From NCBI GenBank assembly GCA_905178155.1, contig CAJINV010000012.1, positions 3,343,144 through 3,407,143 on the forward strand: a stretch of DNA of 64,000 nucleotides. The letters run 5' to 3'. The position numbers were made by a program, and so were the translations under genes. The notes under the pieces were generated by a model that did not search any database, was not told the DNA's origin, and was given only the letters and a program-made list of their open reading frames with translations. This document shows positions 1 to 64,000 of the stretch, in pieces. This stretch comes from Amoebophrya sp. A120. Its lineage: Eukaryota; Protista; Dinoflagellata. Positions within the stretch are counted from its first letter, which is position 1. Every line of letters begins with the position of its first letter.

Positions 1-32
1 ATCTTCTAGTACCGAAAGAGAACAAAAAGAAG

Positions 33-1661
33 ATGAAAATAGGACAAAGAGCGTTTGCGTTGCGCGAAGAGGTGACCAGTAGTCTCTCCCCGGCGGACGA
101 AGAGCCTACGATGACGTATCGCTGTCCTCAGACGGAGGTTTTACACCAGGGTGTGGATTTCAGGCCTGATTCTTTCTGCGGCAGCACTGCTTCTGCATCA
201 TCATCTTCTCCGAGCAAAGGTGGTGCAACACGAAGTAATTCCGGCGAACAGAGACAAGAACTGCAGTTGCTGACTTCGTGCCACGCGGCGAAGGGTTTGT
301 TAAGGGTAAACGCGCGGGGCGGATTGAATTCTTCGACATCGAGCACAACAAGCAGCGGCACAACATCTTCAAACTGTAGTCCAGTGTGGGGGTCCGAGCA
401 TTTTCTCGGGTCGGGCAAAGTGGATGTGCAGGGGATTGCGCGAATGACGCTGCCTCTAGAAGTAGTCGGGGAAAATGGTAAAACTAAAACTGACAGCGAA
501 AGAAGTAGAACACACATCCCGTTCATCGTTCTCTGCCACACCAACCAGGACCGGGTCATTTTGGCGCAGGAAGATGAACCTATTACAACGTCGGCGGGGA
601 TGAGTCAGAAGACATCCTCATCGTCATCCACTGCGTGTGCCTTCGCACTCACCGGCATCCGAAAACCGGCAGGGGTTTGCTGGAGTGAGAAGCAGAAAAC
701 GCTCTACGTCACCGCGGCGCACGCAGTGTTCGCTTTCAAGTTTGCACTGGAGCATGCGAGACTGGACGAAGGAACAAATGCAAATAACGAGAACTATCAA
801 CAAAAGAACATGAACGATACGACTAGTACCAACCGCCTTCTGTTCTACCCAGAGCAAAGTCTAACGCCTAACGCGACCTCGGAAGATCTGCTCAGAACTG
901 TCAAAGACGGAGCTGTATTTTCAGCGGCCGACTTTGGCCAATCAGCAGGTAGTACATCAACCACCACCTCCGACCAGATTCTCCCCTGCCTCTGCACCTC
1001 AACAGGTCAAGTTACAGAAATAAATCAACACCAGCCAAATAAACCCTCCAGCACGACGTGGTCTCCCCACTATCAATTGAAAGTCACACGACAACTGCTG
1101 CTCGGGTCCGGGAAGCGCGGCTCGACTCTACGCTCCCTCGCTTTCCCTTCGCAGATTGTGGTAGACGAAAAGCAGTCAACGTTGTTCATAGCGGATACCT
1201 TCAACGACCGGATTCTGAAGCTGGACTTAGCCACGAACCACTGCACGATCGCGATGGGGAGGGGGTTTTTAAGGAATTTGAAAAACCCACGGGGGGTTTG
1301 TTTGTCCAAAGACAGCAGTCTACTGTTCGTCGCCGACACGGGGGGACAAAGGATTTTGCAGACGCCGATAGCTGCGAACCAGACTTCTGGAGGTGAAAGA
1401 ACCATGCAAACATCTTCTTCGACGACAGGACCATTAATATCTGCCGGTGAAACTACAACGACCACAGCCGTAACAACGACCACCAGATTTTCATCCGCAG
1501 CGACAGGAGGCGTAACTACAAACCCTGTGACGTCCATTGAGGGAGATTCCCCTTGGATCCGACCTTGCTGTTTAATGGTGGATAGCAACTTTCTCTACGT
1601 CTCGGACAAGAACCGACTGTCACGGGTTTTAGTGGAAGAAGCGTCGGAATCGGTGATATGA
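33..1661 (+). CDS. NHL-repeat (beta-propeller) protein, possibly 5'-incomplete
   Basis: 542-aa ORF with NHL-type repeats LAFPSQIVVD..LFIADTFNDRILK and LKNPRGVCLS..LFVADTGGQRI. Confidence 0.7.
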   Translation: MKIGQRAFALREEVTSSLSPADEEPTMTYRCPQTEVLHQGVDFRPDSFCGSTASASSSSPSKGGATRSNSGEQRQELQLLTSCHAAKGLLRVNARGGLNSSTSSTTSSGTTSSNCSPVWGSEHFLGSGKVDVQGIARMTLPLEVVGENGKTKTDSERSRTHIPFIVLCHTNQDRVILAQEDEPITTSAGMSQKTSSSSSTACAFALTGIRKPAGVCWSEKQKTLYVTAAHAVFAFKFALEHARLDEGTNANNENYQQKNMNDTTSTNRLLFYPEQSLTPNATSEDLLRTVKDGAVFSAADFGQSAGSTSTTTSDQILPCLCTSTGQVTEINQHQPNKPSSTTWSPHYQLKVTRQLLLGSGKRGSTLRSLAFPSQIVVDEKQSTLFIADTFNDRILKLDLATNHCTIAMGRGFLRNLKNPRGVCLSKDSSLLFVADTGGQRILQTPIAANQTSGGERTMQTSSSTTGPLISAGETTTTTAVTTTTRFSSAATGGVTTNPVTSIEGDSPWIRPCCLMVDSNFLYVSDKNRLSRVLVEEASESVI

Positions 1662-2439
1662 GGTTCGGATAGTGGTTTCCAGCAACAAACGTGGTTTCGA
1701 TCAACGGCAAGAACTTTTTCGGGATGATGCTACGATGTTGCGCGGTTCAGGAAAGGCACTATGTGTGAGTGGTTATTCATAAATCATATTCATCTTCACA
1801 AGAAAACTTCAACTTGATTGAATTTAGAATGTGATCTCGTTTCGGTTTCCGTTTCTGTTTCTTTTCGTCAGCCAGTTTCGGCGTCGAGACGACACATCTA
1901 AAGATTGCTGCAGATCATGACACGGGTTGTCAGGATGAACGTCGCACTTTGTGTTTCCAAACCTAACGAAAGTAGTTTTTGAAACAAGAATGGAGAACAA
2001 ACTCCGGCTCGGCGGCATGCCGTCCTTCGACGCATTCTGCGAAATTTGTTCCTGGTAATTCGTTGTGCCGGTTTGTGCTGGTACGACATAGATTTTTTGT
2101 CGTTCAATGCAAGCGAGGGGCTTCACCTTCAATTAGGATGAGCAAGAGAAAGAGAGAGTTTCTCCGTTTCTCAAGGTCTTCGAGCGATGGAAAGATGATC
2201 AACGCAGATGGTCCGTGCTGCTTTCTTGCTCTGGATAGACAGGAGGAAATCCGTGGCACGGTACGGGAATGCACTGTTCTACGAGAGAGGTGGAGCACAG
2301 TGGGCATAGAAAAGCGTGTTGCTCACATGTTGCTGGACGAGTTTGTATTTTAGTGTTCCTGCTGGCTCGCTGTCGCCTGATGGTTTTTCTTTCCATCCCT
2401 TCGAGTTCAAACTATCGAAGAAGCTTGATCTCGCCTTGT

Positions 2440-4330
2440 GTTGTAGCGCTTTTTGTTCGTGGACTGCCCTGTCGGCGCGCTGCGCCGGGGGCTCGGCGAA
2501 GGGATGGGGCCCGGCCACGTACTTCCGTACCGCCACAAACAGTGGGCCAGGCCGCGGGCGCGTTTTCGACAGCAGCGACGACGATATCCTTGCAAGACAT
2601 CGGCGCCACCATGCCGCCACCCGGCGCGCGAAGCTGTGCCCGGCTCTTTCGCGCGAAAAGCCTGCGCTGGCTGCCCCCCTCTGATGATTTGGCCGGGGCG
2701 CGCGGGCTCGCGAACTTTCGCGCCAGCGGCCCCCCCCCGTCCTTCGCGGCAGGCGTGCCCCCGTGTCGTTCGCCTGCCCAGGTCGGTGGGCGGTTTTTGC
2801 CTTTCTCCCGACCCAAAATTCTAAGGGTCCGCCATGGCATATGATCCGGCCGGGCGCAGATAGCGCCGTGGCTGCCCGGGTGCGAGAAAGAATCAATCGG
2901 GCCCGCAGTTCGCTCGCCCACGCAGTTGCTGCGCGCCCGCCGACCCGTTGCGCGCCGCCCAGTGCATGGAGCTTCCATAGCACCTCCGCTGCGCGCTTGG
3001 GAGGAGGGAGAAGGGCCGGCGCCGCGATTAGCTTCCAGGAAGAAGAAGAGGCTCCTCGCCATGATGCGGAGAGCAAGCATGGCAAACATTTGGTGGCAGG
3101 GGCGCCCTGCGCAACCAGTCCTCGTTTCTTTTCCCGGCAAGGAGAGGCAGTGCCGGCTAGCCTATTGCCTTCTTCGGACGAACTTCCGTCGTTTGGCGTT
3201 CGGCCTGGTGGTGAACAATTTTTATTGGTGACAGGACCAAGGAGAAAGCAAAAGTATACAATCCGGGTGAGTGGTTGGCATAGACAGTGGCGAGATCATG
3301 ACTCATATAGGTGGGAGCGTGAGGGTGAGTTGATTGTTGTTGCCCCAAGAGGAAGGATGGGAGGGAGGGAGACTGAGGATTTACGGCAACAGAACTTTGA
3401 GAAGTAGAGCACCCCATCTTGTTTATAGTGGAGCACTGAATCCACAACGCCCCAAAACCACACTCAGCATAGACTCAGGCATGCTTGCTTTTCCTCGACG
3501 CGAAGGAAAGAGGACGCGAGCTATGTCTGGCTCCTCCGCCGCGGAATTCGTTTTGGTTTTGGCGGTGGTGCAAATGCGTAATTGCCTTAGCGCAGCGGGT
3601 CCGCAGCTGTTACGAGGCGAACGGCGCTACAGGAGGAGCGCGAGCGCTTCCGCCCTTGTTTGGCGGGGGTATGTAAGTGCAAGCGGCTGGCCTCGGAGTA
3701 TGTTGCGGCGGTAGTTCCGCGCGGGGCGCGGGCGGTGAGCGAAGTAAAAATGCTCCGGGGGCCGGCGTGTGTGCCCCTCTTCCCAAGAAGCGTTCCAGCC
3801 GGCCCGCACCAGAGCAGCGGCCCCCGCGGAAACTCGTGGACATGGTGATGGTCGTCAGCCAATGCAGACAGGCGCCCGCCGGCCGCCCGCTTTTTGTAGT
3901 CTGCCAGCGCGCCCGGCGGCGGCCGCGCGCTGCTGTTTCCGTCGTCCGCGGCAGCGACTGGGCCTGTGGCGCCCGCCCTTCCTTTGGTGCCGCACTCCAA
4001 AACCCCGGGCGGGCGGGACGCGGCGGGGCGATGTTATCCGCCCCGCGGCATTGGCCTGCGCGCGCCCCCCACCGGCCCGCCTACCCCCACCCCGCAGGCA
4101 GACAACGCGGCCGGCCGGGGGCATGGGGCAGCGCGCACCAGTGCTGGCGCGTATTCGCGGCGGCCTCGGCCCCCGGGTCGGTCCGCGTGGTTTTGCGATT
4201 GCAATTGGTCGGCCGCATGCATGTTTTTGAGCCTCAGGCGCCGGCGACTCAATATCGGTCGCCCCGCAAGGACCTCTTCCTATCTCCTGACTCTAGTTCT
4301 GCGTGCTCAGAGACCGTGGCCACAGCCATT
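2440..4330. other. Very GC-rich island of unknown origin, probably a decayed mobile element
   Basis: Abrupt compositional shift; only Arg/Pro/Gly/Ala-rich ORFs in all frames; boundaries approximate. Confidence 0.35.
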
Positions 4331-4597
4331 GGTCTGGACGTGCATCCCTGGTGGGCGTGTGGCTGGGCGAGCGAGTGTTCAGAAAAGAGTTGTTGTGTGT
4401 GAGAAAAGAGTTGTATTTTCTAAGGTGGCATCTTCATGAAACTCTTACTTCTGTTCATGTGCATATCCCGTGCCCGTCGGACTGGGACACTGTCGCAGGA
4501 GCATTTGATAGCGCTCCCCTTTGCTGTTACCGTGCTAAAGTATTCCAACCTTGATCCGCAGCACAACCCCGAACCATTCCACACCACCTGATGCTGC

Positions 4598-7500
4598 ATG
4601 CCGTTCACGGTTCGCACAGCCAGCTGGGCGGTTGCCGTGGACGAGAAGTACGATCCCGATGAGTACCTCCAAGCCGAAGAGGAGGCCACCCAGCTGGCCC
4701 GGGATGAGTTCAAGAACGTGTTCGAGTCCCGCCGCATCGAGGAGAACCGGATCCGGGTCCGCCGGTTCGAAAAGTTGAGGCGCAAAATCGATCGCATGCG
4801 GGATGTATGCACTGCAAGAGAAAGAGTGTCGTACTAGTATAAATCGCATGACAACTCTTCACAAAAGGATAAGTTGAGCTTGTTATGCTGATTCGCCTCA
4901 GAGTCCAGATTCGTCATGCAGAATTGCACTTACGACTACGAGTGCGATACTTTTGCAGAGGATAGGATGGCTGCTACGCGGACGCCGCTTTACAGCAGCA
5001 AATCCAGCGCGGGTACGGGGAGTTGGGCCTGTTGTTCGCGGTGAATTTGTTTTTCGTGTTAGAAGTGACCGGAGCGGTTGGAAATACAAACAAGGACGAT
5101 GGAACAACTTCTAGCGGAACCACAACAGCCGACGATGAGGGGTTGCTCATCACAAAGATCTGCTTCGTCGTCCTCATCACGACCCGGATGGCCTACATCT
5201 ACTACCTGGACCACCTCCAGCGGTACGAGAAGATGTTCAAACTGGAATCCGTATCCTGAGTAAAAGTGTCCCCACCGCATATTTGTGATGCAATTCTGCA
5301 TGCCAAAAAAGTTTCTCATGCGGAGCCCTATGAGAAGCGTTTTCTATTTGTGTTTTGGAATTTGTGATGCGAGAATCAGCATGCTATGCTAGGTCTGTGA
5401 CGCTGCTGACCTACCTAAAACAGGATTACACAACGAGGACCTACTTGTCATGCCAAACAACCAAAGCTGGTTGGTTTGTCTACGCAGATTTTCCAACTTG
5501 ACTCTGGTATGGGGACGCTTTTACTCAGGATAATCCGCGATCAAGCACGGTGTGCAAAACGCTTTATCCGAAATTGCCAAGGACGAAAGATTCGCGGACC
5601 CAAAACTCCGGCCCACTTTGCTCGAGCCGGTCAACGTATGAGATTGCACAACTCCCCCTCCCCCTCATTTGTATGCATGGTATGAGCAGCAATACAGACA
5701 CCAGCTCAAATGGAGCCTGCGCATGACAAATCTACACACGGATTGGAGTGTTGTTTGTGGTTCCAAAATTTGTCATGCTAACCGTGCTTACAGACAAGGT
5801 GTGGATTTGGGTTTTTGCATCACAAATGAGGGGGAGGGGGAGTAGTTGTGCACTCTCATACAACGCGCGGGACACGAAAATCGAGTGGCGGTCTGCAAAT
5901 TGGAGAAAGTTGGACAGTAGTTCTTTTGGAAGAAATTCTAGTAGCTCGACGTCCCCCGGCGGCACAACTACTACTTCTAGAAGGCCAATGCCCAGCCTTT
6001 TGCGCCAGAGCCTCGGTGACGAAGAGTTGGAAAAAGAGGCGAAGGACTGGAGCAGCAGTGTCACGTTAAAATCAGTTTTTGGAGGCGGAGGTAAAAATAA
6101 CGCGTCTCGAGTTGGTGTTGATGTGTCTGGCTCCCCTTCGGCCAGGAGAAGCGGCCCACTTAGAGACAGCCGGACGACGGATGCGGCGAGAGAAAGTCCG
6201 CAGGCATCGTCCGAGGAGGGGGAGGATTTGCAGGATTTTGTTTGCAATGAAGCCTCCTCCGCAGAAGTTCCAGGCGACAACAAGACCGTAAAAGACGACA
6301 AACCAGCTGGTGAAGAAGATGGCCCCGCCGCATCATCCCCAACCGTCCCGGCCCCACCGCCACCCCCGTCCGCCTGGCCCTGGTCGCCGGATGTGGACTC
6401 GGATTCTGACAGCGAGAACGAGGATATAACAGTGCACAACATCCCCTCACCCTCATTTGTATAGCATGAACGGCAATACAAGCTTCAGCAAGAGTGCCGG
6501 TTTTGCATCACAAATAAATTTGCACTGGAGTATAGTGCTATTTGGGCTACCAAGAACTTCTCATGCAAACAGTGCCAAGAGGCAACGGGTGGATTGCGTA
6601 TTTTGCATTACAAATGAGCGGGAGGGGGAGTTGTGCACTCTCATAGAGGACGAGTGCGAGCCGGTCGCGGAGCTTCCGCTGGGCGAAGGGTTGCCCGGTG
6701 CGGCGACAAGATCTAGCTTCATGACGACGGGCGTGGTCGGCGGGCCGAATAAGCGAGGGTCGCTGATATTAGCAGGGGCACAACACCATCAATCGGTTTC
6801 CATGCGACGAAACACCAGCGATCTGATTGGCAACGGGGTCATTTTAGGCCTGGAAAACATCGGCTCAACATCTGCGATGGGAGGTGGAGCTATTCACAGT
6901 GGTTCCGCGGCGGGTGCGGATAATGTTGGTCACTTCTCGTCGACGTCCCATCAGCCGAAAGAACTCGTTTCTCGGTCCCGGCAAAACTCGTTCTTAGTGA
7001 CCGCCTCTATGGCCCCGAACATCAAGGAAACCGGGACCATTGGCACGGTGAAAGACACGGTGGTTGCGGAAGACGAGCAGGACAATTTGACCAGCCAAAG
7101 GAGAAGGAGCTCGCTGTCAGTTCCCACTGGAGGGCTGAACTTGAATCAGCGGCGAGCGTCGCTGGGAGGGGGCGGCGGCGGGGGCAGGAGAGGAAGCACG
7201 AGCGGAGCAGGTAAAGAACAAAATTGAGCCGGTTTCTTCGTTATTGTTTGCGCACTATGAACGTCCTGCTGTGTTTCACATTCATTTGAGAGGTTGTTGT
7301 CCTGTCCACGTATGATGTCAAAACCTATATTTCAGGTACTACCGGCCTGAGCCGCACAGCAGCTGCAAGCAAAGCGCGCAAAAAGGAGAAGGATCCGCAG
7401 CGGAGCCGGAAGGAGAACCCGTTTTCGCAGCTCTTCAAAGAGGCTGAGTCAAATGAGGAGGACGCAATTCCGTTTTTCACCAACGATCCTCTTAGCACTT

Positions 7501-10500
7501 TGCTGCTATCTACAACTTCCTCCGCTGCAACAGGGTCGGTTGATGACGAAGACGATTTGAGGGATGGTGGAACTGCGACGTTTTTAGAAGGGTTAGACGA
7601 CGACAAAGTTGGTCATTTTCCGACGAAAACTGATTCAACGTCGTCTACTGCAGGGAAAAATGAAGAGCCAAATGGTGCTGACAAGAAGCGGCCCGCAGCT
7701 GAGGTCATGCCTTCCTGGCTGTCAGAAGCGCTGAAAGCAGAAGGGTGGCGACCGCCGAACCAGGGTAGAGGTAGTGCCGACGCCGCGGAAGGGGGAGGGG
7801 GAGCTCCTGGAATTATCGGTAGCGACAAAGCAGAGCTTTCATCTAGTGCTACAACCGGCCTTCCATCCGCGACTTTCAACATTGCCAAGAACATCACAGC
7901 ATCCAAAGGTTTGCTCTCTTCCATGTTCACCTCCCGCCGGGCGTCGACTGCCGCAGCGACCGTCGTGCCACAACATCCGAACGAAGCTACTGCACCAGGT
8001 GAAACATCATCAGCCACCGCCGGCCCAAAGCCCAAATGGGTCCCGCAGCGCCAGGATTCGGGCTTGAATTTTCTCGGGGTCCTCCCCACGGCGAAGGGTG
8101 GGGGTTTAGGATTTTGGCGCGTCCCTTTGCCGAGTAGAAGGACCAGCACGATTCCCACGGCGGCGAATAATTTTTCCCGCCGCGCGTCCGCGATGGGAAA
8201 TTTGACGAGCAGAAGAGCGAGTCAGGATCAAACACAGTTCACGCGGCCAATTGAGGAGACGATCGTGGAAACCAGTACGAGTTTAACCGACACGGTGGAG
8301 ACTTCTTTGAACAACAAGAATATAATCCGGGGCGGAACAAACGCGACGGATTCGAAGAGGAGCTGTGGGTCGGTGGATGAAGAGGAGGAAGAGGATATTG
8401 AAAAAGCCGACGGATATAATTACGGTGAAAAACAAACAGAACACTCGACAGCTGCGTTGCAAGATCAGCACGCGAGGATGAACGCAGCGTCAGCTTCTTC
8501 TTCTTCTGCAGCTGCGAAACTGCAACAGAAAAAACCTCCTGCAGCTATAACCTGCTCAGGCGTTACAATCGCAAACGTTACAATAGAATCTGGGATTTGT
8601 ATTGCATGACGAACATGACAGACTCGCAGAGCGTTCCACTTTCTGCAATACAAATATCGCCAGACTCTAGTGCGGTTTGGGGCTCCGAAACTTGTCATGC
8701 GCAATCCTGTGGGACTAGGGTAGATCATGCACTTCCTGCATCACAGATTTCCAGATTCTATTGTAACGCTTGAGATTGTAACGTTTGAGCGGGCCATATC
8801 AGCGAAGCCCCGCCGGGTGTCCATTTTCGACGACTGGGCGAATCCGGTTGAGTCCACCATGGTGAAGCAGATGCGATCCCATTCAGTTGTGCTGGATAAG
8901 TCCGAGTTTATGAAACAATACCTCCAAGAACAACAGCAAGAGAATAAAGCACAAAGCGGTGAAAAGAACACCCAGATGACCAACCCCTTGCAAATCGACG
9001 ACTCCGATCTCCTTACCTGTGAGCCGGTAGAAGTAGATCAAGCGGACGGCAATACGGTGGACCAAGACATCATCGTTTTGCCGCTGTTTGAAAACGGGGC
9101 GAATTTGTGGGGAAGGAGACAGAGCCAAACCGGGGCGTTTTCCGGGTTTGTCCCCAGGTGCAATTGCCGGAACGGAATCCACACCTGTATGTCGCCTAGG
9201 AGTACCACTGCAACAACTGCGGTCGGAACGGTTGTGCCCTCGACGCAGCAGAGCGTGTTTAATTCGCAGTACGTCTCGCGGAGGGGGAGCGATTGGAAGG
9301 TACTGCTTTTGGTGAGTTTGAGAATAGATTTTTCTGCACGCTGAAAATTTTGCTCCTTCCGCGTATGCAACAAGGATAAATTCTGCGACTTCGGCTTCAC
9401 TGCCAGCACATAAATAAAAGCTGATAAACACGACCTCAAACCCACGACAGGACTCCGCGCGTCCTTCCGGCATGCTTGATAAGTCGATCGTACCTTCCCC
9501 GGAAAACGAGCTGCACATTTCCGTCCTAAAAGCCGGCGTGGAGCTTACCAACAACAAATCCCCGCACTTCGCCCCGTTCTCTCCGCCGGATCCATGCAGC
9601 CCGGGCGGAGGACCACAGGCGGTGGACTTTCAGATCGCAACTACTTCGAGTGGAATACTGGGAACTGCTGGCTTGCACCATCAGGAGGATGGGACAACAG
9701 CAGCTGCATCCCTCGGTGGCAGTCTTGTTTTCACGGGGGAGATGATTGACAGTACTTCTACGGGGATGAGCAACAGCCGAACGCACTTGCTACAGCAAGC
9801 AACTTCTGGAACAACCACGACCGGAGCTGCAATAGCTGCCGCGACCGCGGGGTCAGGTCCTAGTACAACCAACAGCAGCTTCGGTGCTATCGCCGTTTCA
9901 CCAGCGGCCAACCCGTTTAACAATCTTGCTCCCGCGGCCTCGGGCTTGCATCAGGTGCAAGATCATCATATCAATTTCGCCACGGCAACAACCGGAGTAA
10001 ATGTAAATCAAGGGCAAACAAGCATCCAACCGAAATTCGGGCTCGCGAACAGTTCCTCCAGCAACCCCGCGGAAATGGTAGCGGGGATCGAAGCGATTCA
10101 GGCGAAGGATTTGTATCAGAAGCTGCTCGATCCAAATGCAAACAACTACTCCGATGTTGTGGTCATCGACGTGCGGGGCCGGGACCACGAGGGTGGGCAC
10201 ATCCCGGATAGTATTTGGATCAAGACTAACGATGTGATCGCGAATCCGGGGTTTTTGATGGCGGAGATCCGGGCGCGGAAGGTCCGATCGGTGGTGTTCA
10301 CCTGTATGTACTCGGTGTTGCGGGCGAGACGATGTTGCACCGCGTTATCCGACTACCAACAGAAGGAAAGGCTGGAGTCGAAACACGCGGCGTACATGAT
10401 AAAAATCCAGATCCTGGCCGGCGGGTTCCATGGCTGGGTGAACTACTTTCTGAACAACAAGATGATTTCACTGCCGACAGAAACCACTGGTATGAAGAAT

Positions 10501-10935
10501 GCTCCTGCTGCACCCAGCACAGGAGGAGCCGCAGGAGCCACACACGACGAACAACAAGCTCCGACCAGCGCTTCCGAAGATTTGCTGTCCGGGAAGACCA
10601 CTACCACGCTCTTCGTGGAAGATTTCAAGCGGGAGTGCTGGACAAAGGCCACGAAAGACATCGGGGAGTCGCTGGGCTACGTGCACGTAATGGATGCGCT
10701 GTGGTCGGAGGCGGGGCAGAAAAAACTCATCAAGAACTTGGAAGAAGAACTCGAAAAATGCGCCCGGGAAAAACTCGGGGCGCAGTTGCAGATGTTGAGC
10801 GACGAAAGAGGTTGCGGTGGGGGTGGGAGCGAAAATGAAGAAGATGGGAAGGAGGAGGCAGAAGGGGGGCCAGCTGGTGAGGGTGACGGAGCGGCGTCTG
10901 GCGCGGGGAATAAAACGGGTGAAATATTAGTCTGA
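4598..10935 (+). CDS. Large low-complexity protein with C-terminal Cdc25/Acr2-like rhodanese domain (multi-exon; start uncertain)
   Basis: ORFs 4598, 5023, 5748, 6457, 7500, 8727 and 9472 join in frame after removing 5 palindromic inserts and GT-AG introns 7211-7335 and 9300-9450; motifs VIDVRGRDHEGGHIPDS, VVFTCMYSVLR, ILAGGFHGW. Confidence 0.75.
4806..4964. mobile_element. Introner family B
   Basis: TATGCACTGC...GCAGAGGATA, DR GGATG; removal gives RMRD-GCYADA. Confidence 0.9.
5252..5532. mobile_element. Introner family H (single copy here)
   Basis: TIR TATCCTGAGTAAAAGTGTCCCCA / TGGGGACGCTTTTACTCAGGATA, DR ATCCG; frame restored. Confidence 0.9.
5637..5860. mobile_element. Introner family D
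   Basis: TATGAGATTGCACAACT...AGTTGTGCACTCTCATA, DR CAACG; frame restored (VN-ARDTK). Confidence 0.9.
6425..6645. mobile_element. Introner family D
   Basis: TATAACAGTGCACAAC...GTTGTGCACTCTCATA, DR GAGGA; frame restored. Confidence 0.9.
8546..8798. mobile_element. Introner family C
   Basis: ~48-bp TIR TATAACCTGCTCA..GTTACAATAGAATCTGG; DR GCAGC/TCAGC; frame restored. Confidence 0.88.
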
Positions 10936-12422
10936 GTAGCAGTGATGTAGCAACGCAACTTCAACTTGAAAACAACAAAATTATACTATGCTTAGATAGA
11001 AGTAGAACGAAGGCATCGCGCAGCAAATGCGTCTCCACTCGTCGATTGAGTATTACAAAAATAGTCATGGAAAGTCTTCCAGTGAATTTGAAAACAACTG
11101 ACCCTGAGTTGTAGCCGCGTACTAGCAGAAGTTTCTCGTCCTCCTGTCCTAGTTTCGCGTTTTCGAATTTGTATTTTTTCACCATCAGGAGCGTCAACAT
11201 CTTCTCCCTTGAATGAGGAGCATGATGGAACCAAAACCAGTGCAGTAAACACTCATGGACCACAAGCAAGTTTCAATGAATCTATGGGGAACATCACGTC
11301 GTTCTCTAGCAAGGGACGATTCATATGAGCATCAGCGATTCGAACAATTATCCTCGAATAATGCGGCCGCTAATGTTGGTTCTGGGTAGTTCTTCGCCGG
11401 CCTATTCTTTGTTACCTATTTTTTGGAGCGAGGGGACCATCTGCAGTTATATTTCATTCGAGAGGAGCAAGAACAAGTCCGTTATTTTCACTAACGTGTG
11501 CAGCAATGAATAAAGAGTGCAAGAATGGAATCAGTATAGTATTTGAGAGTATTTTCATCATTATGGCGTCCTAGATCCACTACCGTTTTGGTTTTTTTTC
11601 CCGCCGGGACAAACTTGAGAGATTTTTTCTGCTCTGTTTTCGGCTCTTTTTCTTTCCGTCTTTTTGATTGGGCGACGTACCCATTGCATTGCTTTTGCTG
11701 TGGCATTTCATTCCTTCATTTCTGTTCCTCGTCCGGATAGGAAGGCAGTGACGGAAGAAGGGCACGTGGTTTTGGATGGCCACTGCCTAAATTTTCGTCA
11801 GTGCTGTGAAAACCGTTTTTAAAAACTTGTGAAGTAAGTATATAAAAAACAAACCAAAATCAAAATCTTTCGCCGTGCTACGGTACTACAACTACACAGA
11901 CTAGGGTGCTGAAGCAGGGCCGCGTTGTTGACGTGCTGATCACCACGACCGGAAAACCGAGGACGCTCCTGCAAGAAGAAGCTTGCTCCGACGGTGAACC
12001 TGAGTCTCTTTCGGGTTCTTCTTCCGCTTTATTTCTTCCTCTTCAGCAAGAATCTGAAACCAGTATTACCAAGGCACCGGCTCAACATTTTGTGACAACT
12101 GTGACCAGCATAGCAACGAACATGACAACTGGAACAAAAACGTTCAACACGATGAACGAAGGGTCCGAAGTAGAACCCAAGCAGGTCGTTGATATCGTGC
12201 AGAAGAACGCCTGCTCAACGGAAAAAGTAAAGGTCGAGGATCCGTCCACAGAAAATAACCAGAGCAACCAGCACGCCGGGAACTCGACGTTGCCCCCGCG
12301 TAAGGACATAATGGGAGAAGTAGGCGAAGATAAAAATAGAATCACCAGTACAACTGCTATGATCACCGCTCCAACCCCTTCTCTCTCCGAGAAGGATTTG
12401 GCTTTTGCCGAGGAGTTGCGGA

Positions 12423-12566
12423 TATGTAATGCAAAATTATCGTACTAGTATGAATCGGATGACAAATCTCCTCAGCATGAGAAATAAAATTTGTAATGCG
12501 GATTTAACTTGAAACAGCATGACAATGACTGCGATTACTACGAGTACGATACTTTTGCACAGGATA
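12423..12566. mobile_element. Introner family B
   Basis: DR GCGGA; removal gives EELRTKL, matching paralog EELRAKL. Confidence 0.9.
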
Positions 12567-12918
12567 GCGGACAAAGCTGGTGCTACTCAGCATCACAACA
12601 CCGCAGCTGCCCGACATTTCGGAAGATGAGGAGGAAAACGAAGTGCAACATCACGACAGCCATATCAACTCGCTGAAGTTCTTGAAGCAAGACAGCTATT
12701 TTAACGACACATCTACCCTGGTAGAGCCTTTTCGTGGAGTGACTGGAGGGAGTTTCCCCCCGTCCGTTTTTGTATATGGGCTGGCAGATCCCTAGAAGCT
12801 AATGCCTGGAGTTGTTGGTCTTCCACCCCTCTGAGTGGGGTCGGGGAAGGAGCCAGCGCGGACGTAGTCCGCAGGTCTCGCTGGATAGTTTGCTTTGTGA
12901 TGGATTCACATCGTTCTC

Positions 12919-13198
12919 GCGTTCTAATGAATGGTAGCTCATGTGCTCAGAGTGCACCGCAGTGCCATTCCGCCATTGAGGGCGCTTCCCAGCGGGGAAG
13001 GGTGATTTAGGAAGGTTGCGTTCTAATGGATGGTAGCTCATGTGCTCAGAGTGCACCGCAGTGCCATTCCGCCACTGAGGGCGTTTCCCAGCGGGGAAGG
13101 GTGATTTAGGAAGTTTTCGCTTTAATGGATGGCAGCTCATGTGCTCAGAGTGCACCGCAGTGCCATTCCGCCACTGAGGGCGCTTCCCAGCGGGGAAG
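12919..13198. repeat. ~99-bp tandem repeat, ~2.8 copies
   Basis: TTCTAATG(A/G)ATGGTAGCTCATGTGCTCAGAGTGCACCGCAGTGCC... starts at ~12922, 13021 and 13121. Confidence 0.9.
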
Positions 13199-16100
13199 AT
13201 GGGTTTCAGGATGGTAGTTGTGCGGCTTTTACAACTAGTAAGTGGATCAGGAGGTCGAAGTACTAAGATGCCTACTCATGGATATTTCTGCTTTTCGAGC
13301 CCCTGGGGATATGGGCTGTTCTTTGTTTTCGCTCCTCATTAGGGCAGGATGTTTCACTCCGAGCTCTGGCCCTCAAGCTCGGGGTCCTAGATGGGCTGGC
13401 TGGAGTTTGTTTTTGTTCGCGCTGCTAGGGAATATGCGGCAGTGCTGCAGAGCATTATGGTGCTGCTCAGGGTGCAAGGTGGGTTTTGCTCGCCCTTCGA
13501 TATGTTGCGGGTTTTTCAACTTACTAGCTACTACTCCGAGTAAGGGCAGGAGGCTCCGAGGCCTCGTTTGGGAAGCCCTGTCGGGGCCAGATACCTCGCG
13601 GTGCTGGTTTTTAGCTTGAGAGCAGCTACTCCCCTGCCGGGTCGCGTCTCTACTCCGTGTTACACCAGAGAAGCTTTGCTTCGTCCTCGGTCTCAGTGGG
13701 TCGATAGTATAGTTCTGCGCGGGGTTCTTGTCAGCGAGTGTACAAAACCTCCAGCCGGGAGCGCATGGGTCGACAGCTAGAGGCTTGGCACTTAGGGATA
13801 CGAGGTGGCGGGGCTCGCCGCAGTTCTGTTGGCGTTTGGTTTTGCTAGGGTTGGCCCTGTTGACGGCGGTGAGGATACTTACTCTGTTTCGGATGCGCGT
13901 ATAGCTCGCATCCCGTTGGGGGCGCGGAGCCAGTGTCTATTCTATCCTGCCTGTTGGCCGTTTCGATAGATTTTATTTAGGCTGGGGCCTGGATCTTTTT
14001 ACACATTGGAAGTTTTCCGTTCAGGGGCCCGTAGTACTACCCTCTGCTTCGCTTTGTTGATACTGCGGTCTAGTGCATCTCGTTTCGCGGTGGAACTTCC
14101 CTGACCTGGGGCATTTCTGTTTTCGGAAGGCTGGCTAGATGCCTCACAGCGCTGGCACCTATCTCGGCGGCTGCCTTTTTCTTTTACTTTTGCGGATTGG
14201 CCTTGCAGTCTCATCTGCACCACACCAGGGGAGCTCCGCTCTGTCCTCGGTCTCGCCTTGCTTTGGGAACAGGGGTCGTTTGGCACTGGCGGTACCCAAT
14301 CCGTTACCCTTGCGAACTTGTTCCCTGGCTGGGGCTGGTGGTTTGGTGTCTCCTTCGTTCGCCCTCTGTTCCCATCGCGGGGCGGGGCCGAGGTTTTGCT
14401 TCGTGGATGATGGCCCGCGCCAAAGTTTGTCTGTGGCGCGGGCATTATTGTCGCGGGAAGGCCCAGCTGGGCTGGGGTTGAGTAAGGTGCGCTATTCGTG
14501 GCACCCTTGCGGGGTAGCTGGTCGCACTGGGGGTACGGAACTCGTCTTCGCGTAGACGTGCGCGGGGGTCTCCCGCTCGCTCGGGCCTAGTGGCTGAGAG
14601 GCCTACTAGTGGTTCTGGTTCCCTTTTTTCTCATGATAGGGTTAGGAGTCACGCCAGGCGCGTGCAACGCCTTGGCTTTTGGGTGCTCGCCTCTGAGTTT
14701 TGGATTTTCCTACGAGGACCGTCGGTTTTCTAGCGAGGTCAGCCCGGGTCGATTTGGATCGACAGCAGTATTTTTCAGCCGATATTCGGATTTCTTTCCT
14801 TGCCTTCCGGGAGGGGTTGTTGCAGCCTCACGAACGGATGGGCCTTGGCCGTAGGAGTAGGGCACTTGTCGATGCTCAGCGTCAGTGAGTTTTCCACAAG
14901 CGAAGGTCTGCTCTTTGGTGTTCGTTTGGAGTTTGCCGGACCTGCAGCGGCTGGGTTTGTTTCGGGTAGCTTGCTATTTTCCCACCCAGACAGTCGCTGG
15001 GGGCACGTTGGAGGTGCGACGCTATTCTTAGGCTTGGTTAACCGGTCGGGAAATTTTGGCTTTCTGTGTGCCCTAGGGAGGCTACTTCTTGGAAGTTTCG
15101 GATGACCCGCTTGTCTGGTCGAGCCGGCTAGGCTAGGATAGCTACGTACCGGGAGTGGTCGAGAAGAGAGGCTGTTTGCGTTGTCCTGACGTTAGTCTGT
15201 TTAGTCTGCTACTCTTGGATCGCATGGGATTTGTTGCCATAGTGGGAAGCTAGCTTGGTGCTTGGCTGTTCTAGTCCGTTCGCGTTAGCGCAGTAGTTTG
15301 CCACTTCTCGGGGGGAAATTGCTGCTACTGTTAGGATGCGATGTGCTCTACAGCTGACCACGCAACACTTGAGCCTGATCGGGAATTCAGGCCGCCCTAT
15401 TTGAACCTTGTTTAAGCTATTCGTCTCACAATTCAATAGGTCCCCCGGGGTTGCCTAGCTCTCTCTCGCTCCCCTTCTAGCCTATTTCGCTGCGTTCACG
15501 GTTATTGCGATCTGCTCTGCGACGTGGAATGTAGCCCAGGGATTATCCATGCTCCTCGACTTTGTGTTTGCCGTGAGAACAGCGCTTGCGTTCTGCTCCG
15601 GTGGGAGCCTGGTTTTACTGGTGTAGGGTGCTGCCGCTCGGCTACCTCGCGGACGGTTCTCTGGCTCTGCCGCCGGCTACACTTCGCAGTCAATATTTTC
15701 AGGCGCGTTTGTTGGCCTTGCTTCCCTAGAGGCGAAAATCGGATGTCCCTGGTGGGGCTGCTAAGAGGCGGGGTCTCGGTGCTTATGATTGGGGGGCTGT
15801 AGCGCCAGCCTTGAGGCTGCACTGGAACAGGTTTTGATTACCCGGCGCGTGGCCTTTTCTTGCGTAGTTTTTCTGGAAGGGAACTATAGGCGCCTTTTCC
15901 GTGTTTTTAGCTTTTTCGGGGAGGCGGACTGTGGGTCAGCAGCGATGTCTCCTTGTCCCGGTTCAGGAGTTTCCCTGCGGTAGCTTCACAGGGGTTTTGG
16001 CCCGGATGGTCGCGTCAGTAGGTAATAGTGAGTGCTCGCAGGGGCGAATGCAAGTTGAGCAATGGAGTCGAGTTGCGGACTCCGGTCGCCGAGGCTTTTT

Positions 16101-17638
16101 GCGCCATCTCTGAGGTCCTGCCCGGCGGGCGTTGTTCGCCTATGTGGATATGTAGCGCATGCTACGGGTTTTGTTCTGGAGTTTTACACTGTCCCCCTGG
16201 GGTCGACGGTTTCGCTAACGCTATAGGCTATGCTAGGCCGCCCGGCCGTGCCAGTCATGAGGACGGTGGATTTTGTTTTGCCCGGGGCGCGTGCTCCCTT
16301 TAGTATGGCCGCAGTACCCGGGGAACGGGCATCAGATTTTCCCCAGGTGGGGGCTCTGGTTTTGGGGCCATTTGGCAGTAGCCATCGTTCGGGGGCAAAT
16401 GGCCACTCGCCTGGTTGTTTGCTGGCAGGCGGCTTTCGGGCCTGTCTCAAGATGTTCTCTAGCTGAGTTGCGGGAGGAGGAAGGGCGCTCGTGCGGGTTT
16501 TGGGGGTACCTCGTGGACAGAGGTTCTTCGCTTTCTGAGTCTGTAGCTAGTTAGGTCCTTCCCCAGGCCGGGAGGACCCGCCTCTTCGTTTCACCAGTCG
16601 GGAACCCGGAGCCCTAGTTCGCCTTTGATTCCGCGATTGATTCTTTTACATCACGTCCGCTTTCGCTCCCAGGTCTCTTGTTCTTTCTTTCAGATAGATC
16701 TCAAGGTCCAGGGCCCCACCGGACGGCGTTTCGGAATTTTGGGGAATCTGGCCCGGGCAGGGTTGGTTTTTGGAATTGCTTGCTGGCATGGAGGGGCGTT
16801 TGCTGCATTGGTTGGTTGCAGAGCATTGGCGTACTCGGGCTTGGCTCGCTAGTTTCCGGCTGCGCCCGCTAGTGGGGTCTGCTGTTGCTGGGCGGGTCCG
16901 TGAGGGACCACTGTTCTGGACGTTGGGCAGGCACTGTGCTTTGTCTGCTTTGTTGGACCCGCTTCGCCTTTGTCAGAGGGGGCACCTAGGGTCGCGTCTC
17001 GACGAGGATTGCTCCTCTGTGGCTGCTTTTCATTTTTCGCTACTGGACCACATGGGGTATGGTAGTTACTGGTTGCTACTGTGCAGCTTCGCCTTTTGCT
17101 TTATTTTCGATACAGGTGTGGAGCTCTTTTCCTGTTCCGCGGTGGTTTTGTGCCTCTGCATTTCTGCGTAGGTTGGTCTTGCGCGGCTGTTCGCCCGGCA
17201 CCGGGCCGCGCCCTCCGTAGCGCCTGGGCCAATCGCTGGCAGGTGGTCTGCTTGTGACTTTTGGAGTCCGACCTTGTTGTGCACTGCTGCGATGTTTCCT
17301 AGCCCTGTCTCGCCCTCCTTGTGTCATCGCTATCTCTGTATCGCGGGATTACTACCGGTTTTCTTCTGTGCCGCCGGGCAGTGTTCGTTCGCGCGGGCAG
17401 TGCCTCCTGCGTTTGACTTTCGACTGTTATTGTCCATCCTGCCGCCGCTTGCCGCAATTCCGGCCCGCGGTCTTGTGCTAGCTTGCGCATCGCCATCAGT
17501 TTCCTCCGCCCGTGCCGGCGGGCTTTCCCGGGACGGGAGGTGAGTGGTGTTTTCTCTTGACATTGAAGGACTTCCTTTTTCGCATTTTGGGAGTGGCTTT
17601 CGGGCTTGTGTTGTATGTCTTGCCACCTCGCTTGGGTC

Positions 17639-18303
17639 GAGTGCTTTCTTTTCCCCGGAGGTATCAATCCCTTCTACGTTTTGCGGCTCGCCACCAGGGG
17701 GCGGCGGATCGGCGCTTTCTATACAATGCTCCTTTTGCGGGATTTTGGTCTTAGAGTGTATCACCATTTGTGTCTATCTTGGTATCGATGGGCTTCCCCT
17801 CAGTGGTTTTCCGTGTCGGCTAGGGGCCGTGTTCGAATTTTGTGCCTTGCGGGCAGTTGTTTCATCAGGTCCAGGGCGCAGAACCTTTCGCGCGGGTTTT
17901 TGAAGTTTATCAAGAGGACACTACGTGGGAGTTGGGTGGATCCCTTCTGGGGAATTGCCTATTGCTTGCTGCTGGAATGTGGGGGGTTCGAGTGCTTTCT
18001 GTTCCCCGGAGGTATCCTTTCTACATTTTGCGGCTCGCCACGAGGGGGTGGTGTATCGGCGCTTTCGCTGCGTTATATCTTGCGCGGGATTTTGGTCTTA
18101 GAGTCCATCGTGGTGCGTGTCTATCTTGGTGTCTATGCGTTTCCCCTCTGGGGTTTTCAGTGTCGGCTAGCGGCCGTGTCCGGGTTTTCTGCCTTGCGGG
18201 CATCTGTTTCATCCGGTCCAGGGCGTAGACCCTTTCGCGCGGGTTTTTGGAGTTTGTTAGTCAACAGGACCCTAAGTGGGAGTAGGGTGGATCCCTTCTG
18301 GGA
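17639..18303. repeat. Diverged direct duplication of ~315 bp (17639-17952 and 17990-18303)
   Basis: Both copies run GAGTGCTTTCT..TTCCCCGGAGGTATC to GGGTGGATCCCTTCTGGG. Confidence 0.85.
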
Positions 18304-19482
18304 AAGTGCCTCGCTTTTTCGGGATGTAACAGCCACTGATCCGGGTTGACTTGAAGCTGCTACCGCTTCAAGCATTTTCCGGCATGGAAAGTTCTGCGCT
18401 GCGTGCGCTCATTCTAGGCCCGGTTACCGGGGGGCAGGGAAATAACGCGGTCTGCGTGCCCGTGGTTGCGAGTTTGGGTTGCAGCTGCGCTTGCTTTGCA
18501 GGCTGTGTTCAGTCTGCTTTCTGTCTTCCCCTTGGGGGCAAGTGGGGCTGGGGCTGGCGCTGTTCCCCCCATTCATCCACCGGTGGTGGGGTTCTGGGGG
18601 GTCTTGCCCTGGGGGCCAGGTGGTGGTGGAGTGGGCCGCTCCCCGCTACGGAAGCTGGGCGCGGCCTGCTTGACCCAGCCCCAATAGGCGCGGTCCAACG
18701 GGCCGCTTGGGTGTGTGCTCTGGATAACACTCGGAAGGAACGCAACGAAAAAGATCCCCTCAACGTTTTCCCCGTCCTCTCGCGGCTTTCCTGCGGTCAG
18801 TAGTAAAGTCGGCGCTACGGGAGCGGGAATGAACATGTTGAACTCGTCCCAAAACCCGTTGAAGCTGCACGTCGGTGAAAACAAGAAATTGGATGTGAAT
18901 AAGTTGTGCAAGAAGTCTTTCTCACCACCTCCTTCTTTCAACGTGCCAGTAGAAAGTCCCATGTCATCAATCTACGATAATAAGTCTGCTGATTTCCTCG
19001 TGGATAGTCATAGTGCTAACCCGGAGCAGAGAATCAACAAGGGGCAAAGGGACGATGAGCAAGGACTTTGCTACAGCAACTGTATGTACAACGCCCGAGA
19101 TGTTGATGATGATGACGGTGGACTACTACAAGAAACCGTAATTGACACGACGACCAACAACACCAGCAAGAACATTCGTCGCCTGGTACAAAATTCCCTG
19201 CGGACGAGTGGAAATGTTGGTCCCGATTATACCGAAAACGATGATTTGCTACACTCTAACTTCTACGCGACGACCTCCTCCTCGTGCAACAAAAGTAGCG
19301 GAGAGCAGGATGAGAACAGCAGTTGTACGACGGGGACGCAGCTGCAAAATGAGCAAAGTACGAACGACCCCGTGATGTTTTCGACCGCGTCGCTGTCCAC
19401 TAACATTCCAAAATTACTCGATTTCGACGAAATCAGCTCCGAGAAAGCGTACCGGTCGAAAGCGTAGAACTATCCCTTCGGC

Positions 19483-19745
19483 TATCAATTGCAAAAATGT
19501 CTGGGTCTGGAAGAATCTAAACTTGTGATGCTGCATTTGGATTCCAAAAAAATCTGTATTGCATGAGCAGCAAAGGGAATGCAATTTTGGCTACGCGGAG
19601 AGGGCGTTTGTGATGCGGAATACGCATCAAGAAATCCTCAAAAAACCTGTGATGCTAGGGCATGCATCACCGACATCATGGCTCATGCAAACCGTGCATG
19701 ACAAGTCTCAGAATCTTCCAGACCCAGACATTTTCGCATTTGATA
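19483..19745. mobile_element. Introner family A
   Basis: 30-bp TIR TATCAATTGCAAAAATGTCTGGGTCTGGAA, DR TCGGC. Confidence 0.92.
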
Positions 19746-20097
19746 TCGGCGGTGCGGAAGGGGAGGATGGAGAAGATGGGTCGCCGACTGCTGTTGGAAG
19801 GGTGTTCTATGGGGAAGCAGCAGATGCAGCTTGGAACAACAACAAGAAAGAAGCGGATTATAACAAAAAAACGAAAACTAAAGAACTCGACCCCTTCACC
19901 GCCGCAGGAGCAAAATACACGCGATGAATAATGCGAGTTTCTCTACTGCTACCAGTGACGCGCGGTCCCGTACTCGCTCCCGATCCACGTCTTCCTCCTC
20001 CGCAGGCGTCGACAAAGACGGAGCAAACGACGTGTACAAGACAAACAAGAAAGGTTCCTCTAGCAAGAAGGGGCTATTATCGTCTTCTACCCTGACT

Positions 20098-20250
20098 TAT
20101 GCATTGCAAATGTATCCCGGTAATATAAATTGCATTTCAAATTTCATCCTCAGCATGAGGTATAAGATTTCTAATGCGGAGTTACCTTAGGTAGAAGATC
20201 TGTCATGCATATTTGCAATTAGTATGAGTGCGATACTTTTGCAGAGCATA
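20098..20250. mobile_element. Introner family B
   Basis: DR TGACT; frame restored. Confidence 0.9.
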
Positions 20251-20341
20251 TGACTGGTAGTGCAACCACTTCATCCTTGTCGCACCACCTCCACTCGCGC
20301 AAAAACTCTAAGGACCACCGCAGTGCCTCCCTGTGCACCAT

Positions 20342-20550
20342 TATGCAAGAAAAAAACTGTGTAAGTGTAAATCTGTAATGCAGAACATGCAACAGACTTA
20401 CACCTGTCATGCGAGACAGCCATGAAGTTCTCTTTTCATGTGTGTTTTTCCTTACAAGCCATGCATGACAGGTTTTCTCTGTCATGTAGAGCAAATTTGT
20501 AATGCTGTCAGCCAAAGATAGTTACACTAACACAGTTTTTTTCTTGGATC
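20342..20550. mobile_element. Introner family G (single copy here)
   Basis: TATGCAAGAAAAAAACTGTGT / ACACAGTTTTTTTCTTGGATC, DR ACCAT; frame restored to TAA at 20746-48. Confidence 0.85.
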
Positions 20551-23211
20551 ACCATCCGGGAGGGGCAGGAGCTGCAGAGCAAATACCGCCTTTTGGCGGC
20601 CAGAGCGGATGAGAGTCGGGAACTTGCGCTACTGCTTCCGGCGAAGAGTGCGATGAAGCACTTCAACAACAGATCGGCGTGGATGGAAGAGGATGCGCTG
20701 CTGACCGGGGCGGGGATGCTTTGGAACGATGTGGATGCAGTTTTGTAAGTAGTTGTACTCGACGAGGTCGAGTACTTTTATTTTCACATACGTTCGTCTT
20801 CGTACAAGGAAAAAAAAAGTTTTGTATATAGTCACTCTCAAGGGCTAGAGTATTGATTTTGAAGATTCAGAAGCAATAGGCTACAGTATTTGTGGTGCAG
20901 TACTTAGCAGAATGAAACAAGTTGATACGATTTGTCGTGTTAGTACTAGCAAGTATGTTGCCAGTGCCGCGAGCTGTAGTTTTGTTACACATTCGTAGAA
21001 TCTCTTTTCTTCAGACAGAAAGATTGTACTCGACGTGCTTCATCAGAATGTCAGATCTACAATATATCAAAAATAAATAAATCACTGATTTCTTTATTGG
21101 CTTTGTATACGTAATATCTTCAAAAAGAAAAAACTACTTAAGTACTTCCCTTGTATGCTACAACGAGATTCTACAAGGTCAGGGCTTTACTTTTTCGCGC
21201 TCTAGGAGCGGTTGCTGTGCATTTCTCTTTGTCCAATTTGAAATATCGCTGTCATATGAAGGGCTTTATTTTTCTTCACTGTAAAAGTGGAGGCGGAGGG
21301 CCACCAGGGCTTTCGTTCTCCACTTTCAAGTATCCTATTTTTCCACAATTCAAATTCTAGATTAATATGATCCGAGCAAAAGTGAGACGGTACTAGGGCA
21401 GGACAGCGTCTTTCTTTTTGCAATTTGAGCCTGAAAATTATTGAGCGGCCCTTTCGCAAGCACAAGAAGATAGACGCGCGGCATCGCATTGTAGTTGCTG
21501 TACCGCCTCGGGGGTCTGTCTCCGGCTTTTGTCTCGGCAGGAGAAGCAGAAAATTGTGAGACGGCGCGAAGGTTGAAATAGTAAAAACCGGTTGTGTGTG
21601 GTCTTATGATTCAGAAAAGTAGAAAATGTCACCGTTACGTCATGTTACATAACAGGGGAGAGGCGTACGGACAGGTGAACAAATCGCATGTAAAATAACA
21701 TAGAATAGATGCACTCCATACATCATACAAAAAAACGAAAAAGAAAAAATGAATTTTATGCATCAGCAAGAAAAAAAGCGTAAAATTTTACAGGCTAGCA
21801 GACACGACTAATGAAGAGGAGAAATTTTTTCATCTTTCAGTATAATAAATACAGAACAACCACACCGAGTGAGCCGAGTGCGGCTGCTTTAGTCCTAACG
21901 CCAAGTTGCTTTGGCTGAAGCTATTTTTTGCGGAGGTGCTGTGGCCGCTCGAGTGGTTGATTTGAAGAAATAAGGTTGGCTCTACGGCTAAAATCCAATA
22001 AGAAAACACAAGTTTTCGATATATCTTCAGCGCTGCCGGTCCCGGTGCCCGCTCTGAGTATGAATTTGATTTAGGTAAAAAACGAGGCCGCTCCTAGGCT
22101 GATGTAGTGGTAAGGAGGTACCACGACGCTCTACCACGATCTCCAGCAGTAATATAATTCATCACCTTGCCGTGAAGAGGAGAGGTAACACAAGGAAGAT
22201 GAAATTCTTTGTGTTTACGTATAAGGATGCGGAATGTATCAGGTCCGGCGTGCCGTGGTACTAGAGCGGTTGCTTCCGAAGATAGACCATAACTAATTTT
22301 GAAAGAAGAAAAACACGATGAAGCACGACATAGCATACACAAAACATATAAGAATTTGAATTTCGTGACACAGCATCACACTCTTACCAAGAAGGATCAA
22401 AAAATCAATGTTTATTGTTATTGTACACAACTTACGGATAAACATAAATTAGAATTTCCTGCAAAAAACAAGTGCAATAGAATACAACAGAATTTCCTGC
22501 TGAATGCAATAGAAACTGTACACTCTCTTCTTGTCATAGTACCAGTATGAAAAAATACAAAATTAAAAGAAGCGGACGATGTTGGAGCTTGTCCGTCATA
22601 AGTGGCAGCGCAAAAGATGTGCGGTGGGTCATATGTTCTTCTTCTTTATATGATTTTCTTTTCGGCTGAAATAAAGGGATGGCTTCAGCTGAGTTTTTTT
22701 TTCCTGCCTTCTTGACCGTCACGAGTGTGGGCATGCTGTCTTTCTCTGTCAAACCGTTTTTTTCATTTTGAATCTTCAGAGGACGAGAGATGGGTGGGAG
22801 GTCGCTTTTTTTTTGGTGTTGCGTTGTACAACTGTCGCCCTCATCTAAACCCATCGCGCAAGATGCATAATTTTTTTCCAGGAGCTGCGCCTTTGGTTCT
22901 GAAGGTGTGTGGTGGCTCGAGCGAATTTTGAGGACGTTTATAATTTGTTTGATTACCACATTTTCATTTTGGTTTTGCAACACGATGAAATACCAACCAC
23001 GAAACAGCACCCAACGTAGCTCCAAACAGGTTTGATTCTTCTGGTTTGTTAGATAGAGCTAGATGTAGAACCAGAACTCAAACCCTCTAGTATTTGGGGC
23101 CGCGTCGTAGTAACGTCAGTTGTATATGTTCATCTTGTGAGCCATTTTGGCCACACGACCCGGACGACGTGCTGTGTAGTTTTGACCAGCACGACAAGCG
23201 ACCTGTGAAAA

Positions 23212-26200
23212 ATGCGGAAGATTTTCTCCTCCCTTTCCTCCACCTTCGGGCCTGCACCGGACGGGGCGGGAGCTGAGCCTGGGCTGCCGGAATTTTTGTC
23301 ACAACAAGAAGAACCACCATCAGGCGCGAATGATTCAAATTCTCGTTCAAGGGCAGGAGCCAGCATGTTACGTGGTAGTTCTTCCCAGCAAGCAATAGAA
23401 ACTCCGACGTCCACCTCGCGAGTACAACAAGATCACCCGAGGAGCTACCAGCCCGCGCAACCTGCAACACCGACATTTTCACCCCTCGGTAAAAACGAAA
23501 ACGATTACGCTATAGATCCTCCTTCCCCGACCTTCCCCTTCTCGTTCTCGCCCGATGGTCCGACAGGGACAACATCAAACTTCACCCCGTCGCCGTACAA
23601 CAAGAGCAGTTTGAGTTTACTTCAAAAGCACAACCACGGTGGCACCTTTGCCGAAGAGTTACGCGCGAAGCTGTTCACGACTCCCGCCGGGCACGAGGAG
23701 TTGCAGCGGTCTCCGCCGTCGACCTCGTCTTCGATTTTGGAGCAGAGCACCACTTATCAAATGCAAATATAATGTCTGGGGCTGGAAGCGTACAGACATT
23801 AGTGATGCAGTTTTTGCCTAGCCCAGATCGTCTGACATGCAAGACGCAGCGTCACAGAATCCGAGCAGGTATCCCGATGCCTAATCTGCACGACGAATGT
23901 CCTCTTTCTGTAACAGGAAGCGGGGCCATGCAGGGCAGATTTTGTCATGATGTAGAATTTGCATCACAAATTCGAATCCATCCGGACCCAGACATATTTG
24001 CAATGCATACCACCGCCATTGCGGTTTTACGAAGTCGGGACAACAGCTACCAGATGGAAATGGTATCTTCTCCTTCGTTATCAAATGTAAAAATGTCTGG
24101 GTCTGGAAGATTGCAACTTGTCATGCTGTTTTTGGACTCTAAAAAAATTTGTATTGCGTGACCAGCAAGAGGGGTATTATTCGTGCTACACGGACAGGGC
24201 ATTTCTCATGCGGAAGGTGCATCAGGAAGCCCTCTAAAAGTCTGCGATGCTAAGTCATGCATTACAGGCATCATGGGCCATGAGAAATATGCATGACAAA
24301 TCACATGCCTGCTGCGGCAGGCAGGTGAATTCGTAGAACTGCTTCACATGTTGAGTAACGCCCACCGGCCTCCTAGATTAGTGATGAATTTATATGCTTT
24401 TTTTCAGCGTGGGGCCCAATGAAAAAAAAAGAAAAAAAAAATTAAAATATGCATGACAAATCTTGCATCCTTCCAGACCCAGACATTTTTGCATTTGATA
24501 TTCGTTAAGGGCAAGCATGTTACAAATGAGCAGAAGTGGCGATACGGACTACAGCACATCCAAAGGACTTCTAAAGGGATCTACTGGACGAGGAGCAGGA
24601 GGAACCCACGGCAGTAGTAGCAAGCATAAGGACCAAAGCCAGAGCGTCTATGACGTCGCGCAGGGGCAGGTCTCATCATCTACTTCCCACGACATCTTCC
24701 ACGCGTTGTCTGCGACGAGTAGTGCTTGTTCCCCCGCCGCCCACAACAGATTCTACCACCTGCACACACCGGAAAAAAAGAAGAAACACAGTATAACCTG
24801 CTCAAACGTTACAATCTCAAAGGTTACAATAGAATCTGGGATTAGTCTTGCATATATGAGCATGACTAGCTCGCAGACCGCTCCACTTTCTGCAATGTAT
24901 TTAAATTTCCGCAGATTTTTGTAGTGCGGTTTGGAACTGCGGAACTTGTCATGCGCAGTCCTGTGAGACTTGGCTACATCATGCACCTCTTGCATCACAG
25001 ATTTCTAGATTCTATTGTAACGCTTGAGATTGTAACGTTTGAGCAGGTCATGCACAGTAGTGGCCCCCGCTGCTCTACTACTACTTCCAACGCAAACCAG
25101 CAGATCTTTTCCGCGGTGGTAAGCTCGCGCGCGATCCCGAAACCCTTGGAATTCGATGACATCAGCGGGTCGGATCACACGTATCGTTCCTCGAAGAAAT
25201 CTATGCATTGCAAAAGTATCGTACTACGTAGTAATTGCATTACAAATTGCCTCAGCATGACAAATGCAAATGGAATCTGTCATGCTGTTTTACGTTGTAC
25301 GCTGTTGAAGATTTGTAATGCATAATCGAAATTACTACGAGAACGATGCTTTTGCACTGGATAAAATCAAAATCCTCTCTCTGGGAGTTGCAGTCCAGCT
25401 TCGGCGGCGGGCGGACCAATAGCAGTAGTTTTACCAACAAGAATTATAACATCGGCGACGAGGAGGGAGATGTTGAAACATATGAGATGAGCAAACTCGT
25501 CTCGCCGGAGCACAACAAAAGCAGCTCCTCCCAACAGGCGATTTTTGCGGACGAGCTACGGGCGAAGTTACTTCTGTCTGCCCCGGTATCAACTGCAAAA
25601 ATGTCTGGATCTGGAAGAGTCGGGGTTTGTCATGCACATTTTGCATGACCCGTGAGATGGAGATCTGTGACGCAGGTCCTAGCATCACAGATTTTTGAGG
25701 GATTCTTGATGCTTATCACGCATGAGAAACGCCCTCTACTCCGCATGCCAAGAACTGGACTCCTCTTGCTGCTCACGCAACACAGATAGTTTTAGAATCC
25801 CCAGACAGCATTACAAGTTCCACCCTTCCAGACCCAGACATATTTGCATTTGATACCCGGAAGCCTTTGACAAATTTCATAATTTCCAAAGGTCTGAGCC
25901 GTCTTCTGAGCTGGAGCAGAGCACAATCGCAATTGCAAAGTTGCGGAGCCTGGAGAGTTGTGAAAAGGTTGGTGGATTTGTAAATTGATTTGATTTCATC
26001 TGATGTGCCGCGACCAGCATGACAACTCGCAAACTGTGTCTCCTGAGTCATGCATGATCTTCCTCCGACCTGCTGCACATGAAGGTACTCAATTGAAGAT
26101 GAGTTCAATATTATATCACAATATCAAACAGATCGCCAAGATGAAGTCTCCTACTCTCTCGTCTTCCACCTTGCGGAAGCAGAGCCTCCTCAGCGGCACC

Positions 26201-26923
26201 ACAGATACGACCACTGAGCAGCCGTCCGCTTCCAATTCCTTCTTTGGCACCAGTGCCCTGACGAACAGTAAGGAAATAACGACCTCCGATCAGCATAATA
26301 ATCTGCAAAATAGCAATTATGCGCAACCTTTCGTCAACGACCCCTCCCTGGATTATGTTAGGAACAGCAGAGTAGTAGAACCTTTGACACCAGACGCTGT
26401 AGGACTTGTGAAGAAAGACCAAAACTACATCCCCCTCTCCGCCATCGTGATGCATCGACCCATCCCGAAACCGCTGGAGTTTGACGATGCCAGTTCTGAC
26501 CACACGTACCGGTCGAGCGCAGCTGCGTCTTCCAACCGGTTCTTGCTTCCGCGCGAAAAAAATACGGACGCTTTTTGTTCGACGTACCAGCACGACGTCG
26601 AGGCACCCGTCCGAGAAGACCCACAGTGGAGAGAGCGGAGCAGGCATCTGTCGCAGAAGGTCGTGCAAAGCGAAAGTGAAGATGTTGCTAGTATTAGGGT
26701 TGCAGCAGCTACCAGTGGAGCAGACGAAGAGGCTGCGACAGACAATTTCAGCGTCGCCTTCTCGGGTGCGGAGAGCAGGCAACGAAACATCTCCTACAAC
26801 AGCAATGGAGTCAACCAGCAAGTAGTACTTTTTCAGTACATCAAACCTATTTTCATTTTCGAATCCGTTTCGAATTACCTTTTCAAATGGAAATGTCGTG
26901 GGAAGAAGATCGAGACTGATTGA
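23212..26923 (+). CDS. Uncharacterised low-complexity protein with internally duplicated modules
   Basis: Frame continuous after removing 5 introners and GT-AG intron 25968-26131; repeated FA(E/D)ELRAKL..LEQST.AIA.LRS and IPKPLEFDD..SDHTYRSS. Confidence 0.65.
23755..24009. mobile_element. Introner family A (divergent interior)
   Basis: A-type TIR; DR CCACT/CCACC; frame restored. Confidence 0.88.
24079..24500. mobile_element. Introner family A carrying a nested retroposon
   Basis: DR TTCGT; frame restored (SPS-LRASM). Confidence 0.9.
24303..24444 (+). mobile_element. Short poly(A)-tailed non-LTR insertion (SINE or 5'-truncated LINE)
   Basis: 18-bp TSD AAATATGCATGACAAATC (24285-24302, 24445-24462); A-tail at 24422-24441. 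Confidence 0.8.
24792..25052. mobile_element. Introner family C
   Basis: Long TIR, DR CACAG; frame restored. Confidence 0.9.
25202..25363. mobile_element. Introner family B
   Basis: DR AAATC; frame restored. Confidence 0.9.
25587..25855. mobile_element. Introner family A
   Basis: DR CCCGG; frame restored. Confidence 0.9.
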
Positions 26924-26946
26924 TGAATAACGCTAAACAAAAAACG

Positions 26947-26990
26947 AGGACAAAACACTTTTGCAACCAGGACAAAACACTTTTGCAACC
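26947..26990. repeat. 22-bp perfect tandem duplication
   Basis: AGGACAAAACACTTTTGCAACC x2. Confidence 0.85.
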
Positions 26991-28671
26991 AGGTGGCTGG
27001 GGATCATGGACAAGCATCAAAGCGGGATGAACACTTGCGAAAGATCAGTGAAAACGAAAATACACACACCTTCTGCGGTTTACCGGTGCCTAGCATGCAT
27101 GACTGGGACTAGAGTCTTCTTGAAGACAAGCGAAAAACCCCTTGGTCCGAAGTTTCACCTGAAACATTTTTTTGGCTCCAGGGTAGTTTGCGAATCTTCA
27201 AGTCGATTACCAGATAGAAGAGTAGTACTCACTAAGACTATGTCTACATAAATATGTGCCGTCAACGTCTCTTGTGTATATGCGGAAGTTTCCGCATGAC
27301 GACATCGACCCGCTATGAACTCATAGTGCAGTCGCATTGTTGTACCTGTTTCTTTTCAGATTCAGTAAAAAAAGTTTGGTTTCTACCTTAAAACAAGAGC
27401 GAACGTTCAATTTTCTGTACCGAGCTTTTGTGCTGCAGTAGCGTTATTCATGCTGTCGCTGTGTTGAGACGAGCGACGGTGTATAGTTTCTTCTTCACCT
27501 CCTATTGGAACGACTATCAGTATGAACACCAAAACGCTTTCCATAAATTCTAAACCTAAAAAGAAAAATAGTTTTTCCATAAAATGCTTGGATGAAAAAG
27601 ATGGAGATTGCTCCGTTTCCGACCGCTCGCGGTTAGGGGTACTTAGCTGCTACAATTACCTCGCGGTGCGATAGAAGACGCCGCTCAGCGCTGGTAGGGC
27701 ATCCCGCCCTGGCGGGGTACTTAAAACATTACTCGGGCAAAGCGAGCTGCAGAACATTTTTAATGTTTGTCGGGAAGATTACAGGGTGGCAATGCCAATC
27801 TAGATGGACGACTGCAGCTTTCGTAATGTTGTAGCTGCCTAGATAGTCTTTCCCTGAAATTTTTTAGCATGTAATCAAAAAAAGAAACTATACTGGAAAA
27901 AGTGAAGCAGAAGCATAATATAAATACAAGGGGGCGACTTTCGAATTTTACCTGTTTCAAATTCACGACGTCACACTAGTGGCTGTAACATAAATTCGTG
28001 CGACGTGCTACAAGAACAGAAAGAAGAATTTTGCAGTAGTACTGCAACCTCGAATGAAAATGAATAGATTCACTGCTATTGCTAGTAGTACACGATGATT
28101 CTCAGTTTTAGTTGCACTTGTGATTGATAGGAGTGCCTGTCATATAATCAGCATAGAAAACGAAAACCAATAAAGACCAAGAGAAATTCCATAGGCGTTT
28201 CTAGCCTCAAATGCATAGAAGTTGGTTTAGATGCGAGTTTCAAACAATTTTTCCCAAGCTTACGGCACATGTCGTGTATCTGCAAGCTGATATTAAAACT
28301 ACACATGAAACGAAAAAACACGAACAGCGAAACGTATAATTCCTCGTAGTGTTCGACATCTGTATAGATGCATTTGGATTGTTGAGGACTGCCTACTGAA
28401 GCCTCCTGGACGATGAGGCTTTCAATCGGCCACGCTTGCATTCCAAGGTGGACCGGGAGGTGAAAGATCGTCGAGGCCATTTGATGAAAAATTTTGACAT
28501 TTTCTGATCTAGACAAACATCCCAATAATTTTTACGTATCAAATCTTTTGAGAGAAGAGGAAAGAAAACACTAGCGTTTTAGAAGTTTTTTCGCTTGTTG
28601 TAGTCGACTTGTTCAGTGTACGCTGGAGCAATTCCCTCTACTCCTTTTTCAGCCACGAAATTGTTCTCACC

Positions 28672-29739
28672 ATGAACGCGGCGTCCCGTTGGCTCCAGGA
28701 GTGCGACAAATTCGGCCGCGACTTGCAGGACTACCAGAAGGAGGCCTCCCCGACCAAGCGCCAACAGAGACGACAGAGACTTGTCACCACCCTGCGGCAC
28801 CTGGAAAAGCAGCTCTACCAGCACTCGGAACAGCCCACGACCTACCAGTTGAACCGGCAGGACCTGCAGCAGCGGGGGCAGATTCTGTTTCGGTTGCAGA
28901 ATGAACTGGACTCGAGCTCTGCCGGGGGCGGGTCCTCTTCGTCTTCTTCTTCCAATAAGAATCATGCCACAGGAGCGATGAATTCGCCCTTCATGGACCA
29001 AAGCGCAGCTGACGGCGGTTCTAGTACCAGCGCAACACAACGACCGCAGGGAAATTACGCGGGTATCCCAGACATGGCGAGCGTAGATTTGCTCGGCGGT
29101 GGCACTGCGTTCCTTCAAAACACGAAGGACTATTTACTTGGTGCGGTGTCCAAATCACCCGGCGGGGGAAGCGCGTCCGCGAGTAAGGAGACCGAGTTGA
29201 GAAATCCGACCGGCGCCGGCGCAGGTTATGGTTCCGCGTCGGGTAACAATCGGGATATCGAACAAGGTCCAAATTCGCCACCACTGAATTTCCGGTCGCA
29301 GCAGCAAAAGATGTTTCAGGAACAAGATCAAAATTTGGACATGCTGGCGGGGACGGTAGAATTTTGAAGATTATATGATTGCAATTAGCCGAACTATAAT
29401 TTTTGTGATGATCCACACTCCTGGTGGTCGTGGTTGCAGCTTTACCTTCTTGAAAGGTAGAGCTTGAAGCCATCACTCTGGCATCCGTTGCAATTGCAAT
29501 TTTCAACATCATCTCAGGTCGGCAACCTAAAGCAGATCGGCGGGGAAATCCACACGGAGGTGCAGTACCAGGGCGGTCTGGTGGAAAATCTTGGCGATGC
29601 GATGGATGACAGCCAGTCGAAAATGAAGTCCACCACCCAGATGCTGAAGGAGCTCGACAAGGACGGTTCGCTGTGCTTCTGGTGGGTCTTGATAATAGCG
29701 CTGTTTGTGCTTAATGTGGTCGTCGCCGTGTTTCTCTGA
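28672..29739 (+). CDS. Qc-SNARE (syntaxin-8/6-like); exons 28672-29355 and 29518-29739
   Basis: SNARE motif EQDQNLDMLAGT-VGNLKQIGGEIHTEVQYQGGLVENL followed by a C-terminal TM helix; GT-AG intron. Confidence 0.85.
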
Positions 29740-30585
29740 CATGAGGTGCGGCACGGTGATGTGGCGGCATCATGTGGTGATGATGTAGTATCCTTTTACA
29801 TAAACGAAAACCAACGCAAGATAGCACCCCCCCGAGCGACAGCCACACATTGCAGTATCCCTGCGGAAATTCGACCCTCCCTGGTGAATTTCTCGAATTT
29901 CGACGAAAGAATATCATTTTGCGACAAACCGACATAGAAATCATATTAGCGCGACTTTCCATACGACAGCACCGAATACAGCATCAAAACAAATGTAGCG
30001 TGAAGATGTCCTCACTCAGCGTCAGTGTCACCTGTTCTGCTGACGAATTCGATCACGCTATTAGCCTCGGAAGATCGTTGAGAGCAGCACTGCTCACGAC
30101 GGTCTTTCCAGCGATGAAGATGACTGTTCACCATAATTCGTTCCTGTCAGTCCCAGTATACAAGCATCATGTGGAGGTTGTGGTAAGACCTAGAGCCTGG
30201 AGAAAAAAATAGATTACGAGCAAACTAAATTGTACCGTTGCAGCACCAGCAGATGCTGAAAAAAAGGTCTGCTCGACACAAGTGCAGACTTCGTTATTTT
30301 CCGGTGTCGTGTGTGGATGCCATTGCACATGCTGCTTTTATTCCCGACGAGTTGGAGGAAGAATGAGCTAGGCTGCTGATAGGTGAATAACAGCATTCAA
30401 GAAGTGCTGTTGTGCTGCTGAGCTTTTCGTTTCTTGTGTTTCGTTGCGTCACCTTCTTTGATAGGATGTGTTTGGAGTTTTTGCCCGGTTCGTGATATAT
30501 TGAAATTGCATAATTACCATCAACGCGTCATCAAATAGGTGGCTAAATTAGTTGAAGAAGATGATGACCGCGAAAGGCTGCCTAT

Positions 30586-30604
30586 TTAGGGTTTAGGATT
30601 TAGG
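30586..30604 (+). repeat. Short interstitial telomere-like tract
   Basis: TTTAGGG TTTAGGA TTTAGG upstream of the kinase. Confidence 0.4.
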
Positions 30605-30912
30605 CGGGTTCAGACAATGAATGCCACCGAGATGCTCTTCGCTGAGCGTCGCTGCGGAAGAAGATGAAGATGAATGCAATGAGAGAATGCTCGTGCGATA
30701 CTGACCGCGCAGCAAAAGTCTGTTGGTCCAGGAGCACTAGAAGGCGGCGATGCGAGCACAGGTAGAAGTCCCGGGCTTGGATCATACTTAAGCAGACGGC
30801 ATTTCTGCCTCAAAACGGCGAGAGCCACATCCCGTGACGTAGTTCTCGAGAGCAGTTGCTGGAAGCGTCGTTGACCCTGCCCCATCCCCGGAAGAACAAC
30901 CCTGTCGCAAAA

Positions 30913-33358
30913 ATGCCACCGCCCAACCTCGAGATGCCGACGACGAGTAATCGTCGGGATTTTAACCGGCAAATGCAGCGCAACGCGACCCTTGCGGCCC
31001 AGAATTACAGCAGCAACCGGCACCACAATAACTACCGCGGAGGTGGAACCACCCGAGGTGGTAACTACAATAATAATTACGGTAGAAACAATAACAACAA
31101 CGACCTCCGAACGGATTTTAACAGCAATGAAGAACAGAAAATCCAGATCAAGCCCGACGAGTACGATCCGAAGACGCAAAAAGGGCGGTGGAAGTACAAA
31201 TCCGAAGTCGGCTCCGGATCGTACGGAACGGTGTGGTGCGTGATCGACATGAAGGACGGGGAACCAGATGAAAAAAAGAAGACCGAGTATGCTTTGAAAG
31301 TCAGCAACTGGGTCCGGGGCTCGTCGTCTTCCTTCATGCTCCACCGCGAGTACACCATGTCGAAGCTAATCCATCAGTCCGCCTCATCATCTTCTACCGG
31401 GGGTGAAAATAAAGGGCATCCGCTGTTCATGAAGGTGTTAGAAGATCACACCTACTACAAGGACAACACGATGAAACAAGACTTGGAGTGTCAGGAGCCG
31501 GATTTTAAGGGCTGGAAGGGCAATTACAAACTGGACAAAACCACCTGGAAACCGGGGGAAAAAGTATGTTGTCATTGTTTTAAGGAACCGCAAACAGTAT
31601 AGCCGATAACCATCTGCAGCTCCACCGGGTAGAGACGGCCCCTGCTCAAAGCGTGCCGCTTCTTTTTGCATGAGTGTCGACGTAAATAAAGAATTATCAA
31701 AACTGCAACTTTTCTCAGGTATGCTACATTATCATGGAGTACCTGCAAGGCCACAGGATGCGCGGGAAAAAGTTGGACCACGGCTTCAACTTGCAACAAA
31801 TCCGGCAGATCATGGTGGAGTGCGCGGAGGGGCTCCAACATTTGCAGTCCCTTGTCCCTGAAAAGATGCCGCGCACGCCGAGCAGCTGCTTCGTCCACCG
31901 CGATATCAAATGCAAAAATGTCTGGGTCTGGAAGAGTGCGCGATTTGTCATGCAGCTTTTCCATGACCCATGAGGTCTGGAATGCAGGACCTAGCGTGAC
32001 AGATTCCGCGCGATCTCTCTCATGCCTATCCTGCATGAGCAACGCTCTCCCGGCTTGGTCAAAACTGGACGACTTTTGGTAATCATGCAACACAGATTCT
32101 TGCATGCTTCAGATTTAGCCTGACAAGTTGCATTCTTCCAGACCCAGACATTTTTGCATTTGATACGCGATTTCCGGATGGCGAACCTCTTCTGGATGGG
32201 CAGCAAGTCGCGGGAACACGACGCAGCGAACGGCCACATCAAGATTCTGGACTACGGGCTCATGTATCAAAAGGAAAAATCCCCCCTCCCCATATCAAAA
32301 CGAAGTTTCTGATGCTGGATTTGCGTACACAAATCAGATTTGTCTTGCTGGAGAGGACTGCAGGCCTATAATCAGCCTGAGCAGGGAGGTTTTCTGCTAG
32401 GCGCTAAGCATGGCAAACGCCTAGTCTGTAGGGCCAACAGCATCACAAACCGCCTGCAGAATGCGGCGGAGCCTGTGTAGTTTCGTTCCTGCAAGACAGA
32501 GATGATTTGAGGTCACAAATGAGCATTACAAATTTCCTGAGACGTGCCTCTTCGATATGGGGAGGGGGGATTTTTGCTTACGATATCATGGTATTCGCAA
32601 ACAGCCAAACGGAAAACAATTTCAACTCGGCAATACACATGCCGAACGCGTGTTTCGATAACTACTGGCTGCCGGAAGAGGCCTGTGGGGTCAGTCGGAA
32701 GGGGAATTTCAAGTCCCCGTACACGGCACTGGACATTTTTTCCTACGGTGTGCTTTTGATGGAGCTCATGCACCCGAACCGCGTGCAGACCTTCAAAAAA
32801 AACACCGACAGCGAGGATCGGAGGAAAAAGTTCATGAACGAAATCTACACGCGGATCCGGAACCGGGACGGTTATCTGCTGAAAACGCACGGAGTGATGG
32901 CGAAAGCGCTCGGACTGGGGGAAAAAATTTTCAAAAGACTGACGGATTCCGATCCGGCGAAGCGACCGGACATTTCATACTTGGTGGAGGAACTCCGAAA
33001 GGGGAAGGTGGTGCGGCAGGAAGCTGGTGTTGGAGCCGTTGTTGACGCAGTAGAAGGTGGTGATGTGTCGATCAACTACAGCATCAGCGGAGCCGCAACC
33101 GCAAGCAGTAGCAGCAGTTCCTGTGCTGCGGCATCTTCGGGCGGTGGTGCGCATGATACTCCCTCCAGCGTTTTTGGCACGTTTCTTGCGGAAAACGCGA
33201 GGAAAATCACGCCGCGGGGTCTGAACGAGGAACCGGTCAGGCCGGCGGGCGAAGTTGCGGACGATCCCAGGCCGGTGTATTTGCGGCAGAATGAGATTTT
33301 TTGCGATGTGATTTCGCAGTCCAGAATACGGAAGCTGAACGAGAAAGCAAATGTATAA
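30913..33358 (+). CDS. Ser/Thr protein kinase
   Basis: GSGSYGTV, YALK, IMEYL, HRDFRMANL, IKILDYGL, WLPEE, DIFSYGV and DPAKRP after removing GT-AG intron 31564-31718 and two introners. Confidence 0.9.
31904..32165. mobile_element. Introner family A inside the kinase HRD Asp codon
   Basis: DR CGCGA; removal restores HRDFRMANL. Confidence 0.93.
32265..32585. mobile_element. Introner family E (321 bp)
   Basis: TIR TATCAAAAGGAAAAATCCCCCCTCCCCATATC, DR TCATG; DYGLM-VFAN. Confidence 0.92.
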
Positions 33359-33455
33359 ATCGATTTTTCATGATTTTCAATTTCATTTGGATTTGTAGTT
33401 CCTTTATTCATTGCAGTTCCTTGTTGTTTTTGGATGTTGTTTCGGATGGTAAACG

Positions 33456-36400
33456 ATGGCGCCACTTAATAGTAAAAAGCCTTTCGACTTTTGGCAACAA
33501 ATATGTTCAGAAACAACCTGCAAATTTTTCTCACAGCTTTCCGACAAGCGGTTTTGGGAAACGTACCGTGCCGGCTTCATCCAATCTTTTCTGGAGATAG
33601 AAAAGCGCGTGCAGGCCAACGAGGTCCGAAAAACGAAACCAGACCAAGCACATGACACCGAAGTCGCGGAATACGAGATGGGCGAGTACAGCCAGCTCTG
33701 CGCGCACTTCCTTCTCGGCATCCATGACGAAGATGAGAAGGAGCGGGATGCGGTGGTGGACTTTTGGGCGTTGCCTGGCAGCGACATGGACGCGCGGAGA
33801 CCGTCGGCCGCGGGCTTTTCCAAACGCTCCACGGGGAGCAAAAGCAGCAAGGAAAGACTGAACAAGAAGTCCCCGGAACAAGAGGAGAGGAGAAGAAGGC
33901 TGGAAGCGTTTTTCACCGAGGAATCCAAGCTCTGGGTCGCGCTAGCCCTGACAAAAGAGCTGGACAAAAGATTTCCCAAGTACCAGGAGAAGAACAAAAA
34001 CAAAAGCGAGGCTTTCTTCTTCAACATCAAAAATTCCGGAACTTCGCACTACTCGGCAAAGCAAGTCGCGGTTTTATCGCCCGAAGTTTCCGACGGAATC
34101 CGGGAAATCATCCAAAACTGCAAAGATGATTCGGGAAAGAGAAAGAAGAAAATCGAAGAATCGTTGCAGCACTTCACGTATGAAATGCAAAAATGTCTGG
34201 GTCTGGAAGAGTGTGAACTTGTCATGCTGTTTTTGGACTCTAAAAAAATTTGCATTGCATGACCAGCAAGAAGGGTGCAATTTGTGCCTCACGGACAGGG
34301 CATTTCTCATGCCGAAGGTGCATCAGGAAGCTCTCCAAAAGTCTGCGATGCTACGTCATGCATTACAGGCATCATGGGTCATGAGAAATATGCATGACAA
34401 ATCTTGCATTCTTCCAGACCCAGACATTTTTGCAATCCATATCACCGGTCGAGGGTCGGACACAAACACGAAATCGCGGTCTTCCCACACATATCCTGGG
34501 CAAAAGCATTGTACTCGTACTAATCGCAGTCATGCAACACAAACTTCTTTTTCAAGCAAAATCAGCACGACAAATTCCATTTGTCATGCTGAGCTAATTT
34601 GTGTTGCATTACTACGTCTACGAGTGCGATATTTTTGCAGTGCATGACACAAATGAGGCCATTCTGATCGCGAACAAGCATGAAAGGGTGGAACCGGTTT
34701 ACCAGGAGCTGCTCGAACGATACAACTCGGACGATTACAACCCGACGAAAGAGGAGGAGGCCCGGCTGTCCCGCGCACTGCACGCAAACAAGCTGCTGAG
34801 CAAGGACTTGCACGGCAAGGCGAACGATTTGATGGCGCGGTACACCACGGACATTGCCTGGATGAAGCCAAACGGAGGGGCGGACAAGTGGAAAGTGATC
34901 CAGGAAGAAGCTTTCCACGCAGGGATTTTTGCAAAGCTGGAGTTGCAAGAAGTTCCGGAGCAGTTCAAAAGTGCTTGTGTGGACGAGAAGCTTGACCTTG
35001 ACGACGGTATTAAAGGCAAATCTTCTTCCTGCTGCATTGCGAAGTGCATCGACCTATGAAATGTAAAAATGTCTGGGTCTGGATGATTGCCAGGTTTGTC
35101 ATGCACATTTTGCATGACTCCTGATGTCTGTGATGCATGCCCTAGCATCACAGATTTTGTGAGGGCTTCCTGATGCCTATACCGCATGGCAAATGCTCTT
35201 TCCGTGTAGCAAAACTTGGACTCTCTTTGCTGCTCACGCAATGCAGATTTTTTTAGAATCCAAAATCAGCATGACAAGTTGGATTCTTCCAGACCCAGAC
35301 ATTTTTACATTTGATACGACCTGCTCGCCCGGGTTGAAGAGGTGTACAACAAGCTGCTGAAGAAGCTGGTTTATGAACTGCAAAAGTATCGTACTAGTAG
35401 TAATTGCAATACAAATTATTTCCTCAGCAATGAGAAATAAGATTTCTAATGCGGGTTTACCTTAGGAAAAAAATTTGTAATGCGTGAATGCAATTACTAC
35501 GACACGACTAGTACGATACTTTTGCACAGGATATGGTGAAGAACTACGCGAAAATACAGCCTGCCATGGGGGAATTCAGAAGAAAGCTCAACCAATACGT
35601 AAAGCAGCAAAAGTTGGAACAGAGTGAGAAGTTACGGGCGAACGTGGAGAGGTTCAAAACCACCATCAACAACTGGATCCAACGGGAATCCAACTACTTC
35701 AACGATGTGAATGCTTTGATGGAATTAGCAGCGGAGGAGTGCCCGGAGGCGGTTATTCCGAGGGTGGAGGATTTAGATCATGCACATCAACAGAATCCAT
35801 CCACACAGAACTCCAGTTTTTCCGCACTTGGTGTTGTTCCTGGAGACCAAAGCACCAAGTCCTCCATTGCGTCTTCCATCGTTTCGGACCTAAATAGCCG
35901 TGTGGTAGAGCCATGGTCACGGGAGGAAGACCCGCTGTTGGTCACGTACGCTTACGGGGGAAGCAGAATCTTCACGACAGATGCTAGTGCGGGCAGTTCT
36001 TCAAGTGCAACGAGTTCTAGCAGCATCAAGTACTTCCCCCCACAGCCGGAGCGGCGGCACTTGCCGGGAAACAAGGGCAGTTGCAGTGTCTGGCTACTCG
36101 GAAAGGCTTTGAAGGATATCACGACCAAAGGTCGCGACGTGGAGATTTACCGCTGCGGAGGGGACTATGCATTGCAAAAGTAACGTACTGGTGTAAATTG
36201 CATTACAAATTGAAATTTTCGCAAGAAGAGAAGTTGAATTTGTAATGCTGTTTTACCTTTGGAGGAAGATTTGTCATGCATATTTACAATTAGTACGAGT
36301 GCGATACTTTTGCACAGCATAGGGACGAGGAGGTAGGGATTGGAGGGATAATGAGCGGAGGCGGTGGTACATCAACTCCGGCAACCTCTTCCTCGAACCA

Positions 36401-39400
36401 GCAGCAGCAAGCACAGCACCTGAGTTTACCGGTTGCAAATAGAACCTGGGAGGCGCAGTGGGCGTTCAGCAAGTTTTTTTCCGACGTGGTTCTGCAAAAA
36501 CTTTTGGAAGACAACGGCTCTACTAGCACGATGATCAGCAACGACAAGAACTTCTCCGCTTCGAGTCATGATATGCAGTTCGACCAAAAACTCGACTTTT
36601 GGTTGTGCAGAGACGAACAAAATAGAAAAGAGTTGCGTCAGCTGTCCGACGTGATCAACGAATTGCGAGCCTCGCTCTTCTCGGAGGCAAGCTTCAAACT
36701 GATGAACTGGTCCGAACCCAATCCCATCCGTTATGGCGTTCTCAAATGTTACATTCTCAACTGTTACATGATTTGTAATGCAAAGCTACCTACTTGAGCC
36801 GCCAGGTGGTCCAGCTGCTTCGCATGACAAATCTGCGAAGGCCCAGACAGCACCTAAATCTGCGCCAAACTTGTAATGCAAAAGGCTCCTTTCACTTTTG
36901 CCAGTCTTGCATTACAAATTCATGTACCAGTTGAGAACGTAACATTTGAGAACTCCATACCCGTCCCGCGTTAAAGAAGCACCCGACCATAACCGCCCCC
37001 GGCGATAGGGAGAAGGACAGAAAGTATTAGAAGGAAAAATCCCCCCTCCCCATATCGAAACGAAGTTTCTGATGCTGGATTTCCGTACGCAAATCAGATT
37101 TGTCTTGCTGGAGAGGACTGCAGGCATATGCCAAGCCTCAGTCGAGAGGTTTTGACGTAGGCGCCTAGCATGGCAAATGTGTATGCTCTAAGCCCAACAG
37201 CATCACAAACCGCCTGGAAAGTGCGGGGCGCTCTCTGGACTTGCCTTCTTGCAAGACAGACAGGATTTGAGGTCACAAATGCGCATCGCAAATTTTCAGA
37301 CGGATACGTTTTCAATATGGGGAGGGGGGATTTTTCCTCACGATAAAAAGCTCGAAGCTGCTAAACCGCAAAAGTCGTTGGACCAGTTACACCAGGAGAT
37401 TCTGAAGGAGGTGTTTTCAGAAAATCTCCGGCACTTGTACCCGAAAAAGAACAAGAATTCCACAGCAGATCGGAGCTCTCTGGGCGAAAACTTGTCTCTC
37501 TGGTTGTTCTTCCAGCTTGCCGAGCGTTGCCGGGTCCTGTATGGATTGCAAAAGTGTCTGGGTCTGGAAGAGTGCAGGAGTTTGTCATGCAGATTTTGCA
37601 TGACCCATGAGGTCTGTGATGCATGCCCTAGCACCAGAGATTTTGCGAGGGCTTTCTGATGCTCATACCGCATGAAAAATGCCCTCTCCGCGTAGCACAT
37701 AATGCACCTCTTTTGCTGTTCATGCAATACAGATTTTATGTAGAGTGCAGAGGTAGCATCACAAGTTGCATCCTTCCAGACCCAGACATATTTGCATTTG
37801 ATATCCTGCAAACCTTGTTCAAGTACTTCTACTCGAATCTGCAACCGGAGGAACAGGAAAGGTTTGCTATCCTGTGCAAAAGTATCTACTCGTATTGCAA
37901 TCATGCATTGCAAATTTTTTTCTTGAGGTAAATCAGCATTACAAATTCTATTTCTCATGCTGAGGAAATTTGTAATGCATTTATGCGAATACGATACTTT
38001 TGCACTGCATATTTGCCACTCTGCCGCAACGGGGGAAGAAGGACATAGTGGAGCGCGAATTCACTTTGAACGAAGAGGAGCTGCGGAAGTGCGTCACGGA
38101 ATATTTAGCGGAGGCCGCGGGGAATATCTACAAGTCATCTGGCCTGAACAACATGAACCAGCAGTACAACCGAGTGCCGCAGGTTCTCTATCAAAGTGGA
38201 AAAAGCCCCCACCCCATATCGGAAACGGAAGATGTGCGAATTTGTGATGCTGTATTTGAGTACACAAATCGACTTGTATTGCTAGAAGGCCAAGAGACGA
38301 AGCTGCGCCCAAAATTGCTGGTAATCTGTCATGCTGTTTCCCACTTCCAGTCGCCTCGTGTCATCCTGGAGCTGCAAGGCTTTCCCACGCTAGACAGCAC
38401 TACAGTCCGCATCTTTTGCCTTCTAGCATCACAAAGCTAATTTGTGACCACGAATCTGCATCACAGATTTCCGTTTTGATATGGGGAGGGGGCATTTTTC
38501 ATTGTAATATCCTCCTCCGCACGGCCGACGAGCTGGATGAGAAGTACGGACTAGATCACATCGTCGCGACCAACCTGGCGAGTTGCATCGCGAAGCCGCA
38601 GAACGCCACAGCTCTGTCCACGGCGAAAGTGTGCATCACGATGCCGCGTGACCGGCTAGAATCGTTCTCGAAGAAATTTGTTTCCCGCCGGGAAGAGCTG
38701 CTGAAACGGGTGCAGAAAGAGTGGCAAATCCGGTTGAAAGTCGCACTGCAGGATTACGAACGACTGATGGCCATGTCTGGTGCGGAACAACATCCAAGCG
38801 AAGGCACCAGCAGTTCTGGTTCCCCCGAGCAACTATCGGCGAAGCAAATCGGCGAAATAGTTCACAACATTCAGCCGGTAGCGATGTGCAAAATCATGTA
38901 CCGACTCTATCACAGTCCGCACAATGAGGGAGCAAGAGCAATCTTCTGGTACGAACAGAAAATGGACTTTCACCGGACCACGTCCGGCACCGTAAAGTTT
39001 GACAACTGCCTGACCGGCGACGAAGCGAATGAAGCGAACCAGAAGATACTGCGGGAGTTTTTTTCGAATCGGAGGTTCGCGGTCAAAAAATACCATTTCT
39101 ACAGCTTCGAATTCGAGAAGGCCTTAAAGATCGAATTTTCCCGGCTCGCTTTGAAGATGAACCAGGTGAGCAGCGGGACACTTGACGCGGAGGTGACGCT
39201 GCTGAAGGGAAAAGTATTGGAACTCGCTAAAGAGTTACACGACTTGAATCCGAAGAAAAGATTGCGGAGCTTATTCACAAGGGAAGAATTGGAAAAGAAA
39301 GAAAAGGCATTGAACAGTGGTGGTTTCGAACAGCTGCTGTCCGCGCTGGATGCTGAGATTGTTCACACAAAAATTGCAAAAGAGAAGACGAACAAAGATC

Positions 39401-42400
39401 GTGGCACGTCTTCCTCCGCGCGAAGATTCGAACTGCAGCAGCCGATAAGGAAGAGCAGTTTCATCGACGCAGCGTCGCCACAAGCAGGGCCGCGCGGCAG
39501 AAGTACGTCCAGTCATTTCCTGTTGCAGAACAACGTCCTGAATAGCAGCCAAGAAAACCTCACCTCTACTTGTTACGCCGGAGGACACAACAAGCCTTTT
39601 GCTCCACTTTTTTCACCAGTGCGGGAGAGTAGTAGTAGCAGCAGTTCAACATCCGACAGCGACGACAGTGTTGATTCGCCGGAAAGATTTGGCAAGCTAT
39701 GGGCGGAAATTTGCAGCTTGAAGAAAACTTCTACAACGAATAATATAACCCCTGCTACTGGCGGAGTTGTAACGTCAAAGAATCGCGCTGTTGTTGCAGC
39801 GAGCACGAAAATTATGAACCGAGCTGCTGCAGCATCAAATGTACAGACAGCAGTACAACCACAGCATGGATTGAACAAACAAGCAATAGTTGCAAAGGCG
39901 AAACAACGAGCGCCCTCTGCGTCACCAAGAGCTGGTGGAGCCACGCCGCGGCCGCAGCAAGGTGCTGTTGTGAACGGTTTCACAACTGCTCTCAGCAGTG
40001 CAGCTGCAGGTCCAAACAATAATTACAAGCGACCACACTCTTCTTCCCCGTCCGGCGCACGGCCAGAAACGAAACTTGCGAAACCTGCAGGAGCAGGTCC
40101 GCAACGGGTTGATGCGACGCCACGAGGTTGTACTAACATGCAGCCAAGTATTAACTTCGCAGTGCCGATGGCGAGTCCGCGAGGAGCTTTGACGAAGCGG
40201 CAAGAAGAAATCGAGCAGCAGAAGCAGAGGCTAGAGATGATAGAGCAGCAGAAGCTACAGAACCAGCAGCAGCAGAAAGCACAGCAAATGAACCGAAGAC
40301 CTGTTGTCCCGGCCGGAGGCACGTTTCAACCCCCCATGCGAGGTCGATCCCCGGCTCCCGCTTCATCAAGAGCGGCGCAACAACAGATAACTCAGCCATC
40401 TCCTACAGCAGGCATCATTGTGCTCGAAGACACGCCAACTCCAGCGAAAGCGAACCTGGGTAACAACGTTCGAAACGGCATAAACCCGCTTTCTCCCTCT
40501 GCGATCGGCGAGCCGCATCCCGAACCGGAGTCAGGATCGGATTTGGAGGAAGAGATAAATCCACCCGGCGCGGGGGCACAGCAAGCAGTTCCAGGTGCTT
40601 CACGTAAGAATATCCAACCACAGAAACTCAACTACGATCATGCTGCTAAGAACAAGGGCAAGGTTGTTGCAGCGCCAACTTCTGTTGCGGCTTCTTCTTC
40701 TCAACAGCAAACCAAAGGAGCTCCGCGTCCGTCTGTTGTCCCCGCTGCACATGCACAGAGTTCGTCCGTTGTAGTCGGCACCAGCAGTAGCAGCAGTAGT
40801 TCTAGTGTTGCCGCAGCAAGGAACATCCAGCCACCGGGCGCAGTTGCTGCTGCGGCACAGCAGGAGCGCAAGAAAGTCCAGGTGGTCCCGAACCTTGCGA
40901 TAAATGCGCCCACTGTAGCTACTACTACGTCTGATGGTAGCACGCCGAAAGAGCTTCTTGTGCATGAGTATGGGGTAGTACAGTCGCAACAAAAAGAACA
41001 GCAACAGCTGCAACAAACCAGAATATTACCAAAACAGCCTACACCTCGAGCAGCAGCGACAACCACCACCCCCATCCAATCACACAATCAGCAAAACATA
41101 AGCAGCCAGCACCGCGCCAGCGTGACACCCGGCGGCTCCTTTGTGATGAAGTCCATGTCGCCCCGTTGGACTGCGATCGCGAGCAATGTAGAGGACTTCC
41201 GAAGCAGGATACGCGAATTGCACAAGACCTTACCCGCGGAGCAAATTGACTGGTTCTGTCAGACGATTGCGGAGTACCACCCATTATTGAAGCCCAGACA
41301 CGAGAAACTCGACCTTCCGGCCGCGGTTGAGTTACTGAATGAGTTTTCCTATCACGCGAGACACTGCTACCAACATTACAACACCTACACCTGGATATCG
41401 TTTTTAGAGGATCCTTCGCGGAATGGAAATCCCCGAGCTTCTACCTCGAACAGCGACGATAGCGGGGGAGACGCGCGGGGGAAGTTTGTGAAGCCGCCGC
41501 CGAGACTGTTTAATTTAGAAAAGGAACAAACGAAAATCAAGGGCAAAAGAGAGTGCGAAGCGCTATGGGATCGGTGGGATCGGTTTACGTTGTTGCTCTG
41601 TCTGATCGAGTATGAACTGCAAAATTATCGTACTCATATTGCAATCATGCATTGACAAATCTTTGTCTTCAGGTAAATCAGCATTACAATCATGCTGAGG
41701 AATGCATTTATACGAGTGCGATACTTTTGCAATTCATATCGAGATGGTGATCGAGATTTTATCGACGGTGCTGCCGAAAGAAGCGTATCACTACGCGCTT
41801 GCGAAAATTCAAGTTTGGTGTTTGGAAATGGCGGGGAATAGTAATAGCAAGAATGACAAGCTTCTTGCGACCATGAGAAAGAGGATGAAGACACTGCTGC
41901 CAGGTGGAGATGTTTCGGTGTATTCTGGGGGAAGTGACGATTACCACGAACTCCATGCCTGGATGGTGTTTGCAAGGTTTTACGTGCAGGCCAATATGGA
42001 CGAGCTAGAGCCGAAAGGTACAAATGGATACCGATACGAATACATTTTCCTCTTTTGTACTTATTAGAAGTAAGTGAAATTGTACCACTTTCAGTACATT
42101 GGTTGCCGTTTTTCTTTCTGTCAATGGTATCTCCTTGACAAGATTCGGGTTTTTTCTCATAACGAAAATTGATACAAAAACCAGCTCCCGGCGACATCGA
42201 TTCGCTTTACCTTCAGTTCCGGGAGTTGCGGCGGCAAGGCCTGACTGAAGCGGCGCTTGCGTCGCTCAAACACCATGATCCGGACCACGAGCAGCTGCGA
42301 CACAGGAACCTGCACACCGAGGAGAGCCGCCACTTTCTGGTGAGTAATCTGCTTCTCAACCCTGAGTACGGCTTGATCAAAGGTCGGGTTAACCGGCAAC

Positions 42401-45400
42401 GGGCGGAAAGCGCAACGGTGGCGGCGTTTCAAGGGGAGCACGCGGTGAGGCCCAGCGACGAAAACAAGATTGTTGAGGATAGCAGTTCTTGTGGAGAGCA
42501 GGGCGAGTTCTTCACCGAGCACCAAATTGCGGAACTGACCAACTTCCTCTGCAACCTCCACGAGCGACTCATTCGGGCCCAGGAGAAGAGGGCGCGCCGG
42601 AGCGATACGTACCAGCGGACCGCGATTGGGCTGATTACCATGGGCATGAAAATTGGCCAGCCGCCTGCGATGGTCAGTCCGAACTATATTTCCTCGGCCG
42701 CTGCTGGTAGTGATGGTCTTCTTGGACAGCAACAGAACAATAGCTCTAGACGCGCCGGTGGGCCAGGCTTTGCCACGAGCAGCAGCAGTTCCGCACTGCC
42801 ACATGGTCCGAGCGGCGTGCCGGTCTTGTCATTAGCCAACAACAATCCTGGCAGCAGTCCGGTGAGCCGCCAACAACTGGAAGCAGTAAGACAACAACAA
42901 TTGGCCAACGTATCGCCAGCAGTCGTGCACGGGCAGTACGACAAAAGATTTGGCATTTCCCCGGGGGAGCAGGCGGTTTTACGGGAACAAATACCCGCGC
43001 CGGGGATAAAACCTCCAAAGATGAAAAATGCAAATGCGGCGAAACCAAATCATCCAAAGGCAAAAGCTGCCGCCTCTCGCCGTGCGTCAACCGCTTCTGT
43101 CGCCGCTGGTGCGCCTGTTAGTAGTAGAAGGGGGTCAAAGGAAACGCTGAAGCAGAAAATGGAACGACAGTACAGGGATGAGCTGTACGGAATAGAAAAT
43201 GATTCGGACGAGTGGCTACCTCCGAAGAACCAGAGGAAGCCTTCGAAGCAACCCAAGGCAGCGGCTTCGAAGGCTGCGAATAAAGCGGGTCTTCTACCCG
43301 CCGCGAAGCATGGAGCGGCGGCCAGGAGACCTTCGACAGCTGTAGGGGGACCGAATACGCGAACCAATCAGCAACAAGCAGCCCCGCAACAGCTCGACGC
43401 GTCTGTGCTGGATGGAGATGAGTTGTATCAGGAAGAGGAGAGTAGTTCCTACGGTTTCGTCACGTCGAGAAAGCGCGTGCTCTACCACGAGTCACCTTTC
43501 AAGGAAAACATTCAGCAGCCAGATGCTTTTCACATCGCAGCGACAGATGAAGAAAATTTTGTTATCAATGGTGCACAGCAGCAGCAGCAAAATCCGGCTT
43601 CTGCCCGAAGCGCAGCTGGTCTTGTGCCGTCAAAAACAAAATCAGGCGGGGCCGCGGCAGCTGGTGGTAGCAGTAGCAGTAGTGGCGGCACAGGACCGAA
43701 TACTTTTTCCAGTGTATCTTCGAACCAACTACAAGCAGCAAGTAAAAACAGGCTGCCTCGTGCCAGTGTGCAACCGCAGCAAAACGACCTGGGCAACCAC
43801 AACCAGCGCGGTCGGCCTTCGGCCGCCGGCGGTGGCGGTCAGCAGCCATTGATCCGAGGGCCGAAGGCGAGCCGGGTCGCTGCACATAATGGCCCGCCTG
43901 TCACAACAAGCGTACTACCAGGAGCAGGCACAACCGGGAACAACATCAAGCCAGCTTCTACACCACGAAGTCATAACCAGACGAGAAACAAGCGGAGCAC
44001 GGCGGCCGCTCGGAACAACAACAAAGATGCGAACTGTGTAACAGATGAAGAGGTCGCAAACCTACCACCGTTGATTCTCCCAGATGTGAACAGGATCCAG
44101 TATCCACAGCAGCAGTACCCGCAAGTGTTCGACAATCATGGCAACCCGGTTCATTCCCCCGAGGCGCCACATTACGTGGCAGCACCAAATTATGAACTGC
44201 ACAAGTATCCTACTCGTATAAATGCATTACTAATTTCCTCAGCGTGACAAATAAAATTTGTAATGCGGATTTACCTCGAAAAGAAACTTTGTAATGCATG
44301 ATTGCAATACGAGTGCGATCCTTTTGCACAGGATACAAATCGCAGAGGGGCGAGACAAAGCAGGGCCAGCTTCCAGCCCCAGTATCAACTGTAAAAATGT
44401 CTGGGTCTGGAAGAATTCATGTTTGTCATGCTTGTCTGGCATGAGTCTTACATCTGTCATGCACGTTACCCAAGAGCTCCGTTTTTCTGTGATGCAGAAG
44501 CGCTGTTTGTCATGCAGAATAGGCAACACCTAGGAGCTCAGAAACTTGTCATGCTGAGCCAGCATTTGTAGCCTCATCATGAGACGCCGCCCAGCATCAC
44601 AAGTTTCCAGACCCAGACATTTTTACTTTTGATACCCAGTCTACGCATAGTATAATCGGAGGTCAGCACCAACAGCCTGGAATGCTTTTGAGTGGTGGTG
44701 CGAATTATCCAGTTCCGCAACACGTCCAGGCACAACTGCGCGCTCCGACGCCGCGAGGCAACAATCCAAGTACAAACTTCATGATGCAGCAAAACAATCT
44801 TCGTCAGCGCCAGCACGTCTCCTCGCCAAAGCTGAAGCGGCAGCGGGTTGAGTCTGAAGATTCGACCGCGGAATATCGGCTGTTTGAGAACAACCAGCAA
44901 TTTGTCGATTTTGATAAAGGAACAGAGGTGGACCAGCATCTTCATGCTGCTGGACAAGGACAACCACAGGCACAGACACAGCAGGACAATCGACACCCGC
45001 GCTCTCTTTCGCAGCAATCGCAATCGGAACAGTCTGAGCCAGTGTGGGATCCAGATTTGATGGGAAACAAGAGCCTCCTGGAGTTGAAGCCAAGGTCGAA
45101 AGAAACCAACGATGGGGATAATGATGAAGATAGCAGCATGATCAAAGTGACACAAGTGGCGTTTAAGCAACCGAGAACAGCAAGGGGTGGAGAACAGAAT
45201 CATGCGGCGGTGCAGAATCTGCAGCAACAATCTGCGTCTTCGTCGAGCCGAAATACCGGTTATTTCAGCAACCAGACCCACCTCCCCGGTGCGACGAGAA
45301 ATGGCACCATGCAAGGCGGAAGTAGAGCCGGCGGCGCTACGCCTCGCGTTGGAGGTACAAGGCCTGGGGGTTCTGGTTTCACGATGAACTCGAACCATCA

Positions 45401-45584
45401 CCACCGTGCCGATGAGCAGGAAATAAATCGACAGATGATGTTCCAGCAGCAGCAGCAGGTGCAGCAGCAAACGATGGCGCAACAGAGCAACCAAATAAAG
45501 CGTCCGGGAAGAAACGCTTTCGGGGCTAATGCTCGGAGTGGCATCTACGCGAAAAATAAAAGCAAAATAAATATCTTTGGCTGA
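33456..45584 (+). CDS. Very large uncharacterised protein (helical N-terminal region, Q/S/A-rich low complexity)
   Basis: One continuous frame after removing 13 introners and GT-AG intron 42018-42184; no domain recognised. Confidence 0.75.
34179..34441. mobile_element. Introner family A
   Basis: DR TCACG/TCACC; frame restored. Confidence 0.9.
34492..34646. mobile_element. Introner family B (TATCCTG end first)
   Basis: DR ACACA; no GT/GC or AG boundary possible; frame restored. Confidence 0.88.
35055..35316. mobile_element. Introner family A
   Basis: DR CGACC; frame restored. Confidence 0.9.
35372..35533. mobile_element. Introner family B
   Basis: DR TGGTT/TGGTG; frame restored. Confidence 0.9.
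36166..36321. mobile_element. Introner family B
   Basis: DR GGGAC; frame restored. Confidence 0.9.
36732..36959. mobile_element. Introner family F (single copy here)
   Basis: TIR TATGGCGTTCTCAAATGTTACATTCTCAACTG / CAGTTGAGAACGTAACATTTGAGAACTCCATA, DR TCCGT/CCCGT. Confidence 0.9.
37025..37345. mobile_element. Introner family E (321 bp)
   Basis: DR GAAAG/AAAAG; frame restored. Confidence 0.9.
37540..37803. mobile_element. Introner family A
   Basis: DR TCCTG; frame restored. Confidence 0.9.
37868..38011. mobile_element. Introner family B (TATCCTG end first)
   Basis: DR TTTGC; frame restored. Confidence 0.9.
38189..38509. mobile_element. Introner family E (321 bp, divergent interior)
   Basis: DR TTCTC/TCCTC; frame restored. 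Confidence 0.87.
41611..41738. mobile_element. Introner family B
   Basis: DR TCGAG; frame restored. Confidence 0.9.
44191..44335. mobile_element. Introner family B
   Basis: DR CAAAT; frame restored. Confidence 0.9.
44383..44634. mobile_element. Introner family A (252-bp subfamily)
   Basis: DR CCCAG; interior is the reverse complement of 47408-47659. Confidence 0.92.
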
Positions 45585-47218
45585 AGGTGCTGCAGGGGCC
45601 GTCCGACGATGTATGATGTCCTTGCGCTCCCGGGCCTTGGCACATTTTGCTGGACCGAATTCGCAAAGATAACTCGATACTGTTTCAAAAATACATGCAA
45701 AAGTTGTAAACTCTGCACGATAGTACGCGTGGCAGGTTTTTTTCTTACTTGGAATATCAAGAGCGGAGCAAACAATCAATGCGAAAATAAACTCAACAGT
45801 TGCGGTTCGGAGTCATGATCTCTTCAGAGCAAAACTCAAAAGTTCAATCTTTGCAGCAGTAGTAGTGTCTCTTTTGCGTTCTTTTTTTGAACAAAATCTT
45901 CACCTTGCAACCCTTGTCTTATCTGTCCGATGTAGATATACATTTTCATTTTCCTAGTCCTGTTGTATGTTGAAACGGGCGCCAATGCCCTTCTGGAAGG
46001 ACATCATCATCTGAGGAAATTGCTTTTATTTGATATGCAAATTATTATAAAAAGCTGCTTGCCGCGGCCAACACGTAGAACAAGTGCTTGGACGAGAAGC
46101 TCTAGCCAGCAGGATGTACTATCAGTATGTCATGTTCGCGCGTATTGCTGTTGCTTACGCCACTGCAAAGGCGATATGAGAAATTTGCACCTTTAGACAA
46201 GTCTAGAAGTAAGTCGAAAAAATAAACAGAGAAAAATTTGCCTAAACGACTCCAAATCGAATGAAAATTTCAAGGCCATCATGATGTTATGTTCTGTTGT
46301 GAGAGTGCAGTACGGCAACGGCTGCCTTTGATCAGAAAATGTTGCAGCGGAAGTACGAATGAATATCGGAAAAGTTTCAATCTGAATCGGTCCTTCGACA
46401 ACATGTGGAACTTGGTGTCTCGGTTTTCTCAAACATGAAAGTTAGAAGTGAACTCCAAGAAGTGCAGCTTCTGCGTCCTTGACGATACAACTTAAAATGT
46501 CGGTTGCTCCTAGATGTGGATTTCCGGATGTCTGATTGTCATTCTGTTGTCGGTACTAGGAGGAGGAGAAAGAAGACCTCCAGTTGCATGCGCGCAGCTA
46601 CACCAGCACGAAACATTGCAGATCCGAAAAATTGGCTATAAGTTTAAGTTCAATTATGATTGCATGGTTACGTCGCGGGTTGTCGCAAGATATGACATGC
46701 ATTCTCTTGTTGCCACGACGAGCACGACTGCTCGATGGAAATTTCTGTGCTCCAAAAAAACTTTCCCTCACTTGATCCAAAATCACAGAACTCCAACGAC
46801 CCATAAATTTGAAAAACGAAAAGGATCTACAAAGCGATAAACATTTTGTACGCAATATTTACGACTTCCACACGACCTTTTTTTAGCTGAGAAAACACCA
46901 CTCTGACAAATTAGAGCGTAAATTTGTTCCGAAAAAAAAAAAATCAACGTACAGGGATTAGTTACATACTGCGGTATTGTGCTAGTCAAAGCTTTAGCCA
47001 GTTTAGTACATTGATATCAGAAGGTTTTTTTCATCTCTGAAACGCTTTTTTTATCTTACCTGCATACGCACAACGCTACAACTTTTGCAAAAAGTTGTAC
47101 TTTTTTCTACGTTTATCTTTTTCGACAACTACCTCTGACTAACCTTGAAGTTTCTCCCGTTTTTAACGGCTTGAGAAACTTTCACAACCGAACAAAGCTC
47201 ACTATAGGTTTTTACTGA

Positions 47219-49958
47219 ATGTCGAAGCGCACCGCTGATCAGCGTGATACCGCCGCCGACACTACCGAGGAAAAGATGTACTCTTCTGGATACAGCAGCA
47301 ACCAAGGTAGCTACGGCTACAGCAACGGAGGAGGTTACGCTTCTCAGGCCATGTACCAGCCGCAGCAGCAGTCCGCTCCGGGCCCGGATTGGTCCAAGGA
47401 CTGGCGGTATCAACTGTAAAAATGTCTGGGTCTGGAAACTTGTGATGTTGGGTGGCGTCTCATGATGAGGCCACAAGTGCTGGCTCAGCGTGACAAGTTT
47501 CTGAGCTTCTAGGTGTTGCCTATTCTGCATGACAAACTGCGTTTCTGCATCACAGAAAAATGGAGCTCTTGGGTAACATGCATGATAGATTTAAGAGTCA
47601 TGCCAGACAAGCATGACAAACATACACTCTTCCAGACCCAGACACTTTTACATTTGATAGGCGGTCCCCGGCTCCGCAGATGACCCCGTCCACCACCGGT
47701 TCTGATCAGGATCGCAACTCGCCTGCGACCAAGCGCCCGCGTCACGGAACTGCTGGCAACATGCAGGACCAGTGTCAGCACACGGTTGAGCAGTATATGA
47801 AGGAGAACGAGGTGGAAGTCCGCAACTACGACGCGAAGAACATGTGTCTCACCTGGGACGTATGCATTGCAAAAGTATCGTACTAGTATAAATTGCATCA
47901 CAAATTTTGGCAAGAAGAAAAGGGGAATTTGTAATGCTGTTTTACCTTAGGAAGGAGATTTGTCATGCATATTTGCAATTAGTACGACTACGATACTTTT
48001 GCACAGGATAGGACGACTGCCCCTTCCCCGCGGAAATGACCCAGAAACTCCGCAACTTCCCGAAGCCGTCTGTGATCCAGGCTGCCGCGTGGCCGATCGC
48101 GGTCAGCGGGAAGAACCTGATTGGTATTGCGGAGACCGGAAGTGTATCAAATGCAAAAATGTCTGGGTCTGGAAGACTTGTAATGCTAAAAGTGAATGGT
48201 AGACGCACTGCAATACGCAGCTATGCATGACAAATTTTTTGGCTCCCATGTCTTACGTACTCCGCATGACAAACTGCGTTTTTGCATGACAGGTAAGAGG
48301 GCCTTTTCGTGCCAATGCAACGCAGATTCTGGAGTCATGCCAGACAAGCATGACAAACTTGCATTCTACTTCCAGACCAGGACGCTTTTGCATTTGATAA
48401 AGTGGAAAGACGCTCTCCTTCCTCCTCCCCGCGGCGATGCACTGCCAGGAGAAGCAGCGCTCCGGCCGGGGAAATGGGGGGTACTACGGATCCAGCGGTC
48501 CCTACGCCATGGTCTTGGCGCCGACCCGGGAATTGGTATTATAGGATTTTGGCAAGAACATGCATAGAAAACGTTTACATGTGAACGTGCTGCTGTACTA
48601 GTGATTGTCATCCCAATAAATAATGCGTACGTAAGTACACCACGTACAGAAGAGATCATATTGGCTTTCGATACGAAAAATGAAAATGTCCTCACGACAA
48701 CATCAGAATCGTTATATAACAAAAAATGGAAAACAGGTCCAGCAAATCGAGCAGGAGTGCAAGAAGTTTACCACCCTGCGTTCCGCCAGTCTTGTCGGTG
48801 GTCTCCCGAAGGGCCCCCAGATCGGTGCTCTCCGCCGCGGGGTCGACATCATCATTGCCACCCCCGGTCGTCTGTGCGATCTGGTGGACATGCGGGTGTG
48901 CGATTTGTCTCAGGTTGACTTCTTCATCTTGGACGAGGCGGATCGCATGTTGGACATGGGTTTTGAGAAGGATCTCCGGAAAATCAACGGTATGCTCACC
49001 CGCAACAAGCAGACCCTTCTGTTCTCCGCCACCTGGCCCCGAGAGGTCCAGCGGTTGGCGCAGGACGTGATCGCCGAGGCCTACGGTGTCCGCACCCCGG
49101 AGGTCCGGATTGGCGGCGCCGGGGACGCGAACCTCCGCGCGAACCCGAATATCAAGCAGACCGTGCACATGGTGAATCATTACTCTGAGAAGAACAGACT
49201 CCTCGGGAACATTTTGGACGAGTTGAAGCGGGAAAACAATGGCGAACACCCATTGATTCTGGTCTTCTCCAAGACGAAGAAGGGGTGCGACCAGCTCGCG
49301 CGGGACATGCAGTACTCGATGCGGGTGCACGCACAGTCCCTGCATGGTGACAAGTCCCAGCCGGAGCGTGACTGGGCGCTGGAGCAGTTCAAGACGGGAA
49401 GGAAGCCGGTCTTGGTCGCGACCGACGTCGCGGCGCGCGGGTTGGACGTGAAGAACGTGAAGTGCGTTATCAACTACGACTTCCCAACGAACGTTGAGGA
49501 CTACGTCCATCGCATCGGGCGGACGGGTCGTGGTGGCGCGTTGAACGGAGTGGCGCACACCTTCTTCTGCGAGAAGGACTGCCAGTATAGAGTTGTTTTG
49601 TGTTTTTGCATGACAGGCAAAATGTGTACTTCGTTTTTTGCATTACAGACTTTTTCGAATCGCGGCTTCGAAAATTTTGCTCCGTGTTGCAAATCAAAAC
49701 GAAAATCGAAGCAATTTGCACAACAGGAACCCGGGCAAGTGCGCTCGCGAGCTGACTCAGATCCTGAAGGAGGCCAAGCAGGAAGTCCCGCACGAACTCC
49801 GCAACGTCACCTCATCCGGCTCTGGAAAGGGCTTCGGCAAGGGTCGTGGATTCGGTGGCGGCAAGGGCGGTGGCAAGGGAAAGGGCGGCTTCGGAGGCGG
49901 TGATCGATTCGGTGGCGGTGGCTTTTCGTCCGGTGGCTTCGGCGGCGGAAGATGGTAA
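47219..49958 (+). CDS. DBP2: DEAD-box RNA helicase, DBP2/DDX5-like
   Basis: Q motif PSVIQ, AETGSGKT, LAPTREL, ATPGRL, LDEADRMLDMGF, SAT, LHGDKSQ, HRIGRTGR and a Gly-rich tail; 3 introners plus GT-AG introns 48536-48736 and 49585-49726. Confidence 0.9.
47408..47659. mobile_element. Introner family A (252-bp subfamily)
   Basis: DR GGCGG; frame restored. Confidence 0.92.
47861..48010. mobile_element. Introner family B
   Basis: DR GGACG; WD-DCPF. Confidence 0.92.
48145..48399. mobile_element. Introner family A inside the helicase Walker A motif
   Basis: DR AAGTG; removal restores AETGSGKT. Confidence 0.94.
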
Positions 49959-51852
49959 ACGAAAGATGAAGAACGATTATCATCATATCTGTGAAAGTGA
50001 AGATGCATCAACAAACTTATAAAACCGAAAGTACTTCTTGTTCTGAAGCACGTTGCTGCTCTCAGCAGGGCGTCGCTTTATTTTGGTAGTTACGCTACGA
50101 AATGGACAATGCTTTTTCTATCGAGATGCAAGCTTGTTCTTACGGAAAGATAGCGATCTACTTTGAAGAAGAACGGCATGATAAGCCTGTCCTCCGAGGA
50201 GACAGAGAATATGCGCCATTGCAACCCAAAAACAACATATTGAAGACCTACGTACAACACCTATTCTGATATCCAATGCAAAGCTAAACTTCGAGCTAAG
50301 GCTACTTTTTTTTTACAGCAATTGACTACAACTACAGCTTTCGTAACTATCCCAGCCTGTTTTTACAACATCGGTATTAGATATCGCAGTAGCTATCAGT
50401 CACGGCAGCAAATTCATGATTTGCACGACGCTGTGTCTGTGATAGCAAAGTTGCCAAGCGGTATCTTTTGTCAATCAAAAATCAAGGAAACTGAGACGAT
50501 CTCTGCTACCTCTTTAAGGGCTTCTTTTCTTCACCGTCTGGACGCCAGTTCAACCACTTTTAGAAAGAAAAAACTAACCACCTCTACAAGCAAATGAAGA
50601 AAACAGCTACCCTTACTGAGCCGCTATTGCATCGCCTGTTAGTTTATGCCTCGTCTTTGTGACGCAGCAAAAACTCACAACGCGGTTACAAAAGATTTAT
50701 CAAATGAAAGACTACTAATTTGAAACTACGAGCGACTGCAAATTGTGTGCACTTTCACTCGAAAGTCTTGAAGATACAAAAACGCGCTCCGCCTCAGTAT
50801 ATTTTTACCCCATTTAGAAGAGAAAGGATAAGGCTCCTGTGCCCGGTGCTTCTAGTAGTAATGCGTAGATGCGTCGGGAGTAAAAATTGAACTCCGGATT
50901 ACACGATAATTCCGTAGAAGACGAGAAGATGTGTTGGTTTAAAAACTACAAGAGTATCACCCTACCCGGAAATATTAGGAAAAACCAACTCCATGATGGT
51001 GCACAGAAAGAATACTACTTCACGGAACTCTTTCACCTTACGTGCACGACTACACATTCATTCAAGAACACCGTTCTTCGTATTTATTGCGAACAAGTTC
51101 TTCTAGAGACGCAGTGCGATTTCGACAACGAAATGTATCCCGAATCGACGGATGCAGAATTTTGTCTTCGCAGCTGCGCTTTTTAAACCAAAAAAAACCA
51201 ACATGCGACACTTTCAATTTACAGAGCCTATTTTTCATAATCAATGGAAGGAATTATATCGAAGTGGTGGAAAAAGGAAACAATTGTTTCTTGAGATTTT
51301 TTACGCGATAATTATTTCTCTTTCACACAACAAGAACTATCTTCTGAGACTTCAACAGGTCAGGTTTTCAAGCAGGGTGATCAAGTGCCTAGTAAACCGT
51401 TCTACTCTTTTTGTAATGCGGTCGGCGCAGGTGGCGCATCGTTGAATTTTACCAGGTATCCGAAAAATAGAAAAAGAGAAGAGGTAGCCCGTATGGAGTG
51501 TCGCTCCTCGGCTACGAAATCGAAGAGCGCAGTGGAGTCGTGTTCTGCTAAATCAAGATCCGGTATGTCCTGTATAGAAAAATAGGTCGTTGTAGCATGT
51601 TGTTGATCATCCCACGGGCCACTCTCTGGTACGACAAAGATCCTTGATCCAGATCCCGAAAGGCACAGATTCGCACTTCAAAATATCAAGACCTTGACAC
51701 TATCACTATATATCTGAATCTAACGCGGCACCGAGGTGGCGGGCGGCAAAACCGAAAGCGATAGTTAATACCAGCCCCAACGCCAACATATTTTTCCGAT
51801 GTAACAAGAGCTCGAGGACGTCGGAAACTGCGACGCACTACAGGAACAAGCG

Positions 51853-53897
51853 GTGCGCCTGACAGAAGATTCCGGATCAGCCTCCGGCGTGTTTGCATTT
51901 CACTATGCCCGGGCCCAAACTCCGTTGAATTTTCATCAACTCGCTGCCTATCTGTGCTTGCTGCAACAGCGCAACGACTTATTTGCGGTCGATTGTACTA
52001 ATGTCGCGGACGAACACGCGGACGAGGATCACAGTCGCGTGGCACCGAACAACTACGTTGGCAACGATGCGGCTGCAGCAGAAGGCGGCGCAGCCCCTAC
52101 TGGCAACGGCAAAAACACCACAGCCGCTACAGAGCTCCAACACGACAAGCCCTCCACAAGACGAGCGCAAGGACATCTCATTTCGAAGGAAGAAGCGGCG
52201 GCCCAGTTCCACCGCCGCGCCTTACTTCGCGAGGCTGGAACCGAATCCCGAAAAACCCGCTGGCTATGGGCGAGTCTCGGGATGATTGTCGGCCAGGTCC
52301 TGGTTTTGATTGCCGTCTACGGTGCCGTGCGGCAGCTATCCTGTGCAAAAGTATCGTAGTCGTATTAATTGCAAATATGCATGACAAATCTCCTTCCTGA
52401 GGTAAAACAGCATTACAAATTCCACTTTTCCTCTGAACAAAATTTGTGATGCAATTTATACTAGTGCGATACTTTTGCAATGCATAGCAGCCTGCGTGTA
52501 GCAAGTTCTCCGCGGACGTGTGCCCGTTGGGGACGTGGTGTCGGGAGAAACAGGGCATCTGCATGTGGTGTGCATTTTGGTATCGGTCGATGTGCGAAGA
52601 ATTTCTCACAACCAACTCGTGGCGGGAGCACGTTGTGGATTGGTACAATTCCACGACGAGTGGAACAAGTGCAACATCGTCGTCCACTTCGGTGTTGCAA
52701 TTATCTTCAACAGAGGAGTTCCACTTGTCCACGACCTATTTTACCCCCCGCAAAAAGCAGGCGGATGTCGTAAACAACCGAGAGAAGGATTCTCTCTCCA
52801 TCGCTCTCGACGGGACGGAGGGCACGGACCTGCCGGGTATGTGTTACGGCTGCATGCGGGCGCTTCACGAACCAGATCTGAATCGAGTGAGCGTGAACCG
52901 TCCGGCCGATTTTGCGGGCTTTAACGCAAAGCGACAGTTCATCACGACGGAGAATGCGGACGTGTTGAATGTGCAAGAGCTAAACCGGGACGCTTACCTT
53001 GTCATTTTCGCGAGTTCGTTAATCGTTGCCTTGGCCATCTGCCGCGAGCTGAAGGACGTGCATTTGTGTCGTTTAATGATACTGCGTCACGATGAAGATG
53101 TTGATCATGATGCGCGAGCACTATCGACGTCCCCTGGAGGTTCTTCATCCTCGTCCAGAGTCAACAGGTTCATTCTGCTCGCCGGGTGCTACTTTCGCCG
53201 CTTCGGGTTAGTCGCTTTGGTGACGATGTCCATTCCAGCGCTGATTACTCATCGCGGCCGGGACGCGTTGGCGATTTGTGTGAACGCGGTGGCGATTTTA
53301 TTCCTCCTCGAGATCGACAATTTTGTGTACGATTTCCTGATTTCGGAGAAACTAACCGGCAGCTTCGAAATCGCCACGCGGCTGGATCTGCACCTGACGC
53401 CGCAAGACGCGATGCAGTTGCGCGTGCAAAAGCTGACGCATTTGTGCTTTATTCCTTGCGCAGTCCTCGTGAATCTCGGCCTGGTTGGGACAACCTACGA
53501 CACCTGGGCCATACCTGGGCACGCGGGTGGGGCCGTGAAAGAGTGGGCGATTCTGGCGATCACAATAGCCATGGCCACGGCGTTTCCGGCACTGATAGAA
53601 GACATCGCAGTTGAGAAGATGGCTGCAACTGTTGAACCTCCTGATGGGGCTTCCACACCGGTAAAAGATATTGGGCAACCTTACGCAGCCGGGGCTCCAA
53701 CGCCAGAGAACAAGGGATCAGCTGACGCAGCAGCAGACGTTACTACAGTTCAGACGGCGACGAGGTCTACCAGTCGTACACGCTTCGAGGTCCTTGTTGC
53801 GAACTCCGCTCTAAAGCACCTGCTGGCCTTTCTCGGCAGATTACTGTTTGGCTTTGTTACAGTCGCCATTGCGAGTTTTCTAACATGGGCAAGGTAA
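51853..53897 (+). CDS. Multi-pass membrane protein of unknown function (5' end uncertain)
   Basis: ORFs 51853 and 52518 join after introner removal; several hydrophobic helices, e.g. ICVNAVAILFLLEIDN. Confidence 0.65.
52337..52486. mobile_element. Introner family B (reverse orientation)
   Basis: TATCCTGTGC...GCAATGCATA, DR GCAGC. Confidence 0.9.
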
Positions 53898-54514
53898 GTA
53901 GGAATAACCGCATTAGTACCACATAGCTTGGACACCACGACGTTTGAGAGAGAAAGGCAGTTGAGCCGCTTTGAGGTGCCACTGTTTGGAGTAAACCTGA
54001 ATTCGCCAGAGAATTATCGACTTTTTGTTGCGCTCGAAGATGTTGTGTTGCAGCTATGAATCTATATAGCAGTGGAACATGAGATGTTTGTGGTGGAAAA
54101 TAAGCGAGAAAAAAGAGAAAGAGCCCCGATAGGAGAGTCGAATTTGTAAGTAGCGAGGAACAGGGAACGAGAGACGAATATGAACAGTCGTCGCTACAGC
54201 ACCTATCTTCAAAACGAACACAAAATGATGTACAGTTTCAGTTTGTCTTTCATCAAAAAAGCGCGAGGTTTTGATTGTTGGCACGCAGGATCGGTTGTTT
54301 CGGCCCATGATACGATAGCGCCACCCGTAAGTGGGGTACACGAAGTAGAATCGTTCGCAATCCTTCCCGGAATGATCGTCGTTTTAACCCGAGATTGTTG
54401 TAGTTGTTTGATGCTGACTTGCGTATGGCAAGTTTGGTTTTTCGATCGAACTGCACATTCACCGACTTTTCCCACTTGAGAGCTGCACTCTTCCAACTCC
54501 TATCGTGAAACATA

Positions 54515-57500
54515 ATGACTACCCCCGCTGCAGCACCACCTGCAAGTGCAGGGCAACAGCAGCAACAGCCCCAACAACCCGCCCCAGCAGTCCCCCAACC
54601 TCTCCCCGTGACGACTTCCACCGCCGCTGCAATAGCACCTCCTCCACCTGCAGTAGCCAATACGAAGGATAATCAGGACGACGTCGGCCCATTGGACAGT
54701 ATCTCCAATGTCGGCTCTTCCGCCACCGCTTCCACCTCCTGGCAGGGAATCGACTTCTCTTTACGTCCTCCAAAACCGCAACTTGCGTGCAACGTCGAGA
54801 ACTACACCTACAAACCGTGGTACGCGTGGACGCGCGAAGAGGTGGCGTCTGACAGTTCTATCAAGTATTTCAGAAGAAAAATAAAAGGCGTCGACTACGG
54901 AGATGATGACGATGAGGATGACGAAGGCGGAAACACGAAACATTCAACAAAAATCACCGCCGTTTCCTCCCTCGAGACCAGTCACGAAATCGCGCGGGAA
55001 AGGGAGAAACAGGAAGAGGAGCTGAAAGTGAAGCAGATGCTGCGGCGAAGCAGCTCGATTTCCTCTTTTGTCAACCCGATAGAGCTTTTTGGAAGGAGGA
55101 ACAGCAGCAATCAACTGGTGATGCCGCCGAGCGGAGCAGGAGATGCTGACAAAGACAAGAAGGACAAAAAATCGGCGGTAAAAAACGACTCCTCCGACGG
55201 CTCGGTTTTGAAGCCTTCTTCTGCAACCGAGCAAGAGAAGAAAGACGGCCAACCGGCAAACCCGTCCGACGACACCACAAAATCGGATTCCAATGACAAG
55301 AAGGAAGAAGAGTTTTCAGACCATCCGCCCACCGTCGTCCACTTCGTTCTCGACGTGAACAGTTGGTCGGTGGAAACCGTCGAGGCGCGGGAAATCCTGC
55401 ACGCGAAATTCACCTTCCACTGGTACTGGTGCGATGAAAGACTGATCGGCTACCCGCCGGAAAAAGATCTGCCGAAAAATGTCTGGCGGCCGGAAGTGAT
55501 GGCGTGCGCGGGCGTATGAGAGTGCACAACTCCCCCTCGAGCCCCTCGTTTGTAGGGCATGGGCAGCAATACAAGCGGCGGCAACAGTGCAGGTTTTGAA
55601 TGACAAATCCACCTCGGGTCGTAGTGCTGTTTGGGCTGCCAGAATCTGTCATGCAAGAAGTGCCAAGAGGCAACGGGCGCGTTTGGTAATTAGCATCACA
55701 AATGAGGTGGAGGGGGAGTTATGCGCGCTCATAGGGGGTGAAGGTGGACGAGAAATATGAGACGATGCCGAAGTTTCAGTCCGGCCCGCACCAGAAATTC
55801 AACGGAGAGCTGGAGTTGTCGCTAGTCGCGACCTTGGAGCCGGGGTACGACATGCAGAAGGACATCCAGCGGCTACGGGTGTTCCCCTTCGACAGTCTCC
55901 GGTTAGATTTATCCGTGTCCTTACGACAGTGCACCACTCCCCCTCCGCCTCATTTGTATTGCATCACCAGCAATGCAAACGCCAGCGGCCCTGGAGCCTG
56001 TGCATGACAAATCTATGTGCCTACTGTAGTACTGCTTGGGCTTTCGAAATTTGTCATGCAAACCATGCCACAGGCAAGCGGCTGCATTTCGAATTTTGGA
56101 AGACAAATGAGGGGGAGGGGATGTTGTGCACTTTCATAGCCCTCGCACAACCTGAAGCGGTTTGACGGCGTGAGCGAGATCCAACTCAGGTTAGATAGGA
56201 AGAATCCGGGGGGCAGGAAGGACAAAGGACATCCGCACCAGCACGTCAACTGGATCTGCACGAATAAGAACAGCGGGGAATACGAGTGTGTGGAGTTGAG
56301 ATACGGGTTGGGGAGGTTGACGTGGAAGGAAAAAAGGATTCCGCAGTTCTTGTTCTCCTTCTCGTTGAAAAGAACCGCGAATTACTACGTGTTGAAGGGA
56401 ATAATACCGCTGTATTGCTCCATGTTGTTCGGCGCCATGAATTATTTCACGGAGGTGAATGACTTGTCCACGCGGCTGCAGTCGTTATTAGCGCTGTTCC
56501 TCACCTGTTTCGCGATTCAGTGGACGTTGTTGGAAAGATTGCCGAAGTTCCCGTTTCTAACCGTTTTGGACAATGTCGCGTACTCCGTGGTGATCGCGTT
56601 GTTTTTAATGGGCTCCGGGTTCTGCATTGCTTATTACACTTGCAGGGAGCGACTCGTGATCGAAGACAGTGAAATCGTCTGCGGGAGCTCCACTAGCGGG
56701 TCCGCCAGCAGTCCGTCGATCGGACAGAATTCCCCCTCTGGCGGCTCCACCGGGCAAACAACGACCTCGAACGCGTGTGCAACCGCGAACAGTCAGTCCG
56801 GGGTGATGACTACGAAAACGACGAAGGATTTTTTCGTGCGGTTCGACTTGGACAAGGGGGAATTAGTGGATAAAATCTCCATTTTAGTCGTCGCCGTGTA
56901 CGTCTTGATCTACTGCATCGGCTACAAGTTTTTTTACACGGTGTTTTTCAGTAAGAAAACGCGGAACGGGGGAGCGTACAGAGCGTGGCGGGACGGCGCG
57001 GATTTGCGGAATAAGTATCAAATGCAAATATATCTGGGTCTGGAAGAATGCAAGATTTGTCATGCATATTTCTCAGGACCCATGATGCCTGTACTGCATG
57101 ACCTAGCATCACAGACGTTTGGAGGGCTTTCTGATGCGCCTTCCGCATGAGAAATACCCTGCCCGTGTAGTACAAATTGGATCCCTCTTGCTGGTGATGC
57201 AATACAAATTTTTCTACAATCCGAAAACAGCATGACAAGTTGCAACCTTTCAGACCCAGACATATGTGCAATGCATAATAAGTATTTTAAACCGATTCGG
57301 GCTTGGTGTCTGAAGCTAGATGACGCGTTCTTCCGCGGAGGAGTGTTTTTAGGGATGGGCCGAGGCCAAGGTCGCGTGGCCGCACAGGTCGACTTCATTC
57401 GTCGGGGTCCACCACCGAATGCGGAAACAGGACGCGTCGTCCGGGTTCACCTTTCTTGTGTCGTGCCGGATAAAAGTACCTCCAGGGCAGCCCTCGGCAT

Positions 57501-60500
57501 TGTCCTCGTTGTGGTCGGATAATTTAGTCATGGGCCAGACGAAAGCCGTTTCACTGTACTTCATCTGTGCGGCAACGTGCAAAAACCAATCTGGTGTTTC
57601 GGTTGGATGTGGCACGGAGAGGACGGCCCCGTCGTTATCGCTTTTCCAATCCCGGGGGCATCTCTCCGTATAATCGTAGTCAAACACCAGCACCGCGGCC
57701 GGGTTACCTGCAAACGTCCGGGTCGTGAACGCGTTTACCACCCAGGTGTCGCACTTCAAAACCCGGGTGCTGCTCTTATTCCTATTTCTTGTTGTACTAC
57801 CTGTCGCAGCGACTTTAGTCACGACGTCGTCAATACTTTGGTTTTTTGTACCAGCGGGGGACGGGTTTGGCGTTGGCTCCGGAGGTTCGGCGGTGGTGGA
57901 TTTTTTCTGTTTCTTCGACATCCTGTCTCGGTTGTTGGGGTTGCGGAGGACAAACGATGAAATCGGGTCAGTCACATCAGTTGAAGCTTACACAAAGACG
58001 ACAAAAACTACAGGGGGTTAGACTTATACTCCTCACCTTACCATGCTGAAAGAATCTGCCAGCTAGGTCATTGCAAAAGGGAAAAGAAAAAACCCGAGGA
58101 TCAATTACAATTACAATTTTTCTACGATGCCAGGCTCCTCCAGCAAAAATGGAGATGGAACGCTACGTACCTACGGCGTCAAACAACGACGTTCTTCTCC
58201 ACGACCAGTAGCTGCAGCTGCAATGACCACATCACAGCGGACGAGAAGGTCTTGTCTATCGATTTTTGGTGTCAGTCTACTTCAGTACATTGGTTGGAGA
58301 TTAGGTGGTAGGGGTTGTTCCGAATCGAAAAAATATTACCGCATCTGCTATTTGGTCTGGTGTTCTGCTGCCTGCTTGACGGTCGAATTTGGTCCGAGGG
58401 TCTTTCTACGCGGTGCTTCTTGTAGTCGCGCGTGATTTCTCTCCTTTCGTCGAAGGATTCCAGAGACCGCACGCGCGGAATGCAGTCCCCGCCCGCGCCC
58501 ACTACGATCCCGCAGGAGCTGCTGCTTTTCGAGCTGGTGCCCAGTGTCACCTCGGACGCGCAGCTCGTCATCTGGTGCCCGACCACGTGACAGCTGCCTG
58601 ACTGACCCGGCACAACGCCGCCACTTCGCGACGACACGCCGAGTTGCCGCGTGCTGCTACACCTACTCAGACCGTTGCTATTACTGGAAGAAGGACCCCC
58701 GGGACCGCCTATGCCGCTCGTTGTGCCCGAGCTAATGAACCAGACGGGTTCTGGATGTTGTGCCCGAGCTAGATGACGCGTTCTTCCGCGGAGGAGTGTT
58801 TTTAGGCATGGGAAAAGAATGACAGAGTCTGTGAGGTCTCTTTCATGCCTATCCTGCATGAGAAAATCTCTCCCAACTTGGTCAAAAGTGGACAGCTTTT
58901 GGCACTCATGCAACACAGATTTTTGCATGATTCGGATTTAGCATGACAAGTTGCAATCTTCCAGACCCAGACACTTTTGCAATCCATAAAGAAGGAAGTG
59001 ACAGACTTGAATATCGACTTGCTGGAACTGATTTCCGCAAATTCTAATGGAATCAATAGATGAGGATGACGAATGGTGAAGATGGAGAAAAGCATCAGAA
59101 CTATTGAGACTCGCACAACTTCGAATCCGAATGTACGTTAGGATTTTTGCTGAGGCCGACCGCCGATCCTGAAATAGAGCTCGTTGACACAGACAACGAA
59201 GATGACTTCGATATGTTGCTGGGCGCAAGCTCCTGCGGGTACGATGATCTGGATGATCGCAATTGTACTTCTGAACGGTCGTCTGGTTCATCACCAGTAG
59301 AAAAGATAAAGCTACAAGAACTCCCACCTGCGATGCATGTTGACCACACAGGAGAGGTTGTAGAAGTAGCTCCTCTCGAGGAGCCAGAGGCAGAAGAGGG
59401 GCTCACGGGGGCTTCGCCTGTGGAGGTCGTCGCACAGAAAACTACTACACATCTACTTACCACTGGGGATTGCGACTTCGAGAACAAAATCAAGATCGAA
59501 AAGTCTTCTCAAGGAACAAACTGCTCTTTACTTCTCACTACTTGCTGGAGGCAAGGAAAAGTTCTCTCGGTGCCGTCGTGAGACAAATTATCGGATTGGA
59601 AATTGATCACTACAAAAGAAATGGATCACTCATCTTCGAGGGGAGTAGTAGAGGGCTGTCGGTTGTGCGGCCAGACGTCACGAATCGCCAAGATTGCTGA
59701 CTAAATACGCGCTCAAAAATTTGTGATCATGACATCACTGCCCCACGACTGTTGATGTTGAAGTTGATACTAATGGGCAGGCGCAATACAGATTGATATT
59801 TTGGAAAAACCAAAAAATGAAACAGACTTTCGGCACAGGAGCTTTCATCTTTTCTGGGTTTGAATGATTCTCCGAAACTGAAACTGAAACGCTGCTGAAA
59901 ACATCAACACTTAACTAGACTCACATAGTGAGCGCTGATATACATAATAAAACTACAACCCCTATTGCAACTGCTCAACTGCTTTTCCTAGAATATATAT
60001 TTTTATTATTTGGCTGCAAGACCCGGTCTCTTTGATTTGTCTCTTAAAAGTTCTCTCGTCCCCTTGATTTTCGCTTTGAACAGCAGAGTTGCTTCTGACT
60101 TTGTTACCCGAGTAATTTATTGATTTCTCTTCGTTAGAGTGCTTCACTTACAGACGGTCTCGATAAAAATGAAAACGTTCTCCTTTGTTCGTCATGTCCT
60201 TGCAACGACCTCCGCCGGTGGCATGTTTTTCAACTTTCCTGGAGAAGTTTTGGTAGCTTTGTTGAGTGCGGAAATTTTTCAGACTACTCCAAGCACCACT
60301 AGCTACTTTCCCCAAACAGTGGTGGCTGTGCAATTTAGGTCTGGTTTACAGCCCGGAAGCAGCAGCGATGGTAGCAAGGGGAATAGGGGAAGAGGACGAG
60401 TCAGCGGGCCTGGAAGACGCGGAGGGCGGTCGCAAAGATTCCTGTTGAACAGGGAAATGCGGGACTACGTTGAGAACGGCAACCTTTCAGGCGCGAAGGG

Positions 60501-61607
60501 TGTTTTTGAAGATATGAAACAGATAGGCGTGAAGCCGGACGTCGTCAGCTACAACACGTTGCTGGGCGGCCTTGTGTTTTTAGGCATGGGAAAAGCAATA
60601 GATGACGCGTTCTTCCGCGGAGGGGTGTTTTTAGGCGGAAAGCTTTCCGGACGCGGAAGGTGCTGCCATTCTTCTGGTGCATTTCTCCCCCTGCCGCCGC
60701 TCTGATGTCTGCATCGGCAGAGTCGGATGTTGAAGATAGCAGATAGACAGTAGCTGCGTTTGTGATTTTCGGTTTGGTCAATCCAACAAGTCCATCCGAG
60801 CCCGCAGGCTTTGTCTTTGGGGGCTAATGAGGAAATATCGCCAACATGGAAACTGCCCCGCGTGGCTTACGCCATTGCGGAAGTTTTTCCTCATTTGCCT
60901 GGTATTTGAAAAGATGTCTGCTACCAACCCTACCAGAAAGTATCGCGCGATGCTAGCGAACGCTATTACAGGTTCTGGCAGTTTCTGGGTAGAGGTATCC
61001 CGCGATAAAGCGGAGGGCTCAGGTCTGTACCTAAGTAACGAACTTGGGGGCATTAGGAGTTTTCTTTGTCTAGTTTGTCTTTTGCGCTGGGATTCATTTC
61101 TCACTGACATGGTGGCCGAAGTTTCTACTCGTATCCGCAAAAGCAAGCTCGAGTATGGCACCAAGCGAGTGCTGCAGGTGTTTCTGCAGTCCGCACACTT
61201 TCGCAATTCGCGCATGACAAACAGGGGCAATACTAGCCTTATCCCGCTTCCCGTGTCAATAAATAATGGGTTTTCTGACTTATAACTAGTCATGGTAGAG
61301 ATTTTTACGCTTTGGGGCAACTTTCGCAATTGCACGCAACCACCACCAAAGCTGGCGCTCACAGCTTGAGGAAAAGCTTTCTGTCGATGGGATCATCGGA
61401 CAGATTGAATTAATCGCAGGGGAGTGGGGATCTAGGACGCAAAAAATGCGTCTACCGCCCCAGAGATGGGGCGAGACGCCCACATGTTTGAAGCTAGATG
61501 ACGCGTTCTTCCGCGGAGGGGTGTTTTTAGGGATGGGAAAAGAACTGGAGTGGGACGGGGTGGAGACCATGAATAATGAGACAGAACCCGTGATTGTGAG
61601 TTTTTAG
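54515..61607 (+). CDS. Pentameric ligand-gated ion channel-like protein (Cys-less Pro-loop type); last exon interrupted by 57313-61490
   Basis: FHWYWCDERL, VWRPEV, LRVFPFDS, LKRTANYYVLKGIIP, LPKFPFLTVLD and 4 TM helices; probable original tail KLDDAFFRGGVFLGMGKELEWDGVETMNNETEPVIVSF* at 61491-61607. Confidence 0.75.
55515..55733. mobile_element. Introner family D
   Basis: DR GGGCG/GGGGG; frame restored. Confidence 0.88.
55922..56138. mobile_element. Introner family D
   Basis: TACGACAGTGCAC...GTGCACTTTCATA, DR GTCCT/GCCCT; frame restored. Confidence 0.85.
57016..57277. mobile_element. Introner family A
   Basis: DR ATAAG; reverse orientation relative to 34179-34441. Confidence 0.9.
57355..57921 (-). 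pseudogene. 5' fragment of a PhzF-family (DAP-epimerase-like) gene
   Basis: VNAFTTRTFAGNPAAV, SETAFV, RIRWWTPTNEVDLCGHATLASAH, then cut at repeat copy 1. Confidence 0.85.
58820..58988. mobile_element. Truncated family A introner (right part only)
   Basis: Starts mid-element at repeat copy 2 and ends TTCCAGACCCAGACACTTTTGCAATCCATA. Confidence 0.85.
60169..60573 (+). pseudogene. 5' fragment of a pentatricopeptide-repeat (PPR) protein gene
   Basis: GNLSGAKGVFEDMKQIGVKPDVVSYNTLLGG, cut at repeat copy 3. Confidence 0.75.
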
Positions 61608-62469
61608 AAGTAGTAGAGGAGGTTCTTGTTGACGTGGTCACCGCAGCTGTAGGCAGAGTTTGAGTTACTTTCACAGCAGTTCTTGCGTGTCCATGCCGTC
61701 AGCAGCACGAGAAGTTGATGCTTTTGTTTCGTTTCGAGAAGTTGGACTTGAAATTGAAGAGAGCGCTCTTGAGAATTTGTGATCTTGTTTCAAGAACACA
61801 GAAGTAATGACGTTTCTAGAAAAGAAAAAGTTCTGACATTCTTTTCGAAAGAAAAATGACGATCTGAATCAGCTTCAGACGCAATCACAGCAGCGCTCTA
61901 GCGACCGAACCTAAATCCTGTTCACCACGAGCAATCGGTCGTGCTTGAAATTTCTACTAGATCGTACTTTCCTTCGGTCATATCTCTGTGAAAGTCGACT
62001 ACACGTAAAAGAGGATCTTTAAATCGTGGCTCTTTCATCAACACCATGAAGATAGAGCTCAAGAGAACTGTCCTGGATCAACATCCCAGCAAAGTGAAAC
62101 GCGATGGATCAACATTCCAGCAGAGTGAAACGCGATCTAAAACAATTTGTTGGTTCAAACGCATCTTGATTCGGAGAGGAAAAACCATTTCACGAATGAT
62201 CTGGATCAAATCTAAATGTTCTAAAGATCTCGACACTGCGATGATCGCGATAGACAAGCCAATCAATGCCACTCGCTGAGCTAAAAACACGACCTTGTTC
62301 CAAAATCCATATGCCACTACTATCACCTCCCCGTCCTTCTTTCACAACTACAGGGAAACTAGAGTGGTAGAATACTTTTTGGTATTCTGCTTCTATTGTC
62401 TGTACCTGGGTACATACAAATCATTGAACCTGAATCAGTACTTCAAACCCTCCACAAACCACACACAAA

Positions 62470-64000
62470 ATGGCCACTGCGCGCCCGACTGTGTCCGTCT
62501 ACCTGGCGGAGAAGCCCGGTGAGACCGCGAAGAAGGCCATCTGCCTGCCGCAGGTGTTCTCCGCCCCGTTGCGCCCGGACATCGTCCGCGTCGTCCACAC
62601 CAACATGAACAAGAACAAGCGTCAGGCTTGCGCCGTCAAGAACGAAGCTGGTTACGACACCGCCGCCATCTCCTGGGGAACTGGTCGCGCCATGGCCCGT
62701 ATCCCGCGTGTCCCGGGTGGCGGTACCCACCGATCCGGACAGGGTAAGAAGAAGATGTTTTGCTTGCTTTGCATAGCTACAGAGATGTGGTTGTTGTGTT
62801 TCTAAATTCCGCGTGACAGGCTTTTGATTATAAGCAACGGTTTTTGCATGACACCGAATTTCAATTTCTATTGCGAATGTCGCACCAACATCTATGTCGT
62901 TCTGTCTTGCTGATCTCGCTTTATCTAAATCTAAATCCTATAACACTATCAGGTGCTTTCGGTAACATGTGCCGTGGTGGTGGTATGTTCAACCCGACCA
63001 AGACTTGGCGCAAGTGGCACCGCAAGACCAACGTGACCCAGAAGCGTCACGCTCTGGCCACCGCTATCGCTGCCACCGCCGTCCCGGCCCTGGTCATGGC
63101 CCGCGGTCACCGCATCGAGGAGGTATAGAGATTTTCCTTAGCACGTCACATTACTCATGCGTTTCTAAATCTAAACCTGCTTCTAGACGGAAGCTCGATG
63201 TCCAGTCCTCGCGCTCTACTTGATATCTGTCATGTGTAAATGGCCATCCATTTTTTCACTATCCTCAGGTCCCGGAAATGCCGTTGGTTGTCTCCGATGA
63301 GGCTAACAAGATTGAGAAGACCAAGTCCGCCGTCGCTTTGCTGAAGGAACTCGGCTGCACTGCCGACCTCGACAAGGTCGTGGATTCAAAGAAGATCCGT
63401 GCCGGACGCGGAAAGGCCCGCAACCGTCGCTACGTCATGCGCAAGGGACCGCTGGTCGTCCACAACATGTCCAAGGAGGCCATGACCACTGGTATTTCTG
63501 CTTTTGATTGTGCTGTCTTCACGCGTGGTTCTTCGCGTATGAGTGATTTTTGCTGGAATTTTCTGGTGCTTCTGAGAGTTGTCACGGGAGCCTGGTGCTG
63601 TCGAGAGATTTATCGGAAATGATCCCACTGTGTCCTTATGATGACACAAACTTTGGGATCAACCATCTGATTCTGAAGCATGGTGTCCTCTCGCGAGGAT
63701 GCCGCGTTTTAGCAATCTGTGATTGATTCTAAACTTTTGACAAGCATATGTCTGATTCTGTAATAATAAACCGTCTGTCATACCGTTCTCTTCGCTATGA
63801 TGACACTTTACGGATCAACCATCGGACCTTGCGTCAGCTTTGGGTGAATCTTTAAATCATGACAAGCATATGTCTGAACTTCTCTTCTTGCCATCCAGCA
63901 TGACAAAGACGTCGTTGTATGTCGTAAACCGCAAGACAAATTTAGAACTTCAACCCCATAATCCTCGTTTCTATCCACACAAAAACCACAGGTTCTTCCC
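62470..64000 (+). CDS. RPL4: 60S ribosomal protein L4 (uL4), runs off the window; exons 62470-62743, 62953-63122, 63269-63491, 63992-
   Basis: [35 protein letters not shown]; GT-AG introns. Confidence 0.95.
63638..63755 (+). ncRNA. Intronic box C/D snoRNA, SNORD27/snR74-like (copy 1)
   Basis: Box C ATGATGA, D' CTGA at 63667 and D CTGA at 63752; guides GGATCAACCA and GACAAGCATATG are complementary to the conserved 18S 5' end. Confidence 0.8.
63797..63877 (+). ncRNA. Intronic box C/D snoRNA, SNORD27/snR74-like (copy 2)
   Basis: Box C ATGATGA, the same two guides, D' CGGA and D CTGA at 63874. Confidence 0.8.

What the first reader, a model, noticed from the sequence alone, without database searches (positions are those of the whole stretch)
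34179..57277. Removal is orientation-independent: the same element sits in both directions in + strand genes
Seen: 44383-44634 and 47408-47659 are reverse complements of one 252-bp subfamily. 34179-34441 and 57016-57277 are likewise inverted (TACAGGCATCATGGGTC versus GACCCATGATGCCTGTA). Family B is inverted at 52337 relative to 47861. All host genes are on +. Established: spliceosomal donor, branch and acceptor signals are polar. Inference: recognition is symmetric. It could use an RNA stem that juxtaposes the ends (as proposed for euglenid nonconventional introns), a dsDNA-bound mark, or excision at the DNA level analogous to ciliate IESs, which also leave one flanking repeat.
Basis: partly seen in the sequence, partly recalled or inferred. 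Interest (0 to 1): 0.8.

Follow-up and report, generated by a model that had tools for sequence, protein, structure and literature searches.

The report
Two-way introners of a marine parasite
These are already described transposon-derived introns of the marine parasite Amoebophrya A120: RNA reads lack them precisely whichever way round they sit and the DNA keeps them, likely because their mirror-image ends look the same to the splicing machinery in both directions.

Summary
Observation confirmed. The three pairs are reverse complements (232/252, 226/263, 142/150 identical). The window is Amoebophrya sp. A120: the spliced helicase equals the public A120 protein. The elements are its introner elements (TAT-N7-AAA inverted ends, 5-bp direct repeat; Farhat 2021). 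RNA joints skip exactly element+5 nt at 12 of 16 elements in 33900-48500, in both orientations of two families. A DNA run keeps them at 13 junctions. Of 133 strand-assigned copies, orientation is balanced (24:27, 14:9, 11:12) and 123 have no GT/GC-AG in any register. The inference needs correcting: inverted ends give a polar machine the same termini either way, so orientation independence does not show a non-polar mechanism. Two-way introners are known in Polarella and Aureococcus. IES-like DNA excision is not supported. Small additions: mismatched direct repeats place the 5' cut at least 2 nt into the left repeat (4 sites), and the stems show no G-U excess over A-C. The splicing mechanism stays open. 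Known feature with an undocumented detail; interest 0.3.

The parts
34179..34441 (.). Introner, family A 263-bp subfamily, reference orientation; direct repeat TCACG/TCACC (mismatch at position 5)
   Evidence: removal inferred from ORF only, no RNA joint listed
57016..57277 (.). Introner, family A 263-bp subfamily, opposite orientation to 34179
   Evidence: RNA contig piece ends at 57009 with 67 letters beyond
44383..44634 (.). Introner, family A 252-bp subfamily, reference orientation
   Evidence: RNA joint 44377>44635, 257 nt skipped, in X3 and X4; fold z -6.98
47408..47659 (.). Introner, 252-bp subfamily, opposite orientation to 44383
   Evidence: RNA joint 47402>47660, 473 raw reads in X12 plus X3, X4; fold z -5.94
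47861..48010 (.). Introner, family B, reference orientation
   Evidence: RNA joint 47855>48011, 440 raw reads
52337..52486 (.). Introner, family B, opposite orientation to 47861
   Evidence: RNA contig starts at 52487 with 12 other letters before; 645-codon ORF restored
48145..48399 (.). Introner, 252-bp subfamily, inside the ETGSGKT motif of the helicase
   Evidence: RNA joint 48139>48400, 438 reads; depth 1 at 48175 in X12
34492..34646 (.). Introner, family B, opposite orientation
   Evidence: ORF only
35055..35316 (.). Introner, family A, opposite orientation to 34179
   Evidence: RNA piece ends at 35049 with 25 letters beyond
35372..35533 (.). Introner, family B; repeat mismatch at position 5
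   Evidence: ORF only
36166..36321 (.). Introner, family B, same orientation as 47861
   Evidence: RNA joint 36160>36322
36732..36959 (.). Introner, unclassified; repeat mismatch at position 1, RNA keeps the left letter
   Evidence: joint 36727>36961
37025..37345 (.). Introner, family C; repeat mismatch at position 1, RNA keeps the left letter
   Evidence: joint 37020>37347
37540..37803 (.). Introner, family A, opposite orientation to 34179
   Evidence: joint 37534>37804
37868..38011 (.). Introner, family B, opposite orientation
   Evidence: joint 37862>38012
38189..38509 (.). Introner, family C; repeat mismatch at position 2, RNA keeps the left letter
   Evidence: joint 38185>38512
41611..41738 (.). 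Introner, family B, opposite orientation
   Evidence: joint 41604>41738
44191..44335 (.). Introner, family B, same orientation; removed from the same RNA contig as 41611
   Evidence: joint 44185>44336, X3 record of 6943 nt
55515..55733 (.). Introner, family D; repeat mismatch at position 4 (no RNA cover seen)
55922..56138 (.). Introner, family D; repeat mismatch at position 2, RNA piece starts at 56141 so the left letter is likely kept
33453..45584 (+). Host ORF of 3032 codons after removal of 13 introners and one GT-AG intron (42018-42184); no Pfam hit in three exons tested
47219..49958 (+). Host gene, DEAD-box RNA helicase of 574 aa; three introners and two GT-AG introns
   Evidence: identical to public Amoebophrya sp. 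A120 protein P0001; Pfam
51805..53897 (+). Host ORF of 645 codons (stop to stop), one introner
54509..57522 (+). Host ORF of 766 codons (stop to stop), three introners

Best explanation
These are Amoebophrya A120 introner elements, short repeats with terminal inverted repeats and a 5-bp direct repeat that stay in the DNA and are missing, with one repeat copy, from RNA in both orientations, likely because a divergent spliceosome reads their inverted ends, which are the same either way round. Shown: A120 identity, anatomy, exact removal of element+5 nt, both orientations, retention in one DNA run, no GT-AG or YTRAY dependence, 5' cut at least 2 nt into the left repeat. Inferred: origin as non-autonomous DNA transposons inserted without strand preference; removal after transcription; the invariant end motif (TAT, TG, AAA) plus the long terminal stem define both splice sites at a fixed offset. 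My preferred register is 4 nt into the left repeat, so that the intron begins N-TAT like the GTAT/GTAC donors of the three canonical introns here; this is untested.
For: Organism and annotation. End motif matches the description for A120 (PMC7789003 section 11). Joints at 12 of 16 elements, all element+5. 438-473 raw reads per joint, against depth 1 at 48175 inside one element. DNA contigs unbranched at 13 junctions. Orientation balanced. For a spliceosomal reading: nearly all spliceosomal proteins and U2, U4, U5, U6 were found in A120, U1 was not, and 15% of canonical A120 introns share the IR/DR layout. Canonical donors in the window are GTAC, GTAT, GTAT. Arm positions 4 and 7 are unpaired (neither Watson-Crick nor G-U/A-C) in 49 of 122 copies each, while TAT, TG and AAA stay fixed, which fits motif reading better than pure pairing.
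Against: No common 3' AG: at the preferred register 14 of 133 end in AG. YTRAY is depleted near the 3' end. The canonical introns have A-rich 3' ends, the elements T-rich arms. No lariat, knock-down or nascent-RNA data, so spliceosome use is not shown. The end calling used a symmetric matrix, so likeness of the two ends in the metagenome set is partly by construction. The DNA run may be the source of the assembly and shows one life stage. The register rests on 4 sites at repeat positions 1-2 only.
Confidence: 0.5

Rival explanations
1. Removal is at the RNA level but by a separate, non-spliceosomal system guided by the terminal stem, as proposed for euglenid nonconventional introns (cut and ligate, or circularisation).
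For: A terminal stem of about 40 bp forms in both orientations, z -6.98 and -5.94. No conserved boundary dinucleotides or branch consensus. U1 not detected in A120. Euglena precedent (PMC12501133 abstract and passages; PMC11282704 section 6).
Against: No strand-specific stem signature: G-U vs A-C pairs 42 vs 54 in 71 family-A copies and 43 vs 45 in 122 copies; sense folds better in 68 of 133. This test is weak, since many mismatches may come from the parent element. The Euglena signature (CDG at +4, purine after the 3' end) is not the A120 end motif.
Confidence: 0.33
2. The element is skipped during transcription: a protein bound to the double-stranded TIRs, or a DNA hairpin, makes polymerase jump from the left to the right direct repeat.
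For: Predicts left-copy letters at all five repeat positions; positions 1 and 2 are left in 4 of 4 sites. The G-U/A-C balance fits a double-stranded signal. Element RNA is scarce (depth 1 at 48175).
Against: No precedent known to me (recalled). Removal is exact with 4-of-5 repeats. RNA contigs with element ends joined to other flanks exist (loose ends), though they may be DNA or intergenic. Positions 4 and 5 were not observed.
Confidence: 0.08
3. IES-like excision from DNA before transcription.
For: Excision leaving one flanking repeat fits the joints. The joint table of the DNA run was cut (884 rows not shown), and contigs drop rare variants.
Against: DNA run X1 contigs at depth 41-43 pass unbranched through 13 junctions, and one spans element 55922 whole. 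Dinoflagellates have no germline/soma nuclear split (own knowledge), and dinospores descend from the infecting cell, so excised copies would be lost for good. Copies are up to 9% diverged from consensus, so they have been kept a long time.
Confidence: 0.03
4. The joints are reverse-transcriptase template switches across a hairpin flanked by direct repeats.
For: Hairpin plus direct repeat is the usual substrate (own knowledge). All RNA data laid here appear to be cDNA-based.
Against: Near-complete skipping. 84 of 133 removals are not multiples of 3, and one element splits the helicase ETGSGKT motif that is intact in the A25 orthologue, so real removal is needed. A jump after copying the right repeat would keep right-copy letters, but left letters are kept at 4 of 4 sites.
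Confidence: 0.02

Closest known systems
Amoebophrya A120 introner elements (Farhat et al. 2021, PMC7789003; read: outline, sections 10-12, passages, text of the supplement)
   Same: Same organism. Ends start TAT, seven variable bases, then at least three As; 3-5 nt direct repeats; hairpin; non-canonical borders.
   Different: Nothing of kind. The paper's text does not address orientation to the host gene (4 hits for 'orientation' in the main text and 3 in the supplement, those shown all about genes) and leaves the border position unknown.
Polarella glacialis and Aureococcus anophagefferens introner-like elements (bioRxiv 2020.10.14.339549; read: passages)
   Same: TIR/TSD elements that create introns in either orientation.
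   Different: They use GT/GC/GA donors and AG acceptors taken from the element or the TSD, with a bias to one orientation. The A120 copies have no such sites in 123 of 133 cases and no bias.
Euglenid nonconventional introns (PMC12501133, abstract and passages; PMC11282704, section 6)
   Same: Non-GT-AG borders, terminal pairing, flanking direct repeats, MITE-like origin proposed, machinery unknown.
   Different: Signature N3CDG...CHGN5-6|R and short pairing in Euglena; TAT-N7-AAA ends, long stems and high-copy families in A120. Circular products are reported in Euglena and untested here.
Fritillaria borealis MITE-derived non-canonical introns (via PMC11282704 section 6)
   Same: TIR/TSD-derived non-canonical introns, reported as removed by an adapted spliceosome.
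   Different: Prevalent AG-AC/AG-AT borders there; no prevalent border dinucleotide from the repeat here.
Ciliate internal eliminated sequences (recalled, no call)
   Same: Transposon-like ends, one flanking repeat left.
   Different: IESs leave the somatic DNA. These elements are retained in the DNA run tested.

Membership tests
Amoebophrya A120 introner elements | Located in Amoebophrya A120 | tested here: met
   Spliced 574-aa helicase identical to P0001, named Amoebophrya sp. A120
Amoebophrya A120 introner elements | Inverted ends starting TAT, seven variable bases, at least three As | tested here: met
   against the text; families D and E fit the A run less well
Amoebophrya A120 introner elements | 3-5 nt direct repeat at the borders | tested here: met
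   5-bp repeat; 171 of 222 metagenome copies perfect, called without using the repeat
Amoebophrya A120 introner elements | Repeated families, removed from RNA with non-canonical borders | tested here: met
U2-type spliceosomal introns | GT/GC donor and AG acceptor | tested here: not met
   10 of 133 in any register; 47408 is one of them
U2-type spliceosomal introns | Branch consensus near the 3' end | tested here: not met
   YTRAY in 12 of 133 vs about 64 shuffled; a TNAC core sits in the subterminal motif, role unknown
U2-type spliceosomal introns | Lariat formation, dependence on U2/U6 | not testable with these tools
   needs lariat sequencing or inhibition
Euglenid nonconventional introns | Terminal stem joining the ends | tested here: met
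   predicted folds; no selection signature
Euglenid nonconventional introns | N3CDG...CHGN5-6|R signature | tested here: not met
   end composition and flank composition, read against the signature
Ciliate IES | Excision from genomic DNA | tested here: not met
   one DNA run, contigs unbranched at 13 junctions; other stages and rare variants untested
MITE (non-autonomous TIR DNA transposon) | TIRs, fixed-length TSD, short, non-coding, many copies | tested here: met
MITE (non-autonomous TIR DNA transposon) | Cognate autonomous transposase | not tested
   no genome held; none found in A120 by Farhat; PMC12130899 reports an A120 TIR family with integrase-like homology

The most novel reading that the evidence does not exclude
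Amoebophrya A120 removes tens of thousands of introns with a second, spliceosome-independent RNA excision system that reads transposon ends, needs no donor, branch or acceptor signal and is blind to orientation, which makes any insertion of these elements into a gene harmless.
Probability: 0.3. Interest if true: 0.85.

Novelty: already known. Interest (0 to 1): 0.3.

Why it matters
How Amoebophrya splices its non-canonical introns is an open question, and Farhat et al. left even the border position unknown. This locus adds constraints. Both orientations are removed exactly. No border dinucleotide or branch consensus is needed. Imperfect direct repeats work and act as natural reporters of the cut site. 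DNA excision is unlikely. If a non-spliceosomal system were shown, it would be a second case beside Euglena. Orientation independence itself is expected from inverted ends and does not decide the mechanism.

Tried and rejected
1) A hint that the direct repeat is only ever mismatched synonymously at positions 4-5 (4 of 4 in the window) failed in the metagenome set (2 of 7 synonymous). Mismatches occur at all positions: 12, 8, 3, 4, 7 of 133. 2) A hint of transcription-polar ends (position 4 C/G 33:11 in 98 loci copies; GG start 16 at the 3' end vs 5 at the 5' end) reversed in the window (5:8) and in 56 further copies (1 vs 5); rejected. 3) An excess of G before TAT in the window (16 of 35) was not seen in 98 loci copies (34, like other positions). 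4) Codon phase as a guide to the register: phases 0/1/2 were 23/54/21 in the loci and 15/12/6 in the window; inconclusive. 5) No exonic consensus around the site. 6) The pattern had 0 matches in viral contigs; Rfam had 0 matches in the window; no earlier scan notes. 7) Two joints (34212>35096, 37060>38239) link element interiors with other letters between and were set aside as copies from other loci; the element-to-element joints of X1 likewise. 9) X13 and X14 gave no cover of the introner junctions. 10) No whole genome was held, so there is no genome-wide count. Huff 2016 could not be read and is known here only through citations.
Full report
Observation. The three pairs named are reverse complements at the stated coordinates: 232 of 252, 226 of 263 and 142 of 150 identical, against 170, 172 and 101 in the forward sense; the difference holds when the inverted ends are trimmed. 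I catalogued 35 complete elements in the window. A search that asked only for inverted ends and a 4-mer repeat, not for TAT, returned 32 candidates at the one-base offset, 26 of them TAT...ATA elements, against 5-8 in three shuffles. Each element is 128-422 bp, starts TAT and ends ATA (three exceptions at one letter), and is flanked by a 5-bp direct repeat.

Identity. Removing the elements gives a 574-aa DEAD-box helicase (47219-49958) identical to a public protein named Amoebophrya sp. A120; the next hit is the A25 orthologue at 73%. Farhat et al. 2021 (PMC7789003; outline, sections 10-12, passages and supplement text read, figures not seen) describe introner elements in A120 with ends starting TAT, seven variable bases and at least three As, 3-5 nt direct repeats, 29,850 copies, hairpins, no U1 detected, and border position unknown. 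The elements here are these.

Host strand. Removing each element plus 5 nt, and three GT-AG introns, puts 33 of 35 elements in + ORFs of 200 aa or more, including 3032 codons across 13 elements at 33453-45584. Five shifted removal lengths leave at most 1187 codons. GT-AG joints and a poly(A) end are on +. The RNA libraries are unstranded, so strand rests on these features.

Removal in RNA. In 33900-48500, 12 of 16 elements have a listed joint, and each skips exactly element+5 nt (15 rows shown, 4 not shown; one row is a GT-AG intron, two were set aside as other loci). No joint is listed for 34179, 34492, 35055 and 35372, where cover is low. Opposite orientations are both removed: 44383 against 47408 and 48145 in the 252-bp subfamily; 36166, 44191 and 47861 against 37868 and 41611 in family B. 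Elements 41611 and 44191 are missing from one 6943-nt contig. Raw reads of X12 give 473, 440 and 438 joint reads, against depth 1 at 48175 inside an element. Runs X3 and X4 are flagged as guessed RNA, but they skip GT-AG introns too; they are one sample, so the support is two studies. For 52337 and 57016 the evidence is indirect (pieces stop at the repeat). For the 263-bp subfamily only one orientation (37540) has a listed joint.

DNA. Run X1 keeps GT-AG introns and covers intergenic DNA evenly, so it is DNA. Six of its eight listed pieces, at depth 41-43, pass unbranched through 13 flank-element junctions, and one spans element 55922 whole; the other two touch no element. This excludes a common empty allele in that sample. 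It does not exclude rare variants or other stages: contigs drop rare variants, the joint table was cut, and X1 may be the source of the assembly. A parasite with one nuclear lineage could not keep elements that it excised from its DNA (own knowledge).

Wider sample. These hold 222 distinct elements, up to 96% identical to window copies; 171 have a perfect 5-bp repeat, called without using it. Of 207 with at least 3 of 5 repeat matches, 98 had a confident host strand by a codon model, checked only on its training set (31 of 31). With the 35 window copies, 118 of 133 could be classified. Orientation to the host is balanced: 24:27, 14:9 and 11:12 in the three large groups; 6:2, 4:1, 5:1 and 2:0 in four small ones.

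Signals. Only 10 of 133 allow GT/GC-AG in any of six registers. YTRAY occurs in the last 70 nt of 12 of 133, below mononucleotide shuffles. There is no exonic consensus. Both orientations fold into a long terminal stem (z -6.98, -5.94), but G-U and A-C mismatches are balanced (42 vs 54 in 71 of 74 family-A copies; 43 vs 45 in 122 of 133) and the sense strand folds better in 68 of 133. This test has little power. Arm positions 4-7 often fail to pair while TAT, TG and AAA are fixed. A motif GCATNACA recurs in inverted pairs, 36-46 nt from either end in family A and at unequal distances in family B; it may be a transposase site or a branch site.

Cut position. Where the two repeat copies differ, RNA shows which letter is kept. 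The left letter is kept at position 1 (36732, 37025) and position 2 (38189; 55922, inferred from a piece start). So the 5' cut lies at least 2 nt into the left repeat, and a perfect repeat is not needed. Positions 4 and 5 were not covered, and these four sites do not include an opposite-orientation pair. A cut after position 4 would start the intron N-TAT, like the GTAC, GTAT and GTAT donors of the three canonical introns; this is a guess.

Mechanism. Inverted ends show the same termini in both orientations, so a polar machine is also blind to orientation. Introners of Polarella and Aureococcus do this with ordinary splice sites (bioRxiv 2020.10.14.339549, passages). What is odd in A120 is the lack of splice dinucleotides, and that is published. 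I put RNA-level removal at about 0.85: a divergent spliceosome reading the ends 0.5, a Euglena-like non-spliceosomal route 0.33. Polymerase skipping gets 0.08, DNA excision 0.03, RT artefact 0.02.

Novelty. The elements are known in this genome. I found no statement on their orientation in six searches (listings seen) or in passages of PMC7789003, PMC12130899, PMC9860276, PMC11282704, PMC12005148, PMC12501133 and PMC13326754. Subscription papers, supplementary figures and bioRxiv supplements were not seen and may bear on this. Verdict: already known, with an expected but apparently undocumented detail and a usable way to place the splice sites. Interest 0.3.

Noticed in passing
window 57349-57987 (-): PhzC/PhzF-family ORF (Pfam PF02567, E 1.7e-19) on the minus strand, overlapping the end of the + ORF 54509-57522; a diverged paralogue shows in runs X1 and X3.
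   Followed up: partly
window 58770-58988: Half of a family-A element with only its right end (58816-58988), preceded by about 40 nt that repeat 57315-57355; looks like a local rearrangement.
   Followed up: no
window 54509-57522 (+): The spliced ORF has FPFD and WRPEV motifs and several hydrophobic stretches that recall pentameric ligand-gated ion channels (recalled; Pfam gave no hit on exon pieces).
   Followed up: partly
all element families: Shared subterminal motif GCATNACA / TGTNATGC, 410 hits in 24.3 kb of element cores and none in 3 kb of coding sequence.
   Followed up: partly
window 24079-24500: A 422-bp family-A copy, about 160 bp longer than its relatives; probably an internal insertion or duplication.
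   Followed up: no
L063 1822-2101: A family-F element whose flanks read as an 8-bp rather than a 5-bp direct repeat.
   Followed up: no
window 12919-13215 and 17667-18255: Three tandem copies of 99 bp, and two copies of 242 bp spaced 347 bp apart.
   Followed up: no
window 49958-51475: The helicase transcript has a 3' untranslated part of about 1.5 kb, with poly(A) behind 51475.
   Followed up: no
window 19483-20250: Two elements do not fall in a restored ORF of 200 aa or more; unmodelled GT-AG introns are a likely reason.
   Followed up: no

What the first reader, a model, noticed from the sequence alone, without database searches (positions are those of the whole stretch)
57311..61607. Repeat-spacer capture array in the last exon of an ion-channel gene: three unrelated genomic fragments separated by ~50-bp copies of the gene's own sequence
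Seen: the channel frame reads ...AWCLKLDDAFFRGGVFLGMG at 57313 and the same DNA recurs at 58767, 60574/60599 and 61489. After the last copy it continues KELEWDGVETMNNETEPVIVSF*, so deleting 57313-61490 rebuilds an intact gene. The spacers are 57360-58766 (inverted 5' part of a PhzF gene plus upstream DNA), 58820-60573 (part of an introner, a probable gene 3' end, intergenic DNA and the 5' end of a PPR gene) and 60637-61488 (unidentified). They are unprocessed genomic DNA without poly(A). Junctions show microhomology (ATGGG shared with PhzF Ala-His codons), a 15-bp local duplication (GTTGTGCCCGAGCTA at 58720 and 58757) and a permuted copy. Inference: iterative templated insertion at one recurrent break site, ~35 bp from an introner, giving a repeat-spacer layout with kb-sized self spacers.
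Basis: partly seen in the sequence, partly recalled or inferred. Interest (0 to 1): 0.8.

Follow-up and report, generated by a model that had tools for sequence, protein, structure and literature searches.

The report
Stacked DNA captures at one site
In a marine parasite, three kilobase-sized pieces of other genes sit inside the end of an ion-channel gene, separated by short copies of the gene's own sequence; they were likely patched in by repeated DNA-break repair, and a cut-short mobile intron carried in with them is still spliced out, apparently by using a look-alike of its lost end in one of those copies.

Summary
The array is real. Four near-complete and one partial copy of a 22-53 bp stretch of a probable pentameric ion-channel gene of Amoebophrya flank three genomic pieces (1407, 1754, 849 bp). 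Contigs from one DNA run and two spliced-RNA runs cross or touch 6 of 7 junctions, and an orthologue confirms the stranded 23-codon tail. It is not CRISPR-like. Copies vary in length, junctions carry microhomology, fold-back and local-duplication scars, and shared variants point to several rounds of insertion with target duplication. First, the pieces differ from their resident relatives mostly at silent positions, and the repeat copies differ only silently, so the DNA likely came from more than one haplotype. Second, the repeat holds a look-alike of an introner end. The 5'-truncated introner in piece 2 is spliced out one base before it, with the geometry of intact introners. That is a natural test of how a reportedly U1-less spliceosome picks 5' sites. 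Whether the look-alike also draws the breaks is open (about 3% chance coincidence; breakpoints are not at its edge). No read spans the whole array; no second strain was available.

The parts
54515..57522 (+). Probable pentameric ligand-gated ion channel gene as now expressed (764 aa; last 54 aa read from piece S1; stop TAA 57520-57522); three introner introns
   Evidence: P0001 is 100% identical to the exon query and equals the spliced read-through frame; intron joints in X3/X6; orthologue P0002 hits bacterial and animal pLGIC structures weakly, best E 2.5e-4; no Pfam hit
57016..57277 (+). Intact introner (262 bp, terminal inverted repeats, 5-bp direct repeat ATAAG), ending 30-40 bp before the duplicated stretch
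   Evidence: skipped in X3 and X6
57307..57359 (+). Copy 1 of the target, still in the reading frame; variants CTG, X=A (57342), Y=G (57354)
57360..58766 (-). Piece S1 (1407 bp, inverted): 5' part of a PhzF gene (57921 down to about 57356), intergenic DNA, probable 3' part of an upstream gene (open frame 58766 down to 58275), and a 32-bp end with a 15-bp local duplication and a small hairpin
   Evidence: Pfam; 5 of 5 differences in an X6 contig are silent in the minus-strand frame; hairpin
58767..58819 (+). Copy 2 (X=A, Y=C); holds the introner-end look-alike at 58803-58817
58802..58992 (+). New non-canonical intron (TT..GA): begins 1 base before the look-alike in copy 2, ends 4 bases after the 3' inverted repeat of the truncated introner
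   Evidence: joint listed as 57348->58993 in X3 (depth 143.8) and X6 (7.8), absent in DNA run X1; copies 1 and 2 are identical there, 57348+1453=58801; geometry test
58820..60573 (+). Piece S2 (1754 bp): 3' 169 bp of an introner, downstream gene or UTR sequence of unresolved frame, intergenic DNA, first 135 codons of a PPR gene (ATG 60169) fused in frame to copy 3
   Evidence: the fused 178-aa frame is a public gene model, P0091
60574..60635 (+). Copy 3a (right part, Y=C, 60574-60598) joined head to tail to copy 3b (left part, X=G, 60599-60635); unit 51 bp, in frame
   Evidence: bridged in X1, X3, X6
60636..61484 (+). Piece S3 (849 bp): starts with a perfect 14-bp palindrome; member of a small family with relatives 11-14% apart; holds a 73-bp high-copy insert (61230-61302) missing in the relatives; likeness to relatives ends at 61470; function unidentified
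   Evidence: no Pfam, Rfam or Atlas identity
61485..61537 (+). Copy 4 (TTG, X=G, Y=G), continuous with the native downstream sequence
   Evidence: X1 contig 61502-63400
61538..61607 (+). Stranded native last 22 codons and stop of the channel gene
61608..61856 (+). Native 3' untranslated region; RNA contigs stop at 61837 (X6) and 61856 (X3) while DNA goes on
   Evidence: weak hint; both runs from one study

Best explanation
The array is likely the scar of three or more rounds of break repair at one re-breakable 50-60 bp site: each round likely left staggered ends, filled both in (duplicating 22-46 bp of the target) and joined them across a 0.85-1.75 kb piece of genomic DNA by microhomology end-joining, with DNA that probably came from more than one haplotype. 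Shown: the layout, the junctions, the scars (4-base microhomology inferred from a contig break, a 15-bp local duplication, a 14-bp palindrome), the pairing of variants (copies flanking one piece are identical or nearly so), read-through transcription, and splicing of the truncated introner at the look-alike end. Inferred: staggered breaks, order of rounds, end-joining, the haplotype mosaic. Because each repair regenerates the target twice, the site can break again, and once the first insertion cut off the tail the later ones were probably neutral. What makes the breaks is not established; mis-recognition of the introner-end look-alike by the introner-moving nuclease is my leading guess (about 1 in 4).
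For: Flanking pairs: copy1/copy2 1 difference in 46, copy2/3a 0 in 22, copy3b/4 0 in 37; X splits the copies 2:2 and Y marks the pair around S2, which one pass over one template cannot give. Left ends cluster at 57307-57317 (3 of 4) and right ends at 57353-57366 (4 of 4) in copy-1 coordinates. Scars: only 2 perfect 14-bp palindromes in 64 kb, one at the copy3b|S3 junction; 15-bp duplication at S1|copy2; the X1 contig from copy 1 stops 26 letters into S1, implying the resident PhzF shares the last 4 bases of copy 1. Unprocessed DNA: part of an introner, two gene-intergenic-gene pieces, mixed orientation, no poly(A). Haplotype signal: 5 of 5 differences silent in one frame of S1 (p about 0.005 after 6 frames), both listed indels in open frames are in frame (3 and 6 bp), 3 of 3 differences between repeat copies silent in the channel frame (p about 0.009 without transition bias), and S3 relatives 11-14% apart while flanking pairs differ by 1 in 105 (p about 1e-4). 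Precedent: tandem duplications from breaks with protruding ends, and repeated rounds because the target survives (PMC5730883, passages; PMC8355091, abstract); templated and fold-back insertions at breaks (PMC11724301, abstract and introduction). Outcrossing is proposed for this strain (bioRxiv 2025.04.10.648098, passages).
Against: No simple order fits every letter: copy 4 has the original left flank while copies 2 and 3a have the original right flank, so an intact template or later trimming is needed. The variant pattern rests on three letters. Donor sequences were not in hand: differences come from 40 of 86 and 40 of 71 listed rows, and contigs can merge near-identical copies. In the PhzF N-terminal part only 5 of 12 and at 58664-58700 only 3 of 6 differences are silent; in S2 0 of 4 are silent in the longest open frame. 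Diverged relatives may be paralogues of a lost donor and not alleles. No breakpoint lies at the edge of the look-alike end (57349/57350). One junction (S1|copy2) is only indirectly supported and no record spans the array. A published study found no transposase in this strain (PMC7789003, section read), though a later one reports integrase-like frames in one introner family (PMC12130899, passages).
Confidence: 0.55

Rival explanations
1. One event of serial template switching (FoSTeS/MMBIR type) in a heterozygous cell: a nascent strand left the gene three times, copied 1-2 kb elsewhere, returned about 50 bp upstream each time, and finished on the other homologue.
For: Left and right arms differ at 2 silent sites in 53 bp, as for two haplotypes; clustered return and exit points; microhomology scars; all three pieces differ from resident relatives.
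Against: Three haplotype states are needed (A-G, A-C, G-G at X and Y), not two; Y=C is in both copies around S2 but in neither outer copy.
Confidence: 0.2
2. Three independent single-insertion alleles arose at a hot spot in different lineages and were stacked by unequal crossing-over in the short duplications.
For: Each piece has its own matched pair of flanking variants; silent differences between copies look allelic.
Against: Needs crossovers in 25-50 bp of homology; the copy3a|3b joint is a head-to-tail duplication joint and not a clean crossover.
Confidence: 0.1
3. A site-preferring retroelement endonuclease and reverse transcriptase copied unspliced or polycistronic RNA into the site, each time with a long target-site duplication (class 1 TSIP-like).
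For: Long variable duplications flank each piece; LTR and non-LTR elements are reported in this strain (PMC7789003, passage).
Against: No poly(A), mixed orientation, intergenic DNA and part of an intron retained, fold-back scars; class 1 TSIPs are defined by poly(A) and a TTTT/A site (PMC5110952, abstract).
Confidence: 0.06
4. A programmed, CRISPR-like acquisition array that stores and uses spacers.
For: Repeat-spacer layout; the array is transcribed.
Against: Copies vary from 22 to 53 bp, spacers from 849 to 1754 bp, junctions are scarred, the repeat is ordinary coding sequence conserved as protein in an orthologue, RNA contigs run through the copies, no second array in the 64-kb window.
Confidence: 0.02
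5. Mis-assembly or chimeric amplification.
For: No record spans the array; a published assembly of this strain used gap closing of short-read scaffolds (PMC7789003, passage); X1 may be the source sample.
Against: Junctions stand in contigs built separately from DNA and from two spliced-RNA samples; copies carry distinct variants; pieces differ from their relatives; an RNA-only splice joint links a copy to S2.
Confidence: 0.02

Closest known systems
Repeated tandem duplications at re-cut staggered breaks (Cas9 nickase pairs; PMC5730883 passages read, PMC8355091 abstract read)
   Same: Target duplicated by repair of protruding ends; target survives, so second and third rounds give multiple repeats, sometimes with templated inserts
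   Different: Here natural, heritable, nuclease unknown, and each round carries a kilobase of distant DNA
Distant templated insertions at double-strand breaks (yeast dna2, rad27, RPA mutants; cancer genomes; PMC11724301 abstract and introduction read)
   Same: Copies of distant genomic DNA, several pieces at one break, microhomology and fold-back inversions at junctions
   Different: Those pieces are mostly 50-300 bp, identical to an intact donor, and (in the parts read) not described as separated by copies of the break site
Templated sequence insertion polymorphisms, TSIP (PMC5110952, abstract read)
   Same: Germ-line insertion of distant sequence; class 1 has target duplications, class 2 has repair features
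   Different: Here target duplication without poly(A), a mix of the two classes, and three at one site
Introner elements of Amoebophrya (PMC7789003, sections 11 and 16 and passages read)
   Same: Inverted ends starting TAT with an A run, short direct repeats, non-canonical splice sites; 28 such elements found in this window
   Different: The intron at 58802-58992 is a chimera: native 3' end, 5' end supplied by host coding sequence that begins TAG, no matching direct repeats
Alternative (reversed-ends) transposition with re-replication in maize (PMC4270019, abstract read)
   Same: A right end and a left-end look-alike face each other 72 bp apart; duplications plus break repair
   Different: Composite insertions carry transposon termini at their borders; here no junction lies at a terminus

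Membership tests
CRISPR-type acquisition array | Repeats of constant length and sequence | tested here: not met
   22-53 bp, one head-to-tail pair
CRISPR-type acquisition array | Spacers of uniform short length with clean joints | tested here: not met
   849-1754 bp; scars at junctions
CRISPR-type acquisition array | RNA cut at the repeats; linked integrase | tested here: inconclusive
   RNA contigs run through copies but cannot show ends; no genome held; window frames listed, not searched for integrases
Templated insertion at a DNA break | Insert copies distant genomic DNA whose donor remains | tested here: inconclusive
   Relatives exist for most of S1, the left of S2 and S3 but are diverged; none at 85% for 60421-60573 and no close full-length PPR or long PhzF protein found
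Templated insertion at a DNA break | Microhomology, fold-back or local templated filler at junctions | tested here: met
Templated insertion at a DNA break | Dependence on end-joining enzymes (Ku/Lig4 or Pol theta) | not testable with these tools
   No genome held
Class 1 TSIP / retro-copy | Target-site duplication | tested here: met
   46, 22 and 37 bp pairs
Class 1 TSIP / retro-copy | Poly(A) tail and processed template | tested here: not met
   No A tract at any junction; intron part and intergenic DNA kept
Amoebophrya introner (for 58802-58992) | Removed from RNA at non-canonical sites | tested here: met
   Joint in X3 and X6, not in X1; contigs only, 30 letters on the short side
Amoebophrya introner (for 58802-58992) | Inverted repeat between the two ends | tested here: met
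   11 of 15 letters; best of 1617 upstream positions, profile score 9.0 against 1.4 for the next
Amoebophrya introner (for 58802-58992) | Direct repeat at both ends; repeated as a whole element | tested here: not met
   Left flank does not repeat AAGAA; only the 3' 169 bp belong to the family
Alternative transposition product | Breakpoints at transposon termini with a short target duplication | tested here: not met
   0 of 8 copy ends at 57349/57350 or at 57277 equivalents
Pentameric ligand-gated ion channel (host gene) | Sequence likeness to solved pLGICs | tested here: inconclusive
   72 PDB sequences at E up to 1, best 2.5e-4, nearly all of the 60 shown are pLGICs; no Pfam hit; no fold run

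The most novel reading that the evidence does not exclude
The introner machinery reads any look-alike of its inverted end: the spliceosome uses it to set 5' splice sites without GT or U1, and the mobilising nuclease nicks near it. Because each repair duplicates the look-alike, the site keeps capturing kilobase pieces of a mating partner's DNA: a self-renewing capture site in a eukaryote, of which this genome should hold more.
Probability: 0.12. Interest if true: 0.85.

Novelty: new variant of a known kind. Interest (0 to 1): 0.6.

Why it matters
Three reasons. (1) It is a natural, heritable counterpart of the repeated cut-and-duplicate footprints seen with engineered nickases, with whole gene pieces in between; it replaced a conserved protein tail and made a PPR-channel chimeric frame. 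(2) How this organism picks 5' splice sites is an open question: U1 is reported missing and over 60% of introns are non-canonical (PMC7789003). Here an introner that lost its 5' half is spliced exactly where host sequence best mimics the lost end, which gives a precise, testable rule (start 1 base before the inverted end, stop 4 bases after). (3) The silent-site pattern is genomic evidence, indirect, for mixing of diverged haplotypes in a parasite whose sex has not been seen directly.

Tried and rejected
No whole genome was held, so no direct donor search and no genome-wide scan. Two metagenome scans for the channel gene found no relative (0 of 407 and 0 of 210 pattern matches). No holder is on record as RNA; X3 and X6 are taken as RNA because they skip five introns that X1 keeps. 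The search of protein representatives was never run. PhzF search covered only proteins of 372 residues or more and PPR only 238 or more; neither gave an Amoebophrya donor (weak negative). S3 stays unidentified. I first read the X6 differences as a second strain; rejected, since the five differences predict a merged depth of 65-71 for the X1 contig and 68.9 is seen, so they are likely the resident relative. Reading TGA as Trp in a plus-strand frame at 58426 was considered and dropped: the minus-strand frame is open and makes all five differences silent. Splicing of the whole array (copy 1 to copy 4) was not seen: X3 and X6 contigs run unbranched from copy 1 into S1, and no such joint is among 15 of 104 joints shown; contigs drop rare forms. 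A hairpin between copy 2 and the start of S2 (-18.9 kcal/mol) and the central 8-bp palindrome of the repeat were noted but not tested against shuffles. Earlier scan notes held nothing for this genome or sequence. Ten paper searches listed no description of this locus or of such an array; the library lacks most subscription papers, and no supplements were read, so the splice geometry may be in the supplementary figures of PMC7789003 or in a 2023 introner paper seen only as a reference.
Full report
Setting. The exon 56140-57015 is 100% identical to a 764-aa protein annotated in Amoebophrya sp. A120 (P0001) and 58% identical to P0002, whose cluster holds an Amoebophrya sp. AT5.2 protein. P0002 matches pentameric ligand-gated channels weakly (best E 2.5e-4; no Pfam hit). 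No genome was held, so outside evidence comes from contigs of public runs: X1 (keeps introns, DNA) and X3, X6 (skip five introns, so RNA; one study, two samples). X1 may be the source sample and all three are probably one strain.

The observation. In order: copy 1 (57307-57359), S1 (1407 bp), copy 2 (58767-58819), S2 (1754 bp), copy 3a (60574-60598) and 3b (60599-60635), S3 (849 bp), copy 4 (61485-61537), then the native tail. The 40 codons from 61485 align with the end of the orthologue (20/39 identical, E 4e-13), so 4178 bp were added inside the last exon. The public gene model reads from copy 1 into S1 and stops at 57520-57522.

Is it real? Of 7 junctions, 3 are bridged by 31 or more letters on both sides (copy1|S1: X3 57324-58380, X6 57319-58380; S2|copy3a: X1 59623-60628, X3 58993-60628, X6 59597-60628; S3|copy4: X3 61275-61518, X6 61274-61518), 2 by 30-31 letters (copy3a|3b; copy3b|S3, X3 60606-61257), 1 by a 46-letter loose end (copy2|S2, X3), and 1 only indirectly (S1|copy2). 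X1 also shows copy 1 followed by 26 letters of S1. Tables were cut (24 pieces shown in each call, 9207 and 64 more not shown). No record spans the array. Summed X1 depth over the repeat is 155 against 41-50 for single contigs, which fits about four copies. RNA contigs cover all three pieces and stop at 61837 and 61856, a weak hint that one message runs to the native end.

What the pieces are. S1 is inverted and holds the 5' part of a PhzF gene, intergenic DNA and an open minus-strand frame 58766-58275. S2 starts inside an introner (86% to 31997-32158) and ends in the first repeat of a PPR gene, fused in frame to copy 3; this chimera and a frame in S3 are public gene models (P0091, P0092). S3 is unidentified. 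All are unprocessed DNA without poly(A).

Donors are not identical. X1 and X6 contigs show relatives with 11 substitutions and a 3-bp gap in 57736-57841, 5 in 58351-58663, 6 in 58664-58700, 4 and a 6-bp insert in 59336-59405, and 28 of 261 and 22-23 of 168 in S3. The intergenic part of S1 shows about single depth at 90% likeness and 60421-60573 at 85%. The five differences at 58428-58605 are all silent in the minus-strand frame (p about 0.005 over six frames); 3 of 6 and 5 of 12 are silent in the other two S1 groups; in S2 0 of 4 are silent in the longest frame, whose status is unclear. A dead copy drifting from its donor would not be biased to silent sites. Flanking repeat pairs differ by only 1 in 105 letters, far less than S3 from its relatives. 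I infer that pieces and copies come from more than one haplotype; lost paralogues remain possible. Cross-breeding between strains is proposed for this organism (10.1101/2025.04.10.648098, passages).

History. X (57342) is A in copies 1 and 2 and G in 3b and 4; Y (57354) is C in 2 and 3a and G in 1 and 4. Each piece therefore has its own matched pair, as for separate insertions with target duplications of 46, 22 and 37 bp, plus one 51-bp in-frame head-to-tail joint. The order cannot be fixed: copy 4 keeps the original left flank and copies 2 and 3a the original right flank. Junction scars are those of end-joining: a 15-bp local duplication, a perfect 14-bp palindrome at 60636 (one of 2 in the window) followed by an 8-base inverted copy of the repeat, and a 4-base overlap with the resident PhzF inferred from the contig break.

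An introner-end look-alike. A script found 28 introners in the window (one overlapping call dropped from 29). A profile of their ends scores the repeat's stretch at 61528 at 7.2 and the Y=C form at 58803 at 9.0; 40 of 55,333 free positions and 24 of 898 60-bp tiles reach 7.2. It matches the 3' end of the truncated introner at 12 of 15 (copy 4) and 11 of 15 (copy 2) letters and fits the published pattern, TAT plus seven letters plus AAA (PMC7789003, section 11), with one mismatch. X3 and X6, not X1, show a joint listed as 57348->58993 with no ambiguity; copies 1 and 2 are identical there, and copy 2 (58801) has the better look-alike (9.0 against -4.8). The rule 'start 1 base before the inverted end, resume 5 bases after it' lies within the observed range for 3 of 3 intact introners of this gene (the rule was drawn from them, and the ranges are 3-10 bases wide) and predicts both ends of the new intron exactly. 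58803 is the best of 1617 upstream positions (next 1.4). An unspliced form also exists in X3. Limits: contigs only, 30 letters on the short side, flagged 'between: not known'. If confirmed, the 5' site is set by the inverted end, by pairing or by a protein, without GT; this bears on the splicing question raised by the reported loss of U1.

Does the look-alike cause the breaks? A 2.7% coincidence, plus an intact introner 30-40 bp away (3.8%), is suggestive. Against it, no copy end lies at the look-alike's edge, and products of alternative transposition carry termini at their borders (PMC4270019, abstract). I leave it as the leading guess, about 1 in 4.

Comparison. The closest precedent is repair of staggered breaks, where duplication keeps the target and further rounds give multiple repeats (PMC5730883, passages; PMC8355091, abstract), combined with distant templated insertion (PMC11724301, abstract and introduction; PMC5110952, abstract). 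It fails the tests for a CRISPR array and for a retro-copy. FoSTeS/MMBIR naming rests partly on recall and partly. Ten searches listed no report of this locus or layout; supplements were not read.

Verdict. Real; a new variant of a known kind; interest 0.6, carried as much by the splicing experiment and the haplotype signal as by the array itself.

Noticed in passing
window 61230-61302: 73-bp high-copy element (X1 depth about 1800) inside S3, absent from its relatives, which have one letter in its place; not of the TAT introner type
   Followed up: partly
window 60169-60702: Chimeric open frame: PPR 5' part fused in frame through copies 3a and 3b; annotated as a protein (P0091) and covered by RNA contigs
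   Followed up: partly
window 57352-57987 (minus strand): The captured PhzF start and its upstream DNA point antisense into the channel's last exon; could give antisense RNA; strand cannot be told from contigs
   Followed up: no
window 55515-55733, 55922-56138, 57016-57277: Three introner introns with GT..GG, non-GT and GT..AA-type ends that all fit one positional rule; two have a mismatch between their 5-bp direct repeats
   Followed up: yes
window 13000-19000: Strongly T-rich plus strand (AT skew down to -0.5) with 99-bp (12919-13198) and about 350-bp (17634-18311) tandem repeats; may be a repeat or mobile element
   Followed up: no
window 24079-24500, 34179-34646, 44191-44641, 47408-48399: Nested, adjoining or overlapping introner copies of several families
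   Followed up: no
window 62061-62136: 31-bp tandem repeat between the channel gene and the ribosomal protein L4-like gene (62470 onward; name recalled from the sequence, not from a call)
   Followed up: no
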